The position numbers and the translations under genes are program-made. Below the pieces are notes generated by a model, which was not told where the DNA came from, did not search any database, and saw nothing but the letters and a program-made list of their open reading frames with translations. A stretch of DNA of 64,000 nucleotides from a virus. The stretch covers positions 132,677-196,676 of the IMG/VR virus record IMGVR_UViG_3300048997_000130. One strand, 5' to 3'. This document shows, in pieces, positions 1 through 64,000 of this stretch. Positions within the stretch are counted from its first letter, which is position 1, and the number at the start of each line of letters is the position of its first letter.

Positions 1-27
1 TTCTTTCATAAGAGTTGTCGATAATCA

Positions 28-549
28 ATGTATTGGAACCGTTGGAATTTAAAAATGAATAATATTAATTGTTATTTGCCTCCTAGTACGTCATCTATCA
101 ATATGTCGCAGTCCGGAGTCCGGACTCTCGTAATTGAAAATTTAAATCGTCTCGAGCCATATCTTGAGAAATTGGAAAAACGACAGTTTGAAGCATCTTC
201 GGAATATCTTGATAAACATCTGGTTAATCGATTCCTAAAAACTATCGTGGGAATTAAGTCATTGGAGAAATTCGGACAATATTTGACTTTAATCATGCTT
301 AATCGGGCTCGTATTAAAACTCATAACGTTCAATTGGAAGAAAATATCGAGCGATATCGGATTTGCATTAAACGTCTTAAAGACATTTTAAGGCTTTCCA
401 GATTCTCGAAAGTTGTTCATATCGATGCTCGGGATTTGCGTTTGCTTGCGTTCGAAGGTTGGGATAAAGAACAAGAGTATATTAGGCAGGCTTTTCCTGA
501 ATATTACAAGAATCATAATAACGAAGTTGATGTGGACAATCAATCGTAA
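28..549 (+). CDS. hypothetical protein, paralog of 581..1039
   Basis: C-terminal half (IKRLKDILRLSR...IDARDLRLL...EYIRQAFPEYY) aligns by eye with the next ORF (IKRIKDLLRMTR...ISAIDLRIL...EYFHTHYPDY). Confidence 0.75.
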   Translation: MYWNRWNLKMNNINCYLPPSTSSINMSQSGVRTLVIENLNRLEPYLEKLEKRQFEASSEYLDKHLVNRFLKTIVGIKSLEKFGQYLTLIMLNRARIKTHNVQLEENIERYRICIKRLKDILRLSRFSKVVHIDARDLRLLAFEGWDKEQEYIRQAFPEYYKNHNNEVDVDNQS

Positions 550-577
550 ATCAATTTATTGATTTTGTAGGAATGGA
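547..577 (+). repeat. 31-bp intergenic direct repeat, copy 1 (copy 2 at 1046..1076)
   Basis: TAAATCAATTTATTGATTTTGTAGGAATGGA vs TAAATAAATTTATTGATTTTGTAGGAATGGA, 30/31 identical; each lies just before a start codon. Confidence 0.9.
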
Positions 578-580
578 CTG

Positions 581-1039
581 ATGCATCAAATCGTCGCTGG
601 AATATCTCTTGTAGAAATTGAATCATCAACAGTTATTCAATTGGCCATCCAATCTTTAAACTTGGTTGAACCATTGCTCAAGAATGTAAAGCGTAAACAG
701 CATGAATTAACATTTACAGCTTTAGATAATATGACTGTTTGGGAATGGATAAGAGTCCATTTGAAACCCATTCCAATTTGGGGAGTCCAAATTAATAGAT
801 CAATTACGGATAGATGTGTGAAGAAAGCAAGTATTAAAGCCATTAACTCCGCACTGAATAATCAAAGCAATGATTATGAGTCAATGATTAAACGTATCAA
901 AGACTTGCTTAGAATGACTCGTCACAATAATACTGTTTGGATATCGGCTATTGACTTGAGGATCTTGCATTGTGAAAACGGTCTTCAAGAACGTGAATAT
1001 TTCCATACGCATTATCCTGACTATCGAGGTCATGATTAG
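581..1039 (+). CDS. hypothetical protein, paralog of 28..549
   Basis: 152-aa ORF; shared C-terminal block as above. Confidence 0.75.
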   Translation: MHQIVAGISLVEIESSTVIQLAIQSLNLVEPLLKNVKRKQHELTFTALDNMTVWEWIRVHLKPIPIWGVQINRSITDRCVKKASIKAINSALNNQSNDYESMIKRIKDLLRMTRHNNTVWISAIDLRILHCENGLQEREYFHTHYPDYRGHD

Positions 1040-1045
1040 TAATTG

Positions 1046-1076
1046 TAAATAAATTTATTGATTTTGTAGGAATGGA
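1046..1076 (+). repeat. 31-bp intergenic direct repeat, copy 2
   Basis: 30/31 identical to 547..577. Confidence 0.9.
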
Positions 1077-1078
1077 TT

Positions 1079-1294
1079 ATGCAGAAGAAACAATCATTGG
1101 AAGAATTTTTCAGAGTCTATACCTGGAAGATTATCGGTATCATGGCTTGCGCCATAATGATTGTTCTTTATGTTGTTGGAGCTCTGTTCATTTTTCCTAA
1201 AGAATATTTTCTCCCATCATTCTTGATGATCATATACTTCAGTTTCCAAGCAGGTATTCTTGTCCAACAATTTAAGAATCGAGGTGCCCCTTGA
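1079..1294 (+). CDS. small membrane protein (2 TM)
   Basis: Two hydrophobic stretches (IIGIMACAIMIVLYVVGALFIF; FLMIIYFSFQAGILV). Confidence 0.7.
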   Translation: MQKKQSLEEFFRVYTWKIIGIMACAIMIVLYVVGALFIFPKEYFLPSFLMIIYFSFQAGILVQQFKNRGAP

Positions 1295-1488
1295 AGGTCT
1301 GATTAAACCCAATTAAATTCCTCTATTTGATATGTGATTGATATGGCATAGTGCCGAATGTTTGAATTAATATTTACTCAGGTGATCGTCATGTGAACGC
1401 AATTCTGCGCCAACTTTCATGTTGGCAGGTTAGACTCCTAACCCAAAAATCTGCTAATATTTATAAAATCAATAACCATTATGGTTCA

Positions 1489-1523
1489 AATTATGGGAGA
1501 AAGCCTGGCTTTCTCCCATAATT
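1489..1523. terminator. 16-bp stem hairpin, probable (bidirectional) terminator
   Basis: AATTATGGGAGAAAGC-CTG-GCTTTCTCCCATAATT in an intergenic region. Confidence 0.55.
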
Positions 1524-1562
1524 TTATGTGTAAATTAATATAATAGTTATTTAATTACAGAC

Positions 1563-1871
1563 ATGATATCTAGCAAACAAGATTTGGTTTGGCAAGCTCG
1601 AATGGTAGCCGCTCGTGGCAAATGGATCGTAGACAGCATCCATAACGGTAAGAATCGAGACTTCTTATGTTATCTTCCGGAAGCTGCAGAGGACGGCATC
1701 TGCGGGATTTACGTGTCAATTATCGGGAATCGGGCGAACGCTGGATATTACTCCGGTGCGATTCCGCATATCGGAGATGCAATCTTCACAATCGTATGGC
1801 AGAAAGAATTCACGACTGTAAATGAGGCGTTCTCGAGAGTGTTGGGACGTCTTGGTATCAATCTCATTTGA
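1563..1871 (+). CDS. hypothetical protein
   Basis: 102-aa ORF, co-oriented with its neighbours. Confidence 0.7.
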   Translation: MISSKQDLVWQARMVAARGKWIVDSIHNGKNRDFLCYLPEAAEDGICGIYVSIIGNRANAGYYSGAIPHIGDAIFTIVWQKEFTTVNEAFSRVLGRLGINLI

Positions 1872-1882
1872 AAGAATTATGA

Positions 1883-2122
1883 ATGGCAATCATTGATCAT
1901 CCGACTCGTAAATGTGGCTATGAACTTTTCGATTATAAACCCTCAAAGGTTGTCCAATGCGAATTCTGTCGCGCTTTGTGTTCGCATTCCGGGCATGACG
2001 CTGGCGAAGCCGCTGATCAGGCTCGGAAAGTCGGATGGCAGACTGTGCGTGGTCGTATGCGATCGGATCCCAAACAGTGGGCTTGTTCGGAATGCATTAA
2101 GAAGCCTGATATTTGGACGTAA
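1883..2122 (+). CDS. small Cys-rich (Zn-finger-like) protein
   Basis: CEFC and CSEC pairs. Confidence 0.65.
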   Translation: MAIIDHPTRKCGYELFDYKPSKVVQCEFCRALCSHSGHDAGEAADQARKVGWQTVRGRMRSDPKQWACSECIKKPDIWT

Positions 2123-2171
2123 ATTTACTAACTAGTTAGTATTTAAACCAACTATATCTTGGAGTATAAAT

Positions 2172-2537
2172 ATGCCATATTACGTAAAGACTCATCGAAT
2201 GTTGTTCAATTTGTGTCGTTTGAATTTGGCGACATTCGATGAGATTGAACAATGCCGGATTTTGGTTTTGGACGAAGACCTTAAAGAAATCAGCATTCAT
2301 ATTGAACAGCAAACTCGGAATTTGATTGAAGATAGACAGCAATTGGCTCTATTGCCCGGAATCGATTTGAAAGTAGAACAAATATATATTATGGAACGCC
2401 ATCGTGATGAACTCTTGGCGATGAAACGCCAAACACATAAGCTCACGAGCTCCATGATGAACGTCCTGTATAATGGGATCGTTCCACCATGGGCTCGTCC
2501 TAATTCTAATATCAAGTCTTCCAAAACGATATACTGA
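2172..2537 (+). CDS. hypothetical protein
   Basis: 121-aa ORF with helical, coiled-coil-like composition. Confidence 0.65.
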   Translation: MPYYVKTHRMLFNLCRLNLATFDEIEQCRILVLDEDLKEISIHIEQQTRNLIEDRQQLALLPGIDLKVEQIYIMERHRDELLAMKRQTHKLTSSMMNVLYNGIVPPWARPNSNIKSSKTIY

Positions 2538-2577
2538 GAAACATCTGATACTCAATATCCGAACAAGAGATTTTCCA

Positions 2578-3030
2578 ATGTCCTATACTACACGGATTCC
2601 GGTTGAAGGCGTGGATAATGCGTTTGTTATTCACAATTCTGATTTCTCAGGCGACGTAGTTGTCTGTTGGGGGAATGTCACCCCTGATAATGGATTGAAT
2701 AATCCTGCTCACCGGGTGACTTTGCCGGGTGAGTTGCTCCTTCAAATCAGTGCTTGCGCTGCTTTCGAATATTTCCGAGCCAAGACTATTTCATTTTTGG
2801 AGGGGCTCGAACCCAAATTTATGATTCGATCTGCGTCTCGATCAGATATCCGGAAGAAAGAGCGAGATAATATAGAAGAATTTGTTCGCAATCTTGGATA
2901 TTCTATATGCGCCGATAAAATAAAGGCGCTCGGAGAGCCATTCCAAGCCTTGAATGACAGTTCTCGCAGTGATGCCGGTCTTGGAAATTTCGATGAGCTT
3001 CCTTGCAGCTCGGACGAAAAGTCTCCGTAG
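2578..3030 (+). CDS. hypothetical protein (ORF open from 2473; ATG at 2578 preferred)
   Basis: Starting at MSYTTRIP avoids overlap with the upstream gene. Confidence 0.65.
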   Translation: MSYTTRIPVEGVDNAFVIHNSDFSGDVVVCWGNVTPDNGLNNPAHRVTLPGELLLQISACAAFEYFRAKTISFLEGLEPKFMIRSASRSDIRKKERDNIEEFVRNLGYSICADKIKALGEPFQALNDSSRSDAGLGNFDELPCSSDEKSP

Positions 3031-3058
3031 TAATTTGGACTAAGACCGAAGGAAAGGA

Positions 3059-3101
3059 AACAGCAGCCTGAGGGTAAAAAGGGGAACCTCAGGCTGCTGT
3101 T
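3059..3101. terminator. 15-bp inverted repeat hairpin
   Basis: AACAGCAGCCTGAGG...CCTCAGGCTGCTGTT just downstream of the 3030 stop. Confidence 0.6.
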
Positions 3102-3213
3102 AGAGAGGTACTCAATCCGTCGTCTTGTCTATAGTAATAATAACACTTTCCGTTCCTTCCAACAAGTTGCAAATCGGATACCCATCCCTGTAATCCTCCT
3201 AGAGAGATTATAG

Positions 3214-3486
3214 ATGTCCAGTAAGAAAAAAGCCACTGTCCGCGATTTGTTTATTGGTGCTGTCATTCGAATAATTCCAGAAGATGGCAATATTGACGCG
3301 TTCGAAGACGCTATTATTGTCGAACAAACACTATTTGGCTGGCGCTGCGTTCGCCCCTATGTGTTTGTTCTTGGCAATGGACAATTTGAAGTCCGAACCG
3401 AAATCTACATATTGAGCGAAAATACTGTCCAGAAGAGATTAGTGGAAGTAATTTCGCCAAATCAAGATATCGGATTTGCTACCTAG
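3214..3486 (+). CDS. hypothetical protein
   Basis: 90-aa ORF. Confidence 0.65.
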   Translation: MSSKKKATVRDLFIGAVIRIIPEDGNIDAFEDAIIVEQTLFGWRCVRPYVFVLGNGQFEVRTEIYILSENTVQKRLVEVISPNQDIGFAT

Positions 3487-3497
3487 GGGGTAAATAA

Positions 3498-4019
3498 ATG
3501 AAACACTTTCGTAATGTTATGATGAAATCCGATCCCAATCTATCTACTATCATGAAACTACATACTTCAATGTTCCCGAATGATGAAGAAGTCACAACCA
3601 TTTACGTAGGTTCTGCAGCCTCTGCTGTAGAAGAGAAGACTCGACCGGATATCTATATTAGTATCATGGCAGCCGGTCATATTCATGGATTTGCGGAAGC
3701 TGAACATTATCCGTGGCAAAAACCCAGTACATTCTGGAGTTGCGTGGCCGACGCTCAAGTGCCAGAACTCAATTGTGAACAACGCATACAATATATCAAA
3801 AATTTTTTGGAAGGGGTTGCACATTATTACGAACTCAATAACGTGCCGACTTTGGATGAATATGCGGTTTTGCAACAAATATTGAATAATAAAGATGATG
3901 CAGAAGAGGAAGAACTGGATAGGGTGACAGATTCTCTCATTCAGTCTCTTCCTGCGACGCATGAACACTCTGGCGTATTCGATAGGATTAAAAATATTTT
4001 CCAGAGGTTTGTTGCATAA
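3498..4019 (+). CDS. hypothetical protein
   Basis: 173-aa ORF with a GGGGG SD-like element upstream. Confidence 0.7.
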   Translation: MKHFRNVMMKSDPNLSTIMKLHTSMFPNDEEVTTIYVGSAASAVEEKTRPDIYISIMAAGHIHGFAEAEHYPWQKPSTFWSCVADAQVPELNCEQRIQYIKNFLEGVAHYYELNNVPTLDEYAVLQQILNNKDDAEEEELDRVTDSLIQSLPATHEHSGVFDRIKNIFQRFVA

Positions 4020-4070
4020 ACTGAAAATTCTGTAGCTTAAGATTTTATCTTGTATAATTTTATAAGATAA

Positions 4071-4280
4071 ATGAAAACTTTAGCCCATTTTGCAATTGAT
4101 ATTCAGCGTGATATGTGTTTAGAGCTTTCAGGTAGTCAATTTGAAGCCTTAATCACTATGCTCCAGTCGGATCCCGAAGCTGAAACTAAGAGACTATGGG
4201 AACTTCGACCCAAACAAGTGATGATTGAAATTAATAAACGGATGGAATTCGATAGACAAATATATCAAAATTCGTTCTAG
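4071..4280 (+). CDS. hypothetical protein
   Basis: 69-aa ORF. Confidence 0.55.
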   Translation: MKTLAHFAIDIQRDMCLELSGSQFEALITMLQSDPEAETKRLWELRPKQVMIEINKRMEFDRQIYQNSF

Positions 4281-4307
4281 TCTTGATGTATGTTGTTGAG
4301 ATAGGTA

Positions 4308-4490
4308 ATGGAAATGGCCGATATTATCTCAACAACATCTGGTACTACGGATACTAAAATCGCTCTATGGAAAACATTACGAGCACATTGTTCAATGGCG
4401 GAAATTGTGGAGTTGCTGCGTTACGAACTTGAACAAAATGGTAGTATGGTATCCGAAAGATTGGCTAATATACTTAAGAAATCATTATAA
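4308..4490 (+). CDS. hypothetical protein
   Basis: 60-aa ORF. Confidence 0.5.
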   Translation: MEMADIISTTSGTTDTKIALWKTLRAHCSMAEIVELLRYELEQNGSMVSERLANILKKSL

Positions 4491-4602
4491 TATATGACAT
4501 TACTATGTGTAATATATTCTGACGAGATATGACATATGTTCCATTGGTGCGGCAATCCATTCCATGATCTTCCGATGCTGTTAATAACGATGTTTCCTGT
4601 TC

Positions 4603-4992
4603 TTGGCTCGATCGTGGAATTTCTTCGAATACAAATCACTCGCCGTTTTATTTCTCATCACAATTGCAATCATGGATCTACCGATAATAGCCAGAAGGAT
4701 TGCTCTTGATCCGATGCGCAAGTCGATTTTGACGACGCGTACACGTATGGATTCTACTGCTCCCGGACCTTCTAGGCTTCGTCATTTATCGGAATTAATC
4801 CAATATTTAGAGTCAGATATTGAACATGCTGTATTGATATGGTCAAATATTGATTGGATAGCTATTTATCGCAACAAATCTTCACCTCGTTACTATATAG
4901 TCTCTAGGCTTCCAACCAAAGACATTGATAACAAACTGGGAGACAAAATCAAAACGGCTGATGATGCTATCGACGCTGCATTGCAAATTTGA
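4603..4992 (+). CDS. hypothetical protein (start uncertain)
   Basis: 129-aa ORF. Confidence 0.55.
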   Translation: MARSWNFFEYKSLAVLFLITIAIMDLPIIARRIALDPMRKSILTTRTRMDSTAPGPSRLRHLSELIQYLESDIEHAVLIWSNIDWIAIYRNKSSPRYYIVSRLPTKDIDNKLGDKIKTADDAIDAALQI

Positions 4993-5017
4993 TATTTCCA
5001 GTTTCATAACCGAGATA

Positions 5018-5413
5018 ATGAATACAAAAACCAAAACTACGGGCGATTGTTCTCAAGTAGGATCTAACAGAGAATTCTATTTGAAATTTCTCATCGATAA
5101 CAATGCAGCTACGGAGGCCGAACGTACTGAATATATGATGATAATACGACCTCGCGTATTTCGGAAATGGACAGAACGGGGGATTTTACCTGGGACGCCA
5201 CGTACTGCTAGTGGTGAACTGGAACGTAATGTTTTACTAAATGTGAACGGGATCGGTGATTACTGCGTCAGTACATTGCCGAAAGGTCGTGGAGAAGAAC
5301 TCCAGGGAATCATCGATCAACTTACGACTTTATCTCCTGAAGAGCTTCTTATTATGAGTGAAGTGATATTTTCTTTGAGTCGTAAATCCGGACTAATCCG
5401 AGAAAGACTCTAA
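5018..5413 (+). CDS. hypothetical protein (ORF open from 4925; ATG 5018 preferred)
   Basis: Starting at MNTKTK avoids overlap. Confidence 0.6.
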   Translation: MNTKTKTTGDCSQVGSNREFYLKFLIDNNAATEAERTEYMMIIRPRVFRKWTERGILPGTPRTASGELERNVLLNVNGIGDYCVSTLPKGRGEELQGIIDQLTTLSPEELLIMSEVIFSLSRKSGLIRERL

Positions 5414-5436
5414 ATAACTTTGCAAATTCTTATTTA

Positions 5437-5676
5437 TTGTATGTAGTTCACGGTTGGATGATGAACCCTTACCCGAACCCACGAAAAACAGTTTTCCTTC
5501 CAAATCTTGAAGGATTCCGATTCATTGGTGTTTTTCGTGACAATTCAATTCGTGAATGTGTTATCACAATTAATGAATCGGGTCTACACTCCGTAGATAA
5601 TTACGATAAATTGGTAGGATGGTTTGAAATAAATTCAATGGCTCTATGTAGTCCAACCTCCAATTCTTCTATATAG
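5437..5676 (+). CDS. hypothetical protein
   Basis: 79-aa ORF. Confidence 0.55.
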   Translation: MYVVHGWMMNPYPNPRKTVFLPNLEGFRFIGVFRDNSIRECVITINESGLHSVDNYDKLVGWFEINSMALCSPTSNSSI

Positions 5677-5721
5677 AGCCGGCATGAGCTCCCGGAGGTC
5701 TAAGCCCAACCTCCAAAACTA

Positions 5722-5743
5722 AGCCCCTGATTCTTCGGGGGCT
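5722..5743. terminator. GC-rich hairpin between convergent genes
   Basis: AGCCCCTGA-TTCT-TCGGGGGCT. Confidence 0.55.
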
Positions 5744-6186
5744 CATGCTTCTTTAATGATGCTTTCAAATCGAACATCCATTATTTCTTGGATTACAGGT
5801 TTCCGAAACATAGAAACGACGTCGTCTTCGGAGACTATTTCATTTAATTCTTGAAATGTAAAATTCAGATATTTCATAGTTGTTAAATATCTGATTTTGG
5901 TCAGATATTTAGAAAGATCAACATTATTAGGTGTCCAATTAATTATAAGTTGTGATAACTGTGTATTTATTGCTGATATTATAGATAAATCACTATCCAA
6001 TATATTACAATTCAACAAATGTAATTCTTCGTTAGTTTGATCTTTGACTAATGTGAATCTAACGATCATCTGAATGTCATTCCATGGGCCTTTTCCAGAA
6101 AGCGAATGAATTTGACCAATGATTCGGCCTCCTGGAATCACCAATATAGGTTCAAATGGCTCATATATTGTTTCTGATAAAGACAT
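5743..6186 (-). CDS. hypothetical protein; tag-like VIQEIMD followed by an 11-aa extension
   Basis: 147-aa ORF ending ...KPVIQEIMDVRFESIIKEA. Confidence 0.65.
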   Translation of the reverse strand: MSLSETIYEPFEPILVIPGGRIIGQIHSLSGKGPWNDIQMIVRFTLVKDQTNEELHLLNCNILDSDLSIISAINTQLSQLIINWTPNNVDLSKYLTKIRYLTTMKYLNFTFQELNEIVSEDDVVSMFRKPVIQEIMDVRFESIIKEA

Positions 6187-6194
6187 AAAATTTG

Positions 6195-6266
6195 TCCACC
6201 ATGCTGGACTTGAACCAGCCCGCCAACCTTATAAGAGTCGGCAGCTCAACCCGAGCGTTATGGTGG
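6195..6266 (-). tRNA. trnI: tRNA-Ile(UAU), atypical
   Basis: Acceptor CCACCAT/ATGGTGG; T-arm GCTGG-TTCAAGT-CCAGC; anticodon loop CT-TAT-AA; short D-loop, extended anticodon stem, no encoded CCA. Confidence 0.6.
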
Positions 6267-6303
6267 GGAGGGGGTGTGAATAACTATCTAACGGCCGGTA
6301 CTA

Positions 6304-6840
6304 TTATTCTTCCATAGTTCCACTAATTATAGCTTCTGACCAAGCGTCTGTAACATCAGATTCTGTCAGATGTCTACCATATTGTTTCATTGTCGCAATT
6401 AACATATGTTTATAAGCTATCGATTTACATTTTTTCCAAAGTTCCCATAGACTCGGACCATCAATTATTATTCTATTTGGAGTTTCCGGACATAACAGTC
6501 CAACCAATTTAAGATTGAGATTATCAAAAAATGATTTCGGATCTTCGCTTAACACACTAAATGATTTTACAATTATGTCTTTATTGTCACATTCTATCGA
6601 TATATCGACACAAGGTCGAAGCTTAAAAGTAGCTATTTTTTTATAATCACAATAAATTATGATGCGTAACGTGGCTAGTTCTAAATCAATGATTATTTCA
6701 TGTGGATTAGTCCTCCCTTCCATTCTCACAATTGGCGGTATTCCATATAAACTGCCAGTTGTAGCCCCTTGAGCGCCAGCAAAAGACCCAGATATTGGTG
6801 TTGGGCCTACAGGGACTGATGATTTAATGATCGGAATCAT
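6304..6840 (-). CDS. hypothetical protein, C-terminal tag family
   Basis: Ends AIISGTMEE. Confidence 0.7.
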   Translation of the reverse strand: MIPIIKSSVPVGPTPISGSFAGAQGATTGSLYGIPPIVRMEGRTNPHEIIIDLELATLRIIIYCDYKKIATFKLRPCVDISIECDNKDIIVKSFSVLSEDPKSFFDNLNLKLVGLLCPETPNRIIIDGPSLWELWKKCKSIAYKHMLIATMKQYGRHLTESDVTDAWSEAIISGTMEE

Positions 6841-7103
6841 TTAAGTAAGAATTGTAACGTATCACGCACTACCGAATTCCTATGTTTAATAGCTTCGGCA
6901 CTATCCGGATCCATACCGCCTGAATATAAATCTGATTCTTCAATAATGGCTTCCATAGAATCCAGTAAATTATCTTTATTAATCATCGACAATCTGGAGA
7001 AAAACACATCTTGGACAGTCATCACAGGTTGAACTTCTGAAGTGTCAACTTTCTTTTCATTGGACACGGAAGAAATCCTTGGATTCCCGATTAATTCATG
7101 CAT
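6837..7103 (-). CDS. hypothetical protein
   Basis: 88-aa ORF, overlap-coupled to 6304..6840. Confidence 0.6.
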   Translation of the reverse strand: MHELIGNPRISSVSNEKKVDTSEVQPVMTVQDVFFSRLSMINKDNLLDSMEAIIEESDLYSGGMDPDSAEAIKHRNSVVRDTLQFLLK

Positions 7104-7130
7104 TGATCAGCTCCATCATAAATATTACAT

Positions 7131-7421
7131 TTACCATCCATTATCAGTGGATTCAGGCTCAGCTTCGATAATCGGACTCCCGCAACGAGGACATTCATCA
7201 GGAACGATTCCGGATTCATGGTCTATTAATGGGTTCCAACCACAATGTGTTCCTTTTACGGATAATACATGAATACATGGCTGATGTTCCCCACAATCAC
7301 ACGCATATCCAAAATCAATGTTGACGTTGGGATCAAATTTTTCAACCATTTGCACAACATAAATATGTCCATGATCCTCGACGGTAGTTGACCATTTAAA
7401 CCAAGTTGTGCAAGCCCGCAT
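7131..7421 (-). CDS. Cys/His-rich small protein (possible Zn-binding)
   Basis: CDCGEHQPC, HCGWN, CPRCG. Confidence 0.6.
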   Translation of the reverse strand: MRACTTWFKWSTTVEDHGHIYVVQMVEKFDPNVNIDFGYACDCGEHQPCIHVLSVKGTHCGWNPLIDHESGIVPDECPRCGSPIIEAEPESTDNGW

Positions 7422-7486
7422 TTTTTCTCTAAATATTGATAAATAAATCCATCATTAATTTTCGTCTTAATTGTCTTCAGTTAAGA

Positions 7487-7711
7487 TTATTGAGATAACA
7501 GAATAGCTAGAATCAAACTCGCTTGTGCGGAAACATACACCGGATTACCATTCATTACGTTATATATAGTTATCGAAACCAATGGGCTTCGAAACTTAAT
7601 ATATTTTAATCGGAATGGAATTATTCCACCGGACATGGAAATTTCCATATCAGCTGAATTATCTGTGTTCCATTGAATTAATTCAACACGATCCGGATAT
7701 TTATCCGCCAT
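7487..7711 (-). CDS. hypothetical protein
   Basis: 74-aa ORF. Confidence 0.5.
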   Translation of the reverse strand: MADKYPDRVELIQWNTDNSADMEISMSGGIIPFRLKYIKFRSPLVSITIYNVMNGNPVYVSAQASLILAILLSQ

Positions 7712-7743
7712 CTTTTGAAAAAGATTTTGAATGACTGTATTAA

Positions 7744-8013
7744 TTAGAATATCCAGCCAAGTTGATGAGCGTTGGGATGATGAAGCTCGATATTCATGTG
7801 TGGTACTCCATCTTTAGATTGAGAATGGATTACCCCGACAATATATAATTCAAGCATCATAATAGTCTGAGATTCTCCATGCTTATCTTTATAAAAAACC
7901 GGGCCCTTCGCTTGGACTCGTTGCCCGATTTGTGGAACTCCTACGAACAGATTAGGGAATTTAACGAATTTGAAAATATCAATACTAGTGTGACAGTGGC
8001 CTTTAATAAACAT
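7744..8013 (-). CDS. hypothetical protein
   Basis: 89-aa ORF. Confidence 0.55.
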   Translation of the reverse strand: MFIKGHCHTSIDIFKFVKFPNLFVGVPQIGQRVQAKGPVFYKDKHGESQTIMMLELYIVGVIHSQSKDGVPHMNIELHHPNAHQLGWIF

Positions 8014-8078
8014 ATGAGAAAATACATAAATTATCAGCCAATTTCCGGAGATTCTACTATCTGATTTATATATGATGA

Positions 8079-8723
8079 TTGGAATATCATATGAGCCTCA
8101 ATTGCCAATTAACTATTAAAGGATGTGGAGCTGGAGCCAGGAATGGGAAATTGGTGCATGATAAGACGGGCCCAGTATCAGATTTCCTTCGTGATAATCA
8201 ATATTATTATCGGACAGTTCAGAATCATTTAATTGAATGTAAGAAATGCGATCCACAAGAAGCTTTGGAAGGGTTCTTACAAAATCGCAATTCCACTAAA
8301 AAATTTGGTCAAACGTCCCAGACGTTGATATTGATGGCTTTATCATATGAAAAACGCTTTGCTCAATATGTCAAAGAAGAGACTATTGATGAATTCGTCA
8401 TGCGCGGCCTAATAGAAGCTCCTGAATGTTTTATCAATGAAGAATTGCGTTTAACAGATAATCAACTTTTGCAAGCTTTGCGCTGGTCGCACTATGCGAT
8501 TTGGGCTTTTCGTTCACTTAAACGTAATGTTTCGTATCCTGTCGGATTCGAAAAATTTATTGATATCGTAAAACATGGGATTTGGCGAGGACGTTCTATC
8601 GTTATATCTAGACGTGTCCGAACACTTTGTGATATTTGTCTGGCGATTGAAGGGTTGGAAGTCTTGCCGTGTGATGAAGACTTGCAGAAATTGGCAGTGA
8701 TTGGATCGATTATGGGAACATGA
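8079..8723 (+). CDS. hypothetical protein, C-terminal tag family
   Basis: 214 aa, ends VIGSIMGT; ATGA-coupled to the next gene. Confidence 0.7.
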   Translation: MEYHMSLNCQLTIKGCGAGARNGKLVHDKTGPVSDFLRDNQYYYRTVQNHLIECKKCDPQEALEGFLQNRNSTKKFGQTSQTLILMALSYEKRFAQYVKEETIDEFVMRGLIEAPECFINEELRLTDNQLLQALRWSHYAIWAFRSLKRNVSYPVGFEKFIDIVKHGIWRGRSIVISRRVRTLCDICLAIEGLEVLPCDEDLQKLAVIGSIMGT

Positions 8724-9241
8724 CAACCATTGAAATTGATTGGTTCCAAAAACCGGATACTTCGTTTCCAATATTTTCGCATTCCATTCAGCTTGAAATT
8801 CAAGGACTGGATGCTGGATTAACTACATTCCAAATCAATATAACATTTGATATGAATCTAAATTTTCATATCAATGTGAAATTATGTGGCCCGTTATTTG
8901 ATATATCTTCTCCAAGCCGGCAAATGCAAACGCGATCATATAATAATTTCAGTTCTGTTTTTACGCTAAAGGAACTGTCTAGTCAAGGACTTGACAATAA
9001 TTTGCATCGACTGGCATCTAATGCTGTCCATTGTTTCACTTATTTAAATCTCGATGTATCGTTATTCGATCCGGTTCTTGCTCAAATTAAACAATCATTT
9101 CAACAGCGTCTATCAATATTGATTCGAGCGCATATTACTCAACAACTTATCATGGTTGTGGGTTTGAATGCATACATACCGGATGATGAAATAGATTCCA
9201 TAATTCAAACTATTCGTATTACGTCTGTTCTAAGTTCTTAA
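8720..9241 (+). CDS. hypothetical protein, tandem paralog array A
   Basis: Ends YIPDDEIDSIIQTIRITSVLSS (tag variant). Confidence 0.7.
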   Translation: MTTIEIDWFQKPDTSFPIFSHSIQLEIQGLDAGLTTFQINITFDMNLNFHINVKLCGPLFDISSPSRQMQTRSYNNFSSVFTLKELSSQGLDNNLHRLASNAVHCFTYLNLDVSLFDPVLAQIKQSFQQRLSILIRAHITQQLIMVVGLNAYIPDDEIDSIIQTIRITSVLSS

Positions 9242-9772
9242 ATGGCTATTATTAAAGGATCTTGGATAATCAATATTGATGCGAATAAACCCAATATTGT
9301 ACGAGAATTTGAATATCAATTTATTTATTCCAATCAAATAAACGCTATAAACGCTTTGATTATATCTGTTGATTTCATATCAGAGCCTAAAAAAGCATTT
9401 GTTGATGTTCGAATGAATATTATTAGGCATAATTTCTATCAAAAATGTCTTGTTCACTACAATGAATTCAAGAATCCCTATCATTTGCCATTGATACTTG
9501 CTTTAAGACAAACTCGAGAGTTCTTGGATTCAATTGATGCTGCTGGTAGTTATGTAAATATGAATGACGTTTGGAAAGTTGATAAAGATAAATTCATATG
9601 TGATATAAAAGATTGTATTTTTAAGGAACTTTCAGAATTCTTACCAATTGTTGTTCGGAACCATGCTCGGAAGTCCCTTACTGATTTGCATGGTTTTCCT
9701 GGGCTTTTATCTGATTCCGATATCGATGAGCTGATTGCGGAAATCCGAGTTTCTGGAGTTATGAAACAATAA
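9242..9772 (+). CDS. hypothetical protein, array A, tag family
   Basis: Ends LLSDSDIDELIAEIRVSGVMKQ. Confidence 0.72.
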   Translation: MAIIKGSWIINIDANKPNIVREFEYQFIYSNQINAINALIISVDFISEPKKAFVDVRMNIIRHNFYQKCLVHYNEFKNPYHLPLILALRQTREFLDSIDAAGSYVNMNDVWKVDKDKFICDIKDCIFKELSEFLPIVVRNHARKSLTDLHGFPGLLSDSDIDELIAEIRVSGVMKQ

Positions 9773-9796
9773 ATTAAAGAAGGGAATTGGGATTTA

Positions 9797-10285
9797 TTGA
9801 AAATTAATACAATCGTTGAACAAACCAATCATACTCAAAATTCTTTGATATTATTTCGTGATTCGGATGAATTAGTATATGATTTCCCGTACAATATCGT
9901 TAGTTTAGCCAGTATTCAAATAAGTATTGACCAAGCAACATTGGAAGCGACTATTTCAATATGGATTGAAAGCGGAATAGCAGTTTCCGGATGTTTTTCA
10001 CCGTCTTCTGACATAAATCTCGATGTTATTCTCGAACATCTACAGTATAAATTGAAGATCGAAGCAAAATTGATATATGAGAAACAATATCAATTTTACG
10101 CCCAATTTATTGAATATTTAATGGAACAAACTACGAACTTATTAAATAAATATATTCGAATGGCAATTCGTGATAATATTCGTCAACATTTATCACTGAT
10201 AAACAATCTTCATCGATATATTTCAGACGAAGAATATGATATTATACTCTCAGAATCTCGAGTCCGCAGAGTTATGGCTATCTAA
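9797..10285 (+). CDS. hypothetical protein, array A, tag family
   Basis: Ends YISDEEYDIILSESRVRRVMAI. Confidence 0.72.
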   Translation: MKINTIVEQTNHTQNSLILFRDSDELVYDFPYNIVSLASIQISIDQATLEATISIWIESGIAVSGCFSPSSDINLDVILEHLQYKLKIEAKLIYEKQYQFYAQFIEYLMEQTTNLLNKYIRMAIRDNIRQHLSLINNLHRYISDEEYDIILSESRVRRVMAI

Positions 10286-10770
10286 TGACTAAAATTCATA
10301 TTAAATGGATATCTACTTATAGAGAATTGCAATCAGAACTTATTTATGAATATCCTATTGATATTCGAGGAGATGATATAATTATCCCTGTCAATTTTAA
10401 TATTTCTCTTTATTCTTTAAGTATTAATATAAAATTGTGTCTGGATGACAAACTAAAATGGGTTTCTGATATTTATTTCCAAGATTTACGAAATAAAAAT
10501 CCTGACGAACTATTGAAGAACATGCCCGATATGATCGAAGACTTATTTACTAAAAAAGGATGGATGCAAAATATTGATACGTCTCGAACATTAATAAAAA
10601 TTATTTGCAATCGCGTTTTGGACGATTTACAACAGCAACTACAGAATGTGCTCCAAATTTGGACGAGAGATAATATTCGGCAAATTTGTGAATTCTCTCG
10701 TTATATATCGGATGAATTTGTTGATAAAACAATCGCTGAATGTAGAATTAAGCGAATTATGGACGAATAA
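10285..10770 (+). CDS. hypothetical protein, array A, tag family
   Basis: Ends YISDEFVDKTIAECRIKRIMDE. Confidence 0.72.
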   Translation: MTKIHIKWISTYRELQSELIYEYPIDIRGDDIIIPVNFNISLYSLSINIKLCLDDKLKWVSDIYFQDLRNKNPDELLKNMPDMIEDLFTKKGWMQNIDTSRTLIKIICNRVLDDLQQQLQNVLQIWTRDNIRQICEFSRYISDEFVDKTIAECRIKRIMDE

Positions 10771-11313
10771 ATGGATACTTTTCCTATTATAGCTGTTTGG
10801 AGTACCATCAATCCCGATAAAGTCATATCTAAAAACGAATATACGACGTTCGGATTCGGACCACAGATTGAAGAAATTAGAATTAATTTCACAGTGAGCT
10901 CTTATTCTAATTTGAATGTAGAAGTGGGAGTAATATTTATCTCTAAAAATCTCGGCCAAATTGATGAATATAGAACATTATATTCATCCGACATGTCTAA
11001 ATCTGGGATTCAATCATTTTTAAATGAATCTCGGAATTCATTATGGGCTGAATGCAAATTAAAACATATTGAGAAATGGAAAATCGCTCCGACAATTAAC
11101 ACAGTTAAAGAAGTCAATCAGCAACTATCCAAACTTCTTGATATTATTAACGAGATAATATCAAATGAATTAATGATGAAGCTCCCTGAATGCGCAGCTC
11201 GTTATTTGAAATGGATTGTTAAAATTATTCATGAGTTGCCTGAATTGTTATCTGATGAGACTATAGACGATTATATTAATAGGTTCCGAGTAAATAGAGT
11301 GATGGAATCATAA
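10771..11313 (+). CDS. hypothetical protein, array A, tag family
   Basis: Ends LLSDETIDDYINRFRVNRVMES. Confidence 0.72.
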   Translation: MDTFPIIAVWSTINPDKVISKNEYTTFGFGPQIEEIRINFTVSSYSNLNVEVGVIFISKNLGQIDEYRTLYSSDMSKSGIQSFLNESRNSLWAECKLKHIEKWKIAPTINTVKEVNQQLSKLLDIINEIISNELMMKLPECAARYLKWIVKIIHELPELLSDETIDDYINRFRVNRVMES

Positions 11314-11676
11314 ATGGACAGCCATTCTCAACTTATTGCGCTTCGAGATTCTCTTTGGGCACAACGACATCGGAATCATGCACTAGATCCAACTATTTAT
11401 TTCCTTCTAGAACTCAAGAACATCATTCTTAGAGGTGATGAATATGCTATAGATAAAGCAAACTGTAGGAATCATATTCTGCTCAATCTTCAAGTGGATT
11501 TGTCCGGATTTGGCGCGGATTACGGTCCATTTAAAGATGATATTGATATGCTTGTAAACGAAACTAATCTTCTAATTTCCAAAATTTGGAAAGATCTTCA
11601 AGATCATATTAGTTCTGGATCTATATGTTCTCACATTTTGCGAACCGTTCTAATACAGTTTCCGAAAGTTCCGTAA
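11314..11676 (+). CDS. hypothetical protein
   Basis: 120-aa ORF abutting the previous stop. Confidence 0.6.
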   Translation: MDSHSQLIALRDSLWAQRHRNHALDPTIYFLLELKNIILRGDEYAIDKANCRNHILLNLQVDLSGFGADYGPFKDDIDMLVNETNLLISKIWKDLQDHISSGSICSHILRTVLIQFPKVP

Positions 11677-11759
11677 ATCTTTATAACTAATTCATAATAT
11701 ATGATGGAGATAAGAGATTGTAAATGTAAAGTAAAGACAAGTAATAAAGTTACGAATCA

Positions 11760-11786
11760 CGGCCCTTGGTGGAATCGGCAGACACG
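11760..11786 (+). pseudogene. 5' half fragment of a tRNA-Leu-like gene
   Basis: CGGCCCT-TG-GTG-GAATCGGCAGA-CAC-G is an acceptor strand plus a Leu-type D-arm; no matching 3' half seen nearby. Confidence 0.5.
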
Positions 11787-12506
11787 ATAATAACTAATAT
11801 GTATAAGAGCAATAATCATAGATCTAAATATTCATATAATATCGAGATCTTTGAAAAATCTGACCCGATTGCTTATTATATATTAGGAGTTATTGCTACT
11901 GACGGTGCTTTGTTTGAATCATCAAGATACAGGATGTTTAAGATTGATTCTAAGGATAAAGATTGGTTGGAATCAATACGAGACATTATAGTTCCTGGCA
12001 AACCTCTTTACGAATATAAAAATAAAAATCTTTATACACTGTCTATTTATTGTCGTCCAATATTTGATTGGGTTAAATCTAATGGCATGACGCCAAATAA
12101 AACGTTGACTCTAAAGATGCCGAGGATAAACCATTTTTATTACCGAGATTTTTTGAGAGGCGTGATTGATGGTGATGGTTCCGTAAGTCTTTGCAAAATG
12201 AATGGTTACGACAGTGTGTATATGAAAATAATTACTGCCAGCGAAGTATTTGCAAATGAATTGAATTTTATTTTATCAGAATTATTTGAAAAGCCTACCG
12301 CTTTCACAGAAATTAGACATAGTAAATTGGCTAAGCCAAGTTCTCCTACAACTCGTGCATTCCGAGTTCAATATGGTGGTCGTAGAGCAGTCAAATTTCT
12401 AGATGGAATCTATTATGATCATAAATTACTTAAATTAGAAAGGAAATTCCAAAATTATATGAAGATAAAACAAATATTTGTTGATACTGATCGTAGGTAT
12501 GACTGA
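11766..12506 (+). CDS. LAGLIDADG homing endonuclease (two motifs; ATG at 11799 is the likely start)
   Basis: AYYILGVIATDGAL and RDFLRGVIDGDGSV motifs; C-terminal KLERK typical of this family. Confidence 0.85.
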   Translation: MVESADTIITNMYKSNNHRSKYSYNIEIFEKSDPIAYYILGVIATDGALFESSRYRMFKIDSKDKDWLESIRDIIVPGKPLYEYKNKNLYTLSIYCRPIFDWVKSNGMTPNKTLTLKMPRINHFYYRDFLRGVIDGDGSVSLCKMNGYDSVYMKIITASEVFANELNFILSELFEKPTAFTEIRHSKLAKPSSPTTRAFRVQYGGRRAVKFLDGIYYDHKLLKLERKFQNYMKIKQIFVDTDRRYD

Positions 12507-12512
12507 AATAAT

Positions 12513-12598
12513 GCCCTGGTGGTGGAATGGTATACACTCCGCGCTTAAAACGCGGCGCCTTAGCCGGATTGTGGGTTCGAGTCCCACCCAGGGTACCA
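12513..12598 (+). tRNA. trnL: tRNA-Leu(UAA)
   Basis: GCCCTGG/CCAGGGT acceptor, CCGCG-CTTAAAA-CGCGG anticodon arm, long variable arm, GGTTCGAGTCC T-arm, encoded CCA. Confidence 0.93.
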
Positions 12599-12745
12599 TA
12601 GTGGAGTTTAAGATTGCCGAGGGTTCGAGTAATCGGTCAATTTCCTCCATTAGTTTCCTGTTAGATGATTCATTTATAAATTTGTTTAATATCGAGAGCT
12701 CGACATCTTGTAAACGAATGGAATGGATTATCTAGACAGGAACCT

Positions 12746-13015
12746 ATGATATTTTTGAATTTTGGATATTTATTTGATACTGTGACAACGTCAAATAAAT
12801 TATCGATCAATCCAACTGTTCATCAATCAGGACATACTGTCCTTGATGAGCGTAATGCAAATTGGTTTAAGCGACTCCCTGTCCACAAGAAAGTGGACTA
12901 TTTTATCAAAAATGGGATGGGAATTCGAGCTATCGCTAAAGAACTGCATCTGCCTAAGAAGACAGTTCGAGCTATTCTGCATAGTAACGTTCTGAAGGAT
13001 GTCATGCAATCGTGA
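12746..13015 (+). CDS. helix-turn-helix protein with C-terminal tag
   Basis: GMGIRAIAKELHLPKKTVRAIL; ends VLKDVMQS. Confidence 0.7.
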   Translation: MIFLNFGYLFDTVTTSNKLSINPTVHQSGHTVLDERNANWFKRLPVHKKVDYFIKNGMGIRAIAKELHLPKKTVRAILHSNVLKDVMQS

Positions 13016-13135
13016 AGATTTAGTGAATAAGTTTGACGATTTTACGTATGCACATCCCTTGTTATCTTTGCCTATTGTAGTGGTTTTAGCCGTGTCTTTG
13101 CCCATTTATGTTTTCGCTGCTAAGCGAATTCTTAA

Positions 13136-13339
13136 ATGGCAGCGGTCATGAACTGGCAAGAATCTAAATCTTGGTGGTCATTGTCGAACGACGATAAAAA
13201 TCGACTTCGCTCTCGTATTCAAGAACTTCGCCAAGAAGGTTTCATGGTTCGTTCAATCGCTAAATGGCTTGGAATCACTCGTTTAGTTGTTCGAGATTGT
13301 TTGCATGAAATTTTGACATCAGAAATCATGGATTCTTAG
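13136..13339 (+). CDS. helix-turn-helix protein with C-terminal tag
   Basis: GFMVRSIAKWLGITRLVVRDCL; ends TSEIMDS. Confidence 0.7.
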   Translation: MAAVMNWQESKSWWSLSNDDKNRLRSRIQELRQEGFMVRSIAKWLGITRLVVRDCLHEILTSEIMDS

Positions 13340-13674
13340 TTTACAGCCATACTGCGTAGTCCTCGCTTTAGAGATTCGTTGGCTCGCAATATACCATCTT
13401 TGAATTCTTGGACTTGACCCGTACATGCTGCTAAAATAGCAGCACTTATCCATAACGTTGTATCTTGGATAATGTCTTGTGGTAAGTTAATATTAATGGA
13501 CGCGTCATTTATATTATCCAGCGCGTCACAAGCTCTCAACACAGTCCTAGGACCATCCAACTTTTCTAATTGTCTTAAATCATAAGCCACATTTGGCATG
13601 CCTCTTGATTCAAATATTATGGGCAAAAATGTGCGAATAATTATATCAGCTTTTGGGAGTAATATGTTTTTCAA
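13336..13674 (-). CDS. hypothetical protein
   Basis: 112-aa ORF convergent on 13136..13339. Confidence 0.55.
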   Translation of the reverse strand: MKNILLPKADIIIRTFLPIIFESRGMPNVAYDLRQLEKLDGPRTVLRACDALDNINDASININLPQDIIQDTTLWISAAILAACTGQVQEFKDGILRANESLKRGLRSMAVN

Positions 13675-13792
13675 AATTCGGCTTCCATAACATTATATAA
13701 ATAACATACACAGAATTAGACACGGATCATATTATTGTTCGCACAAAACATTAATAAACTCTAATATTGGTAATATCTAATAGATAATCTAA

Positions 13793-14383
13793 ATGTCTAA
13801 TACTTCTCCATCCAGTCCGAAAGAGAAAACTCCGGAACAAGTCCGTCAGGAATTTCTGGAGATGATACATTTCAATATTCGATATTGGTCCAGCCATTCA
13901 TTAGAGAAGTCCGTGGAGGATCGCTTAAAAGGTCTAGCTTTTTCAATACTAGTGGCTATAGATGGGAATCATGCAGGCCTCCCCGCATTTATTTTGGCCC
14001 CTAATCCCGATTCTACTGATAAATCTCATCATATTAAGATGAATGAAGATTATTTTCCCGAACAAATCACTAATATCCGATGTAATATTTCAGGATCTCT
14101 CCAAGATGCACTTTATGGGATTCCGACTCCACAATTGATAGAACCAGACAGTAATCCTTATATCTGTATGGATTGCGGTCAAGATGGTTCTAGTGAGTTG
14201 GAATGTCTACATTGCCATAGTAATCAAGTATTTAATAAATACGATAACGGATGGACTTGTAGGGTTTGTAAAAAGGAGTTATCGAGCAATTACCTATCCA
14301 TCTGTTCCACAAAATGTCAAGAAGAATTTATTCAATTCGGAGAAGAGTGCTTTCCAAGTTTGCCTGTTAGCCACCCAAAGTGA
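13793..14383 (+). CDS. hypothetical protein with Cys-rich C-terminus
   Basis: CMDC, CLHC, CRVC and CSTKC in the C-terminal third. Confidence 0.7.
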   Translation: MSNTSPSSPKEKTPEQVRQEFLEMIHFNIRYWSSHSLEKSVEDRLKGLAFSILVAIDGNHAGLPAFILAPNPDSTDKSHHIKMNEDYFPEQITNIRCNISGSLQDALYGIPTPQLIEPDSNPYICMDCGQDGSSELECLHCHSNQVFNKYDNGWTCRVCKKELSSNYLSICSTKCQEEFIQFGEECFPSLPVSHPK

Positions 14384-14708
14384 ACTCGGACTCGAACTCA
14401 CTGGAGTTCTGGATAGGAATCTTATTCATAAGCTCGGTCCAATAGCCTTCTGCGCTAAAGGACTTTATAATTCCGGATGCACTCATTTAATCGATTGGAC
14501 GCATATTCCTAATATCTGTCAAAAGCCCGTTGGTCCCATTTTATTATATATTGTCAGCCCAAAAATTCGACCAGGAACCGGATTCTTTGTCCAATCTTGT
14601 ATTGATCATCATATGCAAGATGTCCAATTGACTGATCTTTGGTTCATTCGCAAACCAAATATTGAAGAACTCAATTCCTATTATATTCATACCATCATGG
14701 ACATGTAG
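14184..14708 (+). CDS. hypothetical protein, tag family (true start probably GTG 14380)
   Basis: Ends YYIHTIMDM. Confidence 0.6.
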   Translation: MVLVSWNVYIAIVIKYLINTITDGLVGFVKRSYRAITYPSVPQNVKKNLFNSEKSAFQVCLLATQSELGLELTGVLDRNLIHKLGPIAFCAKGLYNSGCTHLIDWTHIPNICQKPVGPILLYIVSPKIRPGTGFFVQSCIDHHMQDVQLTDLWFIRKPNIEELNSYYIHTIMDM

Positions 14709-14710
14709 AT

Positions 14711-15073
14711 ATGGTTTCCGATTTGATGATAACCAAAGAATCATGTGCTCTTAAATATTCAATTCGTCAACTCCAACAACAATTAAATTTAGAGCCTGAT
14801 GGCGAACTCACAGCTTTATTGATTCCAGCTTTGAAACCTGGTTTATTTTTCCCTAAATATTTAAATTGTAATTTTGAACACAGTATAATATGGCGCTGTC
14901 AACGGCCAGCTTACGGTTTCGTTCTATTTCATGATATCAAACCGGAATCACGCATTGTTGTGACATGTTGCGAACAACATCCAATATCAATTGTTAAATT
15001 CGGTTGGAATTTCCGATTGTTGACGAGTATTGAACGATCAGAATTAATTATTTTGCAAATCATGAATTCATAA
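14711..15073 (+). CDS. hypothetical protein, tag family
   Basis: Ends LIILQIMNS. Confidence 0.68.
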   Translation: MVSDLMITKESCALKYSIRQLQQQLNLEPDGELTALLIPALKPGLFFPKYLNCNFEHSIIWRCQRPAYGFVLFHDIKPESRIVVTCCEQHPISIVKFGWNFRLLTSIERSELIILQIMNS

Positions 15074-15120
15074 GTTATATAATGGAAATCTTCCGACATT
15101 CTTTGTAAGTTTTTGAATAT

Positions 15121-15675
15121 ATGTCTCCAAGAACTGGTATTATATTCTTGCTTGAGAATCTTCAAATTGCCTCCGAAATTGGCAGAGTTGCCGAACGTTT
15201 GGCCGGAGCTCGATTGTTACATGCTCAACTGAATATATATGAGCCTCTCATCGATGGTCCTGATAAATCTTTAAGGTTCAGTCATTTTTTCCATATTTCT
15301 GATGGACTAGATAATCAGTTCCTTACTCAATCTTTGTTATTGAGTTTCCCGCAGTTATGTGATGTTGATCTGGTTCGCAATATTAGTGATACCAATCATA
15401 TAAATACTCCCGGGAGTAAATCTGCATATTCCACTCTCATTGACTATGTTGACAATCAATTCCGGACGCAACTTAGAGAAACCAAAGCTCGATTGAATTT
15501 GGAATTCGAGAAGTTCCAAAAAACTGATGCTTATAAACAGCAACGTATTCGGAAAGTCCAAGATTCCGCTCGTCAAGAACTCCAGAAATACTTGATACGA
15601 TATGCGGAGCTCGATGATGAATTTATCCGCAATACGATGGATACATTATTGATCCGAGATACAATGGAGCAATAG
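15121..15675 (+). CDS. hypothetical protein, tandem paralog array B, tag family
   Basis: Ends YAELDDEFIRNTMDTLLIRDTMEQ. Confidence 0.75.
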   Translation: MSPRTGIIFLLENLQIASEIGRVAERLAGARLLHAQLNIYEPLIDGPDKSLRFSHFFHISDGLDNQFLTQSLLLSFPQLCDVDLVRNISDTNHINTPGSKSAYSTLIDYVDNQFRTQLRETKARLNLEFEKFQKTDAYKQQRIRKVQDSARQELQKYLIRYAELDDEFIRNTMDTLLIRDTMEQ

Positions 15676-15677
15676 TC

Positions 15678-16262
15678 ATGGGAACCTTATCTGATTTTGA
15701 ACATTCAACTATCGCTCAAATAGTATTTAAGACTCCGGAATTATCGATATTATTGAAAAAACTTCCGAATATTTTGAAGAAGATTCGCCTACTAGATATT
15801 ACGTTAGATATTTCTAGAGAATTCAATTCTGATAATAATTCATTCTCATGTTCTATTAAGAGACGCCATTTATTATTGATTAATGGGAAAGAAATTATAA
15901 AATATAATATTTCCAATATCGGATTTTCAGATACACAACTGGATGCCGACGTCAGGGCTATTATTAGATCAAATTCTCCAATATTCTATACAGAAATGGA
16001 TTATCAACGAACTATCAATCATTTAGAAAATTTGATTAATTTGGAATTCCAAGAACATCGATTCCGGAGCCAGACGAGGATCTATCGATTAATTAAACAA
16101 TTTGTAAATACTTCACAATTCCAAACGTATCAAACAACAACCATTCGCAATGCAGCCACTCAAGACATATATTCAGTCTTGTCTGCTTATTCGCATTTGG
16201 GAGATGATTTCATAAAATCATCAATCGATACTTTTTTGATTCGCCATACGATGGATATGTGA
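15678..16262 (+). CDS. hypothetical protein, array B, tag family
   Basis: Ends YSHLGDDFIKSSIDTFLIRHTMDM. Confidence 0.75.
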   Translation: MGTLSDFEHSTIAQIVFKTPELSILLKKLPNILKKIRLLDITLDISREFNSDNNSFSCSIKRRHLLLINGKEIIKYNISNIGFSDTQLDADVRAIIRSNSPIFYTEMDYQRTINHLENLINLEFQEHRFRSQTRIYRLIKQFVNTSQFQTYQTTTIRNAATQDIYSVLSAYSHLGDDFIKSSIDTFLIRHTMDM

Positions 16263-16826
16263 ATGGCTAAATCGTTCGATTTTGATAAAGGCGTTGCAGC
16301 CATTTACGCGTCTGATGAATTTGCAACGATATCTAAGGGACTGGAATCCAGTATTAAATCTCTCAGATTTTCCGATGTCCGATTTGATGTATTCATACAG
16401 GAAAATAAATCTAAGTTAAAGATCAATGTAATATTTCTAATCCATGCAGGTGAATGCTCTGTTATAGCTCACCGCAATTTTAAGATCCGATGCAGACAAA
16501 TCATCGGGCCTTTGAACTTATTATTGCAATTTGGCCAAATCCTTGAACCATATTGTCAAAATATTCAAATTGATATTGTGAATCAATTCTTGGATACAAT
16601 GGATATTCGATTTGAAAGCATCATTGAAGAAGCCAGTATACGACTCCGGAATCAATTTTGTGAATATTTGGAAAAACCCTATTTTAAGCAAAAGAGAACA
16701 GAAGCTGTTGTAAGTTATGCTAAACAAGAAATGGATAAATTATTATCTATATTTTCTAATTTGGATTTTGAAACTTTGCAGTCTATATTTAATGAATCAA
16801 TGGTTCGTAATATAATGGAACAATAA
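16263..16826 (+). CDS. hypothetical protein, array B, tag family
   Basis: Ends FSNLDFETLQSIFNESMVRNIMEQ. Confidence 0.75.
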   Translation: MAKSFDFDKGVAAIYASDEFATISKGLESSIKSLRFSDVRFDVFIQENKSKLKINVIFLIHAGECSVIAHRNFKIRCRQIIGPLNLLLQFGQILEPYCQNIQIDIVNQFLDTMDIRFESIIEEASIRLRNQFCEYLEKPYFKQKRTEAVVSYAKQEMDKLLSIFSNLDFETLQSIFNESMVRNIMEQ

Positions 16827-16827
16827 T

Positions 16828-17442
16828 ATGAATGATCCTGTGATCAATAAAATGATAAGAAAAATTTGTTCTTATCCAGTTATTACAACAGTAATTAATA
16901 ATCATAAAGACATTATTATTAATTCAAAAATTATTGAATTCCAGTGCGAATCTGAACTCGGCATGACGCCCAGCAAATCGTTTGTCATTGCTACTACGTT
17001 ATACGCGATTGTTCAAATTTCTGAGCAGAATTATCTCATGGCATCTGAGACTATAGAATTACTCTTGGATTGGCATCCGTTTAAGGTTCAAGATATTATG
17101 CAATCGTTAGTCAATGAAGTTATCATTAAATGCGTTGAAGCGATAACTATCCAGTTCGATAGAATACTGACTGAGTCTGAATTATCATATGTTAAACTCC
17201 ATATCTATGACTTCATTAATACTACCAATTCCGAAGTTCTTAAGCAAAAATTTGATATGTTCAAAACCCAAACCAATGATTTCATAAAATCGGCTGCATT
17301 TGAACAACTACGTCGTAAGTCCACTATTAAAATTTTTGAATCATGTCTGCATGGATTCATGGGCGCATTTGAAAGCATTGATGATAACGTGATGCGCGCG
17401 GCTTTCAATTCATACTTTGTTCATACTATTATGGAATCCTGA
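16828..17442 (+). CDS. hypothetical protein, array B, tag family
   Basis: Ends FESIDDNVMRAAFNSYFVHTIMES. Confidence 0.75.
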   Translation: MNDPVINKMIRKICSYPVITTVINNHKDIIINSKIIEFQCESELGMTPSKSFVIATTLYAIVQISEQNYLMASETIELLLDWHPFKVQDIMQSLVNEVIIKCVEAITIQFDRILTESELSYVKLHIYDFINTTNSEVLKQKFDMFKTQTNDFIKSAAFEQLRRKSTIKIFESCLHGFMGAFESIDDNVMRAAFNSYFVHTIMES

Positions 17443-18117
17443 ATGCCATCGGCTATATCTCATAGAGACCCAGTCTATCATTATTTAGATATAGCCAATT
17501 TATTATATGAAACTGATACTATTCAACATTTAGTCAATTCATATATATCATATTTATCAAAATTAGAAGTTTGGGGGTTCACTATCGATTTTAATATTGT
17601 ATTGCGCAAGGGTTATGCTATGTTGTCGCCAAAAGTCCTAATGAATATTGGTCAATCTTGCAGTTCTGGGATTCTTGTTTATGATATGTATTCAGGAGCT
17701 TCTTTGCATACAATATTAAACTGTTCCAGTTTATCAATTATCTCGGACAAAATCTTACGTGGTGTTGTTACTAAATATGCAATAACTAAATATTCTGGTC
17801 AGGAATTAGAATTATTTATAACTCAATTTATGGCATATCAAGGTAACATTCAATTTTCCGGAGGATTCCCACAATTTGTGACTACTAAAATCAATAATAA
17901 TACTTCTTCGTTATTGAATGACACAGTCGTTCGATTATATGGAAAAATCGATGTTATCAAGAATAGTGCAGAATATAAAAAGCGCTACAACGAAGCTTTA
18001 GAAGAATCTGCTGAATATGATATTGGTCGATTACTAAATCTATATAAAGATGTTAAAAATTCAGTGCGACAAGAGATCCTTTCTAAATTCATTGTTACTT
18101 CAGTGATGACTGAGTAA
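17443..18117 (+). CDS. hypothetical protein, array B, tag family
   Basis: Ends YKDVKNSVRQEILSKFIVTSVMTE. Confidence 0.75.
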   Translation: MPSAISHRDPVYHYLDIANLLYETDTIQHLVNSYISYLSKLEVWGFTIDFNIVLRKGYAMLSPKVLMNIGQSCSSGILVYDMYSGASLHTILNCSSLSIISDKILRGVVTKYAITKYSGQELELFITQFMAYQGNIQFSGGFPQFVTTKINNNTSSLLNDTVVRLYGKIDVIKNSAEYKKRYNEALEESAEYDIGRLLNLYKDVKNSVRQEILSKFIVTSVMTE

Positions 18118-18149
18118 ATTCGGATTTTCAATTCATATAATATTTTGAC

Positions 18150-18824
18150 ATGGCATCCAGTTATCTCAGGATTTACGAACGATTATATATGACTCCTAAA
18201 TGTCAAAATATTATCGAAAATTTCCAATCGGCATTATCTTCGGCTAGAGTTTGTGACTACAAATTCAATGTTCGTATTGATAGCAATGATGATCTCATCA
18301 TTTCGCCGTCATTTAAAGTATCCGTTAGTCCATTCTTTGATAATTTCTCTGAACCACCAAATCGCAGACATTCTAATAATGACCATTTTTTCTCAATTGC
18401 TAGTCATTCTTACAATTTCATTTCACGAGATATTTTAGATAATATTGTTGATTATTATTGGTCCAATCCGAAAGGTTATTGGTCCAATCCGGGAAGCATT
18501 CCCACTTATGGATGCGATAAAGACGTCGTTAAAAAAGGTCGGAGTTTTACGGGGAAACGTAATGTTGATTCTTTCATAACATATTTTCGAGAGCGTGTTG
18601 ATGCAGAAACTAAAGAACTCCGGACTGAAGCCATAAATCGAACGTCCATTCAAATGGACGCCATGATATTGGATCCACAATTTGCTATTAAACGAGATGA
18701 AACAGTTGTGCATCATGCTCAAGCTGAAATTCGGAAAGTCTTGTCTATTTATAAACATCTTGGTGACGACGTACTCCGGACTGCTATTTCCAGTTTTGTA
18801 ATTGGTTCAGTTATGGACGAATGA
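18150..18824 (+). CDS. hypothetical protein, array B, tag family
   Basis: Ends YKHLGDDVLRTAISSFVIGSVMDE. Confidence 0.75.
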   Translation: MASSYLRIYERLYMTPKCQNIIENFQSALSSARVCDYKFNVRIDSNDDLIISPSFKVSVSPFFDNFSEPPNRRHSNNDHFFSIASHSYNFISRDILDNIVDYYWSNPKGYWSNPGSIPTYGCDKDVVKKGRSFTGKRNVDSFITYFRERVDAETKELRTEAINRTSIQMDAMILDPQFAIKRDETVVHHAQAEIRKVLSIYKHLGDDVLRTAISSFVIGSVMDE

Positions 18825-19240
18825 TGTTGAACCAGACTTTAATCCTTAATTATATACGTCGATCAGTAGATAATCTGATTATTTCGGAACCTGCTACTGA
18901 TATGTTTGTGTTAATTAAATTACAAGATAATAATGTGTTGTATCTTCAACAGTTAGGGCCGATTGAAGATAATGAACATGAATATTGGATATTGGAGCTT
19001 CGAAATCAATATAATGGAGTTTTGGAAGCTATTCGATTTAGTAAAGAAGTCCCATATGCTAGGATTATTAATAGTAGCTTTCATACAGACTGGGTTATGA
19101 AAGTCTATGAACATTTCACATTTGCAATCACGCATTTATTGTCAACAACCATTGATTCGCTTCATGCAGCCGGTCTGAATATTGAAGAAATAAATGACGA
19201 AGTTCGACATGTTGTGGTTTCAACAGTTATGAATAAGTGA
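18821..19240 (+). CDS. hypothetical protein, tag family
   Basis: Ends VRHVVVSTVMNK. Confidence 0.7.
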   Translation: MMLNQTLILNYIRRSVDNLIISEPATDMFVLIKLQDNNVLYLQQLGPIEDNEHEYWILELRNQYNGVLEAIRFSKEVPYARIINSSFHTDWVMKVYEHFTFAITHLLSTTIDSLHAAGLNIEEINDEVRHVVVSTVMNK

Positions 19241-19440
19241 TGCGTGCTAGTTATAAATTCGGAGTGCGCTGGATAGCAGAAAATGATGAACCCATCGCTC
19301 AAACTCCTGAAGACGCAGTCGGTTTAATATCTATCTTGCTTTTAGCTGATCTGTTTGGGAAAACGCCAGAGATAGTTGCTCGGGATGTTTTTGATTATAA
19401 GAACAAGATGCTGGTGATACGAGACGTTATGGAGTCGTAA
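19237..19440 (+). CDS. hypothetical protein, tag family
   Basis: Ends LVIRDVMES. Confidence 0.65.
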   Translation: MMRASYKFGVRWIAENDEPIAQTPEDAVGLISILLLADLFGKTPEIVARDVFDYKNKMLVIRDVMES

Positions 19441-19451
19441 ATTTTACGACT

Positions 19452-19667
19452 TTGTTGATTATTTATGCTACGATGAGTGATAGATTATTGTGCGGTGTTG
19501 GACTCGGATTATTTTCTGTGGCATTGTTTTTATATTTCATAATCTTGCCACAAACCTCGCCAGCTAAACGTCTCGGGCTGCATCGAGAAGTCATGTTGAT
19601 GATTCTCCTTGGAGTAGCCTTCATAGCTTCTACTTTAATTAGCTGGTGTGTTCGGAATCCAATATGA
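19452..19667 (+). CDS. small membrane protein
   Basis: Two hydrophobic segments. Confidence 0.55.
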   Translation: MLIIYATMSDRLLCGVGLGLFSVALFLYFIILPQTSPAKRLGLHREVMLMILLGVAFIASTLISWCVRNPI

Positions 19668-19987
19668 AACTGGTGGATTTGGAACCACAATTCTTGAAGG
19701 TTATTGATGCGGATTCTCATTGTTACGTAGATACGATTCTAGAAGCTCAAGGTTTATTGTTTTTGTGTCCATTATGTTTTATTAATAATAATGGTCCGAT
19801 TGGAACACATTCAATATTGACTTGGTTCCGTGATAGAGGCGTTCCAGACGATCAAATTCCCATCCCTGGCCGATGGATAATGTCTGGTTCCGATTATTCC
19901 AATTTGAATTTATATCCTTCCATCCAACTCACGCTTGGATGTAAATGGCACGGCAATATAATCAACGGTAATATTCAGATATTATGA
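19646..19987 (+). CDS. DUF6527-like Cys/His protein
   Basis: LFLCPLC...W...NLNLYPSI...CKWHGNIING pattern. Confidence 0.55.
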   Translation: MCSESNMKLVDLEPQFLKVIDADSHCYVDTILEAQGLLFLCPLCFINNNGPIGTHSILTWFRDRGVPDDQIPIPGRWIMSGSDYSNLNLYPSIQLTLGCKWHGNIINGNIQIL

Positions 19988-20385
19988 CATCTAAAGCTAA
20001 TATATGTTATAGTATACACACTATTATCAAGGAATTGATTCATAATATAGAAAGCCATGATATTATCTTATATAAATTCCCGTATAATGTATGTATTAAA
20101 TTTAGCATGAATTATACATCAAATATGCAAATCAAAATTTGGTCCTTAAGTTGGTCTCGTAATAATGTATTCCAATCCAACATTTGGATTGTAGATTCTA
20201 CCAGATTACCAGAAAATGTCCAATTATTTAATGCATTTTTAAATGAAATTGTTGATCAATTCATATTAGATATGGAATCGATTATTGATAATGCTATCGA
20301 TAATCTTGCACTATTAAATTTAGACGTATCATGTTTACATACAATGATTGATAAAGTTATTGTTAATAAAGTAATGATTACATAA
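19984..20385 (+). CDS. hypothetical protein, tag family
   Basis: Ends IVNKVMIT. Confidence 0.68.
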   Translation: MTSKANICYSIHTIIKELIHNIESHDIILYKFPYNVCIKFSMNYTSNMQIKIWSLSWSRNNVFQSNIWIVDSTRLPENVQLFNAFLNEIVDQFILDMESIIDNAIDNLALLNLDVSCLHTMIDKVIVNKVMIT

Positions 20386-20390
20386 ATTAT

Positions 20391-20954
20391 GTGTTGTATA
20401 TTATTGGAAGAATGAGTATATCAAAATTAACTGCAGAGTTGAAGGCAATACCATTATCTTCTACTATTGATGAATCAATATTTAATCAAATTATCCATGA
20501 ATGCCGCATTATAACGAAAATCCGATATCATTCATATAATGCAGTTTTAACCCCAGAATTAATCCCGATAATACGAGTTAGATATCGGACTCAACTTTTA
20601 CATCGGCGTGTGCAGCGTTTTTTTATTGCTGGACAACCCATAATTGATCAAATATTATATTCTTTTGAATTGCCGATTCGAACAGCTTTTAAATCGAAAA
20701 TCGAATTATTCCTTGCTGAATATATTGCAAAAATTGAATCTGACGTTCGACAATCTATAATTAAATCCGGTCAAGATGAAAAGTTCCAAGATAAAATCAG
20801 ATTTAGGCGTTTAGAACGTTATCATAAAATCCAATCGGAACAACAAGAAACATTATATACAGAAATTAAACGTGCTTTTGATATTGGAATCACTCGCGAT
20901 GCTATCGTTACTATCATAGATACTGTATGTTGCCAAATTACTCATGACGAGTGA
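20391..20954 (+). CDS. hypothetical protein, tag variant
   Basis: Ends GITRDAIVTIIDTVCCQITHDE. Confidence 0.68.
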   Translation: MLYIIGRMSISKLTAELKAIPLSSTIDESIFNQIIHECRIITKIRYHSYNAVLTPELIPIIRVRYRTQLLHRRVQRFFIAGQPIIDQILYSFELPIRTAFKSKIELFLAEYIAKIESDVRQSIIKSGQDEKFQDKIRFRRLERYHKIQSEQQETLYTEIKRAFDIGITRDAIVTIIDTVCCQITHDE

Positions 20955-21024
20955 TAAACATGGCGCATTTATCCACTAAGCCGGCTCGAATCACGGGTTT
21001 CTGAATCGATGCTGCGAACTAATC

Positions 21025-21444
21025 ATGAATTTTGAATTTAAAATTCGGCAGAAAGTCATTGAATCCCTATCGATCCTACTTGAGAGACATGAACAAAATC
21101 CAATTTCCTCGCATATCGCTCCGATTGTGTTATTTAATTTCCGTGATATATCGAACATAATTCTATATATTAATCTGAAACATACTGCACATACTAATAG
21201 TTTAAGATTTGGATGCGAAATCAAGCGTGAATTCGATATGGTGACCATGTCAATTCCGAAACCGATTTCATTAAATTGTATTGGTGTACAAGAATTTGTT
21301 GATGAAGTGGTCTCTAGATCATCATATCATTTAGATAAAGACATCAGAGATTTGATGAATGGTTTCTCTGGATTAGGAATCGGAGCACATGAACTTCATC
21401 AACATATGTTGGAATTAATTGCTGCTGATATAATGGAATCATGA
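21025..21444 (+). CDS. hypothetical protein, tag family; paralog of the next ORF
   Basis: Ends ELIAADIMES. Confidence 0.72.
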   Translation: MNFEFKIRQKVIESLSILLERHEQNPISSHIAPIVLFNFRDISNIILYINLKHTAHTNSLRFGCEIKREFDMVTMSIPKPISLNCIGVQEFVDEVVSRSSYHLDKDIRDLMNGFSGLGIGAHELHQHMLELIAADIMES

Positions 21445-21858
21445 ATGTTTGAATCTAATATTCGGCCGCATGTTGAGAAAGCTGTCCGTTGTTTACTTGA
21501 TAGATTTGATTCCAATCATTTGGATTATGATAAAATAAAATTATTGCGAATTCACAATGAATCATGGGTGACTGTTTCCATCAAAGCCGAAATCCATCCT
21601 ATTTATAAAGTAGCTTTTAGACTATATGGTCACTTTTGGAGACCCAATAGGACGATAGAGACTTCGATATTCCATTATCCAGTATTAGATAATCATTCAA
21701 TGGAGACGTTCATTGAACAAATAATTGACGCGATTTCAGATAGAATCCAAACGCATTTATTAGAATTTATTCAAGCTTGTTCCACGGTTGGTGTTGAAAA
21801 ACAATATCTTAACCAATATTTATTGGATCATATTGCTCAAGAAATAATGGAGTCATGA
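21445..21858 (+). CDS. hypothetical protein, tag family
   Basis: Ends DHIAQEIMES. Confidence 0.72.
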   Translation: MFESNIRPHVEKAVRCLLDRFDSNHLDYDKIKLLRIHNESWVTVSIKAEIHPIYKVAFRLYGHFWRPNRTIETSIFHYPVLDNHSMETFIEQIIDAISDRIQTHLLEFIQACSTVGVEKQYLNQYLLDHIAQEIMES

Positions 21859-22118
21859 AGGTTCAATTCGAAAACCTCCGATATTTTCTGAAGTGGTATT
21901 GGGGGCTAGATTTGCGTCGTGCAGATTCCGAATCTGAAACTTCCAGATTCACGGGAATTTATAAAACGGGTTTTATAGTAAGCGGTCCTCGTCCTGGATT
22001 TAAATGGAGCAAAGATCGAAGATATCGATCTCTTTTAGAAATTGCTAGAATATTTGAATATGATAAATATCGTAGTGATTCGTTGGAACGTTTGGCTGCA
22101 GGAGTCATGAATACTTGA
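21855..22118 (+). CDS. hypothetical protein, tag family
   Basis: Ends RLAAGVMNT. Confidence 0.65.
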   Translation: MKVQFENLRYFLKWYWGLDLRRADSESETSRFTGIYKTGFIVSGPRPGFKWSKDRRYRSLLEIARIFEYDKYRSDSLERLAAGVMNT

Positions 22119-22166
22119 ATTTCGTAAATCATTCGATATCATTCATAATTACGTCTGGAGATTCTA

Positions 22167-23411
22167 ATGGACGTACAAAGCCGACATCGACAAGAAGACG
22201 GGACCTGGAAAATTCCGGACCATTCGTTGCCAGAGCTCATGCAGCGAGTCGAGAAGCTCAATAAGAGGACCAAGAAGACTAGCGGGAACGGACTTTCACT
22301 CGAGAAAGTCGGAGAATGCACGGAAGAGATTCAAGACGAAGAGAAGGCATTTCCTGACGTCAGGAAATATGTTTTTATCAAAATTTCCGGCGAAATCCCT
22401 GTCATTAATGGTCATGCGTTTATTGCTCGCATTGAACATCATGTTACCGGCAATATCATATCGAAATCCCCACGATTTTTTGATTTCCCGTTGGCCGAGG
22501 AATTTCGAACCTGCACTGCAAATTGCGAACACTGTAATACGCTTCGGCAACGTAAAGACACCTTTATTTTGCGAACCGAAGACGGGACTTTGAAGAAAAT
22601 CGGCCGGAACTGTCTTGCTGATTTTCTTCGTGGTTCGAACGTCCAAGACGTGCTCCAGTTGTGGTCTTTGATAGATTCTATTGAGAAGCTTCTGGACGCA
22701 GCAGAATCGGATTTGGAAGGCAGTTCTAGTGGTGGAGGACGGTCTTACGTTCGTTTGTCGAATTATTTGGCTTGTACGGCTTCTGCTGTTCGGAACTTTG
22801 GATGGGTGAGTCGCGCAAAAGCTGAAGAATTTCAGAAACAAGCTACTGCTACGGTGGCAGATTGGCTATGCGGCAAAGCTCCTAAATCGCCTCGAGAATA
22901 CGAAGAATGGAAGAGTTGCCAACCCACGGCAGTAGATTTGGCAACGGCCAAATCGGTCATGGATTGGGTTGAGACTTTTTCCGGAAAATCAGATTTGAGT
23001 GAATATTTCTGGAATATGAAAGCCGCTTTTGATTTGGGTTATGTTAGCGCTCGCAATTCTGGACTTATTGCGAGCGCAGTCATTTCCTATCTTAAAGAAA
23101 TGGAGCTTTTGCAAAAGAAACAAGCTCGTGCTGACGTTCCGGATGGCGGCCATTTTGGCATTCCGGAGAAGCGTTATGATTTTACTAATTTGACTGTGCT
23201 CACTGTTCGTAATTATGAGAACGATTACGGCACTGTTACCATGCTTATCATGTCAGATGCTGAAAATCATCAGTTTAAATGGAACGCCAGCGGTTCCAAA
23301 GATTTCAAAGCCGGCCAGACGGTATCAGGTAAAGGCACTGTTAAGAAGCATGATATGTACGAAGGTCGCCATGTAACGATTTTGACTCGTTGTAATTTGA
23401 CTATCTCCTAA
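22167..23411 (+). CDS. conserved large-phage protein with Zn motif and probable C-terminal OB-fold
   Basis: CEHCNTLRQRKDTF...IGRNCLADFL motif; beta-rich C-terminus (FKWNAS...VSGKGTVKKHDMYEG...TILTRC). Confidence 0.6.
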   Translation: MDVQSRHRQEDGTWKIPDHSLPELMQRVEKLNKRTKKTSGNGLSLEKVGECTEEIQDEEKAFPDVRKYVFIKISGEIPVINGHAFIARIEHHVTGNIISKSPRFFDFPLAEEFRTCTANCEHCNTLRQRKDTFILRTEDGTLKKIGRNCLADFLRGSNVQDVLQLWSLIDSIEKLLDAAESDLEGSSSGGGRSYVRLSNYLACTASAVRNFGWVSRAKAEEFQKQATATVADWLCGKAPKSPREYEEWKSCQPTAVDLATAKSVMDWVETFSGKSDLSEYFWNMKAAFDLGYVSARNSGLIASAVISYLKEMELLQKKQARADVPDGGHFGIPEKRYDFTNLTVLTVRNYENDYGTVTMLIMSDAENHQFKWNASGSKDFKAGQTVSGKGTVKKHDMYEGRHVTILTRCNLTIS

Positions 23412-23470
23412 ATAATATAATTTCTTTAGAACTTGATACTGATTTTTTATTATAAAATGGCAGATATAAA

Positions 23471-24487
23471 ATGAAGCTCAATGGGATCCATGCATTCGAA
23501 TTTAATTATTTGAAAGATGAATACCCATTATCACAAGAATGGAGGGATATTCAAGCCTTTGAACATTCTGTGACTGTATGTGATGTTAACATCGTGCTAT
23601 TTGGAATGTCAGCCACACATAAATCCGGAAAAGAAATATCTGCTAGTTCCATTCATGATTTCGAACATATTGCTAGTGGTGGACTAGCTGCAGCATATTT
23701 TGAACTGTTGGAAAGGACGGCTCTTATAGAAGCTTCTTCCGTTCCCCATTTCCCGATTATTAATTATCTTGGCGAAGAATTCGGGCAAATCGATTATACG
23801 AGAGTGTTTCCCGGATCACCAGATCCACGCTGGAAATATTCATTATCGAATGGCATATCGGCCAATATTGGAAGAGAAGCTGCATGTAAATCAGCCAATT
23901 TTGAATTAATTGAACGCGATTTAATTTTGAGATCTTGGTATGATAATTTGAAATCTATTAAAGTTTCTAACTGGGTCGAGTTCCCAACATCTTTCAATGA
24001 TAATTATGACATCCAATCTTATTCATTTTCGAATTCTGATCAAGATTGTTCTGTTGTTGGTATATTCGGTTTCCCGAAAATCCATATTCCATTAATCTAT
24101 GGATTTGGAGCTCGAGCTACTATTGATGAAGCTATTGCTGTGGCAAAGCGCGAATGCATTCAAAGACTTGGATTTTTGTGGGGCGAATCTATACCTTCGC
24201 AAGCTCCGACTTTAAAATGCACTGCAGAATTCCATCAAGCATTTTATTTATATCCGCCGCATCATATTAAACTTCGGAACTGGTTAGATAATGATCTTGG
24301 TCGGATGATGCATGTTCCTACCTGTAAAATCGAAAATCGACAATTCATCGATTTGACTCCTGATCATTTGAAGCACAAAATGTACGTTGTGAAAGCACTT
24401 CTAAAAAGTGAAATCCCTTTAACATTTGGACTTCCAAGATCATGCAATCGGATTTATCCGGACAGAACAATTCATCCAATAGCGTAG
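23471..24487 (+). CDS. ycaO: YcaO-like family protein
   Basis: AAYFELLERTA and SNGISANIGREAACKSANFELIERD ATP-binding motifs; C-terminal HPIA. Confidence 0.75.
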   Translation: MKLNGIHAFEFNYLKDEYPLSQEWRDIQAFEHSVTVCDVNIVLFGMSATHKSGKEISASSIHDFEHIASGGLAAAYFELLERTALIEASSVPHFPIINYLGEEFGQIDYTRVFPGSPDPRWKYSLSNGISANIGREAACKSANFELIERDLILRSWYDNLKSIKVSNWVEFPTSFNDNYDIQSYSFSNSDQDCSVVGIFGFPKIHIPLIYGFGARATIDEAIAVAKRECIQRLGFLWGESIPSQAPTLKCTAEFHQAFYLYPPHHIKLRNWLDNDLGRMMHVPTCKIENRQFIDLTPDHLKHKMYVVKALLKSEIPLTFGLPRSCNRIYPDRTIHPIA

Positions 24488-24762
24488 CTCAATACTGGAC
24501 TACGCGTTCCGGAGAGAAGATACTCGTTGAAGAAATGACCGATTCGCATATAAATAACGCTGTCCAATATTTGATTAGACAACTAACTGACTGGGATAGG
24601 CAAACTGGGATCGATCTTGGCAACATTGACTCCGAAGCCGGCCCGTCTGTAAATCTTCCGATTTTGTATTTTCCGCAAGTTGAATTGGTGGCTGAAGCGT
24701 TAACTAATTTAGAAATGCTTCAAAAAGAACAAAATAGAAGATCTCGTCAAAATTTCTATTGA
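24442..24762 (+). CDS. hypothetical phage protein
   Basis: WTTRSGEKILVEEMTDSHINNA motif of a type common in phage small proteins. Confidence 0.6.
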   Translation: MQSDLSGQNNSSNSVAQYWTTRSGEKILVEEMTDSHINNAVQYLIRQLTDWDRQTGIDLGNIDSEAGPSVNLPILYFPQVELVAEALTNLEMLQKEQNRRSRQNFY

Positions 24763-24772
24763 CGAGATAAAT

Positions 24773-26200
24773 ATGGCTAAGCGTTGCATTTGGATACCAC
24801 TCGGTATTGCATTCTGGATTACTAATATCGCACAGGCTCAACAGCCGACTCCGCCGGCTTCTTGTGCTCCAGCTATTGCAGCAGCCACGTCTTGTACGTT
24901 AAGTTCGCAGTGTCCTACTGGACAAATTTGCACACTTGACTATAATCAACAGATAAAACATGCTTGGACGTCTGGGCATTGTTTAGATCCAAGCGGCAAA
25001 GTTAACGCGCAACCGGCTGTCCAAGCCGATTTATGTACTTTGCCCATTCCTTATAACTTTTCCGCCGGAGTCTTATATAATTTGCCTGGACAATCTCGAA
25101 TTCGAATCGAAAGTCCAGGGCTCATTATTTATAGACACACTATATTGGCAGGTAACGGTGCACTTTTAGTATTGCCAAATCAAGCGCCATGGTTTACAGC
25201 TCTCCGTGTGGTGGTACCACTCGATGGTGAATTTATATATGAAATTAACGGGAAGCATGCCAGTTTTAGTGCAGTAGAAGATCTTGCTATAACTCCTGAT
25301 GCCAATATTCTTCCCAATCCGTTATCTGTTCCCAACCAGCATATTGGACTCCAAGTGGCAGCTCACGGAGTGCGTTTATTCAATATTCAAATTCACAGAC
25401 TTGGAAAATGCATTGAAGTTTATGGCGAAGGTGGTCATGCCAATAGTAATGCCACTCAAAGCTATTCCACTTTGATGAATAACTGTTGGGGATACGGCGA
25501 ACGGATCCGAGGAGGCGATTCTAATGGAGGCGTGTTCATTGGAGAAGAACTCATTGGTGGAGTCGGATTGCGCGATAGTGCATTCTTAGGAAATCTCCAT
25601 CTTGGGCCGATGGTTCAAGGCAATGATAAAGTCTCCAATAGTTCAGAAGAGGGGCCGACTCCGAAGAAATATTCATTGGATTTTTCCAGTGGGAATTATT
25701 CTACAATAGTTCATCCATATATTGAACTTTCAGAAGCAAAACCTTTAGGAACGTGGACTAATTTGATTGCTGGAGGCCAAGCTGTTGCGCGTTGGGAACT
25801 TGGAGAACGCGTTGGGGGTCAGTATTCTCGTTTAGTGTTCAGGAACCAAACCAGTGATCGTCGTTACAAATTCATTCTTGGACGAGAAACCGAACCTATG
25901 TTTTGGCAAGCTTACACACCTGATAACATTGCTGCAGAACCATATGGTCACAGACTAGAATATCGACCTGAATTTGATGCTTGGCAAATTGGAAGTGAAG
26001 CTTTCGTTCCAGCAGGTTTGGGTTCAGATAGATATGTGCTCCGTTTCCGGACTTCAAAAATTATACTCAATGCTGGGATTTTCTCACCTGGTCCGAAATT
26101 AACGCCGCTTTCTGAAAGCGGTTTATCAATGTGTACTGATGGAATTGATAATGACGGTGATACTAAAATTGATGCGTTAGATCCTGGATGTTCCCCATAA
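24773..26200 (+). CDS. secreted Cys-rich protein with C-terminal CxDGxDNDGD metal-binding repeat
   Basis: Signal peptide (...WITNIAQA|QQP), CTLSSQCPTGQIC knot, terminal CTDGIDNDGDTKIDALDPGC. Confidence 0.65.
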   Translation: MAKRCIWIPLGIAFWITNIAQAQQPTPPASCAPAIAAATSCTLSSQCPTGQICTLDYNQQIKHAWTSGHCLDPSGKVNAQPAVQADLCTLPIPYNFSAGVLYNLPGQSRIRIESPGLIIYRHTILAGNGALLVLPNQAPWFTALRVVVPLDGEFIYEINGKHASFSAVEDLAITPDANILPNPLSVPNQHIGLQVAAHGVRLFNIQIHRLGKCIEVYGEGGHANSNATQSYSTLMNNCWGYGERIRGGDSNGGVFIGEELIGGVGLRDSAFLGNLHLGPMVQGNDKVSNSSEEGPTPKKYSLDFSSGNYSTIVHPYIELSEAKPLGTWTNLIAGGQAVARWELGERVGGQYSRLVFRNQTSDRRYKFILGRETEPMFWQAYTPDNIAAEPYGHRLEYRPEFDAWQIGSEAFVPAGLGSDRYVLRFRTSKIILNAGIFSPGPKLTPLSESGLSMCTDGIDNDGDTKIDALDPGCSP

Positions 26201-26232
26201 CGCCTTAGACTTATCGTTGATATTGTTTAAAT

Positions 26233-26496
26233 GTGATACATAATCCAGTTGTTCCAATTGAATATGTAAGGACTGAACTCGGCGAAGAAGCCATGTTAGA
26301 AATAATTTCTATATTCGATACTGAGCAAATTGAATTTACACGGTCTCCCAGCCGAGTTTTAGCGTCTGAATACAGCCATTCTACTATCGAACAAAATACT
26401 CCATCTCGAACATTTGTTGCAGTCTCATTCGATCGACGATATATCTATCAATATGATATAGATGGTTATGGTGAATGGCGCGAATGTGCTAGATGA
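26233..26496 (+). CDS. hypothetical protein
   Basis: 87-aa ORF. Confidence 0.55.
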   Translation: MIHNPVVPIEYVRTELGEEAMLEIISIFDTEQIEFTRSPSRVLASEYSHSTIEQNTPSRTFVAVSFDRRYIYQYDIDGYGEWRECAR

Positions 26497-26532
26497 TTAT
26501 TTTGGTTGGATTCTGATTGCCAATTTCCATGA

Positions 26533-27027
26533 TTGGCTTCTCGAATTGAATCTTCGGTATTCACATCATGTAGATATGAATATTATTTTTATAGAAATAT
26601 TATGAATTTGACTGGAAATTATGAAACTATAACAATTGATGATTCGTCTTGGTCTCTTCGATGTAGTTGGTATAAAGAATCTCATCATTGGTCGGTATGT
26701 ATACGGATTTGTTTGAACAGTAAACCTGTGGAAGAACTTGTATATTATGTGATTCCTGGTGGGAATTGGTCTGTGAGCGATTCAAGAATGGTTCCCAATA
26801 AACTAAATTCTATGCAAATTGCTAATTTGATTGAGAAACGCTTGATTTCCAGTATGGCGCCATTGCCGCGCCCTATTGATATCGCCGAGTTCATGGATCG
26901 AGTACACAAACTCGCGCTGGTGGAAATGTTTCGGCAATTCGCAAAAGAATGGACAGGCGATATTGCAGTGGAAGATATTGCTTGTATTTGGGCCGAAGAA
27001 CAATATCGCGGAGTTATGGAATCGTAG
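26533..27027 (+). CDS. hypothetical protein, tag family
   Basis: Ends EEQYRGVMES. Confidence 0.7.
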   Translation: MASRIESSVFTSCRYEYYFYRNIMNLTGNYETITIDDSSWSLRCSWYKESHHWSVCIRICLNSKPVEELVYYVIPGGNWSVSDSRMVPNKLNSMQIANLIEKRLISSMAPLPRPIDIAEFMDRVHKLALVEMFRQFAKEWTGDIAVEDIACIWAEEQYRGVMES

Positions 27028-27030
27028 ATT

Positions 27031-27507
27031 ATGAATATTGTTTGGTGTAGTGAAAGATCGCTGGAATCGCTGGGTTTGCGCGGTCTGTCGATTTTATCAG
27101 AATTGACAGATAATGGTGGAGTTTTCCTATCAATTAAAACTCCTAACAACCATAAATACTGTGCTACTATCAGCTTTGTAAAGCATATGATATTGTTCTC
27201 CACGCCTGAGAATCGTGTGGCTCAAGTCATTAGTTATGACATATTGATTAAATATATTAAGACTTCGTTCAGCGGGTTTTTATATGAACTCGTTAATACG
27301 AATGAAGGTTTGCCTTGGATAATTATGTTTCGCGAGGACATTATTTCTAATAATTTGGGCGAAACGCTCGCAGATATAATATCCCCTATTGTGGTTCAAA
27401 TGTTAGATGAATCAAAAAAGAATTCAATATTCTTAAGTATTCGTGCTATGGATGGTCAACCACGAGAATTTGTTATTGACGAGCTTTCCATAGAAGCAGT
27501 ATCTTAG
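27031..27507 (+). CDS. hypothetical protein
   Basis: 158-aa ORF. Confidence 0.62.
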   Translation: MNIVWCSERSLESLGLRGLSILSELTDNGGVFLSIKTPNNHKYCATISFVKHMILFSTPENRVAQVISYDILIKYIKTSFSGFLYELVNTNEGLPWIIMFREDIISNNLGETLADIISPIVVQMLDESKKNSIFLSIRAMDGQPREFVIDELSIEAVS

Positions 27508-27519
27508 CTGAATAATTGA

Positions 27520-28059
27520 TTGAATATGCAATTTGAACATGATTATTTAATGAATATTGAAGGATTATCTAACGCTACAGTCCATACTTCATTAACAATC
27601 AATACCATTCAACTTCATGAACTTCATGTGACTATGAACATATGTGGTCATACTAATAAATCTACCATCATTTTCTTGCATCCTGATATGGTCCGATTTT
27701 CCGTGCAGCACGTATCCATGAGAATGATTCCGCATCATCCGACAATGATATTTCTGGAAGTGGTGGATTATTATAAGCAGATGATATCTCATATGTTACT
27801 TGGTTTGCTCAAAGATGTCCCATCACCCATGTTATTGTGGACAGTATCTTTTAAGCAGCAAATATCATCCGGTAAAATTACTGACAAACTATCTGAACCA
27901 ATAACTATATTCCTTAAACAGATTTTCGATGATACTAAGAAACACATTATGGAATTTGCTTTTCGTTCATTTCTGATGAACATTGGCAAATGGGTGAATT
28001 TCGAAGATATTGAAAAAATATGGCATGAATATGTGGCTAATGATATCATGACCGATTAG
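27520..28059 (+). CDS. hypothetical protein, tag family
   Basis: Ends EYVANDIMTD. Confidence 0.68.
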   Translation: MNMQFEHDYLMNIEGLSNATVHTSLTINTIQLHELHVTMNICGHTNKSTIIFLHPDMVRFSVQHVSMRMIPHHPTMIFLEVVDYYKQMISHMLLGLLKDVPSPMLLWTVSFKQQISSGKITDKLSEPITIFLKQIFDDTKKHIMEFAFRSFLMNIGKWVNFEDIEKIWHEYVANDIMTD

Positions 28060-28088
28060 ATTTTAAGATTATTTATATTCATTGTATA

Positions 28089-28973
28089 TTGTGTGAAGTG
28101 GAACAAATATTGATTCAAGATTTTTTAATTGCAGCCGCTAGAGTATCTGGCGTCATAGATTCAGATTTAGTCGGATTTATAAATGAGTCTGATCCAATTA
28201 CAGCTGAATTGAACTTCCGAAAGCTTTGGGACTTAGTCATGCTTTCCAGCCGTCCAGATAGAGGCTTAGATCAATTGCGCGTTGATGGTATTCTAGAACA
28301 TTTCTTCCCGGAAGTGGAGGAAATAGTAGGATTCGGTGGACAAGGCCATAAAGAACTCTGGCCACATACTATTCAAGTCGTACTCCAAACCAAACCTAAT
28401 ATAATTGTCCGCTGGGCAGCATTATTTCATGATGTCGGAAAAGTCAAGACATTTGCTGATGATGGAGATAAAATTTCATTCCATGGTCATGAAATAGTTA
28501 GCACCAGATTATTCTCTGATGCATCGAGAAGGACCGGATTTTTCTCTTCTGACGAGACTAAACACATCAAATTTTTGATCAGGAATCTCGGAAAAGTGGA
28601 AAGTTATACCACTATTTGGACTGATTCTGCTGTTCGCAGATTAGGTGAACAAATATTGGATAATTTGGACAATATCCTCGATTTGGCTCGAGCCGATGTA
28701 ACCACTAAACATGAAGACAAGAAATTTTGGCATCGTGAAAAAGTCAACGATCTGGAAAAGCGGATTCGAGAACTTCGAGAAGAGGATGCTGTTCCTTCTG
28801 CGCTTCCAAAGGGTTTAGGCAATGCTTTGATGAAAGAATTTGATTTGCCGCCGTCTAAAAAACTCGGCGATCTTATGAAATCATTAGAACAAGATGTGGA
28901 ATCAGGTACGTTGCCACGTTTGGCCACGTTTGATGTTTATATTAATTATATCAAAAATGCCGATATTCTATAA
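28089..28973 (+). CDS. HD-domain phosphohydrolase of the CCA-adding-enzyme type, lacking the nucleotidyltransferase head
   Basis: HKELWPHTIQV, RWAALFHDVGK, SFHGHEIVS, LARAD, GNALMKEFDLPPSKKLG; no GGxVRD/DxD head domain. Confidence 0.78.
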   Translation: MCEVEQILIQDFLIAAARVSGVIDSDLVGFINESDPITAELNFRKLWDLVMLSSRPDRGLDQLRVDGILEHFFPEVEEIVGFGGQGHKELWPHTIQVVLQTKPNIIVRWAALFHDVGKVKTFADDGDKISFHGHEIVSTRLFSDASRRTGFFSSDETKHIKFLIRNLGKVESYTTIWTDSAVRRLGEQILDNLDNILDLARADVTTKHEDKKFWHREKVNDLEKRIRELREEDAVPSALPKGLGNALMKEFDLPPSKKLGDLMKSLEQDVESGTLPRLATFDVYINYIKNADIL

Positions 28974-28986
28974 AATATCGGGGGAT

Positions 28987-29226
28987 TCAAGCTGCTTGAT
29001 TTAATATCGAGTCTTGTTCTTGTTGGAACTGGATATTATCAAATATTAATTGGAACAATTCTTGGCTTATTCGAAGCCGAACGGTGTTTGCGGCATCTTT
29101 AAAAATTAAATCACTATTGATATCATTAGGATCCGCTAATTGGGGTTCGAAATGTTCGATTTCCGAAATTAATGAACTGAGTAAGGAATTTTCGGAACAT
29201 TCGACTATTTCAATGTCCATAATCAA
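28987..29226 (-). CDS. hypothetical protein
   Basis: 79-aa ORF. Confidence 0.55.
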   Translation of the reverse strand: MIMDIEIVECSENSLLSSLISEIEHFEPQLADPNDINSDLIFKDAANTVRLRISQELFQLIFDNIQFQQEQDSILNQAA

Positions 29227-29761
29227 ATCCTAGTAAATATACTTTACCATCTGGTCCAATTTTTTCTATATCAATTGATCCGCAGCAACCTAATTTATAT
29301 TGTCTATAATATCTGCGGATCTGACTAGATTCGCAGGTTGCTGCCACTCGGAAATTATCACAATTAAATTCCTGACTAGATAATTCCTTAAATTCAATGT
29401 TCGCCCATTGCCTGACGTGAGCAGGGACAGAACTTTCCCAATTTTTGAGTTTGGCAATATAACGTTGCCGCTTAATTTCTTCGAGTACTACAATTGACCA
29501 AGAAGCTGCGTCTGGAATAGGTGCCAGACTTAGCCATATTAAAAACAATCGGATTGATTTCCAATATACTGGATCAAGATTACTTGTTTGGAATTGATAT
29601 AAAGATATTTTGGAATTTATATGATGCAGATTCTCGGATTTAATTATCGATCTAATATTACTCGGGTTCTGAATAGAAAGTAATTGGCCGTTGGATTGAA
29701 CGTAAATTTTATGCTGGATTTTCCCTAGTTCGAATTTCAAACAGCACTCGGAACTGGACAC
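29210..29761 (-). CDS. hypothetical phage protein
   Basis: C-terminal GCCGSIDIEKIGPDGKVYLLGFDYGH motif. Confidence 0.65.
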   Translation of the reverse strand: MSSSECCLKFELGKIQHKIYVQSNGQLLSIQNPSNIRSIIKSENLHHINSKISLYQFQTSNLDPVYWKSIRLFLIWLSLAPIPDAASWSIVVLEEIKRQRYIAKLKNWESSVPAHVRQWANIEFKELSSQEFNCDNFRVAATCESSQIRRYYRQYKLGCCGSIDIEKIGPDGKVYLLGFDYGH

Positions 29762-29796
29762 ACTTAATTATACCTGCAGTTATGATTTAATTGACA

Positions 29797-30201
29797 TTAA
29801 TCTCCGAACGAGAAAAACAAAACTTGTTCAGTTTGCGTTGGATCAACTGTTGTGATTATTGATACGTCAGTTAATTTTTCAGATCCAGGAGCTGATGGCG
29901 AAGCGTACATAAATATTCCGCCAGCCGCGAGTTTGAAATTATTAGAACCAGCTCCGTTTATTCGAACTCCTACGTCACTAGACATCTTATTTTGAATGAC
30001 GAGTAGTTTAGTACTGGTAATTGATCCAAAAGGAACACTAAATTCTGTTCCTACCACAGTTCCGCTCGGAATATCTATGATTCCGGATTGTCCGGCATTG
30101 TAAGTCCCGGCTATACCCAAAACTGCAACACCTGAGTTTGATGGGCCTCCAGGAGGAGTATATGCTAATGAGGTATTGGCATTAAAATTGGTGGCAGACA
30201 T
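29797..30201 (-). CDS. possible virion structural protein
   Basis: Gly/Ser/Thr-rich, beta-strand-like composition. Confidence 0.5.
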   Translation of the reverse strand: MSATNFNANTSLAYTPPGGPSNSGVAVLGIAGTYNAGQSGIIDIPSGTVVGTEFSVPFGSITSTKLLVIQNKMSSDVGVRINGAGSNNFKLAAGGIFMYASPSAPGSEKLTDVSIITTVDPTQTEQVLFFSFGD

Positions 30202-30230
30202 TTTATTCTGTGGAGATATTTAAGGTTTAG

Positions 30231-30551
30231 CTATTTAACAGGATTATCATATTCTTCTGGAGGTCTCAACGACGCAATCTTAGCTTTTGCTACTTTTTCA
30301 ACTGCCAATTCTTTAATCGGCTTAATCACTTGTAATGCACTAAGTATTGCTATGCAAATAAGTCCTGAAATTGAAATTAACGCAGCGATTTTAGGTCCGT
30401 TCATTGTCCAAGAAGCCATTGCGGCCAAAGCAATGATGATGCAAACAATCATCATTGCTTTGCTCCATTTTTTGACGGTAGCGTCAGAAGTATCTGCCGC
30501 AAGAGCATCTGCTATATCAGTGTCCCATAAATAATCTTTTTTCTCATTCAT
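30231..30551 (-). CDS. membrane protein (2 TM)
   Basis: AMMIVCIIIALAAMASW; IAALISISGLICIAILSAL. Confidence 0.65.
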   Translation of the reverse strand: MNEKKDYLWDTDIADALAADTSDATVKKWSKAMMIVCIIIALAAMASWTMNGPKIAALISISGLICIAILSALQVIKPIKELAVEKVAKAKIASLRPPEEYDNPVK

Positions 30552-30608
30552 ATCCCGCTCCCGGTTAATCCACCAATTAATTATAATTTTTCTATTTAGG
30601 TAATTATT

Positions 30609-30842
30609 ATGGATAATTCATTACAAGAAGAAAATCAAAGTTCATTACAAGTCTCCGGATATCAAGAACCTGATGATTATCCGACTATTCCATGTAGGCC
30701 TTTTTGGTCGGCATCTTACTCGGAAGAAATTAATGAAGATGAAGGGACATTACCGAAAATCCCTAATGCCATAGAACTTCCGAGATTGGACTGGAATAGT
30801 TCAGATTTCATCGTGACTGAAGATGACGGAGAAATTGATTAG
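30609..30842 (+). CDS. small acidic protein
   Basis: 77 aa, D/E-rich. Confidence 0.55.
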   Translation: MDNSLQEENQSSLQVSGYQEPDDYPTIPCRPFWSASYSEEINEDEGTLPKIPNAIELPRLDWNSSDFIVTEDDGEID

Positions 30843-30861
30843 ATGACTGTATGGTTAATTC

Positions 30862-31290
30862 ATGCGGAAGAGTCTGGCTTCCAATCGAACATATGGATAT
30901 GAAGCAATCATGATCGCTGCTTATTCATGGTGGTCATCTGTAAATCCTTTAGTTTTAGACATCATTGATACGACGGATTTAAAAACTAATTCATTAAGCC
31001 GAGTCAATGATGCTCTTGGACGAGATTTTGACGAGATTTTATGTTTATATGATAGAATAGCCAAATTTTGGACCGATGTTCGGAATATTCCTGCTCTTAA
31101 ATATATGATTGAAGAGGCTGTTCGGGATTGGAAAGTTCCAGAGCCCGGGTTCCGTGTTCCTAAAGCTAAAAATTTTTTGTCGAATTTAGTGTTTGAAGAA
31201 GCCGGTCAAAAATTGAAAGATTCTAGGCTCATTGACCAATATTTAGTTCAGCAGAAAAAGAATCGTAAATCATCAAATATCTCGATGTAA
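30862..31290 (+). CDS. hypothetical protein
   Basis: 142-aa ORF. Confidence 0.65.
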   Translation: MRKSLASNRTYGYEAIMIAAYSWWSSVNPLVLDIIDTTDLKTNSLSRVNDALGRDFDEILCLYDRIAKFWTDVRNIPALKYMIEEAVRDWKVPEPGFRVPKAKNFLSNLVFEEAGQKLKDSRLIDQYLVQQKKNRKSSNISM

Positions 31291-31298
31291 TTTCAAAA

Positions 31299-32054
31299 AT
31301 GGGCTCAGATATTGAGGAATTTACATTTGATTATGAAGCTGCAAAGTCAGGGAATCCTATTACTCCGATTAGAGAGTATGACGAATTTGTCACATGGAGC
31401 AAACATAAAATAAAAAAATCGATAATTGAAGATCAATGGCAATATTTGAGCCATTCGTTTTTCCAATTGTTCGAGAATCAATTTCGTGTGAATTTTAATC
31501 TTAAAAAAGTTGAATTCAATGATGATAAGACGCGTGTGATAGGGACTGTGCATATAACGATTCAATCTATTGCTCAGTTATTTACATTCGATATGGTATT
31601 ATTTTGTAATGCTGGGATGCTAGCATCCCAAATATATCTTAATAATGCACCAATTTTATTTCGTAAGGTTTTGCAAACCACTATTTATCTACAATATCTA
31701 TCTAAAATCGATGCAATGATTGATTTCCAAGGTATTCCGAACATCAAAATTGTACATGTTGTTTCGGACGAAGGAAATTCTGAACAATCCGTTATTATTC
31801 AGAATATCTTTAAGAATATTGTTCGGTATGATAATGAAGGAATTTGGTCCAGGCATTTAAATGACTGGACGTCCCAATTTATGAATTGGATAAACAATCA
31901 ATATGTAGATGAGTATAAAGCCCGTATCTATAAATTCGGAAGAAAAATCTTGCTTCGGAATTTGAGGCCTATCGTATCCGCTTGTAAATTGTCTCGTGAA
32001 GATATTCATAATATTATCGATGAATTCTATATCCAAGACGTCATGAAATCGTAG
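31299..32054 (+). CDS. hypothetical protein, tag family
   Basis: Ends IIDEFYIQDVMKS. Confidence 0.72.
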   Translation: MGSDIEEFTFDYEAAKSGNPITPIREYDEFVTWSKHKIKKSIIEDQWQYLSHSFFQLFENQFRVNFNLKKVEFNDDKTRVIGTVHITIQSIAQLFTFDMVLFCNAGMLASQIYLNNAPILFRKVLQTTIYLQYLSKIDAMIDFQGIPNIKIVHVVSDEGNSEQSVIIQNIFKNIVRYDNEGIWSRHLNDWTSQFMNWINNQYVDEYKARIYKFGRKILLRNLRPIVSACKLSREDIHNIIDEFYIQDVMKS

Positions 32055-32100
32055 TTCTTATAATATTCCGTAAATGTTTGAATGAATTTTTTAATGTGGT

Positions 32101-33294
32101 TTGAAGGAGATACTGAATAAAATGGCTTTGTTGAATGGCGTTCCCGAATGTGATCAAGAGACTTTGCAAACCCTAATGCGTTTTTCGATTGTTGGCGGTA
32201 CCAACCTCATGGTTTTTGGTTCGGCCGGCATTGGGAAGACCGAAATGGGATTCCAATCCTGCGCATCCAATATTCGTCCGGTTGAACTTGGTGAAATTGA
32301 GAACCAAGGTAAAGATGATGGTAAGGGTGCATATGATTATATCTATTTGAATTTGTCAGTGCTTGAAGCTCCCGATTTGATGGGTCTTCCAAGGCTCACT
32401 GAAGACGGTAAAAAGTCCACTTATGCTTTGCCTGAAAAATTCCCGTTGTTCGGGGAAGATAGACCAAAAGTGCTTATCGTGGACGAACTCGATAAGGCGA
32501 AGCCTGAACTCCAGAATCCGATGCTCGAACTTTTCCAGTTCCGTTCTGTCAATGGCACCCGATTGAATATTCAATCGGTAATTGCAACTGGCAATTTGCC
32601 GGATGAAAACGCATTCAGTCAGCCGTTGTCCCACGCACTGATGAATCGCTGCATGGTGTATAGGGTGACGCATTCATTCGATGCATGGCAAAAATGGGCA
32701 GCAGGCAAGGTGCATCCGCTCATTGTTGGATTTCTGTCGCGCAATACAGACTATCTACTCAAGAAGGCTCCGTCTGGAGACGACACTGCATATTGTCATC
32801 CTAGTCCTCGTTCTTGGACTTTGGCTGGTCAAGACTTGGATATGGCATCAGCTGTAGCACCTGTGGAGTTCCAATCTTTGTTGGTTTCTGGCCGAGTTGG
32901 ACAGGAAGCATCTGTCAAGTTTCGAGTATGGCTGGATCATTATCGTCATATTTCTCCAGTCATCGACTCAATTGTCCGCGACGGAAAAATCCCGTCGTCT
33001 GATCAACTCAATTCTATCGATAGGATTTTCGTATGTGCAATTGCTGGATCGGATGCTATTATGGAAGCATGTCGCAAGGCTGGCTCTGCCAAGAATCAAT
33101 CCGCAGCACATCAAGAAGTCCATAAGGTGACGGACAACGTCATGCGCTGGATGGGAACGCTTCCATCAGAGATCGCCATTGGATCGGTCAAGTCTGTGCT
33201 CAATATGGATATGATAACCAAATATCAACTTATGAAGGTCAAGTCGTTCATGGACGTCTATCTCAAGATCCGCAAGGCGATGAATAAAGAATAA
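32101..33294 (+). CDS. MoxR-like AAA+ ATPase
   Basis: Walker A GSAGIGKT, Walker B LIVDELDKA, VIATGN, ALMNR, SPRSW. Confidence 0.88.
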   Translation: MKEILNKMALLNGVPECDQETLQTLMRFSIVGGTNLMVFGSAGIGKTEMGFQSCASNIRPVELGEIENQGKDDGKGAYDYIYLNLSVLEAPDLMGLPRLTEDGKKSTYALPEKFPLFGEDRPKVLIVDELDKAKPELQNPMLELFQFRSVNGTRLNIQSVIATGNLPDENAFSQPLSHALMNRCMVYRVTHSFDAWQKWAAGKVHPLIVGFLSRNTDYLLKKAPSGDDTAYCHPSPRSWTLAGQDLDMASAVAPVEFQSLLVSGRVGQEASVKFRVWLDHYRHISPVIDSIVRDGKIPSSDQLNSIDRIFVCAIAGSDAIMEACRKAGSAKNQSAAHQEVHKVTDNVMRWMGTLPSEIAIGSVKSVLNMDMITKYQLMKVKSFMDVYLKIRKAMNKE

Positions 33295-33298
33295 ATCG

Positions 33299-33871
33299 AT
33301 GGCTATCAAAAAGACCGTCAAACGCAGGACCGTTATTGTTGATTTGGATATTTTCAACGAAATATTAAGGGCTTTCGGACAGGCTCCTGTGAATCCACAA
33401 TTTGAAGCCCAATATGTGGTAGATGATAGATCGAGCTTTGGCCAGAATCTTCGAAATTTGGCCATAGATTTGCGAAAATTTCGGATCGAATTGAATTCAA
33501 AACTTCAAATTTGGGCTTATGATTTTTCTCCATTATCTATTGAGTCTATTGCACACATCATTAATGCAACCTCGCAAATACGAGAGCCTCCATCATTCGA
33601 AAAATTAGTGACTGACATATTTGCTCGTCTTAAGGGATTTGGTCAAATGATTCCTGCCGTTCGACTTGAATCATATCATGATCAATTTAAAGCAACTCTT
33701 ATGGGTAATAAAGTAAAGCAACTTATGCCTCTTCCACCCAGAATGGGCGGCGGATATAGGGACGCTGATACAGAATCCGATTCCGAATATGTAGATATGG
33801 ATTCTACATATGGTGATTCTATTACGAACGCATTAACTAAATTGAAATTGCCAATAGAATCTTCCAAGTGA
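33299..33871 (+). CDS. hypothetical protein
   Basis: 190-aa ORF. Confidence 0.68.
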   Translation: MAIKKTVKRRTVIVDLDIFNEILRAFGQAPVNPQFEAQYVVDDRSSFGQNLRNLAIDLRKFRIELNSKLQIWAYDFSPLSIESIAHIINATSQIREPPSFEKLVTDIFARLKGFGQMIPAVRLESYHDQFKATLMGNKVKQLMPLPPRMGGGYRDADTESDSEYVDMDSTYGDSITNALTKLKLPIESSK

Positions 33872-33895
33872 TACTACGAATCTAGGAGTGGACTA

Positions 33896-34225
33896 ATGAT
33901 ATTTATGGTTGATACTGGAAATCACGTGTCGGTAATTACCGCAGAGACGTCCGATAAGGCTTTAGAGAGTCTTAAGGAGATTTTTCCGGCATTGCTTCAT
34001 CGTGGATATACTATTAAACCCGTGCAATATGCTCAATATGAAACCAAAATATTTGATTCTAAAGATAGCGTTGAATATAAACAACTTGTTCAAAAATTGT
34101 CTGATGTGAATGATGAAAATATAACGCTTCGAGCCCAAGTATCCACGATCCAGTTCCAATTGGAGAAAATTCGAAACATTGTTAATGCTGGACCCGATTT
34201 ATTCGTTACGGCGAATCAAAGTTAA
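33896..34225 (+). CDS. hypothetical protein with coiled coil
   Basis: GGAG SD upstream; heptad-like C-terminus. Confidence 0.62.
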   Translation: MIFMVDTGNHVSVITAETSDKALESLKEIFPALLHRGYTIKPVQYAQYETKIFDSKDSVEYKQLVQKLSDVNDENITLRAQVSTIQFQLEKIRNIVNAGPDLFVTANQS

Positions 34226-34415
34226 TTTGAACTTACGTAGTTTGCAACAAAGCATTGACATTAATGCTCTGGATATAGATAATTTGAATTCATATCTGGT
34301 TCGACTGCAGCGTCGATTGAACTGGTTACAATTCGTTCTGTTTATTGTTGTGATGTTGATTATTGGATTTGCAACTATCTCAATCATCTGTCATATATGT
34401 CCATCCAATATGTAA
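34179..34415 (+). CDS. small membrane-anchored protein
   Basis: C-terminal hydrophobic helix FVLFIVVMLIIGFATISII. Confidence 0.5.
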   Translation: MLMLDPIYSLRRIKVNLNLRSLQQSIDINALDIDNLNSYLVRLQRRLNWLQFVLFIVVMLIIGFATISIICHICPSNM

Positions 34416-34900
34416 TCGGTGACGCTACTCATCCTATTGGGACTGGAATTCGAATCATTGCGCACGTCGTCAATCATTTGGGCGGATGGGGTAAAGGATT
34501 CGTTTTATCACTTTCGCAACGCTGGCCGGAACCTGAAGCCAAATATCGAGATTGGCACAGAACCGGCAAAGCCAAATGTGGAAGTTTCTTGTTCGGAAAT
34601 GTGCAATTCGTCTCAGTTCAACATCATCTTAATTCGAACGGTTTGATTGTTGCCAATATGTTGGCTCAATATGGATATTATAATCAGTATAAACCATATA
34701 TTATTCCGCTCCGTTATGATGCTTTGAAAGCATGTCTTTCCAAAGTATCAATATTTGCTCGTGTTAATCAAGCGAGCGTACATATGGGTCGAATCGGATG
34801 CGGACTCGGTGGAGGCAAATGGGAACTTGTTGAGCCCATTATTCAATCTGAACTCATTGAACAGCAAGTTCCGGTAATCATATATGATTTGCCTCAATAA
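34397..34900 (+). CDS. macrodomain (Appr-1-p processing / ADP-ribosyl glycohydrolase, DarG/Poa1-like)
   Basis: YVIGDAT, IAHVVNHLGGWGKGF, RIGCGLGGGKWELV motifs. Confidence 0.85.
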   Translation: MSIQYVIGDATHPIGTGIRIIAHVVNHLGGWGKGFVLSLSQRWPEPEAKYRDWHRTGKAKCGSFLFGNVQFVSVQHHLNSNGLIVANMLAQYGYYNQYKPYIIPLRYDALKACLSKVSIFARVNQASVHMGRIGCGLGGGKWELVEPIIQSELIEQQVPVIIYDLPQ

Positions 34901-34939
34901 GACTTAGGACTGAGTGTAATTTTAGGAAAAGGAATTCAA

Positions 34940-35467
34940 ATGAAAACGACTAAAGAATGGTGGCAAGAGACTCGCGATGATTCAACGAAACTGCATGCAT
35001 GGCTCCGGCGACAGTATGTTGGGGAACTCGCAGCTGTAAATCTACTGTCTGAATTGCTCATCCGATTTGGTTCAGAAATGACCAATCAACAATGGGGTAA
35101 TATTTATAAAATTATGCAGCAAGAAGCTCTGCATGGTAGTTGGATGAAGGATTTACTAGATGTTCGTGGCATAAAACCTGAACCGAATGCGTCAGCTACG
35201 CGTAGATATTGGAATGAAGTATTGCCGGCTGTCAATTCATTTGCAAAGGCTGTTGCTGCCGCGTTCCATGCGGAACACATGAGACTTGCGAGAATACGCG
35301 AAATTGCAGATGATAATCAAGCCCCGGCGGATATTCGCGCTGCGTTCCAACGTATCTTGCCGCACGAGGAATGGCACGAACTTGCATTTTCAGAAATGAA
35401 AGGCGATGTCACTCTCACAGAATCCCATGAGAAGGGACTCCAAGCACTCAATTTGGTGATGGTTTAA
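34940..35467 (+). CDS. ferritin-like di-iron protein
   Basis: YVGELAA, QEALHG, HAEH and HEEWH spaced as in four-helix ExxH carboxylate-bridged folds. Confidence 0.7.
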   Translation: MKTTKEWWQETRDDSTKLHAWLRRQYVGELAAVNLLSELLIRFGSEMTNQQWGNIYKIMQQEALHGSWMKDLLDVRGIKPEPNASATRRYWNEVLPAVNSFAKAVAAAFHAEHMRLARIREIADDNQAPADIRAAFQRILPHEEWHELAFSEMKGDVTLTESHEKGLQALNLVMV

Positions 35468-35476
35468 TATTTATCT

Positions 35477-36100
35477 ATGACTCGATTGCTTGCATTACTA
35501 GATAATCCCAATTCTAGATCATTCGGAATGGTTCCCATCGTAGTATCGATGAATGATGAACTGCGTGTGCTTGGCTTATCTCAAGCGTCCAAACATCGTG
35601 CTCATAAATTGGATATTGAACAACTTCATAAATTGATTCGCGCAAATCATGCTAGGCATTTGGATTTGGATGGAATCCCAGACAACTTGTCTGACGACAC
35701 AGTAGCATTGTGGCTCGGTTCGTTATTTCTTATGTCAGCGGAAAATATTGATTTGGTTCCAGAACCAATTCCTGAATCTGGAGTCGGATTCCGAGTATTC
35801 GGTGGATATGTGCTATTAAGATCGGCCAAAGAATCTTACGAATTATTGGAAAATTGGATCATATGGGCCTTCCGTAGATTCAATTTTGAAAGGAACATTT
35901 TTACTAAAACCATCATCGCGGGTCTCATGAATTGGACTCTTCCGAACAGACCGGAAACTTTGGCTGCACTTTGGGCAACTTCTAACGATCCTAGTAAGGA
36001 ATTATCCCATCAAATTAGGGTTTTTGCCCAAGATCAATCAAAAGATGAACTTTTAGAATCACATATGAATTTGCTTGCATCCGCTGATTATAATTTTTAA
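35477..36100 (+). CDS. hypothetical protein
   Basis: 207-aa ORF. Confidence 0.68.
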   Translation: MTRLLALLDNPNSRSFGMVPIVVSMNDELRVLGLSQASKHRAHKLDIEQLHKLIRANHARHLDLDGIPDNLSDDTVALWLGSLFLMSAENIDLVPEPIPESGVGFRVFGGYVLLRSAKESYELLENWIIWAFRRFNFERNIFTKTIIAGLMNWTLPNRPETLAALWATSNDPSKELSHQIRVFAQDQSKDELLESHMNLLASADYNF

Positions 36101-36134
36101 AATCATAACTAAATGATAAGAGGGAGGAATTAAG

Positions 36135-36518
36135 ATGGATTATGTAACATTTTTGACTAAGATTATAGAAGAAGGGACTAATGCGGTTCGCCGTTCATAT
36201 ATCGGGCAACCGATGAAACTGGAAGGTTCTTTACAAGGCTTTGAAATTTGCCGTGATAAATCTCCAAATGAGATAGCTTCTTTGTTGGAAAAAGCCCGGA
36301 AAAACACCAAAGAAGCCCGACATGATATATCTCCTGCATATTGGAAGGTTCGACATATTGAACTCCAAATTGAATGGGTCGCCAATTGTATTAGTGCAGC
36401 ATATTTCCAATCTAATATTAATCAGATTGTTCGGCCGACTGCAAGAGCTTATATGAGAGTGGCTTCTATTTTAGGAACATCTGCGATAAATTCATCCGGA
36501 TACGATCTTACTAATTGA
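36135..36518 (+). CDS. hypothetical protein
   Basis: GGAGG SD upstream; 127 aa. Confidence 0.7.
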   Translation: MDYVTFLTKIIEEGTNAVRRSYIGQPMKLEGSLQGFEICRDKSPNEIASLLEKARKNTKEARHDISPAYWKVRHIELQIEWVANCISAAYFQSNINQIVRPTARAYMRVASILGTSAINSSGYDLTN

Positions 36519-36600
36519 TGCATCTCGCCAGAACATCTATTCGGAAATGTACCATCCGATTTTTTAATTGAGAGTGCAATTCCATCCCGAGATAAAATAA

Positions 36601-38154
36601 ATGACTAACTTTGGTGCCCGTCTAGTTGATCCTAATAATCTGGTAAGTTCAGCCAAACTTCGGGAACTCAATACGAAGATTTCAGATTGTTTGACTAGGC
36701 TATATCGCAAACCCGATAACGGTGGGAATCCTTTTCTATTCAGTTATTCGGCTCCTAAGCCTCATATTTTGGCGGCTGATAAGAAACTTGCGAAACATAT
36801 CAAAGATACCGAAGGTCGTGAAGTCTCGGCTACTATGCCGGTTCCGACTGCTGCCACTGATGGTCATAGCTATTATTGGCATCCAGAATTCTTGGAAAAA
36901 TTGCTTATGGATGAAGTCTCGGTTGTCATGGGACATGAAAGTTACCATATTATTTTGTTTCATCCAGAACGCATGCGTTTTGCTATGAAGCGTATCGCCA
37001 ATATTGCATTCGATTATGTTGTCAACGCTTTACTCGAGAAAGATCATGTTGACACTCATCGCAAAGGTAAACTCTGGGGAGGTAATCTTGGGAAACCGCT
37101 TCTTCTAAAAGATTTCCTAGATCATATTGACGGGATAACGGACGTGTTCAAAGTCCCGACGGACAATGGACTAGAAGTGCCGATATCGAAAGATGAAGCT
37201 CGGATTTTTGTTGACATTAGCCTGTTTGGACGATCGCCTGAATCGATTTATGACGAAATCATGCGGCATTGGGAGAAGAGTCCTCGAAAATGCTCTGAAT
37301 GCGGTTCTTTGACTCTAAATCCTCAGACTCGCAAACCTTATCCGCCCGGTCCGTGTACCGATCGCCCAGATTGCTTGCATGGTGGACTATGTTGTCCTGG
37401 ATGTGGCCGACAATTAAATCCATCTTGCAATGATGGATCTTGCAATGATGGAATCCCATTTCCATTGGACAGTCACATTGACGCCAAGATGAATAAACAA
37501 GAAATCCAAGCGGACGTTGTACGAGCGGCTCAAATGACGCAGTCAATGCGTGGCACTGTTCCAGGAGCTATTTCCGAATATTTGGGCGAACTCGAGAATC
37601 CGACGCTCAAATTTACTGATTTGGTACGTAGTGCTTGTCTCCGAAAAGCACAAGAATCGGGCATGCAGAATGATTGGAAGAGGTTCCGACGCCGACTAAT
37701 TGTTGCCAATCCCCGGCAGTATTTGCCTCGTCGTCACAACCATAAGCCGCGCTGGCTGTGTATGTTGGATACTTCAGGATCTATGAATGATGATGATCTG
37801 ACGTACGCAGTATCTCAGATGCAAGTAATCAGCAACGGGCTTGATGGATATATCGTGCCTGTTGATGCTGAACCACATTGGGATTCGGTCACGCATGTGA
37901 AAAATGCTGTTGATTTGCGCCGGACTAAAATCACTGGTCGTGGAGGAACAGTTTTCGATGATTTCTTTAAAGAATTCCCGAAAAAGCTTGGCATGGATTT
38001 CGATTGTTTGATAATCTGCACCGACGGAGATTTTGGAATCATTCCAAATAATCTACGCCCGCCCATGGATTGTGTTTGGGTTTGTACTCGTCCAGTAAAA
38101 GAAGTCGTAGTCCCGTTTGGACGAGTAGCTCCGCTTCGACATGAGAGGGTATAA
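36601..38154 (+). CDS. DUF2201-type metallopeptidase/VWA protein (MoxR partner)
   Basis: PTAATDG, GHESYH (HExxH), MIDAS-like MLDTSGSM, GRGGTVF, IICTDG; Cys-rich insert. Confidence 0.85.
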   Translation: MTNFGARLVDPNNLVSSAKLRELNTKISDCLTRLYRKPDNGGNPFLFSYSAPKPHILAADKKLAKHIKDTEGREVSATMPVPTAATDGHSYYWHPEFLEKLLMDEVSVVMGHESYHIILFHPERMRFAMKRIANIAFDYVVNALLEKDHVDTHRKGKLWGGNLGKPLLLKDFLDHIDGITDVFKVPTDNGLEVPISKDEARIFVDISLFGRSPESIYDEIMRHWEKSPRKCSECGSLTLNPQTRKPYPPGPCTDRPDCLHGGLCCPGCGRQLNPSCNDGSCNDGIPFPLDSHIDAKMNKQEIQADVVRAAQMTQSMRGTVPGAISEYLGELENPTLKFTDLVRSACLRKAQESGMQNDWKRFRRRLIVANPRQYLPRRHNHKPRWLCMLDTSGSMNDDDLTYAVSQMQVISNGLDGYIVPVDAEPHWDSVTHVKNAVDLRRTKITGRGGTVFDDFFKEFPKKLGMDFDCLIICTDGDFGIIPNNLRPPMDCVWVCTRPVKEVVVPFGRVAPLRHERV

Positions 38155-38483
38155 TGATTCACAGCGTTGCATATCTTTTCTTTATTTTGCTGTTGAATTA
38201 TGTCATAATATATCTCATACGTCGTATTCAGGATTTATTGGTTATTCATGATTGGATTTCCGACAATCCAGCATTTATGTATTCAATATATGTTTTAGCT
38301 AGAGCCAGTTGCGTTGGTCATGTAACCATTTCTGATATATCTGCTAGCATGATTGCAATTGAAAAACATACATTCTTACCGCATAATAAATTATTTTCAT
38401 TCAAAAGAAATAGCATGATTTTAAGCTATATACTTGAAATGACAAAATCATATGATAAAACCCGGCGAACCACCTGTTGCTAG
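38154..38483 (+). CDS. hypothetical membrane-anchored protein
   Basis: N-terminal hydrophobic helix; TAATG coupling to the VWA gene. Confidence 0.5.
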   Translation: MIHSVAYLFFILLLNYVIIYLIRRIQDLLVIHDWISDNPAFMYSIYVLARASCVGHVTISDISASMIAIEKHTFLPHNKLFSFKRNSMILSYILEMTKSYDKTRRTTCC

Positions 38484-38766
38484 CGATGCGACTAATGCTC
38501 AGTTAAAAAACTCGGAAGTCGAAGAAGACTACGCTGTAGTTGATCTGGGCGATACTGTTGTATATTCTTTAATTCATGACGCCCGACATAATCGACGATT
38601 TACAGGACTTCAAGAATCTAAATCACGTTCCAAGCGTTATGCATTGAAACTTATGTCGGCAATCCAGCCGAATGATAGAATAGTTAGTGCTCCGCTCCGG
38701 AAGTCAGAAGCGTCAACCATGGTTGACGTTCTTAATAATGTTATCCGCGAAGTCATGGAAACTTAA
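38452..38766 (+). CDS. hypothetical protein, tag family
   Basis: Ends NVIREVMET. Confidence 0.65.
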   Translation: MIKPGEPPVASDATNAQLKNSEVEEDYAVVDLGDTVVYSLIHDARHNRRFTGLQESKSRSKRYALKLMSAIQPNDRIVSAPLRKSEASTMVDVLNNVIREVMET

Positions 38767-40802
38767 GCTTGAAGATTCGATACAGCAACAGCTTTAAACA
38801 ATTCCAATTCTCCGTCCAATGCTGTAAATAATACTCGAACAGCAACAGCCGACGATGGAATAGTTATGATCGGACTACTACTGGCGTCATCGATCACATC
38901 TATATCAAATGATTGCGGATATACATCGATTGTGACCCCTGTAAGTGGAAGTCCGATTTTCACTAATCTCAAATCTTGGTTTCCAGTTAATAAAGCGGTG
39001 TAATATATCCATCTATCATGTCCACCAGTTGATGTCACTGATCCATCTGCCGCCATGTACGCATACGGATCGCCCAATGATTTTATGATTGTGCCACTGG
39101 AAGTGAACACTCCGCCATTGGTCAAGAAGTTTCGTTCAGATGCTACGTCCCAAACGAGTCCATTTTGATATGTTAATGTATATGAGCTGGCAAATCTAAT
39201 ATTCCGGAATTCAATGTTATCTCCGGCAATCGTACTGCCGGATAACTGGAATGCACATCCATCGAACATACTATTGGACCATAGACTGACGTCAATATTT
39301 CCTAAATAACATCCTTCAAATATAACTGATCCGGTTGTCGGGCCGCCTGCAGAAATTGAATTGATTTGAAGATTTTGGAATCCAATCGATACACCTGATG
39401 ATCCCACTCCGAAGAACAAGTTATCAATTATGGCTTGCGGGCCGTTGCCGTCGATTTTGCATGCAACCATTCCAATGACGTTGACTGGGCCAGCATCTAA
39501 AACATCATCATTAATAGATAAATTCCCAATAGTTCCTGGAGCACATTGGAACGTAAATCCGGCAGATGTCAATAAACCAGCCAATATCATGGCGTCAAAT
39601 GCTGTTTGAATATCGATATAAGGCTTCCCAATTGACCCGTCCGGTGACGCCTCTAACGTACCCGGATCTACATACCAAACTCTGGACAGTGGAATCACTC
39701 CACCTCCGCCGCTTATTATTGGGAAAAATGATAATATATTCCAACTGTTGGTGGCGGGTTCAATTCCGATCAGACCAAGAGTCCCGTAATTTTGGTCAAT
39801 TACGTATGAACCGGTCCCATTGATTGATCCAGCTGCAGCAGATATCGTTATATTATCAGTTTCAGCGTTGGCAGCGATATCAGTTATCCATAATTTTTGA
39901 CCATATTTAAGGATTCCATTAATATCTATTTGTCGGGCTCCGGATCCAGTCACCAGGACAATTTCGGACTGTCCATCCCACGGTCCACTATCGATAATTA
40001 ACTGGACAGCAGAAGATTCACAACGCAGCGTGCTCCATACGTTACTACCTTGATAAATGAGTATCACTCCACACAATTCTGATATTATCTTGCTTGTTGC
40101 GCCGTCGATAGTATGTCCGCCTGGTGGATTTATAGTCAGTGATTCCTGACTGTGACTGGCAGAACTGAACGTCAAAATCCGAATGATTTGTCCAACTCGG
40201 CCTGCAGTTAAATTAATGGCTCCGGCTGGACCTATTAAAGCCAAATCTGCTATATATAATGGATAAGTATTGTCGGCGGGAATTGTAAATGGACTAGTAT
40301 CTATGATGATCCATGGCAAATCATCATATGTATTCATGAATTGTTCTAACTGTCCGTCCAGGCGCGTCCCTGCCCATCCTCGTTGTTGATTATCATAATT
40401 TTGTTCATCAGGTTTGGCGCCCGATGTACTTGATGCTACGTTAGGTAATGGATCTGGGAACCCTTGATATGGAGGAATTATGATTCCTCGGACAGTTCTT
40501 ATGCCGAAACATCTGATATCAATATCTGGGATTATCCCATCGCTGACTGTTAGTTGGATTCGATATGATCCCGGAACATCAGGGAAAAAATCAGCCGTCG
40601 GATTGGCATCACTACCGGATGCTAATACTCCAACTGTCACTGCGCTACCAGGCGGAACATCAAGTATTTTGATTTCCCAACTAACTACGTCAGTATTATC
40701 GCTATTATTGATCGTTGCTGTCTGATTAACAACTCCCTCATAAGCGACTCCGGGGCTTCCGACGACGAGTTGAGTGAACGCGATTAACGCTATGGCTGAC
40801 AT
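38763..40802 (-). CDS. probable virion structural / tail-fibre-like protein
   Basis: 679 aa, Gly/Ile/Ser/Thr-rich; Ig/PKD-like N-terminus (PDVPGSYRIQLTV); repeated beta modules and a beta-helix-like region. Confidence 0.55.
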   Translation of the reverse strand: MSAIALIAFTQLVVGSPGVAYEGVVNQTATINNSDNTDVVSWEIKILDVPPGSAVTVGVLASGSDANPTADFFPDVPGSYRIQLTVSDGIIPDIDIRCFGIRTVRGIIIPPYQGFPDPLPNVASSTSGAKPDEQNYDNQQRGWAGTRLDGQLEQFMNTYDDLPWIIIDTSPFTIPADNTYPLYIADLALIGPAGAINLTAGRVGQIIRILTFSSASHSQESLTINPPGGHTIDGATSKIISELCGVILIYQGSNVWSTLRCESSAVQLIIDSGPWDGQSEIVLVTGSGARQIDINGILKYGQKLWITDIAANAETDNITISAAAGSINGTGSYVIDQNYGTLGLIGIEPATNSWNILSFFPIISGGGGVIPLSRVWYVDPGTLEASPDGSIGKPYIDIQTAFDAMILAGLLTSAGFTFQCAPGTIGNLSINDDVLDAGPVNVIGMVACKIDGNGPQAIIDNLFFGVGSSGVSIGFQNLQINSISAGGPTTGSVIFEGCYLGNIDVSLWSNSMFDGCAFQLSGSTIAGDNIEFRNIRFASSYTLTYQNGLVWDVASERNFLTNGGVFTSSGTIIKSLGDPYAYMAADGSVTSTGGHDRWIYYTALLTGNQDLRLVKIGLPLTGVTIDVYPQSFDIDVIDDASSSPIITIPSSAVAVRVLFTALDGELELFKAVAVSNLQA

Positions 40803-40906
40803 TATACTCCAGCAGAGATTAAATTTCTACGGAAATGGAATGCGTCTTAAATTATCAAACGTTATATGGCAGATAACAAAGCTGATGTAGATTTTAAGCG
40901 AGGTTT

Positions 40907-41683
40907 TTGGGTTGGTTTTATTTTTGGTCTCATGTTATTGTCAATCATACTTTCATGTACATTCCGAATATAATGATTCCAAAATTTAGTGTTGGTAATG
41001 ATGCAGATCCAAAACTGGTTCGCAAGGCTATTAATGGCCTTCGAGCCATGGCTAAGTTAGGGAAAATCGCAGAAAAAGCTCTTCGAGATATACAAGAACA
41101 TGGTTATTGTGAGGATCGTTCATATTGGCTTCAGTTGAATCCTTATTCACATAGACGAAATTTCAAACTAACCAATTTTCCGAGATTTAAGCCTTCTGAT
41201 AGAGATAGTATTCCTGGATATTTAGATATGTATTTAACGTTTGGAGATTTAAAAGTCGATTCATCGACTTTTCGAACGTATAATATGATAAATATAGATC
41301 TGCATCATCCAAAACTGGAATGGGATGATTCTGGGAAATATTGGTGGACTCAATCAGTGTCTACTATTGGAAAATTGAAGATTCTATCATCAGGTGGTTC
41401 AATATTTTTGACTGCGGTACATTATCCACATTTATCTAAAGAGAAGTCTGGAGCTTTGCGCCTTTTCAAGACTTTGCGCCCTTACCAACGAGACTGGATT
41501 ACTAGAATAGTTTCAATATGGATAGCTGACTATAGATTACAGGGAGCCCCTACAATAGCTTCTCAATTACGGCACCAATTACCTGTGTGGCTAGTTGAAG
41601 ACAAATTTATTGACACTTGGCATCAACAGTTCCAACAGTTTATTGCTAATTACAAATCCATTAAATATGTTATGAATATTTGA
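40907..41683 (+). CDS. hypothetical protein, tag family
   Basis: Ends SIKYVMNI. Confidence 0.68.
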   Translation: MGWFYFWSHVIVNHTFMYIPNIMIPKFSVGNDADPKLVRKAINGLRAMAKLGKIAEKALRDIQEHGYCEDRSYWLQLNPYSHRRNFKLTNFPRFKPSDRDSIPGYLDMYLTFGDLKVDSSTFRTYNMINIDLHHPKLEWDDSGKYWWTQSVSTIGKLKILSSGGSIFLTAVHYPHLSKEKSGALRLFKTLRPYQRDWITRIVSIWIADYRLQGAPTIASQLRHQLPVWLVEDKFIDTWHQQFQQFIANYKSIKYVMNI

Positions 41684-41827
41684 CGTTGATATAGTAAATT
41701 ATGAAAATTTGTATCGGTATTATATTATCGATCGCTGTACTGATAATAACATGGATTATAGTAGATCGTTGGTTTAAAGAACCTGTTCAAAACGATAATG
41801 AACGATAATCTTAATTATTGATAAATA

Positions 41828-42034
41828 TCAACTATCTTCATTAATTGTTTTATTTTTAGAATCCAAATCATCTACATCATCATTATTTATATTGGAATGA
41901 GTATTCAGCATATCAGGATCTGTTCCAAGATCCGCTGACCTTCCGATTTCTTCCAAAAAATCTAATTGTCGATTTGCCCAAATTGGAATGTTTGAAAACG
42001 ACGCGACGCGTAATGCAATATCAGTTAATTTCAC
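41828..42034 (-). CDS. small acidic protein with N-terminal IAxRVA motif
   Basis: MKLTDIALRVAS... Confidence 0.55.
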   Translation of the reverse strand: MKLTDIALRVASFSNIPIWANRQLDFLEEIGRSADLGTDPDMLNTHSNINNDDVDDLDSKNKTINEDS

Positions 42035-42458
42035 ATTGAATACACAATCATTAATATTCCATCGGGATATGATGAATAAAATAAAGGATCCGTGTATTCG
42101 CTGTCATTCGGGACTTGTTTTCAATGGATTCCATGGGATACAAGTCAAAATTGGAAAACATTTAACGTCGAATTATTGGGTTACGTTTCCAAAATGCAGT
42201 CAATGTGGATATTATGAATTGACATATGAGCAAGATAAACGATTGGATGTATATTCAACACTTCATTTCCTGAAGAAATTCGAGGAAATTGATGGTCCAA
42301 TATTACGTCATGCAAGATCAATATTGGGTTTTAAAAAGCCGGTATTCGCCCGAATCATGGAATGCAGTGTTGATCGAATCCGAAGATTAGAATCCTCGCG
42401 TTCTATGCCAACATCTCAATACGTGAAGAAATTAATTCGACTTTTGAGAAATTTTTGA
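41988..42458 (+). CDS. Zn-ribbon plus XRE-type HTH protein (MqsA/YgiT-like); true start probably internal
   Basis: CIRC...CSQCG, then LRHARSILGFKKPVFARIMECSVDRIRRLE. Confidence 0.68.
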   Translation: MFENDATRNAISVNFTLNTQSLIFHRDMMNKIKDPCIRCHSGLVFNGFHGIQVKIGKHLTSNYWVTFPKCSQCGYYELTYEQDKRLDVYSTLHFLKKFEEIDGPILRHARSILGFKKPVFARIMECSVDRIRRLESSRSMPTSQYVKKLIRLLRNF

Positions 42459-42459
42459 A

Positions 42460-43137
42460 ATGAATGACTTTCGATTGATTTATAATGTGCCTAGAAAGCC
42501 TGATGTTGTATATTTTACAGATAGATGTCCATATTTTTCGTTGCTTTTAGATAATGGATTGACTGAGATAATGGATTATTATCTAAAAGCATTACTTTTA
42601 GCTAAAATGTATTCCATTCGTCCTAATCGAACAGGAATGCGATTTGATGTTAAATTACGATTTTTTCAACATACTTATAGATGTTCTATTCGACCATATG
42701 AAATATGTTTCCCTAAACAATTAACGACACCATTCAGGACTCCCGAGAGAATATTACAAGAAGTACTTGAATATCTGATTCCACGCAGTCATTTAATTTC
42801 AGATTGTTACAACATACTGAGAAAAGTTAAAATAGATAACGTCCAAGCAAATATCCCTGATAGATCCGGTATGTCTGAATGGATAATTTCTTGGATGTTA
42901 GAACAAAAGGACTTTCATTATGATCAACCACTATTTAATGATCTGATTTCCAATATTATTGAGCAAATTGGACTACAAATTTCTGATTTACAAAATCAGT
43001 ATGATCAGAACATTTATAATGTGACTATTAAATCAATGGAAAAGATAATAACACATGCTTTAAAACATGGAGCTTGTCCGGACAAGCTCCATTCATGTTT
43101 AGATAAATGCATTATTAAATCGGTAATGGATGAATGA
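42460..43137 (+). CDS. hypothetical protein, tag family
   Basis: Ends KCIIKSVMDE. Confidence 0.7.
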   Translation: MNDFRLIYNVPRKPDVVYFTDRCPYFSLLLDNGLTEIMDYYLKALLLAKMYSIRPNRTGMRFDVKLRFFQHTYRCSIRPYEICFPKQLTTPFRTPERILQEVLEYLIPRSHLISDCYNILRKVKIDNVQANIPDRSGMSEWIISWMLEQKDFHYDQPLFNDLISNIIEQIGLQISDLQNQYDQNIYNVTIKSMEKIITHALKHGACPDKLHSCLDKCIIKSVMDE

Positions 43138-43211
43138 TTGGTTTTTATGATTTTAGATAACGGAAATCATTGACGTTTTTTTATAGCTAAGGCTGGAGAC
43201 ATCGGAAAAAA

Positions 43212-44072
43212 ATGCAAACTCTCAATGCCTTGGACGAACAGTCAACGAACTCATCGACTAATGAAATGTATGTTGCGGTTTCTCATCAGACTCAAGATGT
43301 CGGCAACGTTAAATCTGGAGACGAACTCTATCCGGATTTGAGTAATCTCACTACCACTAAAATTCCTCATCATAATTTGATCTTGGATGGAGTCTGTACG
43401 CATTGTGCGCATTGTGGACATCAACTCACGGATAGTATATCGGTCCAAAGAGGCATAGGTCCGATCTGTTCTAAGAAAGGATATTCGGAAGACCCGATCG
43501 ACGGAGACGAAATGCAGGCCATGATTGATCTTGCAGAATTTCCGGAATTGGTTGAATTCTTGACTGTTTATTACAAGCCGCTTGGTATTCGTGGACTTGT
43601 GAATGGACTTGTGCGCGCGGCTTCTTTGAATCGTCCGCATGGGACCGGAATGTTGGAAGGTAATTATAAAGTGCATGCGGCTTGCTGCGATGCTATTGAA
43701 TCGCTTGGCCACAAAAAGATGGCACAATTGCTGCGTGAGACATTGGTGGTCGTCCGAATGGATAAATATTCTGAAGATCCAGCATTCATAACAGTCCTTG
43801 TCAAGAAGCGCGATATGCCAGATTGGTGGTTTAATTCTTTGCGCCGTGACATTTCCAATTTGCGTTGGGATAATGCAACTCGAACTCATATTGTCCGAAT
43901 TTACCAGCCCGGCGGATCAGCTTTGTTGGCTGTTTCTACACGGCCGGATGGGATTTCCAATAAACTCGCGCTTTGGAATATGATTTTGAAAGCATTCCCG
44001 AATATGATTTTGAAGAACCAAGATGGCCAAAATATCCGCATCCGGAAGCCCCGTTCAACATCTTCCGTCTGA
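43212..44072 (+). CDS. DUF6011-like Zn-finger protein
   Basis: CAHCGHQLTDSISVQRGIGPIC. Confidence 0.7.
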   Translation: MQTLNALDEQSTNSSTNEMYVAVSHQTQDVGNVKSGDELYPDLSNLTTTKIPHHNLILDGVCTHCAHCGHQLTDSISVQRGIGPICSKKGYSEDPIDGDEMQAMIDLAEFPELVEFLTVYYKPLGIRGLVNGLVRAASLNRPHGTGMLEGNYKVHAACCDAIESLGHKKMAQLLRETLVVVRMDKYSEDPAFITVLVKKRDMPDWWFNSLRRDISNLRWDNATRTHIVRIYQPGGSALLAVSTRPDGISNKLALWNMILKAFPNMILKNQDGQNIRIRKPRSTSSV

Positions 44073-44337
44073 TAAATACATGAAACTCGCGGCTTGCATT
44101 AAACGTGCAAGCCGCTATGCCAAAGGCGATGAATCCAGTACGTCAGAGATTTATTGGCATACGCGGGAAGCTGTCTTTGAAATGTCGCGTGTTGAGCACG
44201 GATCATTCTGTAAGATCATTGCGAATCTAGATTTGTTGACATGGACATTCGATAAAGAATTGGCTCAAATGTCTGAAGAATACTGGCCGCAAGTGGCTTC
44301 CCCAATAATATTAGTTCAAGAAGTTATGGATTCTTGA
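44023..44337 (+). CDS. hypothetical protein, tag family (start probably internal MKLAAC)
   Basis: Ends ILVQEVMDS. Confidence 0.62.
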   Translation: MAKISASGSPVQHLPSDKYMKLAACIKRASRYAKGDESSTSEIYWHTREAVFEMSRVEHGSFCKIIANLDLLTWTFDKELAQMSEEYWPQVASPIILVQEVMDS

Positions 44338-44349
44338 ACTTCGTATAGT

Positions 44350-44730
44350 ATGTTAATGGATTCCCAAGTTCACGAATCTGAGATATTTCCATCAGTATTT
44401 ACTACTGAAGTCACTGAACATATTGATTCAATCAATCGAACTCTAGATAAAATTATTGAACGAAATCCATCAGAAATTGCTATTATACGACGATTAGCCG
44501 TATTGAATATCGGCGATATTCAAGATAAAGACATAGCAAAAAAGATAATATCCAATATTATTGGAACTCCCAACATCATTGATTTTCTAAATCAATTCCG
44601 GATTGATGGAAAAGATATGACATTGGTGGATTTCGGATCATCACGAATCCGCAGAATTCGCTTGGTGTATTCTCACATAAATACAAATCTGTTCAACTTA
44701 TTCACAGTGAACGCAATCATGGATTCTTAA
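44350..44730 (+). CDS. hypothetical protein, tag family
   Basis: Ends FTVNAIMDS. Confidence 0.68.
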   Translation: MLMDSQVHESEIFPSVFTTEVTEHIDSINRTLDKIIERNPSEIAIIRRLAVLNIGDIQDKDIAKKIISNIIGTPNIIDFLNQFRIDGKDMTLVDFGSSRIRRIRLVYSHINTNLFNLFTVNAIMDS

Positions 44731-44747
44731 ATGGCCGTATTAAGATT

Positions 44748-45098
44748 ATGTCCAATGATGGCAAAATCCCGATATCTGATTCCATTCGGACAATTGGGTT
44801 CACTTTTTTGTTATTGTTCATTATTTCGACATGTACTCCAGCATTGATCATTGATAATTTTATGGATAAATTATCTATCTATATATATAAACGCATTGTT
44901 GGAGTCCGAATAATACTTATCACAACTCATAGTTGTTCAATGTTAATTGGAATTATGTTATGCTGGATGCTTCGGACATATTTACCACTAATTGGTTGTT
45001 TCATATGTATCATATCATTTTTGTATTTAAATAAAATTATTAATGAACTTTGTCGTCGTAATCAAACCAATTTGATCCGTAATATAATGGAATCGTGA
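44748..45098 (+). CDS. membrane protein (about 3 TM) with C-terminal tag
   Basis: Hydrophobic helices; ends LIRNIMES. Confidence 0.68.
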   Translation: MSNDGKIPISDSIRTIGFTFLLLFIISTCTPALIIDNFMDKLSIYIYKRIVGVRIILITTHSCSMLIGIMLCWMLRTYLPLIGCFICIISFLYLNKIINELCRRNQTNLIRNIMES

Positions 45099-45517
45099 GA
45101 TTCATAGATATTGAAAACGGGAAGCTAATCAATACTGTTTCCTATTTATCGCTCCAATATATATCATTGATCATTGCGATATCGGAATTCATTTCTTACG
45201 GGTCCGTATATTCTTTTTTATTATATGGAATATTTCTCATTCCATTTGGTCCAAAAGAAAATTGTAGTGGGAAAGAATACGAAATCAAGGACTTGATTCG
45301 GCGCATCCGCTGGATGTCATCATTAATAATTTTTGCCATTTGGTTGGCCGTATTGATACTGTTTCTGACTGTTTGGAATAAATATTATCGATTCACTCCG
45401 TTACTATATGTGTGTATTCCGATTAATTGTATAATTACTGGATATATGTCGTTTTGGAACTATAAAATTATATATTTCATGAAAAATCGCATTCTCCGAG
45501 ATATCATGGAATCGTAA
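45095..45517 (+). CDS. membrane protein (3-4 TM) with C-terminal tag
   Basis: Hydrophobic helices; ends ILRDIMES. Confidence 0.68.
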   Translation: MRFIDIENGKLINTVSYLSLQYISLIIAISEFISYGSVYSFLLYGIFLIPFGPKENCSGKEYEIKDLIRRIRWMSSLIIFAIWLAVLILFLTVWNKYYRFTPLLYVCIPINCIITGYMSFWNYKIIYFMKNRILRDIMES

Positions 45518-45522
45518 ATTTC

Positions 45523-45951
45523 ATGAAGGATTCCGTAATTTATGACGGATCGCCAACTCGGAGAATAAATTTAATGTCGAACGTCATTGTTAATGTAAAT
45601 CTCGCAAATATTCTGATGAACCTCTCCAATTCTATTGAATTTGTCGGGGTTTTGAAAAATCATCCTGATTCTCTCAACGAAGCTGTTGTTGCTACATACG
45701 AAATTCTGAAGACTTGTGCAAAAATTTCCAAATTCTCGGGCCTAGTAGGTAAATTGAACGACGGGACTTTGAATGCTTCAGCACAAGTTGAATGTGTGAA
45801 GTATAATCTACGGCTTGCACATAATTGTCTTAACCAAATGATTGGTGACGTCGTACCTGATGACGTTATTGACAGTATTGAACAGATTAAAATCGCCACC
45901 GATCTGTTTTTGAATGCCACTGTTGGAGTTGGTGGAGTCTGTATTGATTGA
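45523..45951 (+). CDS. hypothetical protein
   Basis: 142-aa ORF. Confidence 0.62.
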   Translation: MKDSVIYDGSPTRRINLMSNVIVNVNLANILMNLSNSIEFVGVLKNHPDSLNEAVVATYEILKTCAKISKFSGLVGKLNDGTLNASAQVECVKYNLRLAHNCLNQMIGDVVPDDVIDSIEQIKIATDLFLNATVGVGGVCID

Positions 45952-46376
45952 TACTGATTTTGATTTATACTGATTTTGATTTGCTCGGAATTTCGAATGC
46001 GAGGCCATTATGGGCTAGAGACATTTGCGGCGCTGTCTTATCAAAAGTAATATTCCAAATCCATTATGGACACATATATATGGATAACAAAATCAATATA
46101 TGTGTGTCTAATTGTCTAAATATTGCTATTCAAGAACAATGCGAATTGCGTTGTATCCGGCCTCCAGTTCAAGAAATCCGAGAATTAATATCTCAAATTA
46201 ATATTAATATAATTCATGATCAATTGAATATTGAGATACCAGAAGATTTATATCGGAAGATAGATGCTTTATTGTTTAATGAGATATGTCCGGTATGCGG
46301 ATCACTTATCCCGGCCGGCAAGCATTCTTCTTTAGAATGTTCAGAAATTCTGATAATTAAAATTATGCATAGTTAA
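45948..46376 (+). CDS. hypothetical protein with CPVCG, tag family
   Basis: Ends LIIKIMHS. Confidence 0.62.
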   Translation: MILILIYTDFDLLGISNARPLWARDICGAVLSKVIFQIHYGHIYMDNKINICVSNCLNIAIQEQCELRCIRPPVQEIRELISQININIIHDQLNIEIPEDLYRKIDALLFNEICPVCGSLIPAGKHSSLECSEILIIKIMHS

Positions 46377-46377
46377 A

Positions 46378-46617
46378 TTGATTGTATCGTACGTTGATAT
46401 GCGGCGCGACTTATTCTGGAGTCTAATATTCTTAGTATGTCCTATAATATGGTTGAAACTACAACCATTATCAATAATCCGGCATACCAGCCATATCGTC
46501 ATGTCCAGCATTAAAAATTCCGATGCTGGATCTAATGATTGTCCTTGGATAGTTATGTCACAAGAGCCTAATTTAATATTGATACAGAAATATCAAAACT
46601 GTATTGTTGATGATTGA
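46378..46617 (+). CDS. hypothetical protein
   Basis: 79-aa ORF, weakly supported. Confidence 0.4.
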   Translation: MIVSYVDMRRDLFWSLIFLVCPIIWLKLQPLSIIRHTSHIVMSSIKNSDAGSNDCPWIVMSQEPNLILIQKYQNCIVDD

Positions 46618-46657
46618 ATATTAGGCTTGACGTTCTTAATCGTTGGGTGTCATGGAT

Positions 46658-47101
46658 TTACCCATTCTCTAATTCAATCATATTATCAATCTGTTCTAAT
46701 AATTTTTGTGGATCTCCACCCCAGATTTTTATGAATTGATTGACTCCATGTTTTTCTAAATATAACTGGATTACTTTTTCTTCTAAATTAGATTCTATGA
46801 CGTCCGCATTGGAAGATTCGCAAATGGTTTGGAGTACCAGTATTGGCCAAGGTATTTCAGGTTCTGAATCATGGAACTGCATTGGATATCGTTCTAAAGT
46901 TTCATGCATCAATTTTTGTGCTGCATAAACACGAATCCTTGAGAAATCTTTTTCGTCAGGTTCTTTGGTTGAATTTTTCCAGTCTTCTCGTTTAAATAGT
47001 TCTAAATCTCCTAGATAATAATCTTTGTAATGTACTGGTTTAAAAATTGGCATTTTTAACCGTACATATTCATGATCATTAAAACACATAACTTTATACA
47101 A
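46658..47101 (-). CDS. hypothetical protein
   Basis: 147-aa ORF. Confidence 0.62.
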   Translation of the reverse strand: MYKVMCFNDHEYVRLKMPIFKPVHYKDYYLGDLELFKREDWKNSTKEPDEKDFSRIRVYAAQKLMHETLERYPMQFHDSEPEIPWPILVLQTICESSNADVIESNLEEKVIQLYLEKHGVNQFIKIWGGDPQKLLEQIDNMIELENG

Positions 47102-47263
47102 GAAACTTGCAGTGAACTAGGATTGAACTGGGAGTATAAATGCAAGATATGTGGTATTCGAATGCGCACGGATTTATTAAATGGACATTTAATATTCGTC
47201 TACAATCCAGGCGACGTAGTAAACTGTGTTCCGTTAAATATTATATAGTTATCCAAATTATGA

Positions 47264-47500
47264 TCATGGACCACAATATTTAAATCGCGGTACTCCAGAT
47301 CCATCATGTGCTATAATAATATCATCCCAAGAATCTTTGCCTGGTGTGCACATCTCCAACGTATATAGTCTACCGCTATTTAATGAAACATAAACTACGA
47401 ACTGTTCACCGGTTTCATAATGCCGTGTGACAAATAATGCTCGATATATTATTCCCGTATTACTTTGATATAAGCCGATCTGGAAATCTGAATCGATCAT
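47264..47500 (-). CDS. DUF1653-like small SH3-type protein
   Basis: GLYQ...YRAL...HYETGEQFVVYVSL...VPRF pattern. Confidence 0.6.
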   Translation of the reverse strand: MIDSDFQIGLYQSNTGIIYRALFVTRHYETGEQFVVYVSLNSGRLYTLEMCTPGKDSWDDIIIAHDGSGVPRFKYCGP

Positions 47501-47634
47501 TTTATCTAAGATTATATGTAAACGATTCAGTTGTGTACTTGTATCCCTAAATAGAAGAAAAAATAGAAAGTCTGATACGAAATTACTTCATAAATCGATA
47601 AACTATATATTATTGCAAGGGCATTATTCATTGA

Positions 47635-48159
47635 TTGTATTGTTGGCTTATGATGAACTCAGTAGTATATTCTTTAAAGAAATCTGATGGGACATGGGGT
47701 ACTAGGAATAATAAAGATGAATTACTATTATTTAATCAGGAATCAATAGCTCAAGCAGAATGTCAAAACGATGAAACAATTGTTCCAATTCGAATCATTG
47801 GAATCCCTGATGAATTGCTGGAATCCGATGATATCAGCATGATGGATTTATGTGCTGAATCTAGTAATACGGCCAAATCCAAAGGTTTTGTGGAACAGAC
47901 TTTTTCAGAATTTATCGCTTTGATGCATACTGAACTTTCCGAAGCTTTCGAAGAATGGCGTTCTGGGAAAGGCATTGATGAAGTTTATGCTTCCGAAGGC
48001 GGGAAGCCTGAAGGGATCCTGACAGAACTGGCTGATGTTCAAATCCGACTGGCTCACTTTTTAGGAGAACGTGGATTAGTCACTAAATTCATCAAGGTCA
48101 TAAGGGATAAACTGGCTTACAACAAAACTCGAGCCTTCCGTCATGGAAAAATTGTTTAG
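47635..48159 (+). CDS. MazG-like NTP pyrophosphohydrolase
   Basis: IALMHTELSEAFEEWR, KPEGILTELADVQIR, YNKTRAFRHGK. Confidence 0.8.
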   Translation: MYCWLMMNSVVYSLKKSDGTWGTRNNKDELLLFNQESIAQAECQNDETIVPIRIIGIPDELLESDDISMMDLCAESSNTAKSKGFVEQTFSEFIALMHTELSEAFEEWRSGKGIDEVYASEGGKPEGILTELADVQIRLAHFLGERGLVTKFIKVIRDKLAYNKTRAFRHGKIV

Positions 48160-48206
48160 AAGCTTTAGATTCTAGTCCAGTCTGATAATATAGGTAATGT
48201 TATTGT

Positions 48207-48554
48207 ATGGAAACATTAAATCGAGCATATTTATTGGAGAGATTATTGAGATGGTATGCAATACTGCATTCATCCGAAAATTCAACCTACCCTATTCCGT
48301 ATTCAGCTTCGTCACCTACAACTATTGAACTGAGCAAATATGCACAGAAAGCTTGTGCTGCTCGACACAACGGGCAATTGTTAGTTGTTGTATGCGATAT
48401 GTGGAATATTCCATTAAACTTATTAGCCGGATCCGCAAATATACCGAATACTTTACTATCTATTTTCATTAATAGTGGATATGGAATATCTATTCAAGAA
48501 GAAGACCGAATCGCGCAAGCTTTAGATAGTATTATCGTAATTAAGACAGGATAA
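48207..48554 (+). CDS. hypothetical protein
   Basis: 115-aa ORF. Confidence 0.58.
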   Translation: METLNRAYLLERLLRWYAILHSSENSTYPIPYSASSPTTIELSKYAQKACAARHNGQLLVVVCDMWNIPLNLLAGSANIPNTLLSIFINSGYGISIQEEDRIAQALDSIIVIKTG

Positions 48555-48557
48555 TGA

Positions 48558-48869
48558 ATGGCGACTGAAAAAGAAATGCTTACTGAACTTATACACGATA
48601 ATCGTTTATCCGATGATGATCAAAAAGCCTTCCAGTCTATGCTCGAGTATTTGGATTCAGGCGGACGTAAGCGGCTTTCAAGAAAACAACATGAATGGGT
48701 TGCCGAAAAGCATAAACGGCTCGAATTAACTGTAGAATCTTCTCTTAATTTACATAGTTCCGGGAAAGTCCCTGATGGAGTCCCTAAAGGCAAGACTTTA
48801 ACAACATTGCCTTGGGAGCAACCGGGATATAATAAACCTTTACGACCTCCTGGAAAGAAAACTGGTTAA
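48558..48869 (+). CDS. hypothetical protein
   Basis: 103-aa ORF. Confidence 0.62.
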   Translation: MATEKEMLTELIHDNRLSDDDQKAFQSMLEYLDSGGRKRLSRKQHEWVAEKHKRLELTVESSLNLHSSGKVPDGVPKGKTLTTLPWEQPGYNKPLRPPGKKTG

Positions 48870-48999
48870 TTCAATTATTATGATTTGGATGTAAAATTTT
48901 AGATAGATTTCCTTCGTTCATATCAATTCATTCGATTTTCATCAGATTCCTGGATTAAACAGGGATCTTATATATTCATATTTCATAGGATAATTAGCA

Positions 49000-49671
49000 A
49001 TGCGTTCTCGTGATTTTACTTTGATTTGTCGTGGTCCGCTGGCATGTTTCACGCGCGTCGAATTTCGAACAGACCGGCTTTCATATGAAGCCCCGACTCA
49101 TGCCGCATTAGTCGGAATGTTAGATCAATTTTTATCTAATTCCAAAATGATGTGGTCTGTCCATGAATGTCATATTTTGAAACCGATTCGCTGGATGAAT
49201 TTTTTGCGTAACGAACTCCTGTTCACTCAACTTAATAACGAAGTAGAGATCGGTAATACTATCAAACCAACGCAGCGCAATACTACTTGTTTACATGATG
49301 TCGAGTATAGATTCACAGCCCATTTTGAACTCACAGCCAAAGGCCAAGATAAATATTCTGATAATATTTATGGAGCTGTTCAAAAATATGAAACAATGTT
49401 TTTGAGTCATATGGCTTCAGGACATTTTGTGGGAAGTCTTCCATATTTCGGATTTCGTGAATTTGAAGCTGACGTATTTTTGGATAATGGAGAACATGGA
49501 ACATTCGGAGATGCCATAGATTTAGATTACGACGTTGGACTCATGCATCATAGCGTTGTAAAGACTTCGAAGAAATATAAAAATTATTTCTTCGATGCTA
49601 ATATTCGGAATGGAATTATTAAATATCCATCTCGCGCAGATGTATTAAATAAAAATATCGCTATTGGTTGA
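49000..49671 (+). CDS. cas5: type I-C Cas5 (Cas5c/Cas5d), divergent
   Basis: GPLACFTRVEFRTDRLSYEAPT, HILKPIRWMNFLRNE, LHDVEYRFTAHF, PYFGFREF. Confidence 0.88.
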   Translation: MRSRDFTLICRGPLACFTRVEFRTDRLSYEAPTHAALVGMLDQFLSNSKMMWSVHECHILKPIRWMNFLRNELLFTQLNNEVEIGNTIKPTQRNTTCLHDVEYRFTAHFELTAKGQDKYSDNIYGAVQKYETMFLSHMASGHFVGSLPYFGFREFEADVFLDNGEHGTFGDAIDLDYDVGLMHHSVVKTSKKYKNYFFDANIRNGIIKYPSRADVLNKNIAIG

Positions 49672-50993
49672 AAATTATGACTTTAAATGTTAATTTGCAC
49701 AAAGCCCTGATCAATTTAGCTGAACGTAAAAATTTAAATCCTACCCCATTCCGATCGAAGCATATTCAACTTCGAGTTTATTTCGATAAAAATGGGCAAT
49801 TAGATAAAGTCGTTGCAGACTCCAGTTCTTATTCATTGCCCGTTGAACAAGACAGAACAGCTCAAATTGCTCCTAACTTCGGATATGATTCTCCAAAATA
49901 TGTTGTGAGTACAGACTTAACACAAGCCGCTCCTAAGAGCGCTAAACCACAGTTATTTGAGGCATTTTATTCACAACTCCACCACAGCTTACTTAACTGT
50001 GGTGATCAAGCTCGAGCTTCAATTGTTTCCAAAATCATCAATCTTGGTCCTAAGACATTAAGCCGCCGATTTATTCAGTTACTATCTGGAGTGGATGTTA
50101 ATCCATCCCACATGTCTTGGATTTTGGTTGTCCTTGGAGACGATGCAGATCCGGTTGTCTTATTGAAAGATGTTCGAGATGATTGGGCTCACCAGTTTAA
50201 TAAAACTCTTGGATCTGGAACTCGTGCCACGTGCATGATAACTGGTAAAAAAGATGTTCCATGCAGCCGTGTTATGTCTAAAGCCCGAAAAATCCCTGGA
50301 GCTAATAAAGCTCCGTTGATATCATTCAATCAACCGGTTTTTTGTTATGAAGATAGAGTCCAAGGAGAAAATTTTCCTATCGCACGTGATGTTGATATCT
50401 CGTTAGCCAACGCTTTGACTTGGCTATTTGAACAATCAGAAAATCGACAACATAGGAATGGATTTTCATTTTGCGGATCGGATCCACGGCAACCAGCTGT
50501 TGCTATATGGGGAAGTTCGGATGATGCAGATTCAATTATCGAGAATATTTTAAATTTGGTTCAACTTCCTCGCTTGGGAGTTAAATCTGACGATTATTTG
50601 AAATGTTCTATGGCTTTTTATGATAAATGCTTAGAAGATCTCGAAAAAGCTTCGGATACTCAACATTGGGCTTATATTCTAGGCATCGTTGGTTCAAAAG
50701 GTCGAATTGCTATCACAGCTTGGTATCCGATTGCACTGCGTGATTTGATATCTTCGTTCTTTAAAGCGTTGGATATAATCCCCGACGCGAGACCATTCGG
50801 TCTTTTGAATGCATTACGTAAAATCACTGGAGAACATTTATCCGGTCAAGCTACTTCCCGATTATTGATTGATATACTGTCTGGGAACTCTTGGACATGT
50901 GAATTCCGAGAAGCCGCTTGGGCATACGCTAATATTGCTTATAAAGATATTCATTCGGTATCGAAATCTATTGAAATGGCTGGAAGGATTTAA
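49668..50993 (+). CDS. cas8c: type I-C Cas8c (Csd1), lacking the C-terminal Cas11 region (ATG 49677 likely start)
   Basis: RTAQIAPNFGYDSPKYV; CMITGK...LISFN...QGENFPI...LANALTWL. Confidence 0.8.
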   Translation: MKIMTLNVNLHKALINLAERKNLNPTPFRSKHIQLRVYFDKNGQLDKVVADSSSYSLPVEQDRTAQIAPNFGYDSPKYVVSTDLTQAAPKSAKPQLFEAFYSQLHHSLLNCGDQARASIVSKIINLGPKTLSRRFIQLLSGVDVNPSHMSWILVVLGDDADPVVLLKDVRDDWAHQFNKTLGSGTRATCMITGKKDVPCSRVMSKARKIPGANKAPLISFNQPVFCYEDRVQGENFPIARDVDISLANALTWLFEQSENRQHRNGFSFCGSDPRQPAVAIWGSSDDADSIIENILNLVQLPRLGVKSDDYLKCSMAFYDKCLEDLEKASDTQHWAYILGIVGSKGRIAITAWYPIALRDLISSFFKALDIIPDARPFGLLNALRKITGEHLSGQATSRLLIDILSGNSWTCEFREAAWAYANIAYKDIHSVSKSIEMAGRI

Positions 50994-50995
50994 TA

Positions 50996-51475
50996 ATGTC
51001 TAAGATTAATGTAAATGATGTGGTTGACGTATCTAATTTTTACAAGGCAAATGACGTTCATATCGGATATCATTTGGGCGCATTGATTGCAGTTTTCAAT
51101 CGCCTTCAGTTAATAGGTCTTCGAGGTCGTCGCCCTGGGAACGGATTTAGTTCTAAATTGGGAGTAATTTCCCTCAATCCGTCTCAAATCGTATATCTGG
51201 AAGATCGTGCGGTTACATATTTGGAATCGGCAGACAAAAAACCGGCTTGTCGTCCGTTAGTGTTTTTGGCAAGACAAATTCAGTCTAAAATTCATGAAAT
51301 GGGAATCCCTATTTATTTTCATGATATGGCCAATCAACATGCTGTTTATGCTGGTCATGCAGATATTTGTAAATATTTGAATGCTCGAGCTGAATTTTTC
51401 CAAGACGATAAAGAAGAAATCGAAACTGCGACTGCATCAGACGACGCGGTTTCCAGTGTACCTATGACTAATTGA
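50996..51475 (+). CDS. cas11: free-standing Cas11c-like small subunit
   Basis: GYHLGALIAVFNRLQ resembles the Cas8c C-terminal AYxLGRLFAVLExxQ motif; lies between cas8c and cas7 in a different frame. Confidence 0.65.
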   Translation: MSKINVNDVVDVSNFYKANDVHIGYHLGALIAVFNRLQLIGLRGRRPGNGFSSKLGVISLNPSQIVYLEDRAVTYLESADKKPACRPLVFLARQIQSKIHEMGIPIYFHDMANQHAVYAGHADICKYLNARAEFFQDDKEEIETATASDDAVSSVPMTN

Positions 51476-51520
51476 TTGAATTTATACGAATCTAAATTTA
51501 TACGGAGATAATTATTTATT

Positions 51521-52510
51521 ATGGCAAACGCATTTGATATCTATGATCCAGTTCGAGAAGATTTGATGAAGTTGGCACAAGACCGGACTCCGCTCCAAAA
51601 ACGACGGGATCTGTGTGTTATTGTTGAAGTGCCGGCCGGCGTGATTGCTCAAGGCGATCCAGATATGGATAACATGCCACGCATGGATCCAATCAATCGA
51701 CGTGGTTTTATGACTGATAGTGGTTTGAAGCGTCAGATTCGCGATGCGGCAGTGTTACATATGTATGACATTCCTGGTTATGATGTATTTGTAACGCGTC
51801 GAGCTGTTCAAAATTTGAAAACTGAAGCATTATGCTCTACGCTTGGCATTACAGCACCAAGTGGTGAAGAAGAAGTTGAAGAAGATGACGACTCCAAAGA
51901 CGTTGTTAAGAGTGAGAAGAAACCGGGCAAGAAACCGAGCAAAAAAGCCCGATTCAATGGTGATAACATTGAATTGCTACATAAAGGTTTGTGTGAGAAA
52001 TACTTTGATGTGAGAGCATTCGGACAAGTAACTGGTACTGAGCCTATCCGTGCTCCATTTGTAGTCACCATGGGCTGGAGCGTATCCCCGATTGTGCGCA
52101 ACATCATCAGTATCACCAACGTCTCGGTCCGAACCGAACGCGAAGCTGATAAACAAAATAATCAGAATCGTACGATGGGCAAGCGTCCATATAATGGATA
52201 TGGATTATACGTATTCCATGTCATGGCTGATGTTTATCAAGCACGCCGTTGTGGATTCAGTGAAGGTGATTTTGCTGTCACAGTTGAATTGCTGCGTCGA
52301 GCTTGGCAAGAACGAACTTCAACATCCAAGCTTGGAATGAATGTGCGTCAAATTGCATGTTTTGAGCACGAAGGTGCTGGACGAGCTCTGCCAGCTGCAA
52401 TTTATCGATTAGTAAAAATCCAGTCCAATACGGAAAATCCGATGTGTTGGGAGGATTATACTATTGATGTTGATGCTCCGCCCAACGGCGTACAATTTAG
52501 TTGGCTGTAA
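51521..52510 (+). CDS. cas7: type I-C Cas7 (Csd2)
   Basis: QGDPDMDNMPRMDP, GFMTDSGLKRQIRD, YFDVRAFGQV, NRTMGKR...YGLY. Confidence 0.92.
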   Translation: MANAFDIYDPVREDLMKLAQDRTPLQKRRDLCVIVEVPAGVIAQGDPDMDNMPRMDPINRRGFMTDSGLKRQIRDAAVLHMYDIPGYDVFVTRRAVQNLKTEALCSTLGITAPSGEEEVEEDDDSKDVVKSEKKPGKKPSKKARFNGDNIELLHKGLCEKYFDVRAFGQVTGTEPIRAPFVVTMGWSVSPIVRNIISITNVSVRTEREADKQNNQNRTMGKRPYNGYGLYVFHVMADVYQARRCGFSEGDFAVTVELLRRAWQERTSTSKLGMNVRQIACFEHEGAGRALPAAIYRLVKIQSNTENPMCWEDYTIDVDAPPNGVQFSWL

Positions 52511-52522
52511 ATTACTAGACTA

Positions 52523-54724
52523 ATGCAACCGCATGCTTATCAACAGCGTGATTTGGATGACTTGCTTGAAGCTGCCAAATCACATCGTAGACTAGCTGTT
52601 GTTCACGCAACAGGGGCTGGTAAGACATTAGTATCAACCCTGTTCGTGCAGAACACACTTGGAAGTTTGTTCACGCATGTGATTAGTGCTACTCCAATGG
52701 ACAGCATCCGAGTTGGATTTGAGCGTGCTATGTATGATATTGGAGCACGAACAGGTTCATCATGGAACGAACTTGTGCATTATTTGCAAGCCGATTCTCT
52801 AGCAAATGTGAGTTATATATGTTGTCACGCATCTATTAATAGACAAGATTCTATATATCAACTACGCCAGTTATTGGACTCCCGTCCCGATTTTTTAAAT
52901 GGCAAACTACTGATTGTTGACGAAGCCCAACACGCTGGTGCTGATGGTTTGTCGGAGTTCGTCGAGCTTTGGTATCAAGGTGGCGGTCATATCCTATATT
53001 TAACCGCCACCCCATATCGAAGTGATGGCCGAACAGTGATTCCTGAAGGAACATTCACTGTATATCGGACAATGTGTCAACAAATGCGGAATGGTTTTGC
53101 TCCTCGAATACTTTGTAGCGAAATCATTGACGTGGGTGGAAAGTTTGTTGAATGTGCTGGCGTAGTTGGTGCTCCGGAAGCCATTGCGAAAACCGCAGAT
53201 GCAATGGTGAGCACTTGGGATAAAGACAAACGCCCATTCTTGATCATTCGAGTCAAGAATCATTCGGATAGTGGATATAACAAACGCGTAATCAACACGC
53301 TTGTCCAGAAATTTTCGGATAGCGGAGCACGTGTTCTGAATGCCACAGATCATCAAACTGAATCGTGTGTGGTTGAACTCCGGAATTTATTGCAGAAAAC
53401 TTCCGAAGGGATTCCGACTCACGACGTAATTATCGGGATCCAAAGAGTGGCTGAAGGACTGGACTGGCCAATTTGTTCCCACATTTATTTATGGGGAGTT
53501 CCCAAGTCATTGCCCATGCTCGTTCAAATTCTTGGACGAGCGATGCGAAGGAAATCTGGGATTGTGGCCGAACAGTGGCGTGATTGTTCCAAATTAGTAT
53601 TATTCACTGCCGGGGTAAATGCGTTAGCACATAGTCGATATATATTACTCACTGCTTATTTACTTTCGGATTTTGCATCCAGCCGTCATATGTCAGCATT
53701 CGAAGAATTGCACGGGCTCATTGATGGACTCCCTGTCCCTGTGCGCCGAGCCGCTAGTGCTGGGCTCTCTTATATCCATGTGCCTGAAGATCTCAGGCAA
53801 GCTATTCGTATTCGAATTGACGCTATATTCAATCGGTTTCGAGACGATCCCGCACGTATTTCTCCGAGACAATTATTGGAAGTGTTGATCCCAGAATTCC
53901 CGGAGCTTTCCAAGAAAGCCGTCCAGCAATTAGTATTGGAGACTTATATGTCTTCAAATCCCAAGGCATTGAATTTGTTCCGAGAACAGCTGCAAGACCG
54001 ATTGTTGTCTGGGAATGATATATCTAAAACTCTGAATGACGCTGTGGAATCAGTACTCATGGAATTTCGTGAGGAAACTATTATTGTTCCACAAAGCCTC
54101 ATAACGTGCCAGATGCATGGGCTTTCTGGAGAATCCATTCAACTGCATTCAGACAAATTACGGCTATATTTATCACCATTATCCGAACAAGATATGTTGC
54201 GTGGTTTTGATCATTTCTTCAGGACTTACAAGCGTTTCCCAAATTTAGGAGATGTGAATCCTATAAACCCATTATATACGTTCGAAACTTATGACAGAGC
54301 GCTTCGTGACGGTGATCGCAGTCTTAAGCAAGTAGACGGCGGATTCCGGCAAGTTGTGCATGAAAGATTCTGGAAGACGCATTCGGTTGGTTCGAATGCT
54401 ACTTGGGCTGAATTATGTGATGATATTCTAGAAAGACTTAAAGATGTTCCGGATCCTAGAAAGATCATGCAACATATTCAAAATACTGGTTGCCCGACGT
54501 TCCATTATTATGGTGCGATTTACAAAGCTTCAGAATTTTTAGAAGTCGCAGATTTATTGAAATTCGGACCGGACGTTGCAGAGTGTATGCTTAAATTAAG
54601 TAAAGTACGATTAAATAAATGTTTGGAAGAACTTATTCAGGCGGAAAGTCCTGAAGATGCTCTTCAAGTCTTATATGCACAGTTCCCTAATAAGACACGT
54701 CCAGACCAACGTCTGGCTTCTTAA
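52523..54724 (+). CDS. SF2 (DEAH-type) helicase without HD nuclease, with a long C-terminal extension
   Basis: PHAYQ, HATGAGKT, IVDEAQH, LTATP, VAEGLDWP, QILGRAMR; the Q-motif is at the extreme N-terminus, so there is no room for a Cas3 HD domain. Confidence 0.85.
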   Translation: MQPHAYQQRDLDDLLEAAKSHRRLAVVHATGAGKTLVSTLFVQNTLGSLFTHVISATPMDSIRVGFERAMYDIGARTGSSWNELVHYLQADSLANVSYICCHASINRQDSIYQLRQLLDSRPDFLNGKLLIVDEAQHAGADGLSEFVELWYQGGGHILYLTATPYRSDGRTVIPEGTFTVYRTMCQQMRNGFAPRILCSEIIDVGGKFVECAGVVGAPEAIAKTADAMVSTWDKDKRPFLIIRVKNHSDSGYNKRVINTLVQKFSDSGARVLNATDHQTESCVVELRNLLQKTSEGIPTHDVIIGIQRVAEGLDWPICSHIYLWGVPKSLPMLVQILGRAMRRKSGIVAEQWRDCSKLVLFTAGVNALAHSRYILLTAYLLSDFASSRHMSAFEELHGLIDGLPVPVRRAASAGLSYIHVPEDLRQAIRIRIDAIFNRFRDDPARISPRQLLEVLIPEFPELSKKAVQQLVLETYMSSNPKALNLFREQLQDRLLSGNDISKTLNDAVESVLMEFREETIIVPQSLITCQMHGLSGESIQLHSDKLRLYLSPLSEQDMLRGFDHFFRTYKRFPNLGDVNPINPLYTFETYDRALRDGDRSLKQVDGGFRQVVHERFWKTHSVGSNATWAELCDDILERLKDVPDPRKIMQHIQNTGCPTFHYYGAIYKASEFLEVADLLKFGPDVAECMLKLSKVRLNKCLEELIQAESPEDALQVLYAQFPNKTRPDQRLAS

Positions 54725-55353
54725 TGTCTCATATTAAACATAACTTTGTTGGAGAAGAAAAGCGCTCCTGGAGGATGCGCAATTTAGAATTTTTACTGCG
54801 TCATCAATCTGATTTATTACTCGAAAATAAGCTTCGAGGTTCCTATATGGAGCTTATTGGAATGAGTGGTAGTGAATTCTATGCATTATTGACGCCATAT
54901 TTACAAAAGCCAACAGATTTTATAGCTGTGGATAGATGTTGTCGAGTTATCCTTGATCATAGGGAAGACATGTCAGCATTTAAGACTATTTTTTCAACCA
55001 GTATTATTGCTGTTGCGCAACGAGAAATACCTATAATACTCAATTATGATGGATATGGGTCAGCCAACAGTCCAAGCTTTTGGAAAAAAGAAAGCTTTGG
55101 AATACAAGATGTAATCCATAAAGGTATCAAAAAATATGGGTGTTTTGCATTTATTTTAAATAAAGTGCTTGGCAAAGCAGATAACGAAACTACACACAAG
55201 ACGTTGTTGGGTTTCAAACAAAAAATCCTCGAACTTGGTCATGGATTTCGCATGTTAGATGCTTTTGAACCAAGTTCTGATTGTATGATTCTAGATATAT
55301 ATCGGGGTAATGGCCCTAGGATGATTACTTTTCGTACATTATTTGTTCGATAA
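54724..55353 (+). CDS. hypothetical protein, possible class I SAM-methyltransferase-like fold
   Basis: TAATG-coupled to the helicase; SYMELIGMSG (beta1/motif I-like), FIAVDR (acidic end of beta2), ILNYDGYG (beta4), terminal YxGxGPRM. Confidence 0.4.
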   Translation: MSHIKHNFVGEEKRSWRMRNLEFLLRHQSDLLLENKLRGSYMELIGMSGSEFYALLTPYLQKPTDFIAVDRCCRVILDHREDMSAFKTIFSTSIIAVAQREIPIILNYDGYGSANSPSFWKKESFGIQDVIHKGIKKYGCFAFILNKVLGKADNETTHKTLLGFKQKILELGHGFRMLDAFEPSSDCMILDIYRGNGPRMITFRTLFVR

Positions 55354-55702
55354 TCATCCCTTGTTTTTTGACAAATTATGCGTTGATGCGATTATCGGAA
55401 AATCGTTGATCAACGAATATCTTTAATCAGCTCCCATAAGCCGTAGGTCAGAATTATAATTCTACTTGCGAAGATTAACTAAGTTATTTCTTGAGCTTTC
55501 AGGGACGTTGCAAAGATATTTATGATTTTTTGTGGTGGTTTAACCACCACTTGATTAAATTATTTGGTGCGAGTGATCCAATAATTATTAATTATGCTGG
55601 ATGCTCGATCCCAATCAAGAATATACTGAATTTTAATATTCATGTAATTTCTCGCAGGAAATTTTCGAAGAAAATTTCCGACAATTATTGTTGAATATCT
55701 TT
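55354..55702 (+). promoter_or_regulatory. CRISPR leader-like AT-rich region with a candidate sigma70 promoter and two palindromes
   Basis: TTGACA 55368 with TGcGATTAT 16 nt later; GTGGTGGTT-T-AACCACCAC 55532..55550; GGAAATTTTC-GAA-GAAAATTTCC 55657..55679. Confidence 0.45.
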
Positions 55703-56176
55703 GTAACAATGGATTATTATCCATTGTGGTTATTGAAATTTTCCAGTGCACGTAACAAGTCGTGAGTGGCCCGAGAAGTAACAATGGATTATTATCCATT
55801 GTGGTTATTGAAATCCAAAGGCACCGGTTCGCTCCCGTTGGGCATAGAGGTAACAATGGATTATTATCCATTGTTGGTTATTGAAATTCAATCCTGATGA
55901 TCGGTTCCCGTGGGAAGATGAGTAACAATGGATTATTATCCATTATAGTTATTGAAATTCAGCTTGCTCAACCGCCCATTCGAAAGCCACCTTGGTAACA
56001 ATGGATTATTATTCATTATAATTATTGAAATCGACCATCGCGTCCCACAGCAAGGTCTTCGAGACGGTAACAATGGATTATTATCTATTATAATTATTGG
56101 AATCGACGATGGAACAACGTGTACCGGGATTTACGCAAAGTAACAATGGATAATGATCCATTATAATTATTGAAAG
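55703..56176 (+). CRISPR. CRISPR array, intact part: 7 repeats of 37-38 nt, 6 spacers of 34-38 nt
   Basis: Repeat GTAACAATGGATTATTATCCATTGTGGTTATTGAAAT at 55703, 55778, 55850, 55922, 55995, 56067, 56140; stem ACAATGGAT/ATCCATTGT; ATTGAAAT 3' end. Confidence 0.97.
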
Positions 56177-58621
56177 GTGGTGTCCTGGGTAACAATGTTT
56201 GTTAATGATAGTAATAATGGATAATGATTGAAATTACCTGCCAGCGAACCAGCGAACTCGGGAATCCTGATAATACCTGATAATAATGGATAATAATTGA
56301 AAGTAAAGAGCTCTGACGAGGGACGTCGTGCAGTAACCATAATTATTTGAAATTATGTGATCGGCAGCCAGACTAATCACGAGGATCAAAGTAACAATAG
56401 ATAATGATTGGAAGAGCTTAAGCTCGCGGGCAGCAACGGTTGGACTCGTGTAATAATGATTGAAAGCCTTCTACGCGCCGGCTTCAAAAATATAATGGAT
56501 CATGATCCATTATTACGATTGGGAAGGCGCTGCATCTGCACCAACAATTCCTGATTATTATGATTGGAAGGACTCGACGACGAGAATCGCAAGCTTTTGG
56601 CTGCAAGTTATGGTTGGAAGAGCTTCGCGAAATGCTGAATGTTGGACGACTATTTTTTGGAGATAACAATAGATCATTATCTATCATAATTAATTGGAAT
56701 CTCAAGGTGCAAAAATAGCCAACTAATGATCACTAGATAATGAATGAATGAAAGAAAGAACGGACGAAATTGCAGTAGACTGAGTCATATGGGACAGATA
56801 AATAGTGGACTATTCACAATGATTGGAATCAAAACGGACAGCCTTCCCGGCAGAGAACCGGATTGCGAATGGTAAGTTAATAGTAGATTATGATTGAAAG
56901 ACCTGAAAAGCGATATGGCCCTGTCAATGATTGAAATTAGGCCTTAATCGCATCTATTATATAAATATTGAAATGGCTTACGCTTTCGGATTGATAATGA
57001 TTGGAATATGTAGTCCTTACCTCTATGTTTGGTGTTAATGATCAATAATTATTGGAATTAACTGCGGAAAAAGAAGACAATATATGAATAATTGGAATCT
57101 GCCGACACATAAGCGATTTCCTGGATAATATATTTATTGAGATAAGGTTCGTTCTGCGCGGTGTGTTATCTTCAATAATATGATTTAATGATTGGGAAAC
57201 AGTGATTCACACCCGGAAAATCAGATAATCTCATTATTAATGAATATGACTAATGTGTATCATCTTGGACCTCAAGTTTAATAAATAATTATGTTGGAAA
57301 AGGCCTATCCAATCGTTTCCCCAAGATAAAATAGATTGGAATATGAGGCGAGATAGCACTCATAATAATGTTTGGAAAGCTGGGGATATGCGATACATAT
57401 AGGATATAGCGCCGCATAGATTATTACTGATTGGAACGGGTAGCCAAGCTTCCATCCCTTAGATTCTCAAGATATTTAGAATCTTGAATCAATATATACG
57501 TTCCGGATTTTGATATTAACTGGAATAATTTTATAAAATTGATTGATATATCATATATTGAAATAAAAGCGGGCTGTTCTCCCTGACATTTATTATTGCA
57601 ATATGATTGCGATCCCTCCAGGCTTGGCTAGAACTGATTGTAATTCTAGTGTTCAATTGGTGGAGTGGTAAACGCGTTTATAATTTATTAGCATTCAATG
57701 ATTGGAATGTGTAAGTAACAGTATATATGATATCGTGCAAGCATTGGAACCAGCGGAAGATTTCGATTCTGATTCAGAGCTGATTGGAAAGATGTCGCCA
57801 TATCATTGGAATAGTAATCAAACGGACTGCGTTGAGGTCAATTGATTGGAATCTGGCCCATTAGCATTAGTTGAATCAACATGATTGGAATAGACGAGAA
57901 AAGTATGCAGATACTGAATTGTCCATATCGGAATCATGCTTAGGAGTCGCTGTCATTATCTATTGAAACTTGCCTATGGATGCCCAAACCATTTGAAATA
58001 GATTGAAATACAATTGCATGATCTGGGATTATTTGATTATGTCCAAATTTGAAATCCATGTATTGGAAAACTTTTGCCACTCGTCTGCATGACTGGAGCG
58101 TTTTCAAAATTTAATCATATTTATTGGAAAACAGCGGATAGGTCTGTTGATCATTATTGGAATCCGCCAATGGACTGGCAATGTCCGGTTCTTGAATCCA
58201 GTTATTGGAATTAGAACAGTATGGCTCCGTTCAGTGCAGAATTTGGGACTCCAATATCTAATTATTGAAACCACCTCTAGATGATGGAGTCAGTGGATGA
58301 TTATTTGTATTGAAATGGGATTACATCATGCATAATATCAAAGTCCCATTATGAATTGGAATTGGTCGAGGAACTGCACCATTAGCAATCAATTGGAAAG
58401 GGTATGGCTCGATATATATTGATTGGAATAGACCCGAAAACTCGGCTGATGGTGCCTATTTCATTATTGGAATAGAAACGGTGTCACACTAAATTGGAAT
58501 TCGAACGACGGTTGTCTTGTTCCGGATTCAAATATATAAGGTTGCACATTAATTGAGATATGTATACGACCACCCGATACTAGGCTCGAATGTTCAACTG
58601 ATCGGAATAATCGATTGGAAT
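56177..58621 (+). CRISPR. degenerate, handle-only continuation of the array (about 50 units by hand count)
   Basis: Truncated repeats (24, 24, 21, 24, 17 nt), then recurrent ATGATTGGAAT/ATTATTGAAAT motifs mostly every 30-60 nt, usually followed by GC-richer unique sequence; no ORFs beyond short shadows. Confidence 0.75.
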
Positions 58622-58657
58622 TGGTAATGAATACCTGGGCTCGGAAATATTACGTGA

Positions 58658-59707
58658 TTGTATTTATTCGTGAGTTTTTCAACTCAGGAAGAGGAATACA
58701 TGAAATCGAATTACGTTAGAAATATTGTGTTGTTACTTACTATTATTGTCGGGAGCCTGATTCCAATTACTGCTCATGCATTGAGTCCGACAATCGTTAC
58801 GAATTTCAATGCTGCAGCATTTGAATCTCCTGAAAATATTTATATCGATTGGGCAGGTAATCGATATGTTACTATGGGTTTGACGGGAGAAGTTCGAAAA
58901 ATTGATGTGCATGGGAACCAATCAACTTTTGTTCAATTTTCGTTTGGTGCTCCACCACTCACTCCGTGTAATCCGCAACTTCCATTGCCTTTCCCAGCTT
59001 TGCTCGGGATTGATACGGATTTGCTCGGGAATTTTTATTTTGCTCTCAAATCCTGTGAACCATCAAAAAGCGGGATTTGGAGGAAATCGATATTTACCGG
59101 CCAACTCGAGCAACTAGCGAGCATCCCAAGCGGTTCATTTTTGAACGGGATTTCGTGGGTCGGAGGCTATTTATATGCCGCAGACACATTTGGTGCGAAG
59201 GTATGGCGTCTTAATACCGTTCGGCCGTCTGTTATGGAGATATGGAGTGCCGATCCTTTGCTCGCACCGAGGCCCAATGCCACTTTCCCCGGACCGAATG
59301 GTCTGAAATACTTCAGAGGCAATATTTATGTTTCTGTATCGGATACTGCTCTCGTACTGAAGTTTCGAATCCAACGAGATGGATCAGCTGGTCCAGCTGT
59401 GATACACGCAACAATCGGACAACCTGGTGGTCCAGGTTGTGATGATTTCTCATTCGATATTCTAGGGAATTTGTACTGCGGTAGTGATCCTTTCAATACC
59501 GTGATCAAAGTTTCACCGGAAGGATATGTATCTACCATTTTGACTGTTGCTGATGGACTGGATGGACCATCAGCAACATTCTTCGGTCGTGGTGCAGAAT
59601 CTACATATTTATATGTCACCAATGGTGCATTCCCGTTCTTTTCCCAAACACATACTCCATCATTGATGAAGGTAAATCTCGGAATCCCAGGATCTATTCT
59701 CCGATAA
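58658..59707 (+). CDS. secreted SMP-30/gluconolactonase-like beta-propeller (start probably internal MKSNYV)
   Basis: Signal peptide ...PITAHA; SPENIYID, FLNGISW, GPNGLKY, CDDFSFDILGNLY blades. Confidence 0.78.
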   Translation: MYLFVSFSTQEEEYMKSNYVRNIVLLLTIIVGSLIPITAHALSPTIVTNFNAAAFESPENIYIDWAGNRYVTMGLTGEVRKIDVHGNQSTFVQFSFGAPPLTPCNPQLPLPFPALLGIDTDLLGNFYFALKSCEPSKSGIWRKSIFTGQLEQLASIPSGSFLNGISWVGGYLYAADTFGAKVWRLNTVRPSVMEIWSADPLLAPRPNATFPGPNGLKYFRGNIYVSVSDTALVLKFRIQRDGSAGPAVIHATIGQPGGPGCDDFSFDILGNLYCGSDPFNTVIKVSPEGYVSTILTVADGLDGPSATFFGRGAESTYLYVTNGAFPFFSQTHTPSLMKVNLGIPGSILR

Positions 59708-59716
59708 CATTCTGAT

Positions 59717-60175
59717 GTGGAATATCTCTCTTGCTTAAGATTGAATGTAAATTCGAATATTGCAGGAGGGATATTCCACATGACAATCCGTGACATTCAG
59801 AACAATATTCTCGGAATCAATACTCAAGTTGCCCACCTCAAAGACGTTCGAAACGTATTGGCCAGTCTAGTACTTATCAATGGTTTAGACGAAACTGATC
59901 CGAAGTTGCTCGAGACTCTTGGACCCGCAATCGCATATACAGCGCATCAAGCACTTGATGCGCTGCTTTCGCATGTGTTAATTCTGAGGAATTTATTCCC
60001 TGAATCATATAAACCAATCGTTGATAAAAAAGTGTCTGTTCGACACATCAACGGGATTTCGAATTCTAAAACAAAAACTCCAAATGGAACGGTCAATAAA
60101 TTGGTCCGTACTGAACGAGCTAAAAAAGCTTGGATTACGCGACGAGCCAATTTAACTTTGAATTCTAAATCGTAA
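59717..60175 (+). CDS. hypothetical protein (start probably internal MTIRD)
   Basis: Basic C-terminal tail RAKKAWITRRAN. Confidence 0.58.
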   Translation: MEYLSCLRLNVNSNIAGGIFHMTIRDIQNNILGINTQVAHLKDVRNVLASLVLINGLDETDPKLLETLGPAIAYTAHQALDALLSHVLILRNLFPESYKPIVDKKVSVRHINGISNSKTKTPNGTVNKLVRTERAKKAWITRRANLTLNSKS

Positions 60176-60310
60176 AACGTTTTACGAGTTTATTCATGTT
60201 TGTTTGGTATGAAGACCAAGTATCATTATCGGATCCTTGTTCGCCGTATCAAACAAATTCTATTTAAAGAACAGGTTCGAACTTTCAAAACCAAGGTTCG
60301 AATCATTTGA

Positions 60311-60526
60311 ATGTACGTTCTGCGCATGCACACGTGCAAAGCACAATTAGATCCAGCGCATTCAGATAATGCATGTTTGGCTTGTCAGAGCCAAACAAAT
60401 ATTGATTGCACTTGTCCGGAATGGTGGTTCCCACTTGATAGACGAGAGAAACTGCAGCAAATCCCGCATGGTTTTGGTAATACTTTCCAACATCATTTTT
60501 CATGTGCAAAAGCTAAAATGATGTAA
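60311..60526 (+). CDS. small Cys/His-rich protein
   Basis: CLAC, CTCPEW, HHFSC. Confidence 0.5.
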   Translation: MYVLRMHTCKAQLDPAHSDNACLACQSQTNIDCTCPEWWFPLDRREKLQQIPHGFGNTFQHHFSCAKAKMM

Positions 60527-60539
60527 AGTATCATATTTT

Positions 60540-60899
60540 ATGAGTCATCGTTATTTTGTTTATTGCCAGACTTGTGATTCCGAACACATGTTTGAAAACA
60601 CCAATCATGAAAATGGATTCATTCGCGCATTAATTCGGAATGCAAAACCAATCGCCGAATTAATAAATTTGTCCCGTGAATGTAGTATGACTTCAATTGA
60701 ACTGAAGTCATACTGCGGGCATATTAATATAGAATGGTTCTATGCTCACCACGAACATAAACTGGTGGTGCGTGATGAATATAAACATTTGGAAAATCAA
60801 TGCATTATAAGAGTGACCTGTGGAACATGTAATATCATTCATGATTGTATTCTCGAGCTGGATCATTCAGGCCCACATCAATTCAAAATCACTACATAA
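60540..60899 (+). CDS. Cys/His-rich hypothetical protein
   Basis: CQTCDSEH, CGTC...HDCILELDHSGPH. Confidence 0.62.
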   Translation: MSHRYFVYCQTCDSEHMFENTNHENGFIRALIRNAKPIAELINLSRECSMTSIELKSYCGHINIEWFYAHHEHKLVVRDEYKHLENQCIIRVTCGTCNIIHDCILELDHSGPHQFKITT

Positions 60900-60904
60900 A
60901 AAAC

Positions 60905-60933
60905 TTGCACAACGCATAATTGTATGTTATACT
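60905..60933 (+). promoter_or_regulatory. sigma70-type promoter upstream of the ncRNA/tRNA cluster
   Basis: TTGCAC-N17-TATACT with an extended -10 TG. Confidence 0.7.
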
Positions 60934-60939
60934 TTGTGA

Positions 60940-61168
60940 ACGGTCGCATTTCATATGGTAATTAGCAGAACAAGCCAACAATCATCCCAGGCCCAATTGG
61001 GTTTTGGGCTGACGTTTGCTTATCCGACATGTGAATATACCATAAGTATCTTCTCCAAGCCCCAATCATTTTTGAATTCGGAGAAAGATACTTAGGCGGC
61101 CAAAATTCACATTTCAACTATTCGTGAATTGGCCGCCCCAGGAAACTCGGGCGGCCAAAACGTTTTTT
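60940..61168 (+). ncRNA. candidate structured leader RNA ending in a terminator/antiterminator pair
   Basis: Helices TATGGTA/TACCATA, AGCAGAAC/GTTTGCT, AAGTATCTTCTCC/GGAGAAAGATACTT, GGCGGCC-AA-AATTCAC/GTGAATT-GGCCGCC; terminator TTGGCCGCCC/GGGCGGCCAA followed by AACGTTTTTT. Confidence 0.45.
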
Positions 61169-61244
61169 GAATATCAGAAAGGACAATATGATGATTGGAA
61201 TTCAATATTATAGCGCAGCGCAGAGCGCGCATCTTGCGACTTTT

Positions 61245-61326
61245 GTGGATGCTGGGCATTGGCGAGCCCAACGGTTTGTAATCCCGCCGCTTTTTAGCTG
61301 TGTAGGTTCGAATCCTGCCATCCACA
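61245..61326 (+). tRNA. trnY: tRNA-Tyr(GUA), weak anticodon stem
   Basis: GTGGATG/CATCCAC acceptor, GGGC..GCCC D-stem, TT-GTA-AT loop, long variable arm, GGTTCGAATCC. Confidence 0.7.
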
Positions 61327-61375
61327 CTAAACGGAAGCGGAAGCGCAAATGAAAAAGCATAAAATCGGGATATAA

Positions 61376-61400
61376 GGATCTGTAGCACAATGGCAACGTA
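61376..61400 (+). pseudogene. 5' part of a split tRNA-Lys-like gene
   Basis: GGATCTG-TA-GCACAATGGCA; its acceptor strand pairs with CGGATCC at 61585..61591. Confidence 0.55.
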
Positions 61401-61403
61401 AAT

Positions 61404-61475
61404 GGGCTTGAAATGTAATGGTTGCATACCGGCCTTTTAAGCCGTGAAGAGCGGGATCAATACCCGTCAAGCCCA
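61404..61475 (+). tRNA. trnK: tRNA-Lys(UUU)
   Basis: GGGCTTG/CAAGCCC acceptor, CCGGC-CTTTTAA-GCCGT anticodon arm, T-loop GATCAAT. Confidence 0.82.
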
Positions 61476-61550
61476 CGACTAGTATTTAATTGACTAACTA
61501 AACTATGATATCAAACGAATGAAAGATAGATTCTTGAATCAAATATCTAA

Positions 61551-61592
61551 TTTTTAACCGGAAGGTTGTGAGTTCAAGTCTCACCGGATCCA
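61551..61592 (+). pseudogene. 3' part of a split tRNA-Lys(UUU)-like gene
   Basis: TTTTTAA-CCGGA-AGGTT-GTGAG-TTCAAGT-CTCAC-CGGATCC-A. Confidence 0.65.
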
Positions 61593-61597
61593 CTCTC

Positions 61598-61670
61598 GAG
61601 TCTGTAGCTCAATGGGTAGAGCCACTAATTCTTAATTAGTAGGTTGGAGGTTCAATTCCTCTCAGATTCA
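61598..61670 (+). tRNA. trnK: tRNA-Lys(CUU)
   Basis: GAGTCTG/CAGATTC acceptor, GCTC..GAGC D-stem, ACTAA-TTCTTAA-TTAGT anticodon arm. Confidence 0.9.
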
Positions 61671-61723
61671 CTTCTTCAAACACAAGTAGGATCGGTTGTC
61701 ATAGAAACAATATTCAACAATAT

Positions 61724-61794
61724 TCGGGACTCGTCTAAAGGCAGGACATCTCCCTTTGAAGGAGAACATCGTGGTTCGAATCCACGGTCCCGAA
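61724..61794 (+). tRNA. trnQ: tRNA-Gln(UUG)
   Basis: TCGGGAC/GTCCCGA acceptor, TCTCC-CTTTGAA-GGAGA anticodon arm, CGTGG-TTCGAAT-CCACG. Confidence 0.92.
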
Positions 61795-61892
61795 CTGATT
61801 CAAGCCGCGTTGTGGCCTTGATCTATGACATCATAAAACGGCGTGACGACGGAATCCAAATAATCGGAGTCTGTGTCAGTCTCCCGTGGAAT

Positions 61893-61968
61893 GGGGATGT
61901 GGAGGAGAGGTTGTCCTCGCCTGTTTGTCAAACAGGAGATTTCGCGGGTTCGAATCCCGTCATCCCCG
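61893..61968 (+). tRNA. trnD: tRNA-Asp(GUC)
   Basis: GGGGATG/CATCCCC acceptor, CCTGT-TTGTCAA-ACAGG anticodon arm, GCGGG-TTCGAAT-CCCGT. Confidence 0.92.
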
Positions 61969-62013
61969 CTCAATATCTATAATGATAAATGATTGGAATT
62001 TAACGCGGAAGCC

Positions 62014-62043
62014 ATGTGTTCGGATTATATAATCCGAACACAT
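62014..62043. terminator. perfect 30-bp palindrome between the tRNA cluster and convergent genes
   Basis: ATGTGTTCGGATTATATAATCCGAACACAT. Confidence 0.6.
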
Positions 62044-62044
62044 A

Positions 62045-62383
62045 TTATAGACTATCTATCCATTGTTGATGACTCGCATCGATTTTATCACCAAGTTCTG
62101 TTATTTGAGGCTTTACGGCTTCTAATGCTTTATGGATGATATTGGCTTGCTGAATTTGTAAACTCACAATTTCTTCTGGAACGTCATCTTCTTCTTGTCC
62201 CCTTTGGGCGTTTACAACAATAGCCTCTGTAAACAATTCCATGACTTCTTCTATTCGTTCGTATTGGCTAATAATATTAGCCAATTCTTTTATATTATTG
62301 CCAGCGGCCACTCGAATAGCGATTTTATCAACGTTCATGATTATTCTTCTTTGATTACTCAAAAATGTTTTAGATGTGCGCAA
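62045..62383 (-). CDS. acidic helical protein with N-terminal IAxRVAA motif; paralog of the next ORF
   Basis: MNVDKIAIRVAA...QYERIEE. Confidence 0.68.
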   Translation of the reverse strand: MRTSKTFLSNQRRIIMNVDKIAIRVAAGNNIKELANIISQYERIEEVMELFTEAIVVNAQRGQEEDDVPEEIVSLQIQQANIIHKALEAVKPQITELGDKIDASHQQWIDSL

Positions 62384-62398
62384 CTATGATTCTATATG

Positions 62399-62776
62399 TT
62401 AAGCTGGTTCATCCAGAACATTAGTTTCAGGTTCTCTTATAATTTGTTCGATTTCATCACTGATTCGTGTGAGTTCGGGTTTCAATTTCTCTAGAGCTTG
62501 ATGAACCATTTTAACCTGGCTCATAGTCAAATCAAAGGCTTTTTCAGGAATGCCTTCATCTAACACAGTCTGGGCACTCATAACCAAACCTTCAGTATAT
62601 ATATCGATAGTTTCCTCTACCCTTTCATATTGACCGAGAATATTAGCAATTTCTTGGGAGTGATTGGCGGCAACTTTGGCGGCAATTCGTTCTAAATTCA
62701 TGATTAATATTTTGTATATCCCGTGCAAGACTACGTATACCGAGACGGCCTGAAGGGCAATTCGTTCTAAGTCCAT
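62399..62776 (-). CDS. acidic helical protein with a duplicated N-terminal LERIA motif
   Basis: MDLERIALQA...MNLERIAAKVAA...QYERVEE. Confidence 0.68.
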   Translation of the reverse strand: MDLERIALQAVSVYVVLHGIYKILIMNLERIAAKVAANHSQEIANILGQYERVEETIDIYTEGLVMSAQTVLDEGIPEKAFDLTMSQVKMVHQALEKLKPELTRISDEIEQIIREPETNVLDEPA

Positions 62777-62788
62777 GATTAATATTTT
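62681..62788. repeat. 33-bp direct repeat (62681..62713 and 62756..62788)
   Basis: GGCAATTCGTTCTAAATTCATGATTAATATTTT vs GGCAATTCGTTCTAAGTCCATGATTAATATTTT, 31/33 identical. Confidence 0.88.
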
Positions 62789-62836
62789 ATATAAGCGGGT
62801 TAGTAAATTATTCGATAATGATGTTATTTTATATTA

Positions 62837-63214
62837 ATGAAGAAATACAAGCAAATAGGATTACGGAGATATATTCCGCCGAATCAACTAACGGAACAAT
62901 TTATCCAACATTTGCTTGGACATGGGATGATGACAATTTGGACTGGCATCAATCGATGGGAACATGAAGCCAAACAAGATTTTGAACGCTTGCTTCAAAT
63001 AGATGGACAAATCCGAAAACAATTCTTGTTGATGCTGAATACCCATAAATTAGATATCAAACAAATAGTAATTATTGTCCATGATGGTTTCATAGAGCGG
63101 CCGTTGACCGTTGATTCCGTTATTCAAATGTATAAATTCATATTTTTTAAAGATCTGGCGACATTTAAGGCATTCCTGGATTTTGCCGCAGTTAGTCATA
63201 TAATGGAATCATGA
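62837..63214 (+). CDS. hypothetical protein, tag family
   Basis: Ends AAVSHIMES. Confidence 0.7.
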   Translation: MKKYKQIGLRRYIPPNQLTEQFIQHLLGHGMMTIWTGINRWEHEAKQDFERLLQIDGQIRKQFLLMLNTHKLDIKQIVIIVHDGFIERPLTVDSVIQMYKFIFFKDLATFKAFLDFAAVSHIMES

Positions 63215-63615
63215 TATATCCGGCGTTAAAACAAATTAAAGTGGATAAATTATCGCGCGAGGCTATTCGATATGTCACTACTCAATCAATTTATAGTGTA
63301 TATATTAAAACGTCCACTTGGATTCTATATCGAAGAAGTTTTAAATATCTACTCATGAATAATACTTCTGTAAGAAGCGCATATAAACTTGCAATTGAAA
63401 AATGGCAAAGAACATTCGAATATGCAGATAGCGAACAATCCAGCGTAGACCAGTTTAATTATTTAAAAGCTCGATTATTGGTGTCCGCCACTAATTTGAA
63501 CGTAACTGACAGTTATCCATTTACTATATATTTATATCTAGCGATTTTTCCTGACATACAATCATTAAGACTGGTTGTTCGAGAATCCGCCATTCATGCA
63601 GTCATGCAGTCATGA
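63211..63615 (+). CDS. hypothetical protein, tag family
   Basis: Ends IFPDIQSLRLVVRESAIHAVMQS. Confidence 0.7.
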   Translation: MIYPALKQIKVDKLSREAIRYVTTQSIYSVYIKTSTWILYRRSFKYLLMNNTSVRSAYKLAIEKWQRTFEYADSEQSSVDQFNYLKARLLVSATNLNVTDSYPFTIYLYLAIFPDIQSLRLVVRESAIHAVMQS

Positions 63616-63947
63616 AAAAAATTATAGAAATATCTGATTTAAATTCGGATTCTATCCTATTTTTGCGACAACAAGCCATTGGTCATTTGCAAGTCAATAC
63701 TGATCTGTGGAATAAATGTGACAAATCATTTAAATATCTTGTAAAAAGTAAAAATTATCATTATGCAGTAACTTATAAAAATATTATATCTAGATATCGG
63801 ATGATGGTCTGCGATTTAATTGAACGTGATATTCAAGTCATAATCCATAAACATCCTGTAATGACTATTTTCTTTATATTTCCTGATAGTAATACTGCCA
63901 AAATCGCTCTACAAGAATCATTAATTGTCCATATTATGGAATCATGA
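63612..63947 (+). CDS. hypothetical protein, tag family
   Basis: Ends IFPDSNTAKIALQESLIVHIMES; ATGA-coupled to a further ORF that runs off the window. Confidence 0.7.
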   Translation: MKKIIEISDLNSDSILFLRQQAIGHLQVNTDLWNKCDKSFKYLVKSKNYHYAVTYKNIISRYRMMVCDLIERDIQVIIHKHPVMTIFFIFPDSNTAKIALQESLIVHIMES

Positions 63948-64000
63948 AATTTGAAGTATTGATAGAAATTAACAATAAACCATTACGTCTCAATTGGTTT

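Follow-up and report, generated by a model that had tools for sequence, protein, structure and literature searches.

The window is a stretch of 64,000 nucleotides from a 197-kb viral record, which is itself a fragment (about 44% complete). Many of its open reading frames (ORFs) end in a common short tail with a methionine third from the stop (position −3), and are called tagged here. Two untagged genes lying between them, for a MoxR-like AAA+ candidate and for a metallopeptidase with a VWA domain, are included in the following list.

6304–6840, minus strand: tagged ORF of 178 aa with the tail T-M-E-E
8079–8723, plus strand: tagged ORF of 214 aa; orthologues in G001 and G003, the tag being kept in the G001 one
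8720–9241, plus strand: family A paralogue with a degenerate tag (Leu at −3)
9242–9772, 9797–10285, 10285–10770 and 10771–11313, plus strand: four tandem tagged ORFs of family A; predicted by AF2, in a low-confidence model, as long helix, loop and terminal helix
12746–13015, plus strand: tagged ORF of 89 aa, outside the greedy ORF set described below
13136–13339, plus strand: tagged ORF of 67 aa
14184–14708, plus strand: tagged ORF of 174 aa, outside the greedy ORF set
14711–15073, plus strand: tagged ORF of 120 aa
15121–15675, 15678–16262, 16263–16826, 16828–17442, 17443–18117 and 18150–18824, plus strand: six tandem tagged ORFs of family B, modelled with AF2
18821–19240 and 19237–19440, plus strand: two tagged ORFs
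19984–20385, plus strand: tagged ORF of 133 aa
21025–21444, 21445–21858 and 21855–22118, plus strand: three tagged ORFs
26533–27027, plus strand: tagged ORF of 164 aa
27520–28059, plus strand: tagged ORF of 179 aa
31299–32054, plus strand: tagged ORF of 251 aa with the top score against the tail profile
32101–33294, plus strand: untagged MoxR-like AAA+ candidate of 397 aa, with weak AAA Pfam matches only
36601–38154, plus strand: untagged protein of 517 aa, DUF2201_N metallopeptidase and VWA (Pfam); candidate tag receptor
38452–38766, plus strand: tagged ORF of 104 aa
40907–41683, plus strand: tagged ORF of 258 aa, G001 orthologue tagged
42460–43137, plus strand: tagged ORF of 225 aa, G001 orthologue tagged
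44023–44337, 44350–44730, 44748–45098 and 45095–45517, plus strand: four tagged ORFs
45948–46376, plus strand: tagged ORF of 142 aa with CxxC and a Cys at −12
62837–63214, 63211–63615 and 63612–63947, plus strand: three tagged ORFs

Greedy selection from the window gave 127 ORFs without mutual overlap, each 40 aa or longer, and the tag was counted in this set. Met was present at −3 in 35 of these ORFs, and 34 ended in [VIT]-M-x-x-stop. In 2000 residue shuffles, Met at −3 occurred 3.0 times on average (maximum 10) and the longer pattern 0.62 times (maximum 4). Overlap had hidden two further tagged ORFs (12746–13015 and 14184–14708) from the greedy set; when they were added, the number rose to the 36 that a reading of the sequence alone had claimed. 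This sequence-only reading had also stated that a Met frequency matching the shuffled expectation would speak against the tag, and the observed number is far above the shuffles. Its remark that recognisable enzymes are untagged held for the Cas8c-like, Cas7, helicase, YcaO, HD, AAA-like and VWA proteins, which end otherwise.

The tail and its spread among relatives

The information content in four genomes confined the conserved part of the tail to the last 12 residues. Upstream of these, the 178 tails of G001 contained zero information. The consensus has hydrophobic residues at −8/−7, Val or Ile at −4, Met or less often His or Gln at −3, usually Glu or Asp at −2 and Ser at −1. Position −3 can also be occupied by Leu, the acidic residue at −2 has exceptions, and a last residue other than Ser is Glu, Thr, Gly or Gln. 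Conservation at the peptide level extends to −7, −8 and −10, and Glu and Asp are enriched at −10, −11, −14 and −18. The core motif was found 87 times at a C-terminus and 2 times internally in about 420,000 residues, and a six-frame scan with the tail profile gave matches at C-termini only. The codons vary: Val and Ile are encoded by every codon, all three stop codons are used and the Ser at −1 is written with TCN as well as AGY. The synonymous variation already seen in the sequence-only reading therefore holds, and for Ser it even involves two codon families. The tail is thus shown to be a short linear motif of about 12 residues, selected at the peptide level and placed at the C-terminus.

The tag marks about one sixth to one quarter of the proteins in a clade of giant phages that are relatives of phage G and have not been cultivated. 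Counting across the genome and in relatives, as the sequence-only reading had proposed, gave Met at −3 in 51 of the 337 ORFs of the full record, in 180 of 705 ORFs of a complete relative of 427 kb and in 69 of 591 ORFs of another complete relative of 393 kb. With a Met background of 2.1%, the binomial probability for the full record is 5e-28, and each of the other positions from −1 to −12 has 2–9 Met. The tag occurs at G+C contents of 40% (G000, G001), 46% (G009), 50% (G003), 48–52% (L172, L173) and 70% (L169). It was not found in the sister clade, in Tunturi_5 or in phage G. Of the about 50 tagged proteins of G000, only about 6 had a hit in G001; the core, in contrast, is syntenic with 40–65% identity. 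The tagged protein bodies evolve fast while the handle stays. The counts confirm that the tag is real, clade-wide and more extensive than the 36 ORFs first noted.

Proteins that carry the tag

When the last 14 residues were cut from 348 tagged proteins, BLAST sorted the remaining bodies into 313 groups, including 291 singletons. A Pfam search of 20 tagged window proteins gave zero matches. Among the 100 largest tagged proteins of G001, 3 had a Pfam match and at most 7 a PHROGs match, and no Pfam or PHROG family was common to the tagged proteins searched. The suspicion that all carriers might be full-length homologues of one family, which the sequence-only reading had raised against itself, finds no support in the singletons and the lack of a common family, although the bodies may still have a remote ancestor in common. 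A membrane-type hydrophobic segment is present in 0–5% of the tagged proteins. Their bodies vary; some are predicted to be beta-rich or helical, some contain CxxC, and one has a RuvC domain. This RuvC is tagged in G001, whereas its orthologues in G003 and G009 have no tag.

Tandem co-oriented arrays of tagged genes contain paralogue families of up to 7 members, and within tagged families the C-terminal 50–90 residues align best. For families A and B, AF2 predicted a loop followed by a terminal helix, with a low pLDDT of 42–62. A profile comparison of two families aligned the C-terminal 48 columns only, with a probability of 38%. Taken together, the carriers are small and soluble proteins that evolve fast, belong to no known family and are very numerous. 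As far as sequence comparison reaches, the tail is not the end of any detectable common domain.

Possible readers of the tail

With this tail, hundreds of small proteins that are otherwise unrelated seem to share an address or docking label of a kind not described before. We lean towards the view that it is a docking handle. One conserved receptor would recognise both where the free C-terminus lies and the hydrophobic side of the terminal helix, and each variable body would thereby be linked to a common machine. The sequence-only reading had also proposed an address label, and this agrees with the fixed C-terminal register, the conservation from 40 to 70% G+C and the variable bodies; the specific uses it listed, among them capsid loading, import into a compartment, docking and a degron, are candidates. 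Since the handle is kept over this G+C range, and hence probably in very different hosts, the receptor should be encoded by the phage or be a universally conserved host machine.

The top receptor candidate, a speculative one, is the pair of the MoxR-like AAA+ protein and the VWA-HExxH metallopeptidase. In VWA and integrin I domains, the MIDAS site coordinates an acidic carboxylate supplied by the ligand. We tentatively suggest, as a possibility, that the MIDAS of the phage protein would hold the acidic tail or the terminal carboxylate, and that the pair would then process, remodel or degrade the tagged protein or a partner bound to its body. The AAA+ candidate has 49–58% identity to its counterparts in G001, G003 and G009. 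The VWA protein matches DUF2201_N and DUF2201 in Pfam, and its HExxH and MIDAS residues (DxSxS, T, D) are invariant in 66 homologues. Both genes sit where the tags are densest in G000, G001, G003 and G009 and also amid tagged genes in L169, L172 and L173; a VWA homologue was placed in G002 and G008 as well. All tagged genomes examined have the pair, and the untagged G004–G006 and Tunturi_5 lack it. However, this pattern is common to about 48 core genes, and because the sister clade is so divergent and these genes behave alike, the phyletic argument for the pair is weak. In addition, AAA and VWA homologues with 41–44% identity occur on the contigs L170 and L171 with no tag nearby, a distant pair is present in the untagged phage G, and VWA homologues are found in N4-like phages too. 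The pair is more widespread than the tag.

A further proposal, to which we give little credence, makes the tail the handle of a phage system for targeted proteolysis or remodelling. Hundreds of small hypervariable binders, each specific for another host protein, for example a defence system or a metabolic enzyme, would deliver their targets to the AAA+/VWA metallopeptidase of the phage. If true, this would be a parallel, in a bacterial virus, to the F-box/PRANC adaptor expansions known from giant eukaryotic viruses, and it would explain a frozen handle beside fast-diversifying bodies.

Instead of a docking handle for such a machine, the tail might be a capsid-loading signal. The tagged proteins would then dock inside the procapsid, be it on the major capsid protein with its HK97 fold, the scaffold or the portal, and enter the host as a large arsenal, ejected before the very long genome or along with it. 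Encapsulin shells, which have the HK97 fold, and microcompartments are loaded by way of terminal amphipathic peptides on the cargo, and the phage-G-type major capsid protein found here (PDB 6WKK, E 3.6e-55) points to a capsid of very large size. A functionally essential tag would also suit delivery better than turnover, and resolvases such as the tagged RuvC of G001 act at packaging in T4. We nevertheless regard capsid loading as rather unlikely, since the RuvC tag is missing from the orthologues, no tag is present on the structural proteins or on the scaffold-like protein encoded beside the capsid gene, and the long tagged arrays are far from the structural module, amid AAA, HD, YcaO, CRISPR and tRNA genes. 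Moreover, 180 different cargo species would be unprecedented, and the capsid protein, although extremely conserved, gives no hint of a tag site, since its conservation is just as strong in the untagged clade (92% against 86%). It is unlikely, too, that the tail mimics a host C-terminal peptide recognised by a universally conserved host machine, for example an AAA+ protease or adaptor, RNA polymerase, a chaperone or a PDZ protein, by which the tagged proteins would be tethered or degraded. A universal host target would suit the conservation over 40–70% G+C, and C-degrons, PDZ ligands and the ClpX-binding tail of the adaptor SspB typically stand in such a fixed register to the free C-terminus. 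In accordance with a PDZ ligand, Met, His or Gln stands exactly third from the end (P-2), at C-termini only, and G000 encodes a stand-alone PDZ domain (Pfam PDZ_6, 5e-10). However, no phage PDZ was found in the complete tagged G001, G002 and G003 or in the partial G009, and the polar last residue, mostly Ser, differs from the hydrophobic P0 of classical PDZ ligands and from ssrA-type tails. A pure degron should also decay readily, whereas the tag is near-invariant on hundreds of proteins.

The paralogue families in the tandem arrays, and their best alignment over the C-terminal 50–90 residues, would be expected if the tail were the domain end of one hyper-diverged superfamily, tandem-duplicated from one ancestor, whose terminal helix is constrained by folding or self-association and needs no external receptor. 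AF2 suggests an end of long helix, acidic loop and terminal helix common to two families (pLDDT 42 and 56). Such an origin is still quite improbable given the diverse bodies and the empty region beyond the last 12 residues in the G001 tails. A structural helix would not require Met exactly at −3 in 300 unrelated contexts, and it would be free to occur internally as well. Least probable by far, and effectively refuted by the codon variation and the G+C range, is a signal in the nucleic acid, with the codons forming a ribosome-binding or coupling site for the gene that follows, a terminator or a piece of a repeat element. The next start does lie within 15 nt for 39–53% of the tagged genes, ATG-GAR contains GGA, and a terminator-like hairpin at window positions 19429–19455 overlaps one tag. 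However, for 27–45% of the tagged genes the next 60 nt downstream contain no start, codons at −2 can be non-GA, Ser is drawn from two codon families, and −7, −8 and −10 are conserved as peptide.

Comparison with known systems

Peroxisomal targeting signal 1 (PTS1), a C-terminal tripeptide read by the TPR receptor Pex5, is likewise very short, at the extreme C-terminus, in fixed register and on many unrelated soluble proteins, with weaker preferences over a dozen upstream residues. Its sequence is different and it is eukaryotic, whereas here a phage and a bacterium without a known organelle are concerned. A TPR receptor conserved with the tag was not found; TPR_16 and TPR_12 gave sub-threshold, non-orthologous matches only (G009, G001, G002). 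The signal of the Dot/Icm (type IVB) effectors of Legionella and Coxiella is also carried by hundreds of unrelated fast-evolving proteins that make up a large share of the proteome. Like the phage tail, it has acidic residues at about −10 to −18, a hydrophobic residue at −3/−4 ([VI]-M here) and a small polar end. However, it is loose and statistical, whereas the phage tail is near-invariant at −3, −4 and −7. No type IV secretion genes were noticed among the annotated phage genes, and any delivery would need the virion or a cytoplasmic machine.

Cargo peptides of encapsulins and microcompartments are short, terminal and often an amphipathic helix after a linker, and they bring diverse cargo to one shell protein, which in encapsulins has the same fold as the phage capsid protein. 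The cargo genes of these systems are few and next to the shell gene, whereas the hundreds of tagged genes are remote from the capsid module. The capsid targeting sequence of the T4 type is N-terminal and cut by the prohead protease at [LI]-x-E; it was rejected as a model, the tag being C-terminal. The [VI]-M-E of the tag resembles this cleavage motif only loosely. The ssrA-type C-degrons and the ClpX-binding tail of SspB are C-terminal peptides read by an AAA+ machine, marking a substrate or an adaptor. They end in non-polar or basic residues, whereas the phage tail ends in an acidic and then a small polar residue, and the candidate machine is a MoxR/VWA-peptidase pair instead of Clp, Lon or FtsH. 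The tail lacks the non-polar C-terminal residues by which ClpX, ClpA, FtsH or Tsp recognise ssrA-like degrons. Finally, the ankyrin-PRANC (F-box-like) proteins of poxviruses and the BTB/F-box proteins of giant viruses have handles that are folded domains of at least 40 residues and bind host ubiquitin ligases, in contrast to the 12-residue motif of a bacterial virus. The analogy is purely conceptual: as may be the case here, a conserved C-terminal handle connects rapidly diversifying viral proteins to one degradation machine.

Register and coding of the C-terminal tag

In the window, methionine occupied position −3 from the stop codon in 35 of the 127 non-overlapping ORFs, and 34 ended in [VIT]-M-x-x-stop. 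When the residues were shuffled in 2000 trials, methionine at −3 was found 3.0 times on average (maximum 10) and the longer pattern 0.62 times (maximum 4). The 36 tagged ORFs counted by the sequence-only reading were reproduced once two further ORFs, masked by overlaps in the non-overlapping set, were added. A C-terminal profile and counts beyond the window upheld the motif. Genome-wide, 51 of 337 ORFs of the whole virus record (G000) carried methionine at −3 (binomial probability 5e-28), with 2-9 methionines at each of the other positions from −1 to −12. The complete relative G001 had 180 of 705 ORFs (25%), its other positions holding 5-30 methionines, and the 393-kb relative G003 had 69 of 591.

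The tail logo consisted of [IV] at −7, [IV] at −4, M at −3, E/D at −2 and S at −1, with fainter signals for glutamate at −10 and hydrophobic residues at −8, −12 and −16; Gln, His or Leu occurred as variants at −3. A six-frame scan with a profile built from the 22 C-terminal residues matched C-termini only, and the 7-residue core was found 87 times at a C-terminus versus 2 times internally in about 420,000 residues. Among the very rare internal cases is a tag-like core at residues ~91-97 of a protein of tandem family B (window 16828-17442, + strand), which may be the relic of two fused tagged ORFs.

The claim that the constraint acts on the peptide and not on the DNA was borne out by the codons and by base composition. 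Valine and isoleucine use all their codons, glutamate and aspartate both of theirs and serine TCN as well as AGY, and each of the three stop codons is used. The tag is kept from 40 to 70% G+C: 40% in G000 and G001, 46% in the relative G009, 50% in G003, 48-52% on the tagged contigs L172 and L173, and 70% on L169. A signal for translational coupling or ribosome binding was ruled out because for 27-45% of the tagged genes no start follows within 60 nt downstream. A terminator-like 12-bp hairpin (window 19429-19455, + strand) overlaps the tag codons and stop of the ORF at 19237-19440.

The source phage and its relatives

The window covers the final 64 kb of a virus record that is 196,676 bp long, with 40% G+C and a completeness of about 44% (CheckV). 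Its major capsid protein of 298 aa matched gp27 of phage G (PDB 6WKK, E 3.6e-55).

G000 17787-18683, − strand: major capsid protein gene, in sub-locus L001, homologue of phage G gp27

Close relatives of this protein are encoded on 481 IMG/VR stretches, many of them on contigs of 300-620 kb. The cultured relatives are remote in capsid identity (Tunturiibacter phage Tunturi_5, 46%; Bacillus phage G, 35%). The complete genome G001 (426,960 bp) was reached through the DUF2201 protein. Scans of phage GenBank records with one tagged protein and with window DNA gave no match, a scan with a structural protein as the query gave no relative, and an exact-protein look-up returned no record.

Within the clade, 12-25% of the genes in genomes of 0.2-0.43 Mb are tagged, nearly all of them without a family. 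The 436-kb genome G002 contained 61 exact DNA matches to [VI]-M-E-S-stop versus 0 with the reversed control, and a looser pattern matched 26 times in G007 and 33 times in G008 (controls 1-2). In G009, histidine at −3 (27 ORFs) was more frequent than methionine (18 ORFs). The tails of G003 and G009 also had cysteine at −12, often after CxxC. Tagged proteins of 60-110 aa, many with this cysteine, often preceded by CxxC, and with histidine at −3, lie for example at 365-377 kb in G003 and 42-59 kb in G009; this subclass, a zinc ribbon plus tail, is seldom seen in G000. The tag was absent from the sister clade (G004-G006, capsid identity 73-77%), from Tunturi_5 and from phage G, and direct inspection of the G004 C-termini revealed no alternative enrichment. 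The tagged contig L173 (NCBI GCA_036561065.1, 48% G+C) was binned in a Methylobacter MAG, a host link that is a binning hint only, and L169 (Logan SRR25435854) has 70% G+C. From these two contigs, the tagged clade probably spans very different hosts.

Among transcription signals, no enriched intergenic 8-mer was found and sigma-70-like sites showed no excess over shuffles. A hairpin-like element at about 19440-19480 of G000 (− strand), upstream of the operon of a 222-aa protein and the capsid protein, is kept in 46 relatives. It has a GGATTC...GAATCC stem around a CGC...GGAC-TGAA core and precedes the gene before the capsid gene. In 3 of the 4 genomes scanned its sole copy on the capsid strand was at the capsid operon, G001 having no exact match. 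The element may represent a regulatory RNA of the 5'-UTR or a special promoter. In relatives, sigma-70-family proteins with regions 2 and 4 are encoded a few kb from the AAA/VWA gene pair described below (L169 6754-7632; L170 14321-15181 and 16603-17835), and these megaphages probably redirect transcription with sigma factors of their own. Three further elements were located in the window:

11766-12506, + strand: LAGLIDADG homing-endonuclease-like ORF within the tagged array, directly upstream of tRNA-Leu(taa)
12513-12598, + strand: tRNA-Leu(taa), within the tagged array
61404-61475, + strand: tRNA in the 61.2-62.0 kb tRNA cluster (Rfam, 52.6 bits; not reported by ARAGORN)

A short motif on unrelated proteins

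In all four genomes analysed the information content was limited to the last 12 residues; beyond −12, the 178 G001 tails held at most 0.25 bit per position. When the last 14 residues were removed from 348 tagged proteins, BLAST separated them into 313 groups, 291 of which were singletons, so that the tagged proteins are not one detectable family with a shared domain end. A profile comparison of the two largest window families aligned only the C-terminal 48 columns, at 38% probability. The 100 largest tagged proteins of G001 gave 3 Pfam matches and at most 7 PHROGs matches, and a Pfam search with 20 tagged window proteins gave none. Used as the query of a word-based homologue search, family B recovered nothing beyond the proteins of the window itself, and Foldseek with the family B model and a protein atlas look-up gave nothing usable. 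The single match of an exhaustive search with a 40-residue-tail profile, which is too short, was a low-complexity repeat protein and was judged spurious.

The tagged proteins have a median length of 100-155 aa and are slightly acidic, and almost none has a membrane-type hydrophobic segment. Only about 6 of the roughly 50 tagged G000 proteins matched anything in G001, whereas the core genes keep their synteny, at 40-65% identity; the bodies are thus very fast-evolving and the handle is not. AF2 models of the tandem families A and B were of low confidence (pLDDT 42 and 56). With the same low confidence, both placed at their end a long helix that a short acidic loop joins to a terminal helix of about 18 residues.

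One of the G001 proteins with a match is a known enzyme:

G001 54718-55455 (L011:14721-15455), − strand: RuvC-like resolvase with the canonical tag on its last ~8 residues

Its orthologues in G003 and G009, 53-56% identical, end otherwise and are untagged, so that the G001 protein appears to have acquired its tag recently. The M16 peptidase of G001, which has no hydrophobic residue at −7, is probably a chance match.

Candidate readers and the role of the tag

That an invariant side chain stands at a fixed distance from the free carboxylate in hundreds of proteins with unrelated bodies, and nearly never internally, argues for a common external reader of C-termini. Such a reader, and not intramolecular packing, is what would produce the pattern. 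The strict conservation suggests that loss of the tag would abolish function, which would favour an address or a tether over a simple degron. Since the broad G+C range points to hosts of different kinds, the reader is expected to be either encoded by the phage or a machine common to all hosts. The address label proposed by the sequence-only reading is thus retained as the best-supported class of explanation; no particular use was singled out, and its reader is at the level of a candidate. The most suggestive candidate is an untagged pair:

Window 32101-33294, + strand: MoxR-like AAA+ protein
Window 36601-38154, + strand: DUF2201_N metallopeptidase/VWA protein

In G000, G001, G003 and G009 the pair sits where tags are densest, and on L169, L172 and L173 it is found amid tagged genes. 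All 66 homologues share the HExxH and MIDAS residues without exception, and the pair is absent from G004-G006 and Tunturi_5. The VWA gene occurs on 331 contigs. Homologues with 41-44% identity were found on L170 and L171 without tags nearby, and the untagged phage G carries a distant pair. About 48 genes share the same presence/absence pattern, the sister clade being too divergent for clean profiling. The genomes G000, G001, G003 and G009 have 56 core proteins in common, among them the capsid protein, the portal and the AAA and VWA proteins. A complex prediction that paired the VWA-peptidase, given as a 66-row alignment together with Zn and Mg, with the tail alignment scored 0.00, which speaks neither for nor against binding.

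A stand-alone PDZ domain was found outside the window, in an ORF that overlaps a small Zn-ribbon ORF:

G000 120790-121218 (L007:6790-7218), − strand: PDZ domain of ~82 aa (PDZ_6, E 5e-10)

As a general reader it was rejected on phyletic grounds, since G001-G003, which are complete and tagged, lack it; its role may be that of a reader specific to this lineage or of a decoy for C-termini. No TPR receptor was consistently present across the tagged genomes. The capsid protein has a median identity of 92% within the tagged clade, the neighbouring structural genes being 48-70% identical. This hyper-conservation was rejected as a sign of the tag's site because the untagged clade (86%) shows the same.

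Identification of the reader would assign hundreds of proteins without known function to a common pathway, all together. It would show how the accessory arsenal of a megaphage is organised, whether its members are loaded, localised, turned over or used as adaptors in an attack on host proteins. The signal is readily testable by peptide pull-down or reporter fusion, and a portable 12-residue tag usable in such systems is a possible offshoot. Cells have C-terminal sorting or docking signals. The earlier reading knew of no report of such a signal and our literature search on phages returned none; as far as the search reaches, a C-terminal label at the scale of a proteome has no precedent in the bacteriophage literature.

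Follow-up and report, generated by a model that had tools for sequence, protein, structure and literature searches.

What does a type I-C CRISPR locus do when it is carried by a huge phage and another helicase stands where Cas3 is expected? The canonical type I-C order is cas3-cas5c-cas8c-cas7c-cas4-cas1-cas2. Class 1 effectors have repeatedly exchanged Cas3, for the transposition proteins of CASTs, for DinG in type IV systems and through HNH insertions, and each of these exchanges has opened up new biology and led to new tools. The window analyzed here, a stretch of 64,000 nucleotides from a phage contig, carries on its + strand cas5c, a split cas8c (an N-terminal part and a 159-aa Cas11-like ORF), cas7c, an ORF for a 733-aa SF2 helicase and a 209-aa ORF, with a leader and CRISPR array 3' of this six-ORF operon. 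All six ORFs are intact and co-oriented, with junctions of -4, +2, +45, +12 and -1 nt, the last of which, between the helicase and the 209-aa ORF, reads TAATG. This is the gene order that a preliminary description of the locus had given, and both the ORFs and their families (Pfam, PADLOC and TIGR profiles) agree with it. PHROG matches and six tRNAs also lie within the window. Coordinates below are positions in the window, on the + strand unless stated otherwise.

The first gene, cas5c (49000..49671, 223 aa), matches Pfam Cas_Cas5d (5e-12), PADLOC Cas5c (2e-31) and TIGR01876 (9e-23), and its best solved relative is the I-C Cas5 of N. lactamica (8g9s, E = 5e-20). Its product is the predicted pre-crRNA-binding and processing subunit where Cas6 is missing. 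The catalytic triad of S. mutans Cas5c is Y/K/H (PMC8524198); the corresponding positions here are L45/K129/Y130, with the invariant lysine retained. The second gene (49668..50993, 441 aa) matches Cas_Csd1 (5e-29) and PADLOC Cas8c (1.5e-34); of the 559 positions in the Cas_Csd1 profile it covers only 7-356, the N-terminal two thirds. The 159-aa ORF that follows (50996..51475) had no family match in the profile libraries. It had been read as a Cas11-like small subunit, equivalent to the C-terminal domain of Cas8c, and two comparisons bear this out: blastp aligns its 155-aa counterpart in the related locus L009 with the C-terminus (residues 477-615) of the full-length L006/L007 Cas8c (2e-9), and an HMM of these C-termini matches the 159-aa ORF itself (E = 3e-7, 18 bits). 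Relatives carry Cas8c either full-length (579-618 aa) or split into parts of 434-445 aa and 155-171 aa. Finally, cas7c (51521..52510, 329 aa) matches Pfam Cas_Cas7 (6.6e-46), TIGR02589 Cas7/Csd2 (4e-46) and PADLOC Cas7c (1e-46). The I-C-type Cascade gene set is complete, with Cas5c, a Cas8c split in two, and Cas7c.

Cas1, Cas2, Cas3_HD and Cas6 had no profile match in the 196,676-bp contig, which represents about 44% of the phage genome (CheckV), a completeness that implies a genome of roughly 450 kb. The lack of Cas3 and adaptation genes, first noticed in the window, thus holds for 197 kb of sequence. The single Cas4-profile match in the contig, 128 kb from the operon, was rejected as a Cas4: it is a generic PD-(D/E)XK (PDDEXK_1) nuclease beside an Mre11-like phosphoesterase, in a neighborhood that looks recombination-related. 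A scan of 14 flanking ORFs gave no match to a transposase or other mobile-element family, in agreement with the earlier remark that transposase genes are absent. If further spacers are still acquired, adaptation genes must act in trans. On somewhat better than even odds, we take the locus to be an interference-only CRISPR module of a Cas3-less I-C type.

Cas3's place is occupied by an SF2 helicase/translocase of 733 aa (52523..54724; ResIII, 1.9e-9). Its ATPase motifs are invariant across 21 homologues: T30/G31/G33/K34 of Walker A, D133-E134-x-x-H137, T161-A162-T163, and Q335/G338/R339/R342. An AF2 model of the helicase core matches the Type ISP enzyme LlaBIII (the top Foldseek match), XPB, RadD and HsdR, and Cas3 is absent among its best 50 structure matches. 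A profile search of PDB sequences agreed, with Brr2, HsdR and XPB among the matches listed and no Cas3 among all 60 of them; XPD-type chains matched at E values of 0.16-0.18 only, and no DinG structure appeared among the matches listed. Pfam, NCBIfam and PADLOC profiles detected no HD or other nuclease domain on the helicase. Its C-terminal 350 residues were poorly modeled and could conceal a catalytic domain. The protein had no close match in the GenBank phage collection.

The start of the last ORF (54724..55353, 209 aa) overlaps the helicase stop. Its product had no sequence match in Pfam, NCBIfam, PADLOC or the PDB, and we found 41 distant homologues. With an alignment of homologues as input, AF2 gave a model with a pLDDT of 90.7 and a pTM of 0.87. 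The best 50 Foldseek matches to this model are all methyltransferases (E about 4e-6 to 3e-5), as are the best 50 VIA-align matches (Z 10.9-12.8, 153-187 residues aligned), and an ESM Atlas model gives the same fold. The methyltransferase fold suspected in the preliminary description is therefore upheld by modeling, and we are confident in predicting that the protein has a class I (seven-stranded Rossmann-like), SAM-methyltransferase fold. Within the family K13, D109 and N146 are invariant, and D70, the acidic residue that ends beta-2, is D or E in 36 of 36 sequences. Motif I is divergent (E43-L-x-G46-x-S/T-G), motif IV, where beta-4 ends, reads N-x-D instead of (D/N)PPY, and there is no TRD.

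If helicase and small ORF belong to the CRISPR system, they should be linked to cas genes elsewhere, and in further large phage-like contigs they are. The core of cas5, cas8, cas7, helicase and small ORF recurs in five other divergent loci (L003, L006/L007, L009, L010 and a 17.7-kb JGI contig), in the same order and at only about 25-33% identity. Cas1, Cas2, Cas3-HD and Cas6 are not annotated in the flanks of these five relatives (up to 10 kb on each side, as the contig allows), and none of the six loci has a nuclease gene linked to the module. The helicase stop overlaps the start of the small ORF in the window. Of the seven related loci for which there is sequence or there are gene calls, six show the same overlap (L004, L006/L007, L009, L010/L011, L012 and the JGI contig), and in L003 the two ORFs are 23 nt apart. 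A helicase tree places the Cascade-linked helicases together with that of L004 on one side of a branch with 100/99 support. The helicase/methyltransferase-fold pair is also found without Cascade, in L012 and in the bacterial loci L001 and L002, which argues that the two proteins act together in their own right. The methyltransferase-fold protein is a conserved and obligate partner of the helicase. In L012 the pair adjoins a gene for an N6_N4 DNA methyltransferase.

Downstream of the operon is a non-coding, AT-rich leader (55354..55702) with a promoter-like site at 55368-55395 (TTGACA-16 nt-(TG)GATTAT, 10 of 12 matches). The intact array (55703..56176) has seven repeats of 37 nt and six spacers of 34-38 nt. 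The repeat is I-C-like, ending in ATTGAAAT, and its RNA is predicted to fold into 3 nt, a 9-bp stem with a 4-nt loop, and a 12-nt 3' tail (-11.1 kcal/mol, z = -3.2). Beyond it, a degenerate tail (56177..58621) of about 42 units has kept only the 12-nt 3' end of the repeat (AATnATTGGAAT). From 55703 to about 58621 the motif TTGRAA occurs 49 times on the + strand and once on the - strand, and its density is 16.5 per kb in the array region versus 2.0 per kb in the rest of the window. In the tail, information content is limited to positions -5 to +6 relative to TTGRAA, and what used to be the stem carries none. The median unit spacing is 46 nt in the tail versus 72-73 nt in the intact array, and GC content between motifs drops from 0.54 to about 0.43-0.45 along the array. 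No + strand ORF of at least 60 aa lies wholly inside the tail; one 73-aa ORF was found on the - strand (56484-56705).

One spacer identifies a target. Spacer 3 (55888..55921) has a perfect protospacer in another huge phage, IMGVR_UViG_3300048997_000225 (L013, 5202-5235; 34/34 identity). The protospacer falls within codons 5-16 in an ORF of 94 aa, reads along the coding strand and has no repeats beside it; its 5' flank is ...TAA. Because the spacer is identical to the coding strand, its crRNA can pair with the DNA and not with that mRNA. Judged by this orientation, the predicted target of spacer 3 is DNA, and the proposal that competitor DNA might be the target is supported by this match. Spacer 7 matches the same phage at 26 of 34 positions.

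We consider nuclease-free, RNA-guided interference against rival phages the best reading of the locus, with a probability of roughly 55%. The leader would drive transcription of the array, Cas5c would bind the 12-nt handle, and Cascade would assemble and form an R-loop on the DNA of a rival phage. The R-loop complex would recruit the helicase, as it does Cas3 or CasDinG in other systems, and the helicase would translocate away from the target with its methyltransferase-fold partner, blocking the rival's transcription or replication while the system itself makes no cut. The partner may methylate nucleic acid along the way or may be a regulatory subunit. In the literature the published huge-phage variant is likewise taken as probably non-nucleolytic. 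Several points count against this reading: a Cas3, nuclease partner or adaptation module could sit in the other 56% or so of the genome, the mostly decayed array could mean a declining system, motifs I and IV of the 209-aa protein depart as described above, and only one of the six intact spacers has a perfect match.

RNA-guided methylation could be the purpose of the system, with Cascade placing the translocase-methyltransferase pair so that rival DNA is methylated around the target and is thereby silenced or exposed to methyl-directed (type IV) restriction by the host. The class I fold, the conserved acidic residues resembling a SAM site and the three invariant polar residues speak for it, as do the N6_N4 methyltransferase gene beside the pair in L012 and the overlap of the ORF's start with the stop of a translocase that by fold is best matched to a Type ISP enzyme, in which translocase and methylase are combined. 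However, the nearest structures to the model are small-molecule, protein and rRNA/tRNA methyltransferases, with no stand-out and M.HhaI only at Foldseek rank 44, and the protein lacks a (D/N)PPY motif, a target-recognition domain and any sequence-level match to a solved methyltransferase; we regard this account as unlikely. A bolder version, also doubtful, holds that the Cascade-recruited translocase-methyltransferase pair writes methyl or other chemical marks at crRNA-specified sites and that the handle-only tail yields working guides without the hairpin. Such guides could work because Cas5c recognizes the cut site and the 5' handle.

Alternatively, the helicase may replace only the motor of Cas3, with the target destroyed by a nuclease in trans (a Cas3 or another enzyme of the host, for instance RecBCD, or a nuclease that the phage encodes elsewhere). 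Unwinding at an R-loop would make substrates for host nucleases, more than half of the genome lies outside the contig, and the contig does encode the PD-(D/E)XK nuclease next to the Mre11-like phosphoesterase. That gene is 128 kb away in an apparent recombination context, though, none of the six loci links a nuclease gene to the module, and the partner that is conserved has a methyltransferase fold rather than a nuclease one, so we think this quite improbable. Finally, the locus could be a relic, with adaptation lost and its genes on the way out. Hairpins have been lost over about 2.4 kb of the array, the GC content of spacers is drifting to the genome value, and adaptation genes were not found in the 197-kb contig. 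Yet none of the six ORFs is broken, their catalytic motifs are conserved, seven intact leader-proximal repeats remain, spacer 3 matches a contemporary phage perfectly, and the relative L006 has about 55 repeats. Moreover, retention of the module at 25-33% identity in several lineages implies long purifying selection. Decay is in our judgment very improbable.

The preliminary description knew of no account of this architecture, but one exists: a type I-C variant with a non-Cas3 helicase was briefly described in huge phages (Al-Shayeb et al. 2020, Nature 578:425, Extended Data Fig. 9; PMC7162821). By its description, that variant shares with ours a huge-phage host, I-C Cas5, Cas8 and Cas7, a Cas5d-like Cas5 without Cas6 and with partly altered active-site residues, the absence of Cas1 and Cas2, and a helicase other than Cas3 where Cas3 would be expected. 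The published phages also carry a CasPhi system. In the text and legends of that paper there is no mention of a methyltransferase, a split cas8c/cas11, the pair outside CRISPR loci or a handle-only tail (PMC7162821), and we found no experimental study of the architecture in the literature searched. These features may be new: the conserved methyltransferase-fold partner, an origin of the pair that lies outside CRISPR, a target for the system, and a 2.4-kb array tail in which the 12-nt handle is all that is left of the repeat. Our analysis defines a compact six-gene module and makes the variant testable: it names candidate active-site residues for the helicase's partner and supplies a natural target in a rival huge phage, with flanking sequence usable for PAM tests. 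Existing outside CRISPR, the pair may be an independent module for defense or DNA transactions. Should the partner be an active enzyme, the locus would be a natural coupling of RNA-guided targeting to methylation, and if it does write methyl marks, a natural programmable "epigenetic" effector in phage-against-phage warfare.

The locus shares its Cas5c, Cas8c and Cas7c families with canonical I-C systems. As in those systems, the Cas8c C-terminus is the source of the Cas11 function, and the repeat forms a hairpin followed by a single-stranded 3' tail that ends in ATTGAAAT. The locus differs in that the phage contig (about 44% of the genome) has neither a Cas3 HD-helicase nor a cas4-cas1-cas2 module, Cas11 has a gene of its own, the predicted handle length is 12 nt versus 11 nt, and the 5' flank of the sole protospacer is ...TAA versus TTC. 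Type IV-A with CasDinG is likely a functional analogy, as non-nucleolytic interference: both are adaptation-less Class 1 effectors borne by mobile genetic elements, with a helicase rather than a nuclease, and both would serve in conflicts between mobile elements. Unlike type IV-A, the phage cas genes match I-C profiles only and not Csf1, Csf2 or Csf3, the helicase is nearest to XPB, RadD, HsdR and Type ISP enzymes (with weak XPD matches and no DinG among the matches listed), and the module has an additional methyltransferase-fold subunit. The pair itself resembles Type I and Type ISP restriction-modification enzymes (HsdR-HsdM; LlaBIII/LlaGI) in joining an SF2 dsDNA-translocase fold to a methyltransferase-fold component, but of the two proteins only the translocase is similar to these enzymes in fold. 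The pair lacks their NPPY/DPPY motif and TRD/HsdS, neither an Mrr nor a PD-(D/E)XK nuclease domain was found on it, and target recognition would instead come from Cascade and its crRNA.

ORF calling and profile searches bore out the anatomy given in the preliminary description: six closely packed ORFs in the same orientation on the + strand, followed by a leader and an array. The first encodes Cas5c (49000-49671; PADLOC, 2e-31; TIGR01876, 9e-23), the second the first two thirds only of Cas8c/Csd1 (49668-50993; profile positions 7-356 of 559) and the third a 159-aa protein that matched no family (50996-51475); these are followed by Cas7c (51521-52510; 7e-46), an SF2 helicase (52523-54724; ResIII, 2e-9) and a 209-aa ORF that likewise matched no family (54724-55353). 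The non-coding leader 3' of the 209-aa ORF contains a promoter-like element, TTGACA-16-TG-GATTAT (55368-55395), and the array starts after it at 55703, both on the + strand. The window is the final 64 kb of a 196,676-bp IMG/VR record with completeness rated at 44%, and contains PHROG matches and six tRNAs. Four of these (Tyr, Lys, Gln, Asp) are clustered at 61245-61969, 2.6 kb downstream of the array, while tRNA-Ile and tRNA-Leu lie at other places. As had been stated earlier, no transposase-like families were found in searches of the flanks.

Among related loci, Cas8c is either full-length (579-618 aa) or an N-terminal part of 434-445 aa followed by an ORF of 155-171 aa. The 155-aa ORF of one such relative (L009) aligns with residues 477-615 of the full-length Cas8c of another (L006/L007; 2e-9), and an HMM built from those Cas8c C-termini matches the window's 159-aa ORF (E = 3e-7, 18 bits). 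From this alignment and this match, the 159-aa ORF is a predicted Cas11-equivalent encoded as its own gene; for the same ORF, a word-based homology search returned nothing and the ESM Atlas nothing informative. The nearest relative of the Cas5 is the N. lactamica I-C Cas5 (8g9s, 5e-20). At the positions of the S. mutans Cas5c triad, Y50/K120/H121 (PMC8524198), the window's protein has L45/K129/Y130, retaining the invariant Lys; the residues at the two other positions are stated to occur in active Cas5c proteins (PMC8524198).

The 209-aa protein has no match in sequence libraries, and a word-based homology search found nothing; exhaustive phmmer was needed to recover its relatives, 41 distant proteins. 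Modelled by AF2 with the alignment of these relatives (pLDDT 90.7, pTM 0.87), it has class I SAM-dependent methyltransferases as all of the best 50 Foldseek and all of the best 50 VIA-align matches (Z 10.9-12.8), and the ESM Atlas model agrees. These models establish the predicted class I methyltransferase fold that had been suspected from the sequence.

The order cas5-cas8-cas7-helicase-small ORF, the last being the counterpart of the 209-aa gene, was found in five further loci: L003, L006/L007 (on a 437-kb contig), L009, L010 (on a 109-kb contig) and a 17.7-kb JGI contig. The proposed linkage of cas genes, helicase and small ORF thus recurs in loci that are divergent, with pairwise identities to the window's proteins of only about 25-33%. 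IMG/VR single-protein scans gave no direct relative of the helicase or of Cas7c, and GenBank phages gave remote matches only. Among the seven related loci for which sequence or gene calls were available, the helicase stop overlaps the small-ORF start in six (L004, L006/L007, L009, L010/L011, L012 and the JGI contig), as it does in the window; the exception is L003, in which 23 nt separate the two. When helicase cores were placed in a maximum-likelihood tree, a branch with 100/99 support separated the five Cascade-linked helicases and that of L004 from 22 others, which is compatible with a single capture, bearing in mind that the branches are long and make long-branch artefacts possible. The preliminary description had taken the architecture to be undescribed; however, Extended Data Fig. 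9 of Al-Shayeb et al. notes an 'unidentified helicase' together with a Cas5 that is Cas5d-like and has altered residues in its active site (PMC7162821). That paper makes no mention of a methyltransferase, the available portions of the FLSHclust survey and of a 2024 review do not describe the module, and we found no experimental characterisation of it in the literature.

Helicase and small ORF also occur in loci that lack Cascade. One example is a stretch of L012 (7570-12003) without cas genes, in which the gene for an 818-aa helicase homologue overlaps that for a small-ORF homologue, with a 149-aa ORF and the gene of an N6_N4 DNA methyltransferase following; an IS605 OrfB/TnpB-family (Cas12f1-like_TNB) gene lies immediately upstream of this unit. 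In two bacterial loci, 8-9 kb of toxin-antitoxin genes (PIN, HTH, DUF433/DUF5615, PemK) lie between the helicase homologue and a 237-aa member of the small-ORF family (L001:10001-20881; L002:10001-21701), so that the pair may bound a variable island. Neighbour families (PSCyt1/PSCyt2/PSD1, DUF1501) suggest that these contigs come from Planctomycetes, and in L002 the small gene is present a second time, in broken form, at 15204-15938. Since it is present without Cascade in these loci, the pair looks like an older two-gene unit taken up by a I-C Cascade. In L006/L007 and L010/L011, the methyltransferase-fold gene is followed by a gene of 69-71 aa (L006:10746-10955, L010:10726-10941; 45% identity between the two). 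The window lacks this gene, and its small ORF is directly followed by the leader; a 67-aa ORF in the leader was considered as its counterpart and rejected as unrelated.

Spacer 3 matches, with 34/34 identity, IMGVR_UViG_3300048997_000225, a 132.5-kb viral contig (CheckV, 30% complete); competitor DNA had been proposed as a target, and this perfect match to another huge phage agrees. The protospacer has no flanking repeats and lies in codons 5-16 of a 94-aa ORF, adjoined by sigma-factor and clamp-loader genes, in a 10.5-kb locus of 37.6% GC. The spacer has the sequence of the coding strand, so that base-pairing of the crRNA would be possible with the template strand of the DNA and not with the mRNA. 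Spacer 7 matches the same contig at 26/34 (BLAST E 0.002 for that genome), which may represent an aged or escaped protospacer. No kinship between the target-phage fragment and the window's phage was detectable, and comparison of the spacers and tail units with the contig of the window's phage gave nothing above chance. Searched as exact patterns with every sixth base free, spacers 1, 2, 4, 5 and 6 had no match in IMG/VR; the same held for spacers 2 and 4 in JGI metagenomes and for spacers 5 and 6 in GTDB genomes.

The array has seven 37-nt repeats, with a predicted fold of 3 nt, a 9-bp stem with a 4-nt loop, and a 12-nt tail. In the stretch between 56177 and about 58621, hairpins have largely gone and a 12-nt motif, AATnATTGGAAT, persists in about 42 copies, all on the + strand at a median spacing of 46 nt; its sequence is exactly that of the single-stranded repeat tail, the part expected to form the 5' handle of the crRNA. 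A few distal units retain hairpins with changed stems. Units were picked by their TTGRAA core, so conservation of the core is biased, while the six flanking positions, which are free of this bias, are also conserved. Handle retention may reflect selection, or the mode of hairpin deletion. For recognition by Cas5c, the stem-loop matters less than the cut site and the 5' handle (PMC8524198), and hairpin-less units could for this reason still be bound. Over the array, spacer GC drops from 0.54 to about 0.43-0.45 (genome value 0.40), which looks like ageing. The + strand of the tail is purine-rich at 56001-58000 (GC skew 0.17, the strongest in the window; AT skew 0.06). The contig has no second array. 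At 42566-42583, inside a 225-aa ORF, 14 nt agree exactly with a portion of the repeat hairpin; this stretch was rejected as a repeat copy and, lacking both second arm and handle, is probably not repeat-derived. In L006, two large arrays (2173-4137 and 11692-13650; about 55 repeats in total) flank the same operon, and their repeats are heterogeneous, with compensating changes in a variable stem and loop and a constant 3' end, GGGAGTTCCAAC.

Given the observed gene content, folds, conserved linkage and DNA target, we put at roughly 0.55 the probability that the locus provides nuclease-free RNA-guided interference against rival phages. A Cascade R-loop would form on the rival's DNA and the helicase would be recruited there, with the methyltransferase-fold protein acting beside it; this recruitment, translocation and the outcome are what we infer. 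The Q motif, Walker A (T30/G31/G33/K34), DEAxH (D133/E134/H137), TAT (161-163) and motif VI (Q335/G338/R339/R342) are kept in 21 helicase homologues, consistent with an active ATPase. A nuclease provided in trans seems unlikely to us. Cas1, Cas2, Cas3_HD and Cas6 profiles had no match in the 196,676-bp contig, so that the reported lack of cas1, cas2 and an HD nuclease holds for the window and for the whole contig, itself 44% complete; nor are Cas1, Cas2, Cas3 or Cas4 families annotated in the flanks of the Cascade-linked relatives, up to 10 kb per side where the contig allows. A weak Cas4-profile match outside the window, a 288-aa protein (G000:C1:53803-54156, L022:1417-2283; PDDEXK_1, 76 bits), was rejected as a CRISPR Cas4: it is a generic PD-(D/E)XK nuclease adjoining an Mre11-like gene, and with this calcineurin-like/Mre11-type phosphoesterase probably forms a recombination module separate from the CRISPR system. 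No nuclease family was detected on the helicase. Its AF2 model, confident for the core (residues 1-380) and poor in the C-terminal half, most resembles Type ISP LlaBIII, XPB, RadD and HsdR in a fold search, and the matches listed by a PDB-sequence profile search include Brr2, HsdR, XPB, MDA5, RadD and UvrB; with Cas3 absent among the matches listed in both, a diverged Cas3' was rejected as far as these searches go.

Targeted methylation as the real effector chemistry is a doubtful proposition in our view, and any methyl transfer would be conjectural. The 209-aa family keeps K13, D109 and N146 invariant and has D or E at the end of beta-2 in 36/36 sequences; its motif I is divergent (E-L-x-G-x-S/T-G), and its structural matches span small-molecule, protein N-terminal, rRNA/tRNA and Hen1-type enzymes with no substrate class prominent. 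The predicted complex of helicase and small protein scored 0.15 against a mark of 0.32, which speaks neither for nor against an interaction. We regard a decaying relic as very improbable: the hairpin-poor tail would fit such decay, and beside it stand the conserved operon and the perfect spacer match. The predicted repeat fold has the I-C layout. The 5' flank of the spacer-3 protospacer, ...AATAATAA, differs from the TTC of canonical I-C.

What the first reader, a model, noticed from the sequence alone, without database searches (positions are those of the whole stretch)
56177..58621. Array grades into about 50 compact handle-plus-spacer units that keep only the repeat 3' end
Seen: unit period falls from 71-75 nt (repeats 1-7) to mostly 30-60 nt (e.g. 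handle ends at 56900, 56937, 56974, 57007, 57058, 57098). The repeat shrinks 37 to 24 to 17 to about 8-11 nt by losing the hairpin, while ATTG(G/A)AA(T/G/C) persists for 2.4 kb, usually with AT-rich sequence before it and GC-richer sequence after it. Established: the repeat 3' end becomes the crRNA 5' handle bound by Cas5/Cas7 (11 nt in I-C). Ordinary trailer decay affects one or a few repeats and does not spare one segment. Inference: selection preserves a dense library of minimal, possibly short-spacer guides for non-cleaving (regulatory) targeting, a non-canonical guide format that standard CRISPR finders would miss.
Basis: partly seen in the sequence, partly recalled or inferred. Interest (0 to 1): 0.88.

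Follow-up and report, generated by a model that had tools for sequence, protein, structure and literature searches.

The report
Handle-only tail of phage CRISPR array
Behind seven normal repeats, this phage's CRISPR array runs on for 2.4 kb as about 45 mini-units that keep only the short guide-RNA "handle" of the repeat; a distantly related phage has the same kind of tail, so it looks like a kept, unusual guide format and not plain decay.

Summary
The window is the end of a 197-kb virus genome. It carries a type I-C-derived cas operon: Cas5, split Cas8c/Cas11, Cas7, an SF2 helicase in place of Cas3, and a conserved accessory protein. No Cas1, Cas2, Cas4 or Cas3 HD nuclease family turned up among the ORFs scanned from 47.6 kb to the array.

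After seven 37-nt repeats, 45 further plus-strand matches to AWTKATTGRAAT fill 56177-58621. None lie on the minus strand, and about 2 are expected by chance. The rest of the repeat is at background level. The sequences between handles are unique and GC-richer.

A neutral slippage simulation keeps both repeat ends equally, so it does not explain the asymmetry. Handle quality shows no decline with distance.

An independent family member (L143; proteins 22-27% identical, different repeat) has the same layout. It has 3 intact repeats, then about 70 handle-only units over 4.2 kb. Their spacing is quantised in 6-nt steps, the Cas7 step. The window's own tail lacks that comb.

No targets or RNA data were obtained. 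Function as hairpin-less guides is therefore likely (about 0.55) but not shown.

Earlier notes of this scan describe aged phage arrays that keep their hairpins. None describes handle-only tails.

The parts
49000..49671 (+). cas5 (Cas5c/Cas5d-like, 223 aa)
   Evidence: Pfam PF09704 E 5e-12. TIGR01876 scores 81.5 bits, just under its cutoff of 85. Best solved relatives are type I-C Cas5 chains.
49668..50993 (+). Short cas8c (N-terminal part, 441 aa)
   Evidence: Pfam PF09709 E 4.5e-29, covering profile positions 7-356 of 559. The nearest of 1.84 billion cluster representatives is only 28% identical.
50996..51475 (+). Probable cas11 (separate C-terminal part of Cas8c, 159 aa)
   Evidence: No family hit of its own. 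The ORF at the same position in sister loci L126 and L129 hits PF09709 Cas_Csd1.
51521..52510 (+). cas7 (Csd2-like, 329 aa)
   Evidence: Pfam PF05107 E 6.6e-46. The closest relatives are 35% identical canonical I-C Cas7 proteins.
52523..54724 (+). SF2 helicase (733 aa) standing where Cas3 would be
   Evidence: ResIII, DEAD and Helicase_C hits with no HD family hit. Homologous helicases sit at the same position in L129, L130 and L143 (E 1e-16 to 1e-41).
54724..55353 (+). Conserved accessory protein (209 aa)
   Evidence: No Pfam, NCBIfam or PHROG hit. Homologues of 239-250 aa follow the helicase in L129, L130 and L143 (E 1e-5 to 4e-17). The Atlas model resembles class I methyltransferase folds (TM 0.60-0.66). 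My own model was too poor to use (pLDDT 39).
55354..55702 (+). AT-rich leader
   Evidence: GC is about 0.30-0.34. A promoter-like site lies at 55368-55395. The leader sits directly between the last cas gene and repeat 1.
55703..56176 (+). Head of the array: seven 37-nt hairpin repeats and six 34-38-nt spacers
   Evidence: Only repeats 1 and 2 are identical. Hairpin energy falls from -11.1 kcal/mol (R1) to -3.6 (R5) and -6.1 (R7).
56177..56720 (+). Transition zone: repeats with internal deletions (24, 21 and 17 nt) mixed with two full-length diverged repeats (56489-56526 and 56663-56700)
   Evidence: Repeat 5' 8-mers are still present here (5-6 against 0.3 expected). R56489 keeps a 9-bp stem of changed sequence (-7.9 kcal/mol).
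56721..58621 (+). Handle-only tail: about 38 units, each AWTKATTGRAAT plus a unique sequence of 20-30 nt
   Evidence: There is no other enriched motif. No ORF of 60 aa or more lies within it on either strand. It is the largest ORF-free gap of the genome: 1952 nt, against 340 nt for the next largest.

Best explanation
The stretch is the older, leader-distal part of the phage's own CRISPR array. The array belongs to a phage-borne, type I-C-derived system: Cas5, split Cas8c/Cas11, Cas7, an SF2 helicase instead of Cas3, and a conserved accessory protein of about 210-250 aa. No adaptation genes were found next to it.

Shown. New units enter at the leader with a 37-nt hairpin repeat. With distance from the leader the repeats lose the hairpin and the 5' part. 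What remains in every unit is the last 8-12 nt, which is exactly the part that becomes the crRNA 5' handle in type I-C. It is followed by unique, GC-richer, spacer-derived sequence. The loss is one-sided and stops at the handle. The same end state is reached in a distant family member with a different repeat.

Inferred. The handle plus the first 20-30 nt of each spacer is kept by selection because the long transcript is still read by the effector. Cas5 would bind each handle and Cas7 would coat the following RNA in 6-nt steps. This would give short Cascades on hairpin-less guides. Their ends would not be made by Cas5 cleavage at a hairpin; they would be trimmed by host RNases or left joined like beads on a string. 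With no recognisable nuclease in the operon, these guides would bind targets and not cut them. Losing most of the repeat would also protect an array that cannot easily re-acquire spacers from repeat-repeat recombination.
For: Strand-exclusive enrichment of the handle: 45 against about 2 expected, 0 on the other strand.

Unbiased scan: the repeat 3' 8-mer occurs 32 times against 2.9 expected, while the 5' and hairpin 8-mers are at background.

Half-site ascertainment gives about 6-8% per-site divergence in the 7-nt core. The four positions before it show about 30-50%, and positions further upstream are at background.

A neutral microhomology-slippage simulation retains the 5' and 3' repeat ends about equally, at 60-67%.

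Handle score does not decline with distance (Spearman -0.16, p 0.30). The farthest third has 17 of 18 exact cores.

Inter-handle sequences are unique. They stay at GC 0.46-0.48 against a genome value of 0.40.

The array zone is by far the largest non-coding stretch in a roughly 90% coding genome.

Family recurrence. L143/L142 has the same gene order and homologous helicase and accessory proteins. It has 78 + strand handle matches against 4 on the - strand, and a sharp 12-nt conserved block GGARATTRYAAW. Its hairpin 8-mers are at background over 4.2 kb. Its spacing shows a 6-nt comb: Rayleigh p 1.8e-5, best period 6.0, jitter null P 5e-5. Its guides are unique.

In L126 and L130 the handle is the invariant part of the repeat while the hairpin sequence varies.

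Published work shows that shortened crRNAs assemble Cascades with fewer Cas7 subunits (PMC5159557). It also shows that degenerate repeats resist recombination (PMC9458426).
Against: The window's own tail shows no 6-nt comb (R 0.10, P 0.64).

The hairpin that canonical Cas5c needs for cleavage is gone, and no alternative 5'-end-forming signal was found.

Handles are no more single-stranded than with shuffled spacers (0.439 against 0.443).

No target was found for any guide segment in the phage's own genome or in the public collections searched.

Guide GC drops from 0.55-0.58 in the first 13 units to 0.46-0.48 afterwards, which could mean the guide sequences themselves drift.

In the sister locus L126, where old units are clearly under selection, the hairpins are kept. 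The family member L130 has ordinary regular arrays.

No RNA data could be obtained.
Confidence: 0.55

Rival explanations
1. Non-functional fossil. The tail is a dead, decaying array. Deletions at the palindromic, AT-rich repeat body removed the hairpins, and the handles are still there only because too little time has passed or because of an unknown one-sided mutational bias.
For: Hairpins are lost, so Cas5 processing should fail. There is no 6-nt comb in the window. No targets were found. Handles show no extra accessibility. Guide GC is lower in old units. The repeat does contain internal microhomologies that explain the 37-to-24-to-17 steps. A few handles lie 10-22 nt apart, as slippage would produce.
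Against: The slippage simulation keeps the 5' end as often as the 3' end, whereas the observed counts are about 1 against 32. Conservation drops sharply just upstream of the handle. Handle quality does not fall with distance. The same end state arose from a GC-rich, unrelated repeat in L143, with spacing quantised by 6 nt. A 2.4-kb relic is odd in a genome whose other gaps are 340 nt or less.
Confidence: 0.25
2. Handle array as decoy or regulator rather than a guide library. The transcript would soak up Cas5/Cas7, either the host's type I-C proteins (as an RNA anti-CRISPR) or the phage's own (to set effector levels). The sequence between handles would not matter.
For: Only the handle is conserved. 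Guide segments show composition drift and no targets. Phage RNAs that mimic repeats or crRNAs and hijack Cas proteins are documented (PMC10651486, listed; bioRxiv 10.1101/2024.10.29.618823).
Against: The tail is physically continuous with the phage's own working array and cas operon. Known repeat-mimic RNAs keep the hairpin. The regular spacing and the 6-nt comb in L143 point to ordered Cas7 loading, which a simple sponge does not require. The unique GC-richer segments are retained rather than deleted.
Confidence: 0.12
3. The units were born short. In an earlier phase, spacers were inserted by a mechanism that duplicated only the last 12 nt or so of the first repeat. The tail would then record a different integration mode and not decay.
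For: The conserved block has a sharp upstream edge, especially in L143. Unit size is fairly uniform. Staggered cuts placed inside the repeat would leave exactly the 3' part in older copies (inference from the known two-step integration chemistry).
Against: A graded series of internal-deletion intermediates keeps the repeat 5' end, and full-length diverged repeats are interspersed in 56177-56720 and in L143 16368-16700. No integrase is encoded nearby.
Confidence: 0.05
4. DNA-level element. The 8-12-nt motif would be a binding site array for a DNA-binding protein (partition, packaging or replication), unrelated to RNA guides.
For: There are many same-strand copies of a short motif in a non-coding stretch.
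Against: The motif is the repeat 3' end and grades continuously out of the CRISPR array. In each family member the motif equals that member's own repeat end. GC skew shows no inflection at the region.
Confidence: 0.03

Closest known systems
Phage type I-C variant systems of huge phages (Al-Shayeb et al. 2020, PMC7162821)
   Same: A phage genome, Cas5d-like Cas5, no Cas1/Cas2 and a helicase instead of Cas3. The gene order found here is shared by L129, L130, L143 and the contig of P0154.
   Different: That paper describes phage arrays as compact, with a median of six repeats. The passages I read say nothing of handle-only tails. Here the recognisable 7-repeat head is followed by about 45 more units.
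Degenerate terminal (trailer-end) repeats of ordinary CRISPR arrays
   Same: Repeats diverge with distance from the leader, and the oldest units are the most altered.
   Different: Ordinary decay affects one or a few repeats (own knowledge). Here about 45 units (70 in L143) lose everything except the 3' handle.
crRNA-like regulatory RNAs and mini-arrays: CreA, CreR and viral Cracr arrays (PMC9458426; bioRxiv 10.1101/2024.10.29.618823)
   Same: They have degenerate repeats, short spacer-like parts (21-24 nt) and Cascade binding without cleavage. Repeat degeneration stabilises them against recombination.
   Different: Those elements have one to three spacers, keep a processable hairpin repeat, and have known promoter targets. 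Here there are dozens of units, no hairpin and no identified target.
crRNA maturation without a Cas endonuclease: Synechocystis type III-Bv via host RNases (PMC12464536); repeat-borne promoters of Neisseria type II-C (own knowledge)
   Same: These are precedents for guide ends made by host enzymes or by transcription start, not by Cas6 or Cas5 cleavage at a hairpin.
   Different: Those are different CRISPR types with full-length repeats. No per-unit promoter is supported here: only a weak nATAAT remnant lies before the handle.
Altered-stoichiometry Cascades on shortened or extended crRNAs (PMC5159557; also PMC5009729, PMC6859484 and PMC4937334 by title and abstract only)
   Same: Cascade length follows crRNA length through the number of Cas7 subunits. 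This is what the 6-nt comb of L143 would reflect, given that each Cas7 covers 6 nt (own knowledge).
   Different: Those were engineered crRNAs in type I-E and I-F. A natural array with quantised short units has not been described, as far as my searches show.

Membership tests
CRISPR array (canonical) | Direct repeats of constant length (about 23-50 nt) with near-identical sequence | tested here: not met
   Met only by the first seven repeats (55703-56176). The 45 units of 56177-58621 share only 8-12 nt.
CRISPR array (canonical) | Unique spacers between repeats, a leader on one side and adjacent cas genes on the same strand | tested here: met
   Inter-handle sequences are unique. An AT-rich leader lies at 55354-55702, and the cas operon at 49000-55353 is on the same strand.
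Type I-C CRISPR-Cas | Cas5c, Cas8c and Cas7 (Csd2) effector genes, with no Cas6 | tested here: met
   PF09704, PF09709 and PF05107 hits, and TIGR01876, TIGR01863 and TIGR02589 as best NCBIfam models, though all below their curated cutoffs. Cas8c is split.
Type I-C CRISPR-Cas | Cas3 with an HD nuclease domain | tested here: not met
   The 733-aa protein has only helicase families and no HD hit. Canonical relatives carry Cas3_HD.
Type I-C CRISPR-Cas | Adaptation module Cas1, Cas2 and Cas4 | tested here: not met
   None among the nine ORFs scanned between 47635 and the array, nor the first ORF after it. The genome has only one array. The rest of the genome was not scanned with Cas1 or Cas2 profiles.
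Type I-C CRISPR-Cas | Repeat with a stem-loop followed by an 11-nt tail ending in ATTGAAA-N, which becomes the 5' handle | tested here: met
   Repeat 1 has a 9-bp stem followed by 12 nt ending in ATTGAAAT. Cleavage by Cas5 was not tested.
Phage I-C variant (helicase instead of Cas3; Al-Shayeb 2020) | A virus genome, I-C-like Cascade genes, no Cas1/Cas2 and a non-Cas3 helicase in the operon | tested here: met
   (the tool treats the record as a virus). The same order occurs in L129, L130 and L143.
crRNA-like regulatory RNAs (CreA/CreR/Cracr) | Spacer-like part partially complementary to a promoter of cas or toxin genes | tested here: inconclusive
   No match above shuffled controls in the phage genome. 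The host is unknown.
crRNA-like regulatory RNAs (CreA/CreR/Cracr) | One to three units flanked by degenerate but processable hairpin repeats | tested here: not met
   There are about 45 units, and the tail units have no hairpin.
RNA anti-CRISPRs (solitary repeat units) | Mimic of the full repeat, including the hairpin bound by the processing enzyme | tested here: not met
   The hairpin part of the repeat is at background level in the tail.

The most novel reading that the evidence does not exclude
This phage I-C-variant family uses a new guide format and biogenesis route. Long arrays of hairpin-less units consist only of the 11-12-nt handle plus a short guide. Cas5 and Cas7 would read them directly along one transcript in 6-nt register, with no Cas endonuclease cut. 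The result would be dozens of short binding-only Cascades from a compact, recombination-proof locus that standard CRISPR finders report as a 3-7-repeat mini-array.
Probability: 0.35. Interest if true: 0.9.

Novelty: new variant of a known kind. Interest (0 to 1): 0.8.

Why it matters
If the tail units are used, phage-encoded CRISPR arrays reported as "compact" may be many times larger than array finders report, so spacer-based maps of phage-phage and phage-host conflict would be incomplete.

It would show that a Cascade can be programmed from units of about 40 nt carrying only a 12-nt handle, with no processing hairpin. That is a natural design for dense, recombination-stable multiplex guide arrays.

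The 6-nt quantisation in the sister phage gives a testable prediction: Cas7 counts of 3, 4, 5 and so on per unit.

If the tails prove to be fossils, they would still be an unusually long readable record of how a CRISPR array decays.

Tried and rejected

Searches for close relatives found nothing:
- Cas7 in viral contigs.
- The repeat pattern in viral, metagenome and genome contigs.
- Cas7 and the helicase in the phage collection.
- Helicase homologues at 30% identity are not next to Cascade genes.
- The accessory protein has no word-index homologues.

Searches for targets found nothing:
- Guides against the phage's own genome scored at the level of shuffled guides.
- The whole array against the phage collection gave no significant hit.
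- The first 22-26 nt of spacers 1 and 2 gave 0 hits in viral, metagenome and genome contigs.
- All guide sets against all held loci gave nothing.

A search for three spaced handles in viral contigs returned only simple tandem repeats or coding repeats.

Rejected ideas:
- Hidden second motif in the tail: none was enriched.
- Tandem duplication as the origin of the units: no guide-to-guide similarity in the window or in L143.
- Coding function of the tail: no ORF of 60 aa or more within it.
- One promoter per unit: only a weak nATAAT remnant before the handle and no -35 element. The excess of promoter-like hits follows from AT richness and the TTGRAA in the handle.
- Selection for handle accessibility: not seen.
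- A 6-nt comb in the window or in L126: absent.

Other attempts that gave nothing usable:
- Cas5 catalytic residues could not be judged from the alignments available.
- The AlphaFold model of the accessory protein was too poor to use.
- A consensus fold of the L126 repeats failed because the stems differ in length. Single folds were used instead.
Full report
**Observation**

The window is the last 64 kb of a single 196,676-bp contig with 40% GC. The tools treat it as a virus record.

Exact ATTGRAA occurs 43 times on the plus strand and never on the minus strand between 55690 and 58630. Elsewhere in the genome it occurs 0.55 times per kb per strand.

A 12-nt weight matrix (AWTKATTGRAAT) at 8 bits or more finds 52 plus-strand sites. 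Seven lie in the canonical repeats and 45 lie in 56177-58621. It finds none on the minus strand, with about 1.9 expected by chance.

Spacing is 71-75 nt for the first seven repeats. In the tail the median is 45 nt, and 20 of 45 spacings fall within 30-50 nt. Random placement never reached that in 5000 trials.

The series 37, 24, 17 and 8-12 nt is real. The short forms cannot fold, whereas repeat 1 forms a 9-bp stem of -11.1 kcal/mol.

The finding as described is therefore confirmed, with about 45 units instead of 50.

**Context**

Upstream on the same strand lie six genes:
- Cas5 (PF09704).
- A short Cas8c (PF09709, covering only the first 356 of 559 profile positions).
- A 159-aa ORF at the position where sister loci carry a Csd1 C-terminal fragment.
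- Cas7 (PF05107).
- A 733-aa SF2 helicase with no HD family hit.
- A 209-aa protein without family hits.

No Cas1, Cas2, Cas4 or Cas3-HD family was hit among the ORFs scanned around the array. The genome has only this one array.

[quoted passage not shown] 2020 (PMC7162821).

The genome is about 90% covered by ORFs. The tail is its largest ORF-free gap at 1952 nt. The next largest, 340 nt, also lies in the array, and the largest gap elsewhere is 335 nt. The tail holds no ORF of 60 aa or more.

**Anatomy**

- *Head* (55703-56176): seven 37-nt repeats. Only the first two are identical, and the hairpin weakens from repeat 4 on.
- *Transition* (56177-56720): repeats with internal deletions that still keep the repeat 5' end, mixed with two full-length but diverged repeats. 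One of these keeps a 9-bp stem of changed sequence.
- *Tail* (56721-58621): only AWTKATTGRAAT remains. Sequence is AT-rich for about 10 nt before it and about 50% GC for about 20 nt after it.

The tail consensus is ATTGGAAT, whereas the head has ATTGAAAT. The tail is therefore an older repeat variant and not a copy of the present one.

**Is handle retention neutral?**

Seven tests bear on this question.

1. *Unbiased scan.* In the tail the last 8-mer of the repeat (one mismatch allowed) occurs 32 times against 2.9 expected. The 5' and hairpin 8-mers occur 0-2 times against about 1 expected.
2. *Half-site ascertainment.* Conditioning on one half of the handle and reading the other gives about 6-8% per-site divergence in the core. 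The four positions before the core match their consensus in only 46-72% of units. Positions further upstream are at background.
3. *Simulation.* A model of microhomology-mediated deletions plus AT-biased substitutions shrinks arrays to 60% of their length. It removes the middle of the repeat but keeps the 5' and 3' ends about equally, at 60-67%. It does not reproduce the observed ratio of 1 to 32.
4. *Distance.* Handle score does not fall with distance (Spearman -0.16, p 0.30), and the farthest third has 17 of 18 exact cores. Decay therefore stops at the handle.
5. *Uniqueness.* Inter-handle segments are unique.
6. *Composition.* Their GC is 0.55-0.58 in the first 13 units, then flat at 0.46-0.48, still above the genome's 0.40.
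7. *Other motifs.* No other motif is enriched in the tail.

Together these results argue for selection, or for a strongly one-sided process, that acts on the handle.

**Comparative evidence**

Close relatives do not exist in the collections searched. The exhaustive Cas8c search did lead, through short Cas8c proteins, to loci with the same gene order. Their helicase and accessory proteins are homologous to those of the window, at 22-31% identity.

*L143 and L142.* L143 comes from a 420-kb ENA scaffold. It is identical over 21.3 kb to L142, from a 94-kb JGI contig, so it was assembled twice independently.
- It has three intact 37-nt repeats of unrelated, GC-rich sequence, then a few variant-hairpin repeats, then about 70 handle-only units up to about 20860.
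- The conserved block is a sharp 12 nt, GGARATTRYAAW: the 11-nt single-stranded tail of the repeat plus one stem base.
- It has 78 plus-strand sites against 4 on the minus strand.
- Hairpin 8-mers are at background over 4.2 kb, while 3' windows occur 25-56 times against 1-3 expected.
- Handle-to-handle spacing clusters at 29-31, 35-37, 41-43, 59-60, 65-67, 72 and 78 nt. A Rayleigh test at period 6 gives p 1.8e-5. In a scan of 3-15 nt the best period is 6.0, with phase 0. A jitter null gives P 5e-5. The signal is strongest in the most distal half.
- The guides are unique, so duplication does not cause the comb.

*The 6-nt step.* Six nucleotides is the step of one Cas7 subunit along a crRNA (own knowledge). 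Engineered shortened crRNAs are known to assemble Cascades with fewer Cas7 subunits (PMC5159557).

*Other family members:*
- L126 has Cascade genes only. Its irregular array has an invariant handle (GGTTTGYAAY), while the hairpins differ in sequence but still fold; five of nine have z-scores of -2.6 or below.
- L130, from a 512-kb virus contig, has two regular arrays. They share the 3' end of the repeat and differ in the hairpin, and there is no decayed tail.
- L129 ends in its first repeat.

**Most likely mechanism**

Shown: the tail is CRISPR-derived. Each unit is the 5'-handle part of a repeat plus a unique spacer remnant. The handle is spared beyond what a neutral slippage model gives. The same end state arose in a deeply diverged relative.

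Inferred: the long transcript, running from the leader with no convincing terminator before the next gene, is still used. Cas5 would bind each handle and Cas7 would coat the next 18-30 nt. The ends would be made by host RNases or not at all; host-RNase maturation has a precedent in Synechocystis (PMC12464536). With no recognisable nuclease in the operon, the short Cascades would bind targets and not cut them. Shrinking the repeats would also remove the homology that causes spacer loss (PMC9458426), which would suit an array that rarely gains spacers.

I put this reading at about 0.55.

**Evidence against, and what failed**

- The window's own tail has no 6-nt comb (P 0.64).
- Handles are no more accessible than with shuffled spacers.
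- No target was found for any guide.
- In L126 selection keeps the hairpins, which shows that hairpin loss is not the rule in this family.

The main rivals are a non-functional fossil (0.25), a Cas5/Cas7 decoy or regulator RNA (0.12), units born short by an unusual integration mode (0.05) and a DNA-level binding-site array (0.03).

**Comparison with what is known**

The cas genes fit the published phage I-C variant. The tail fits no described class:
- Ordinary trailer decay affects one or a few repeats.
- CreA, CreR and Cracr elements have one to three units with processable hairpins and known promoter targets.
- RNA anti-CRISPRs mimic the whole repeat.

My literature searches found no description of handle-only arrays or of naturally quantised unit lengths. 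Earlier notes of this scan describe aged phage arrays that keep their hairpins. None describes this layout.

**Verdict**

The selection inference is supported. Guide function is plausible and testable, but it is not shown for this window.

I class the tail as a new variant of a known kind and score its interest at 0.8.

Noticed in passing
L143:16600-20860 (identical in L142): Handle-to-handle spacing of about 70 handle-only units is quantised in 6-nt steps (30, 36, 42, 60, 66, 72, 78 nt). The Rayleigh p is 1.8e-5, and the signal is strongest in the most distal half. The window's own tail lacks this pattern.
   Followed up: yes
L126:12739-13627: A phage-like 52-kb contig carries only Cas5, split Cas8c/Cas11 and Cas7, with no helicase. 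Its irregular array has about 16 units that share the handle GGTTTGYAAY but carry hairpins of quite different sequence. Spacing is 35-86 nt.
   Followed up: partly
L130:15716-15739 and 17767-17782: In a 512-kb virus contig with regular arrays of this family, the 8-nt handle ATTGAAAC is tandemly duplicated (three copies and two copies) directly after a repeat. This shows that handle-sized slippage occurs.
   Followed up: no
window 55922-56167: The G-to-A changes in repeats 4-7 turn the 3' arm of the hairpin into TATAAT, which gives the promoter-like pattern GTAACA-N16-TATAAT inside each of these repeats.
   Followed up: no
window 54724-55353: The 209-aa last gene of the operon has homologues of 239-250 aa at the same position in L129, L130 and L143 (E 1e-5 to 4e-17). 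The Atlas model resembles class I SAM methyltransferase folds (TM 0.60-0.66). My own model was unusable.
   Followed up: partly
window 61245-61968: A cluster of five tRNA genes on the plus strand (Rfam RF00005, 38-69 bits) lies about 2.6 kb downstream of the array.
   Followed up: no
window 58391-58465: A weak match to the fluoride riboswitch model (19.9 bits against a gathering score of 34, E 0.079) falls inside the tail. It is most likely chance.
   Followed up: no
window 57884-57912 and 58422-58450: Two tail units share the handle and a similar start of the guide (81% identity over 31 nt). This is the only hint of related guides, and it is not significant in the all-against-all comparison.
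   Followed up: partly
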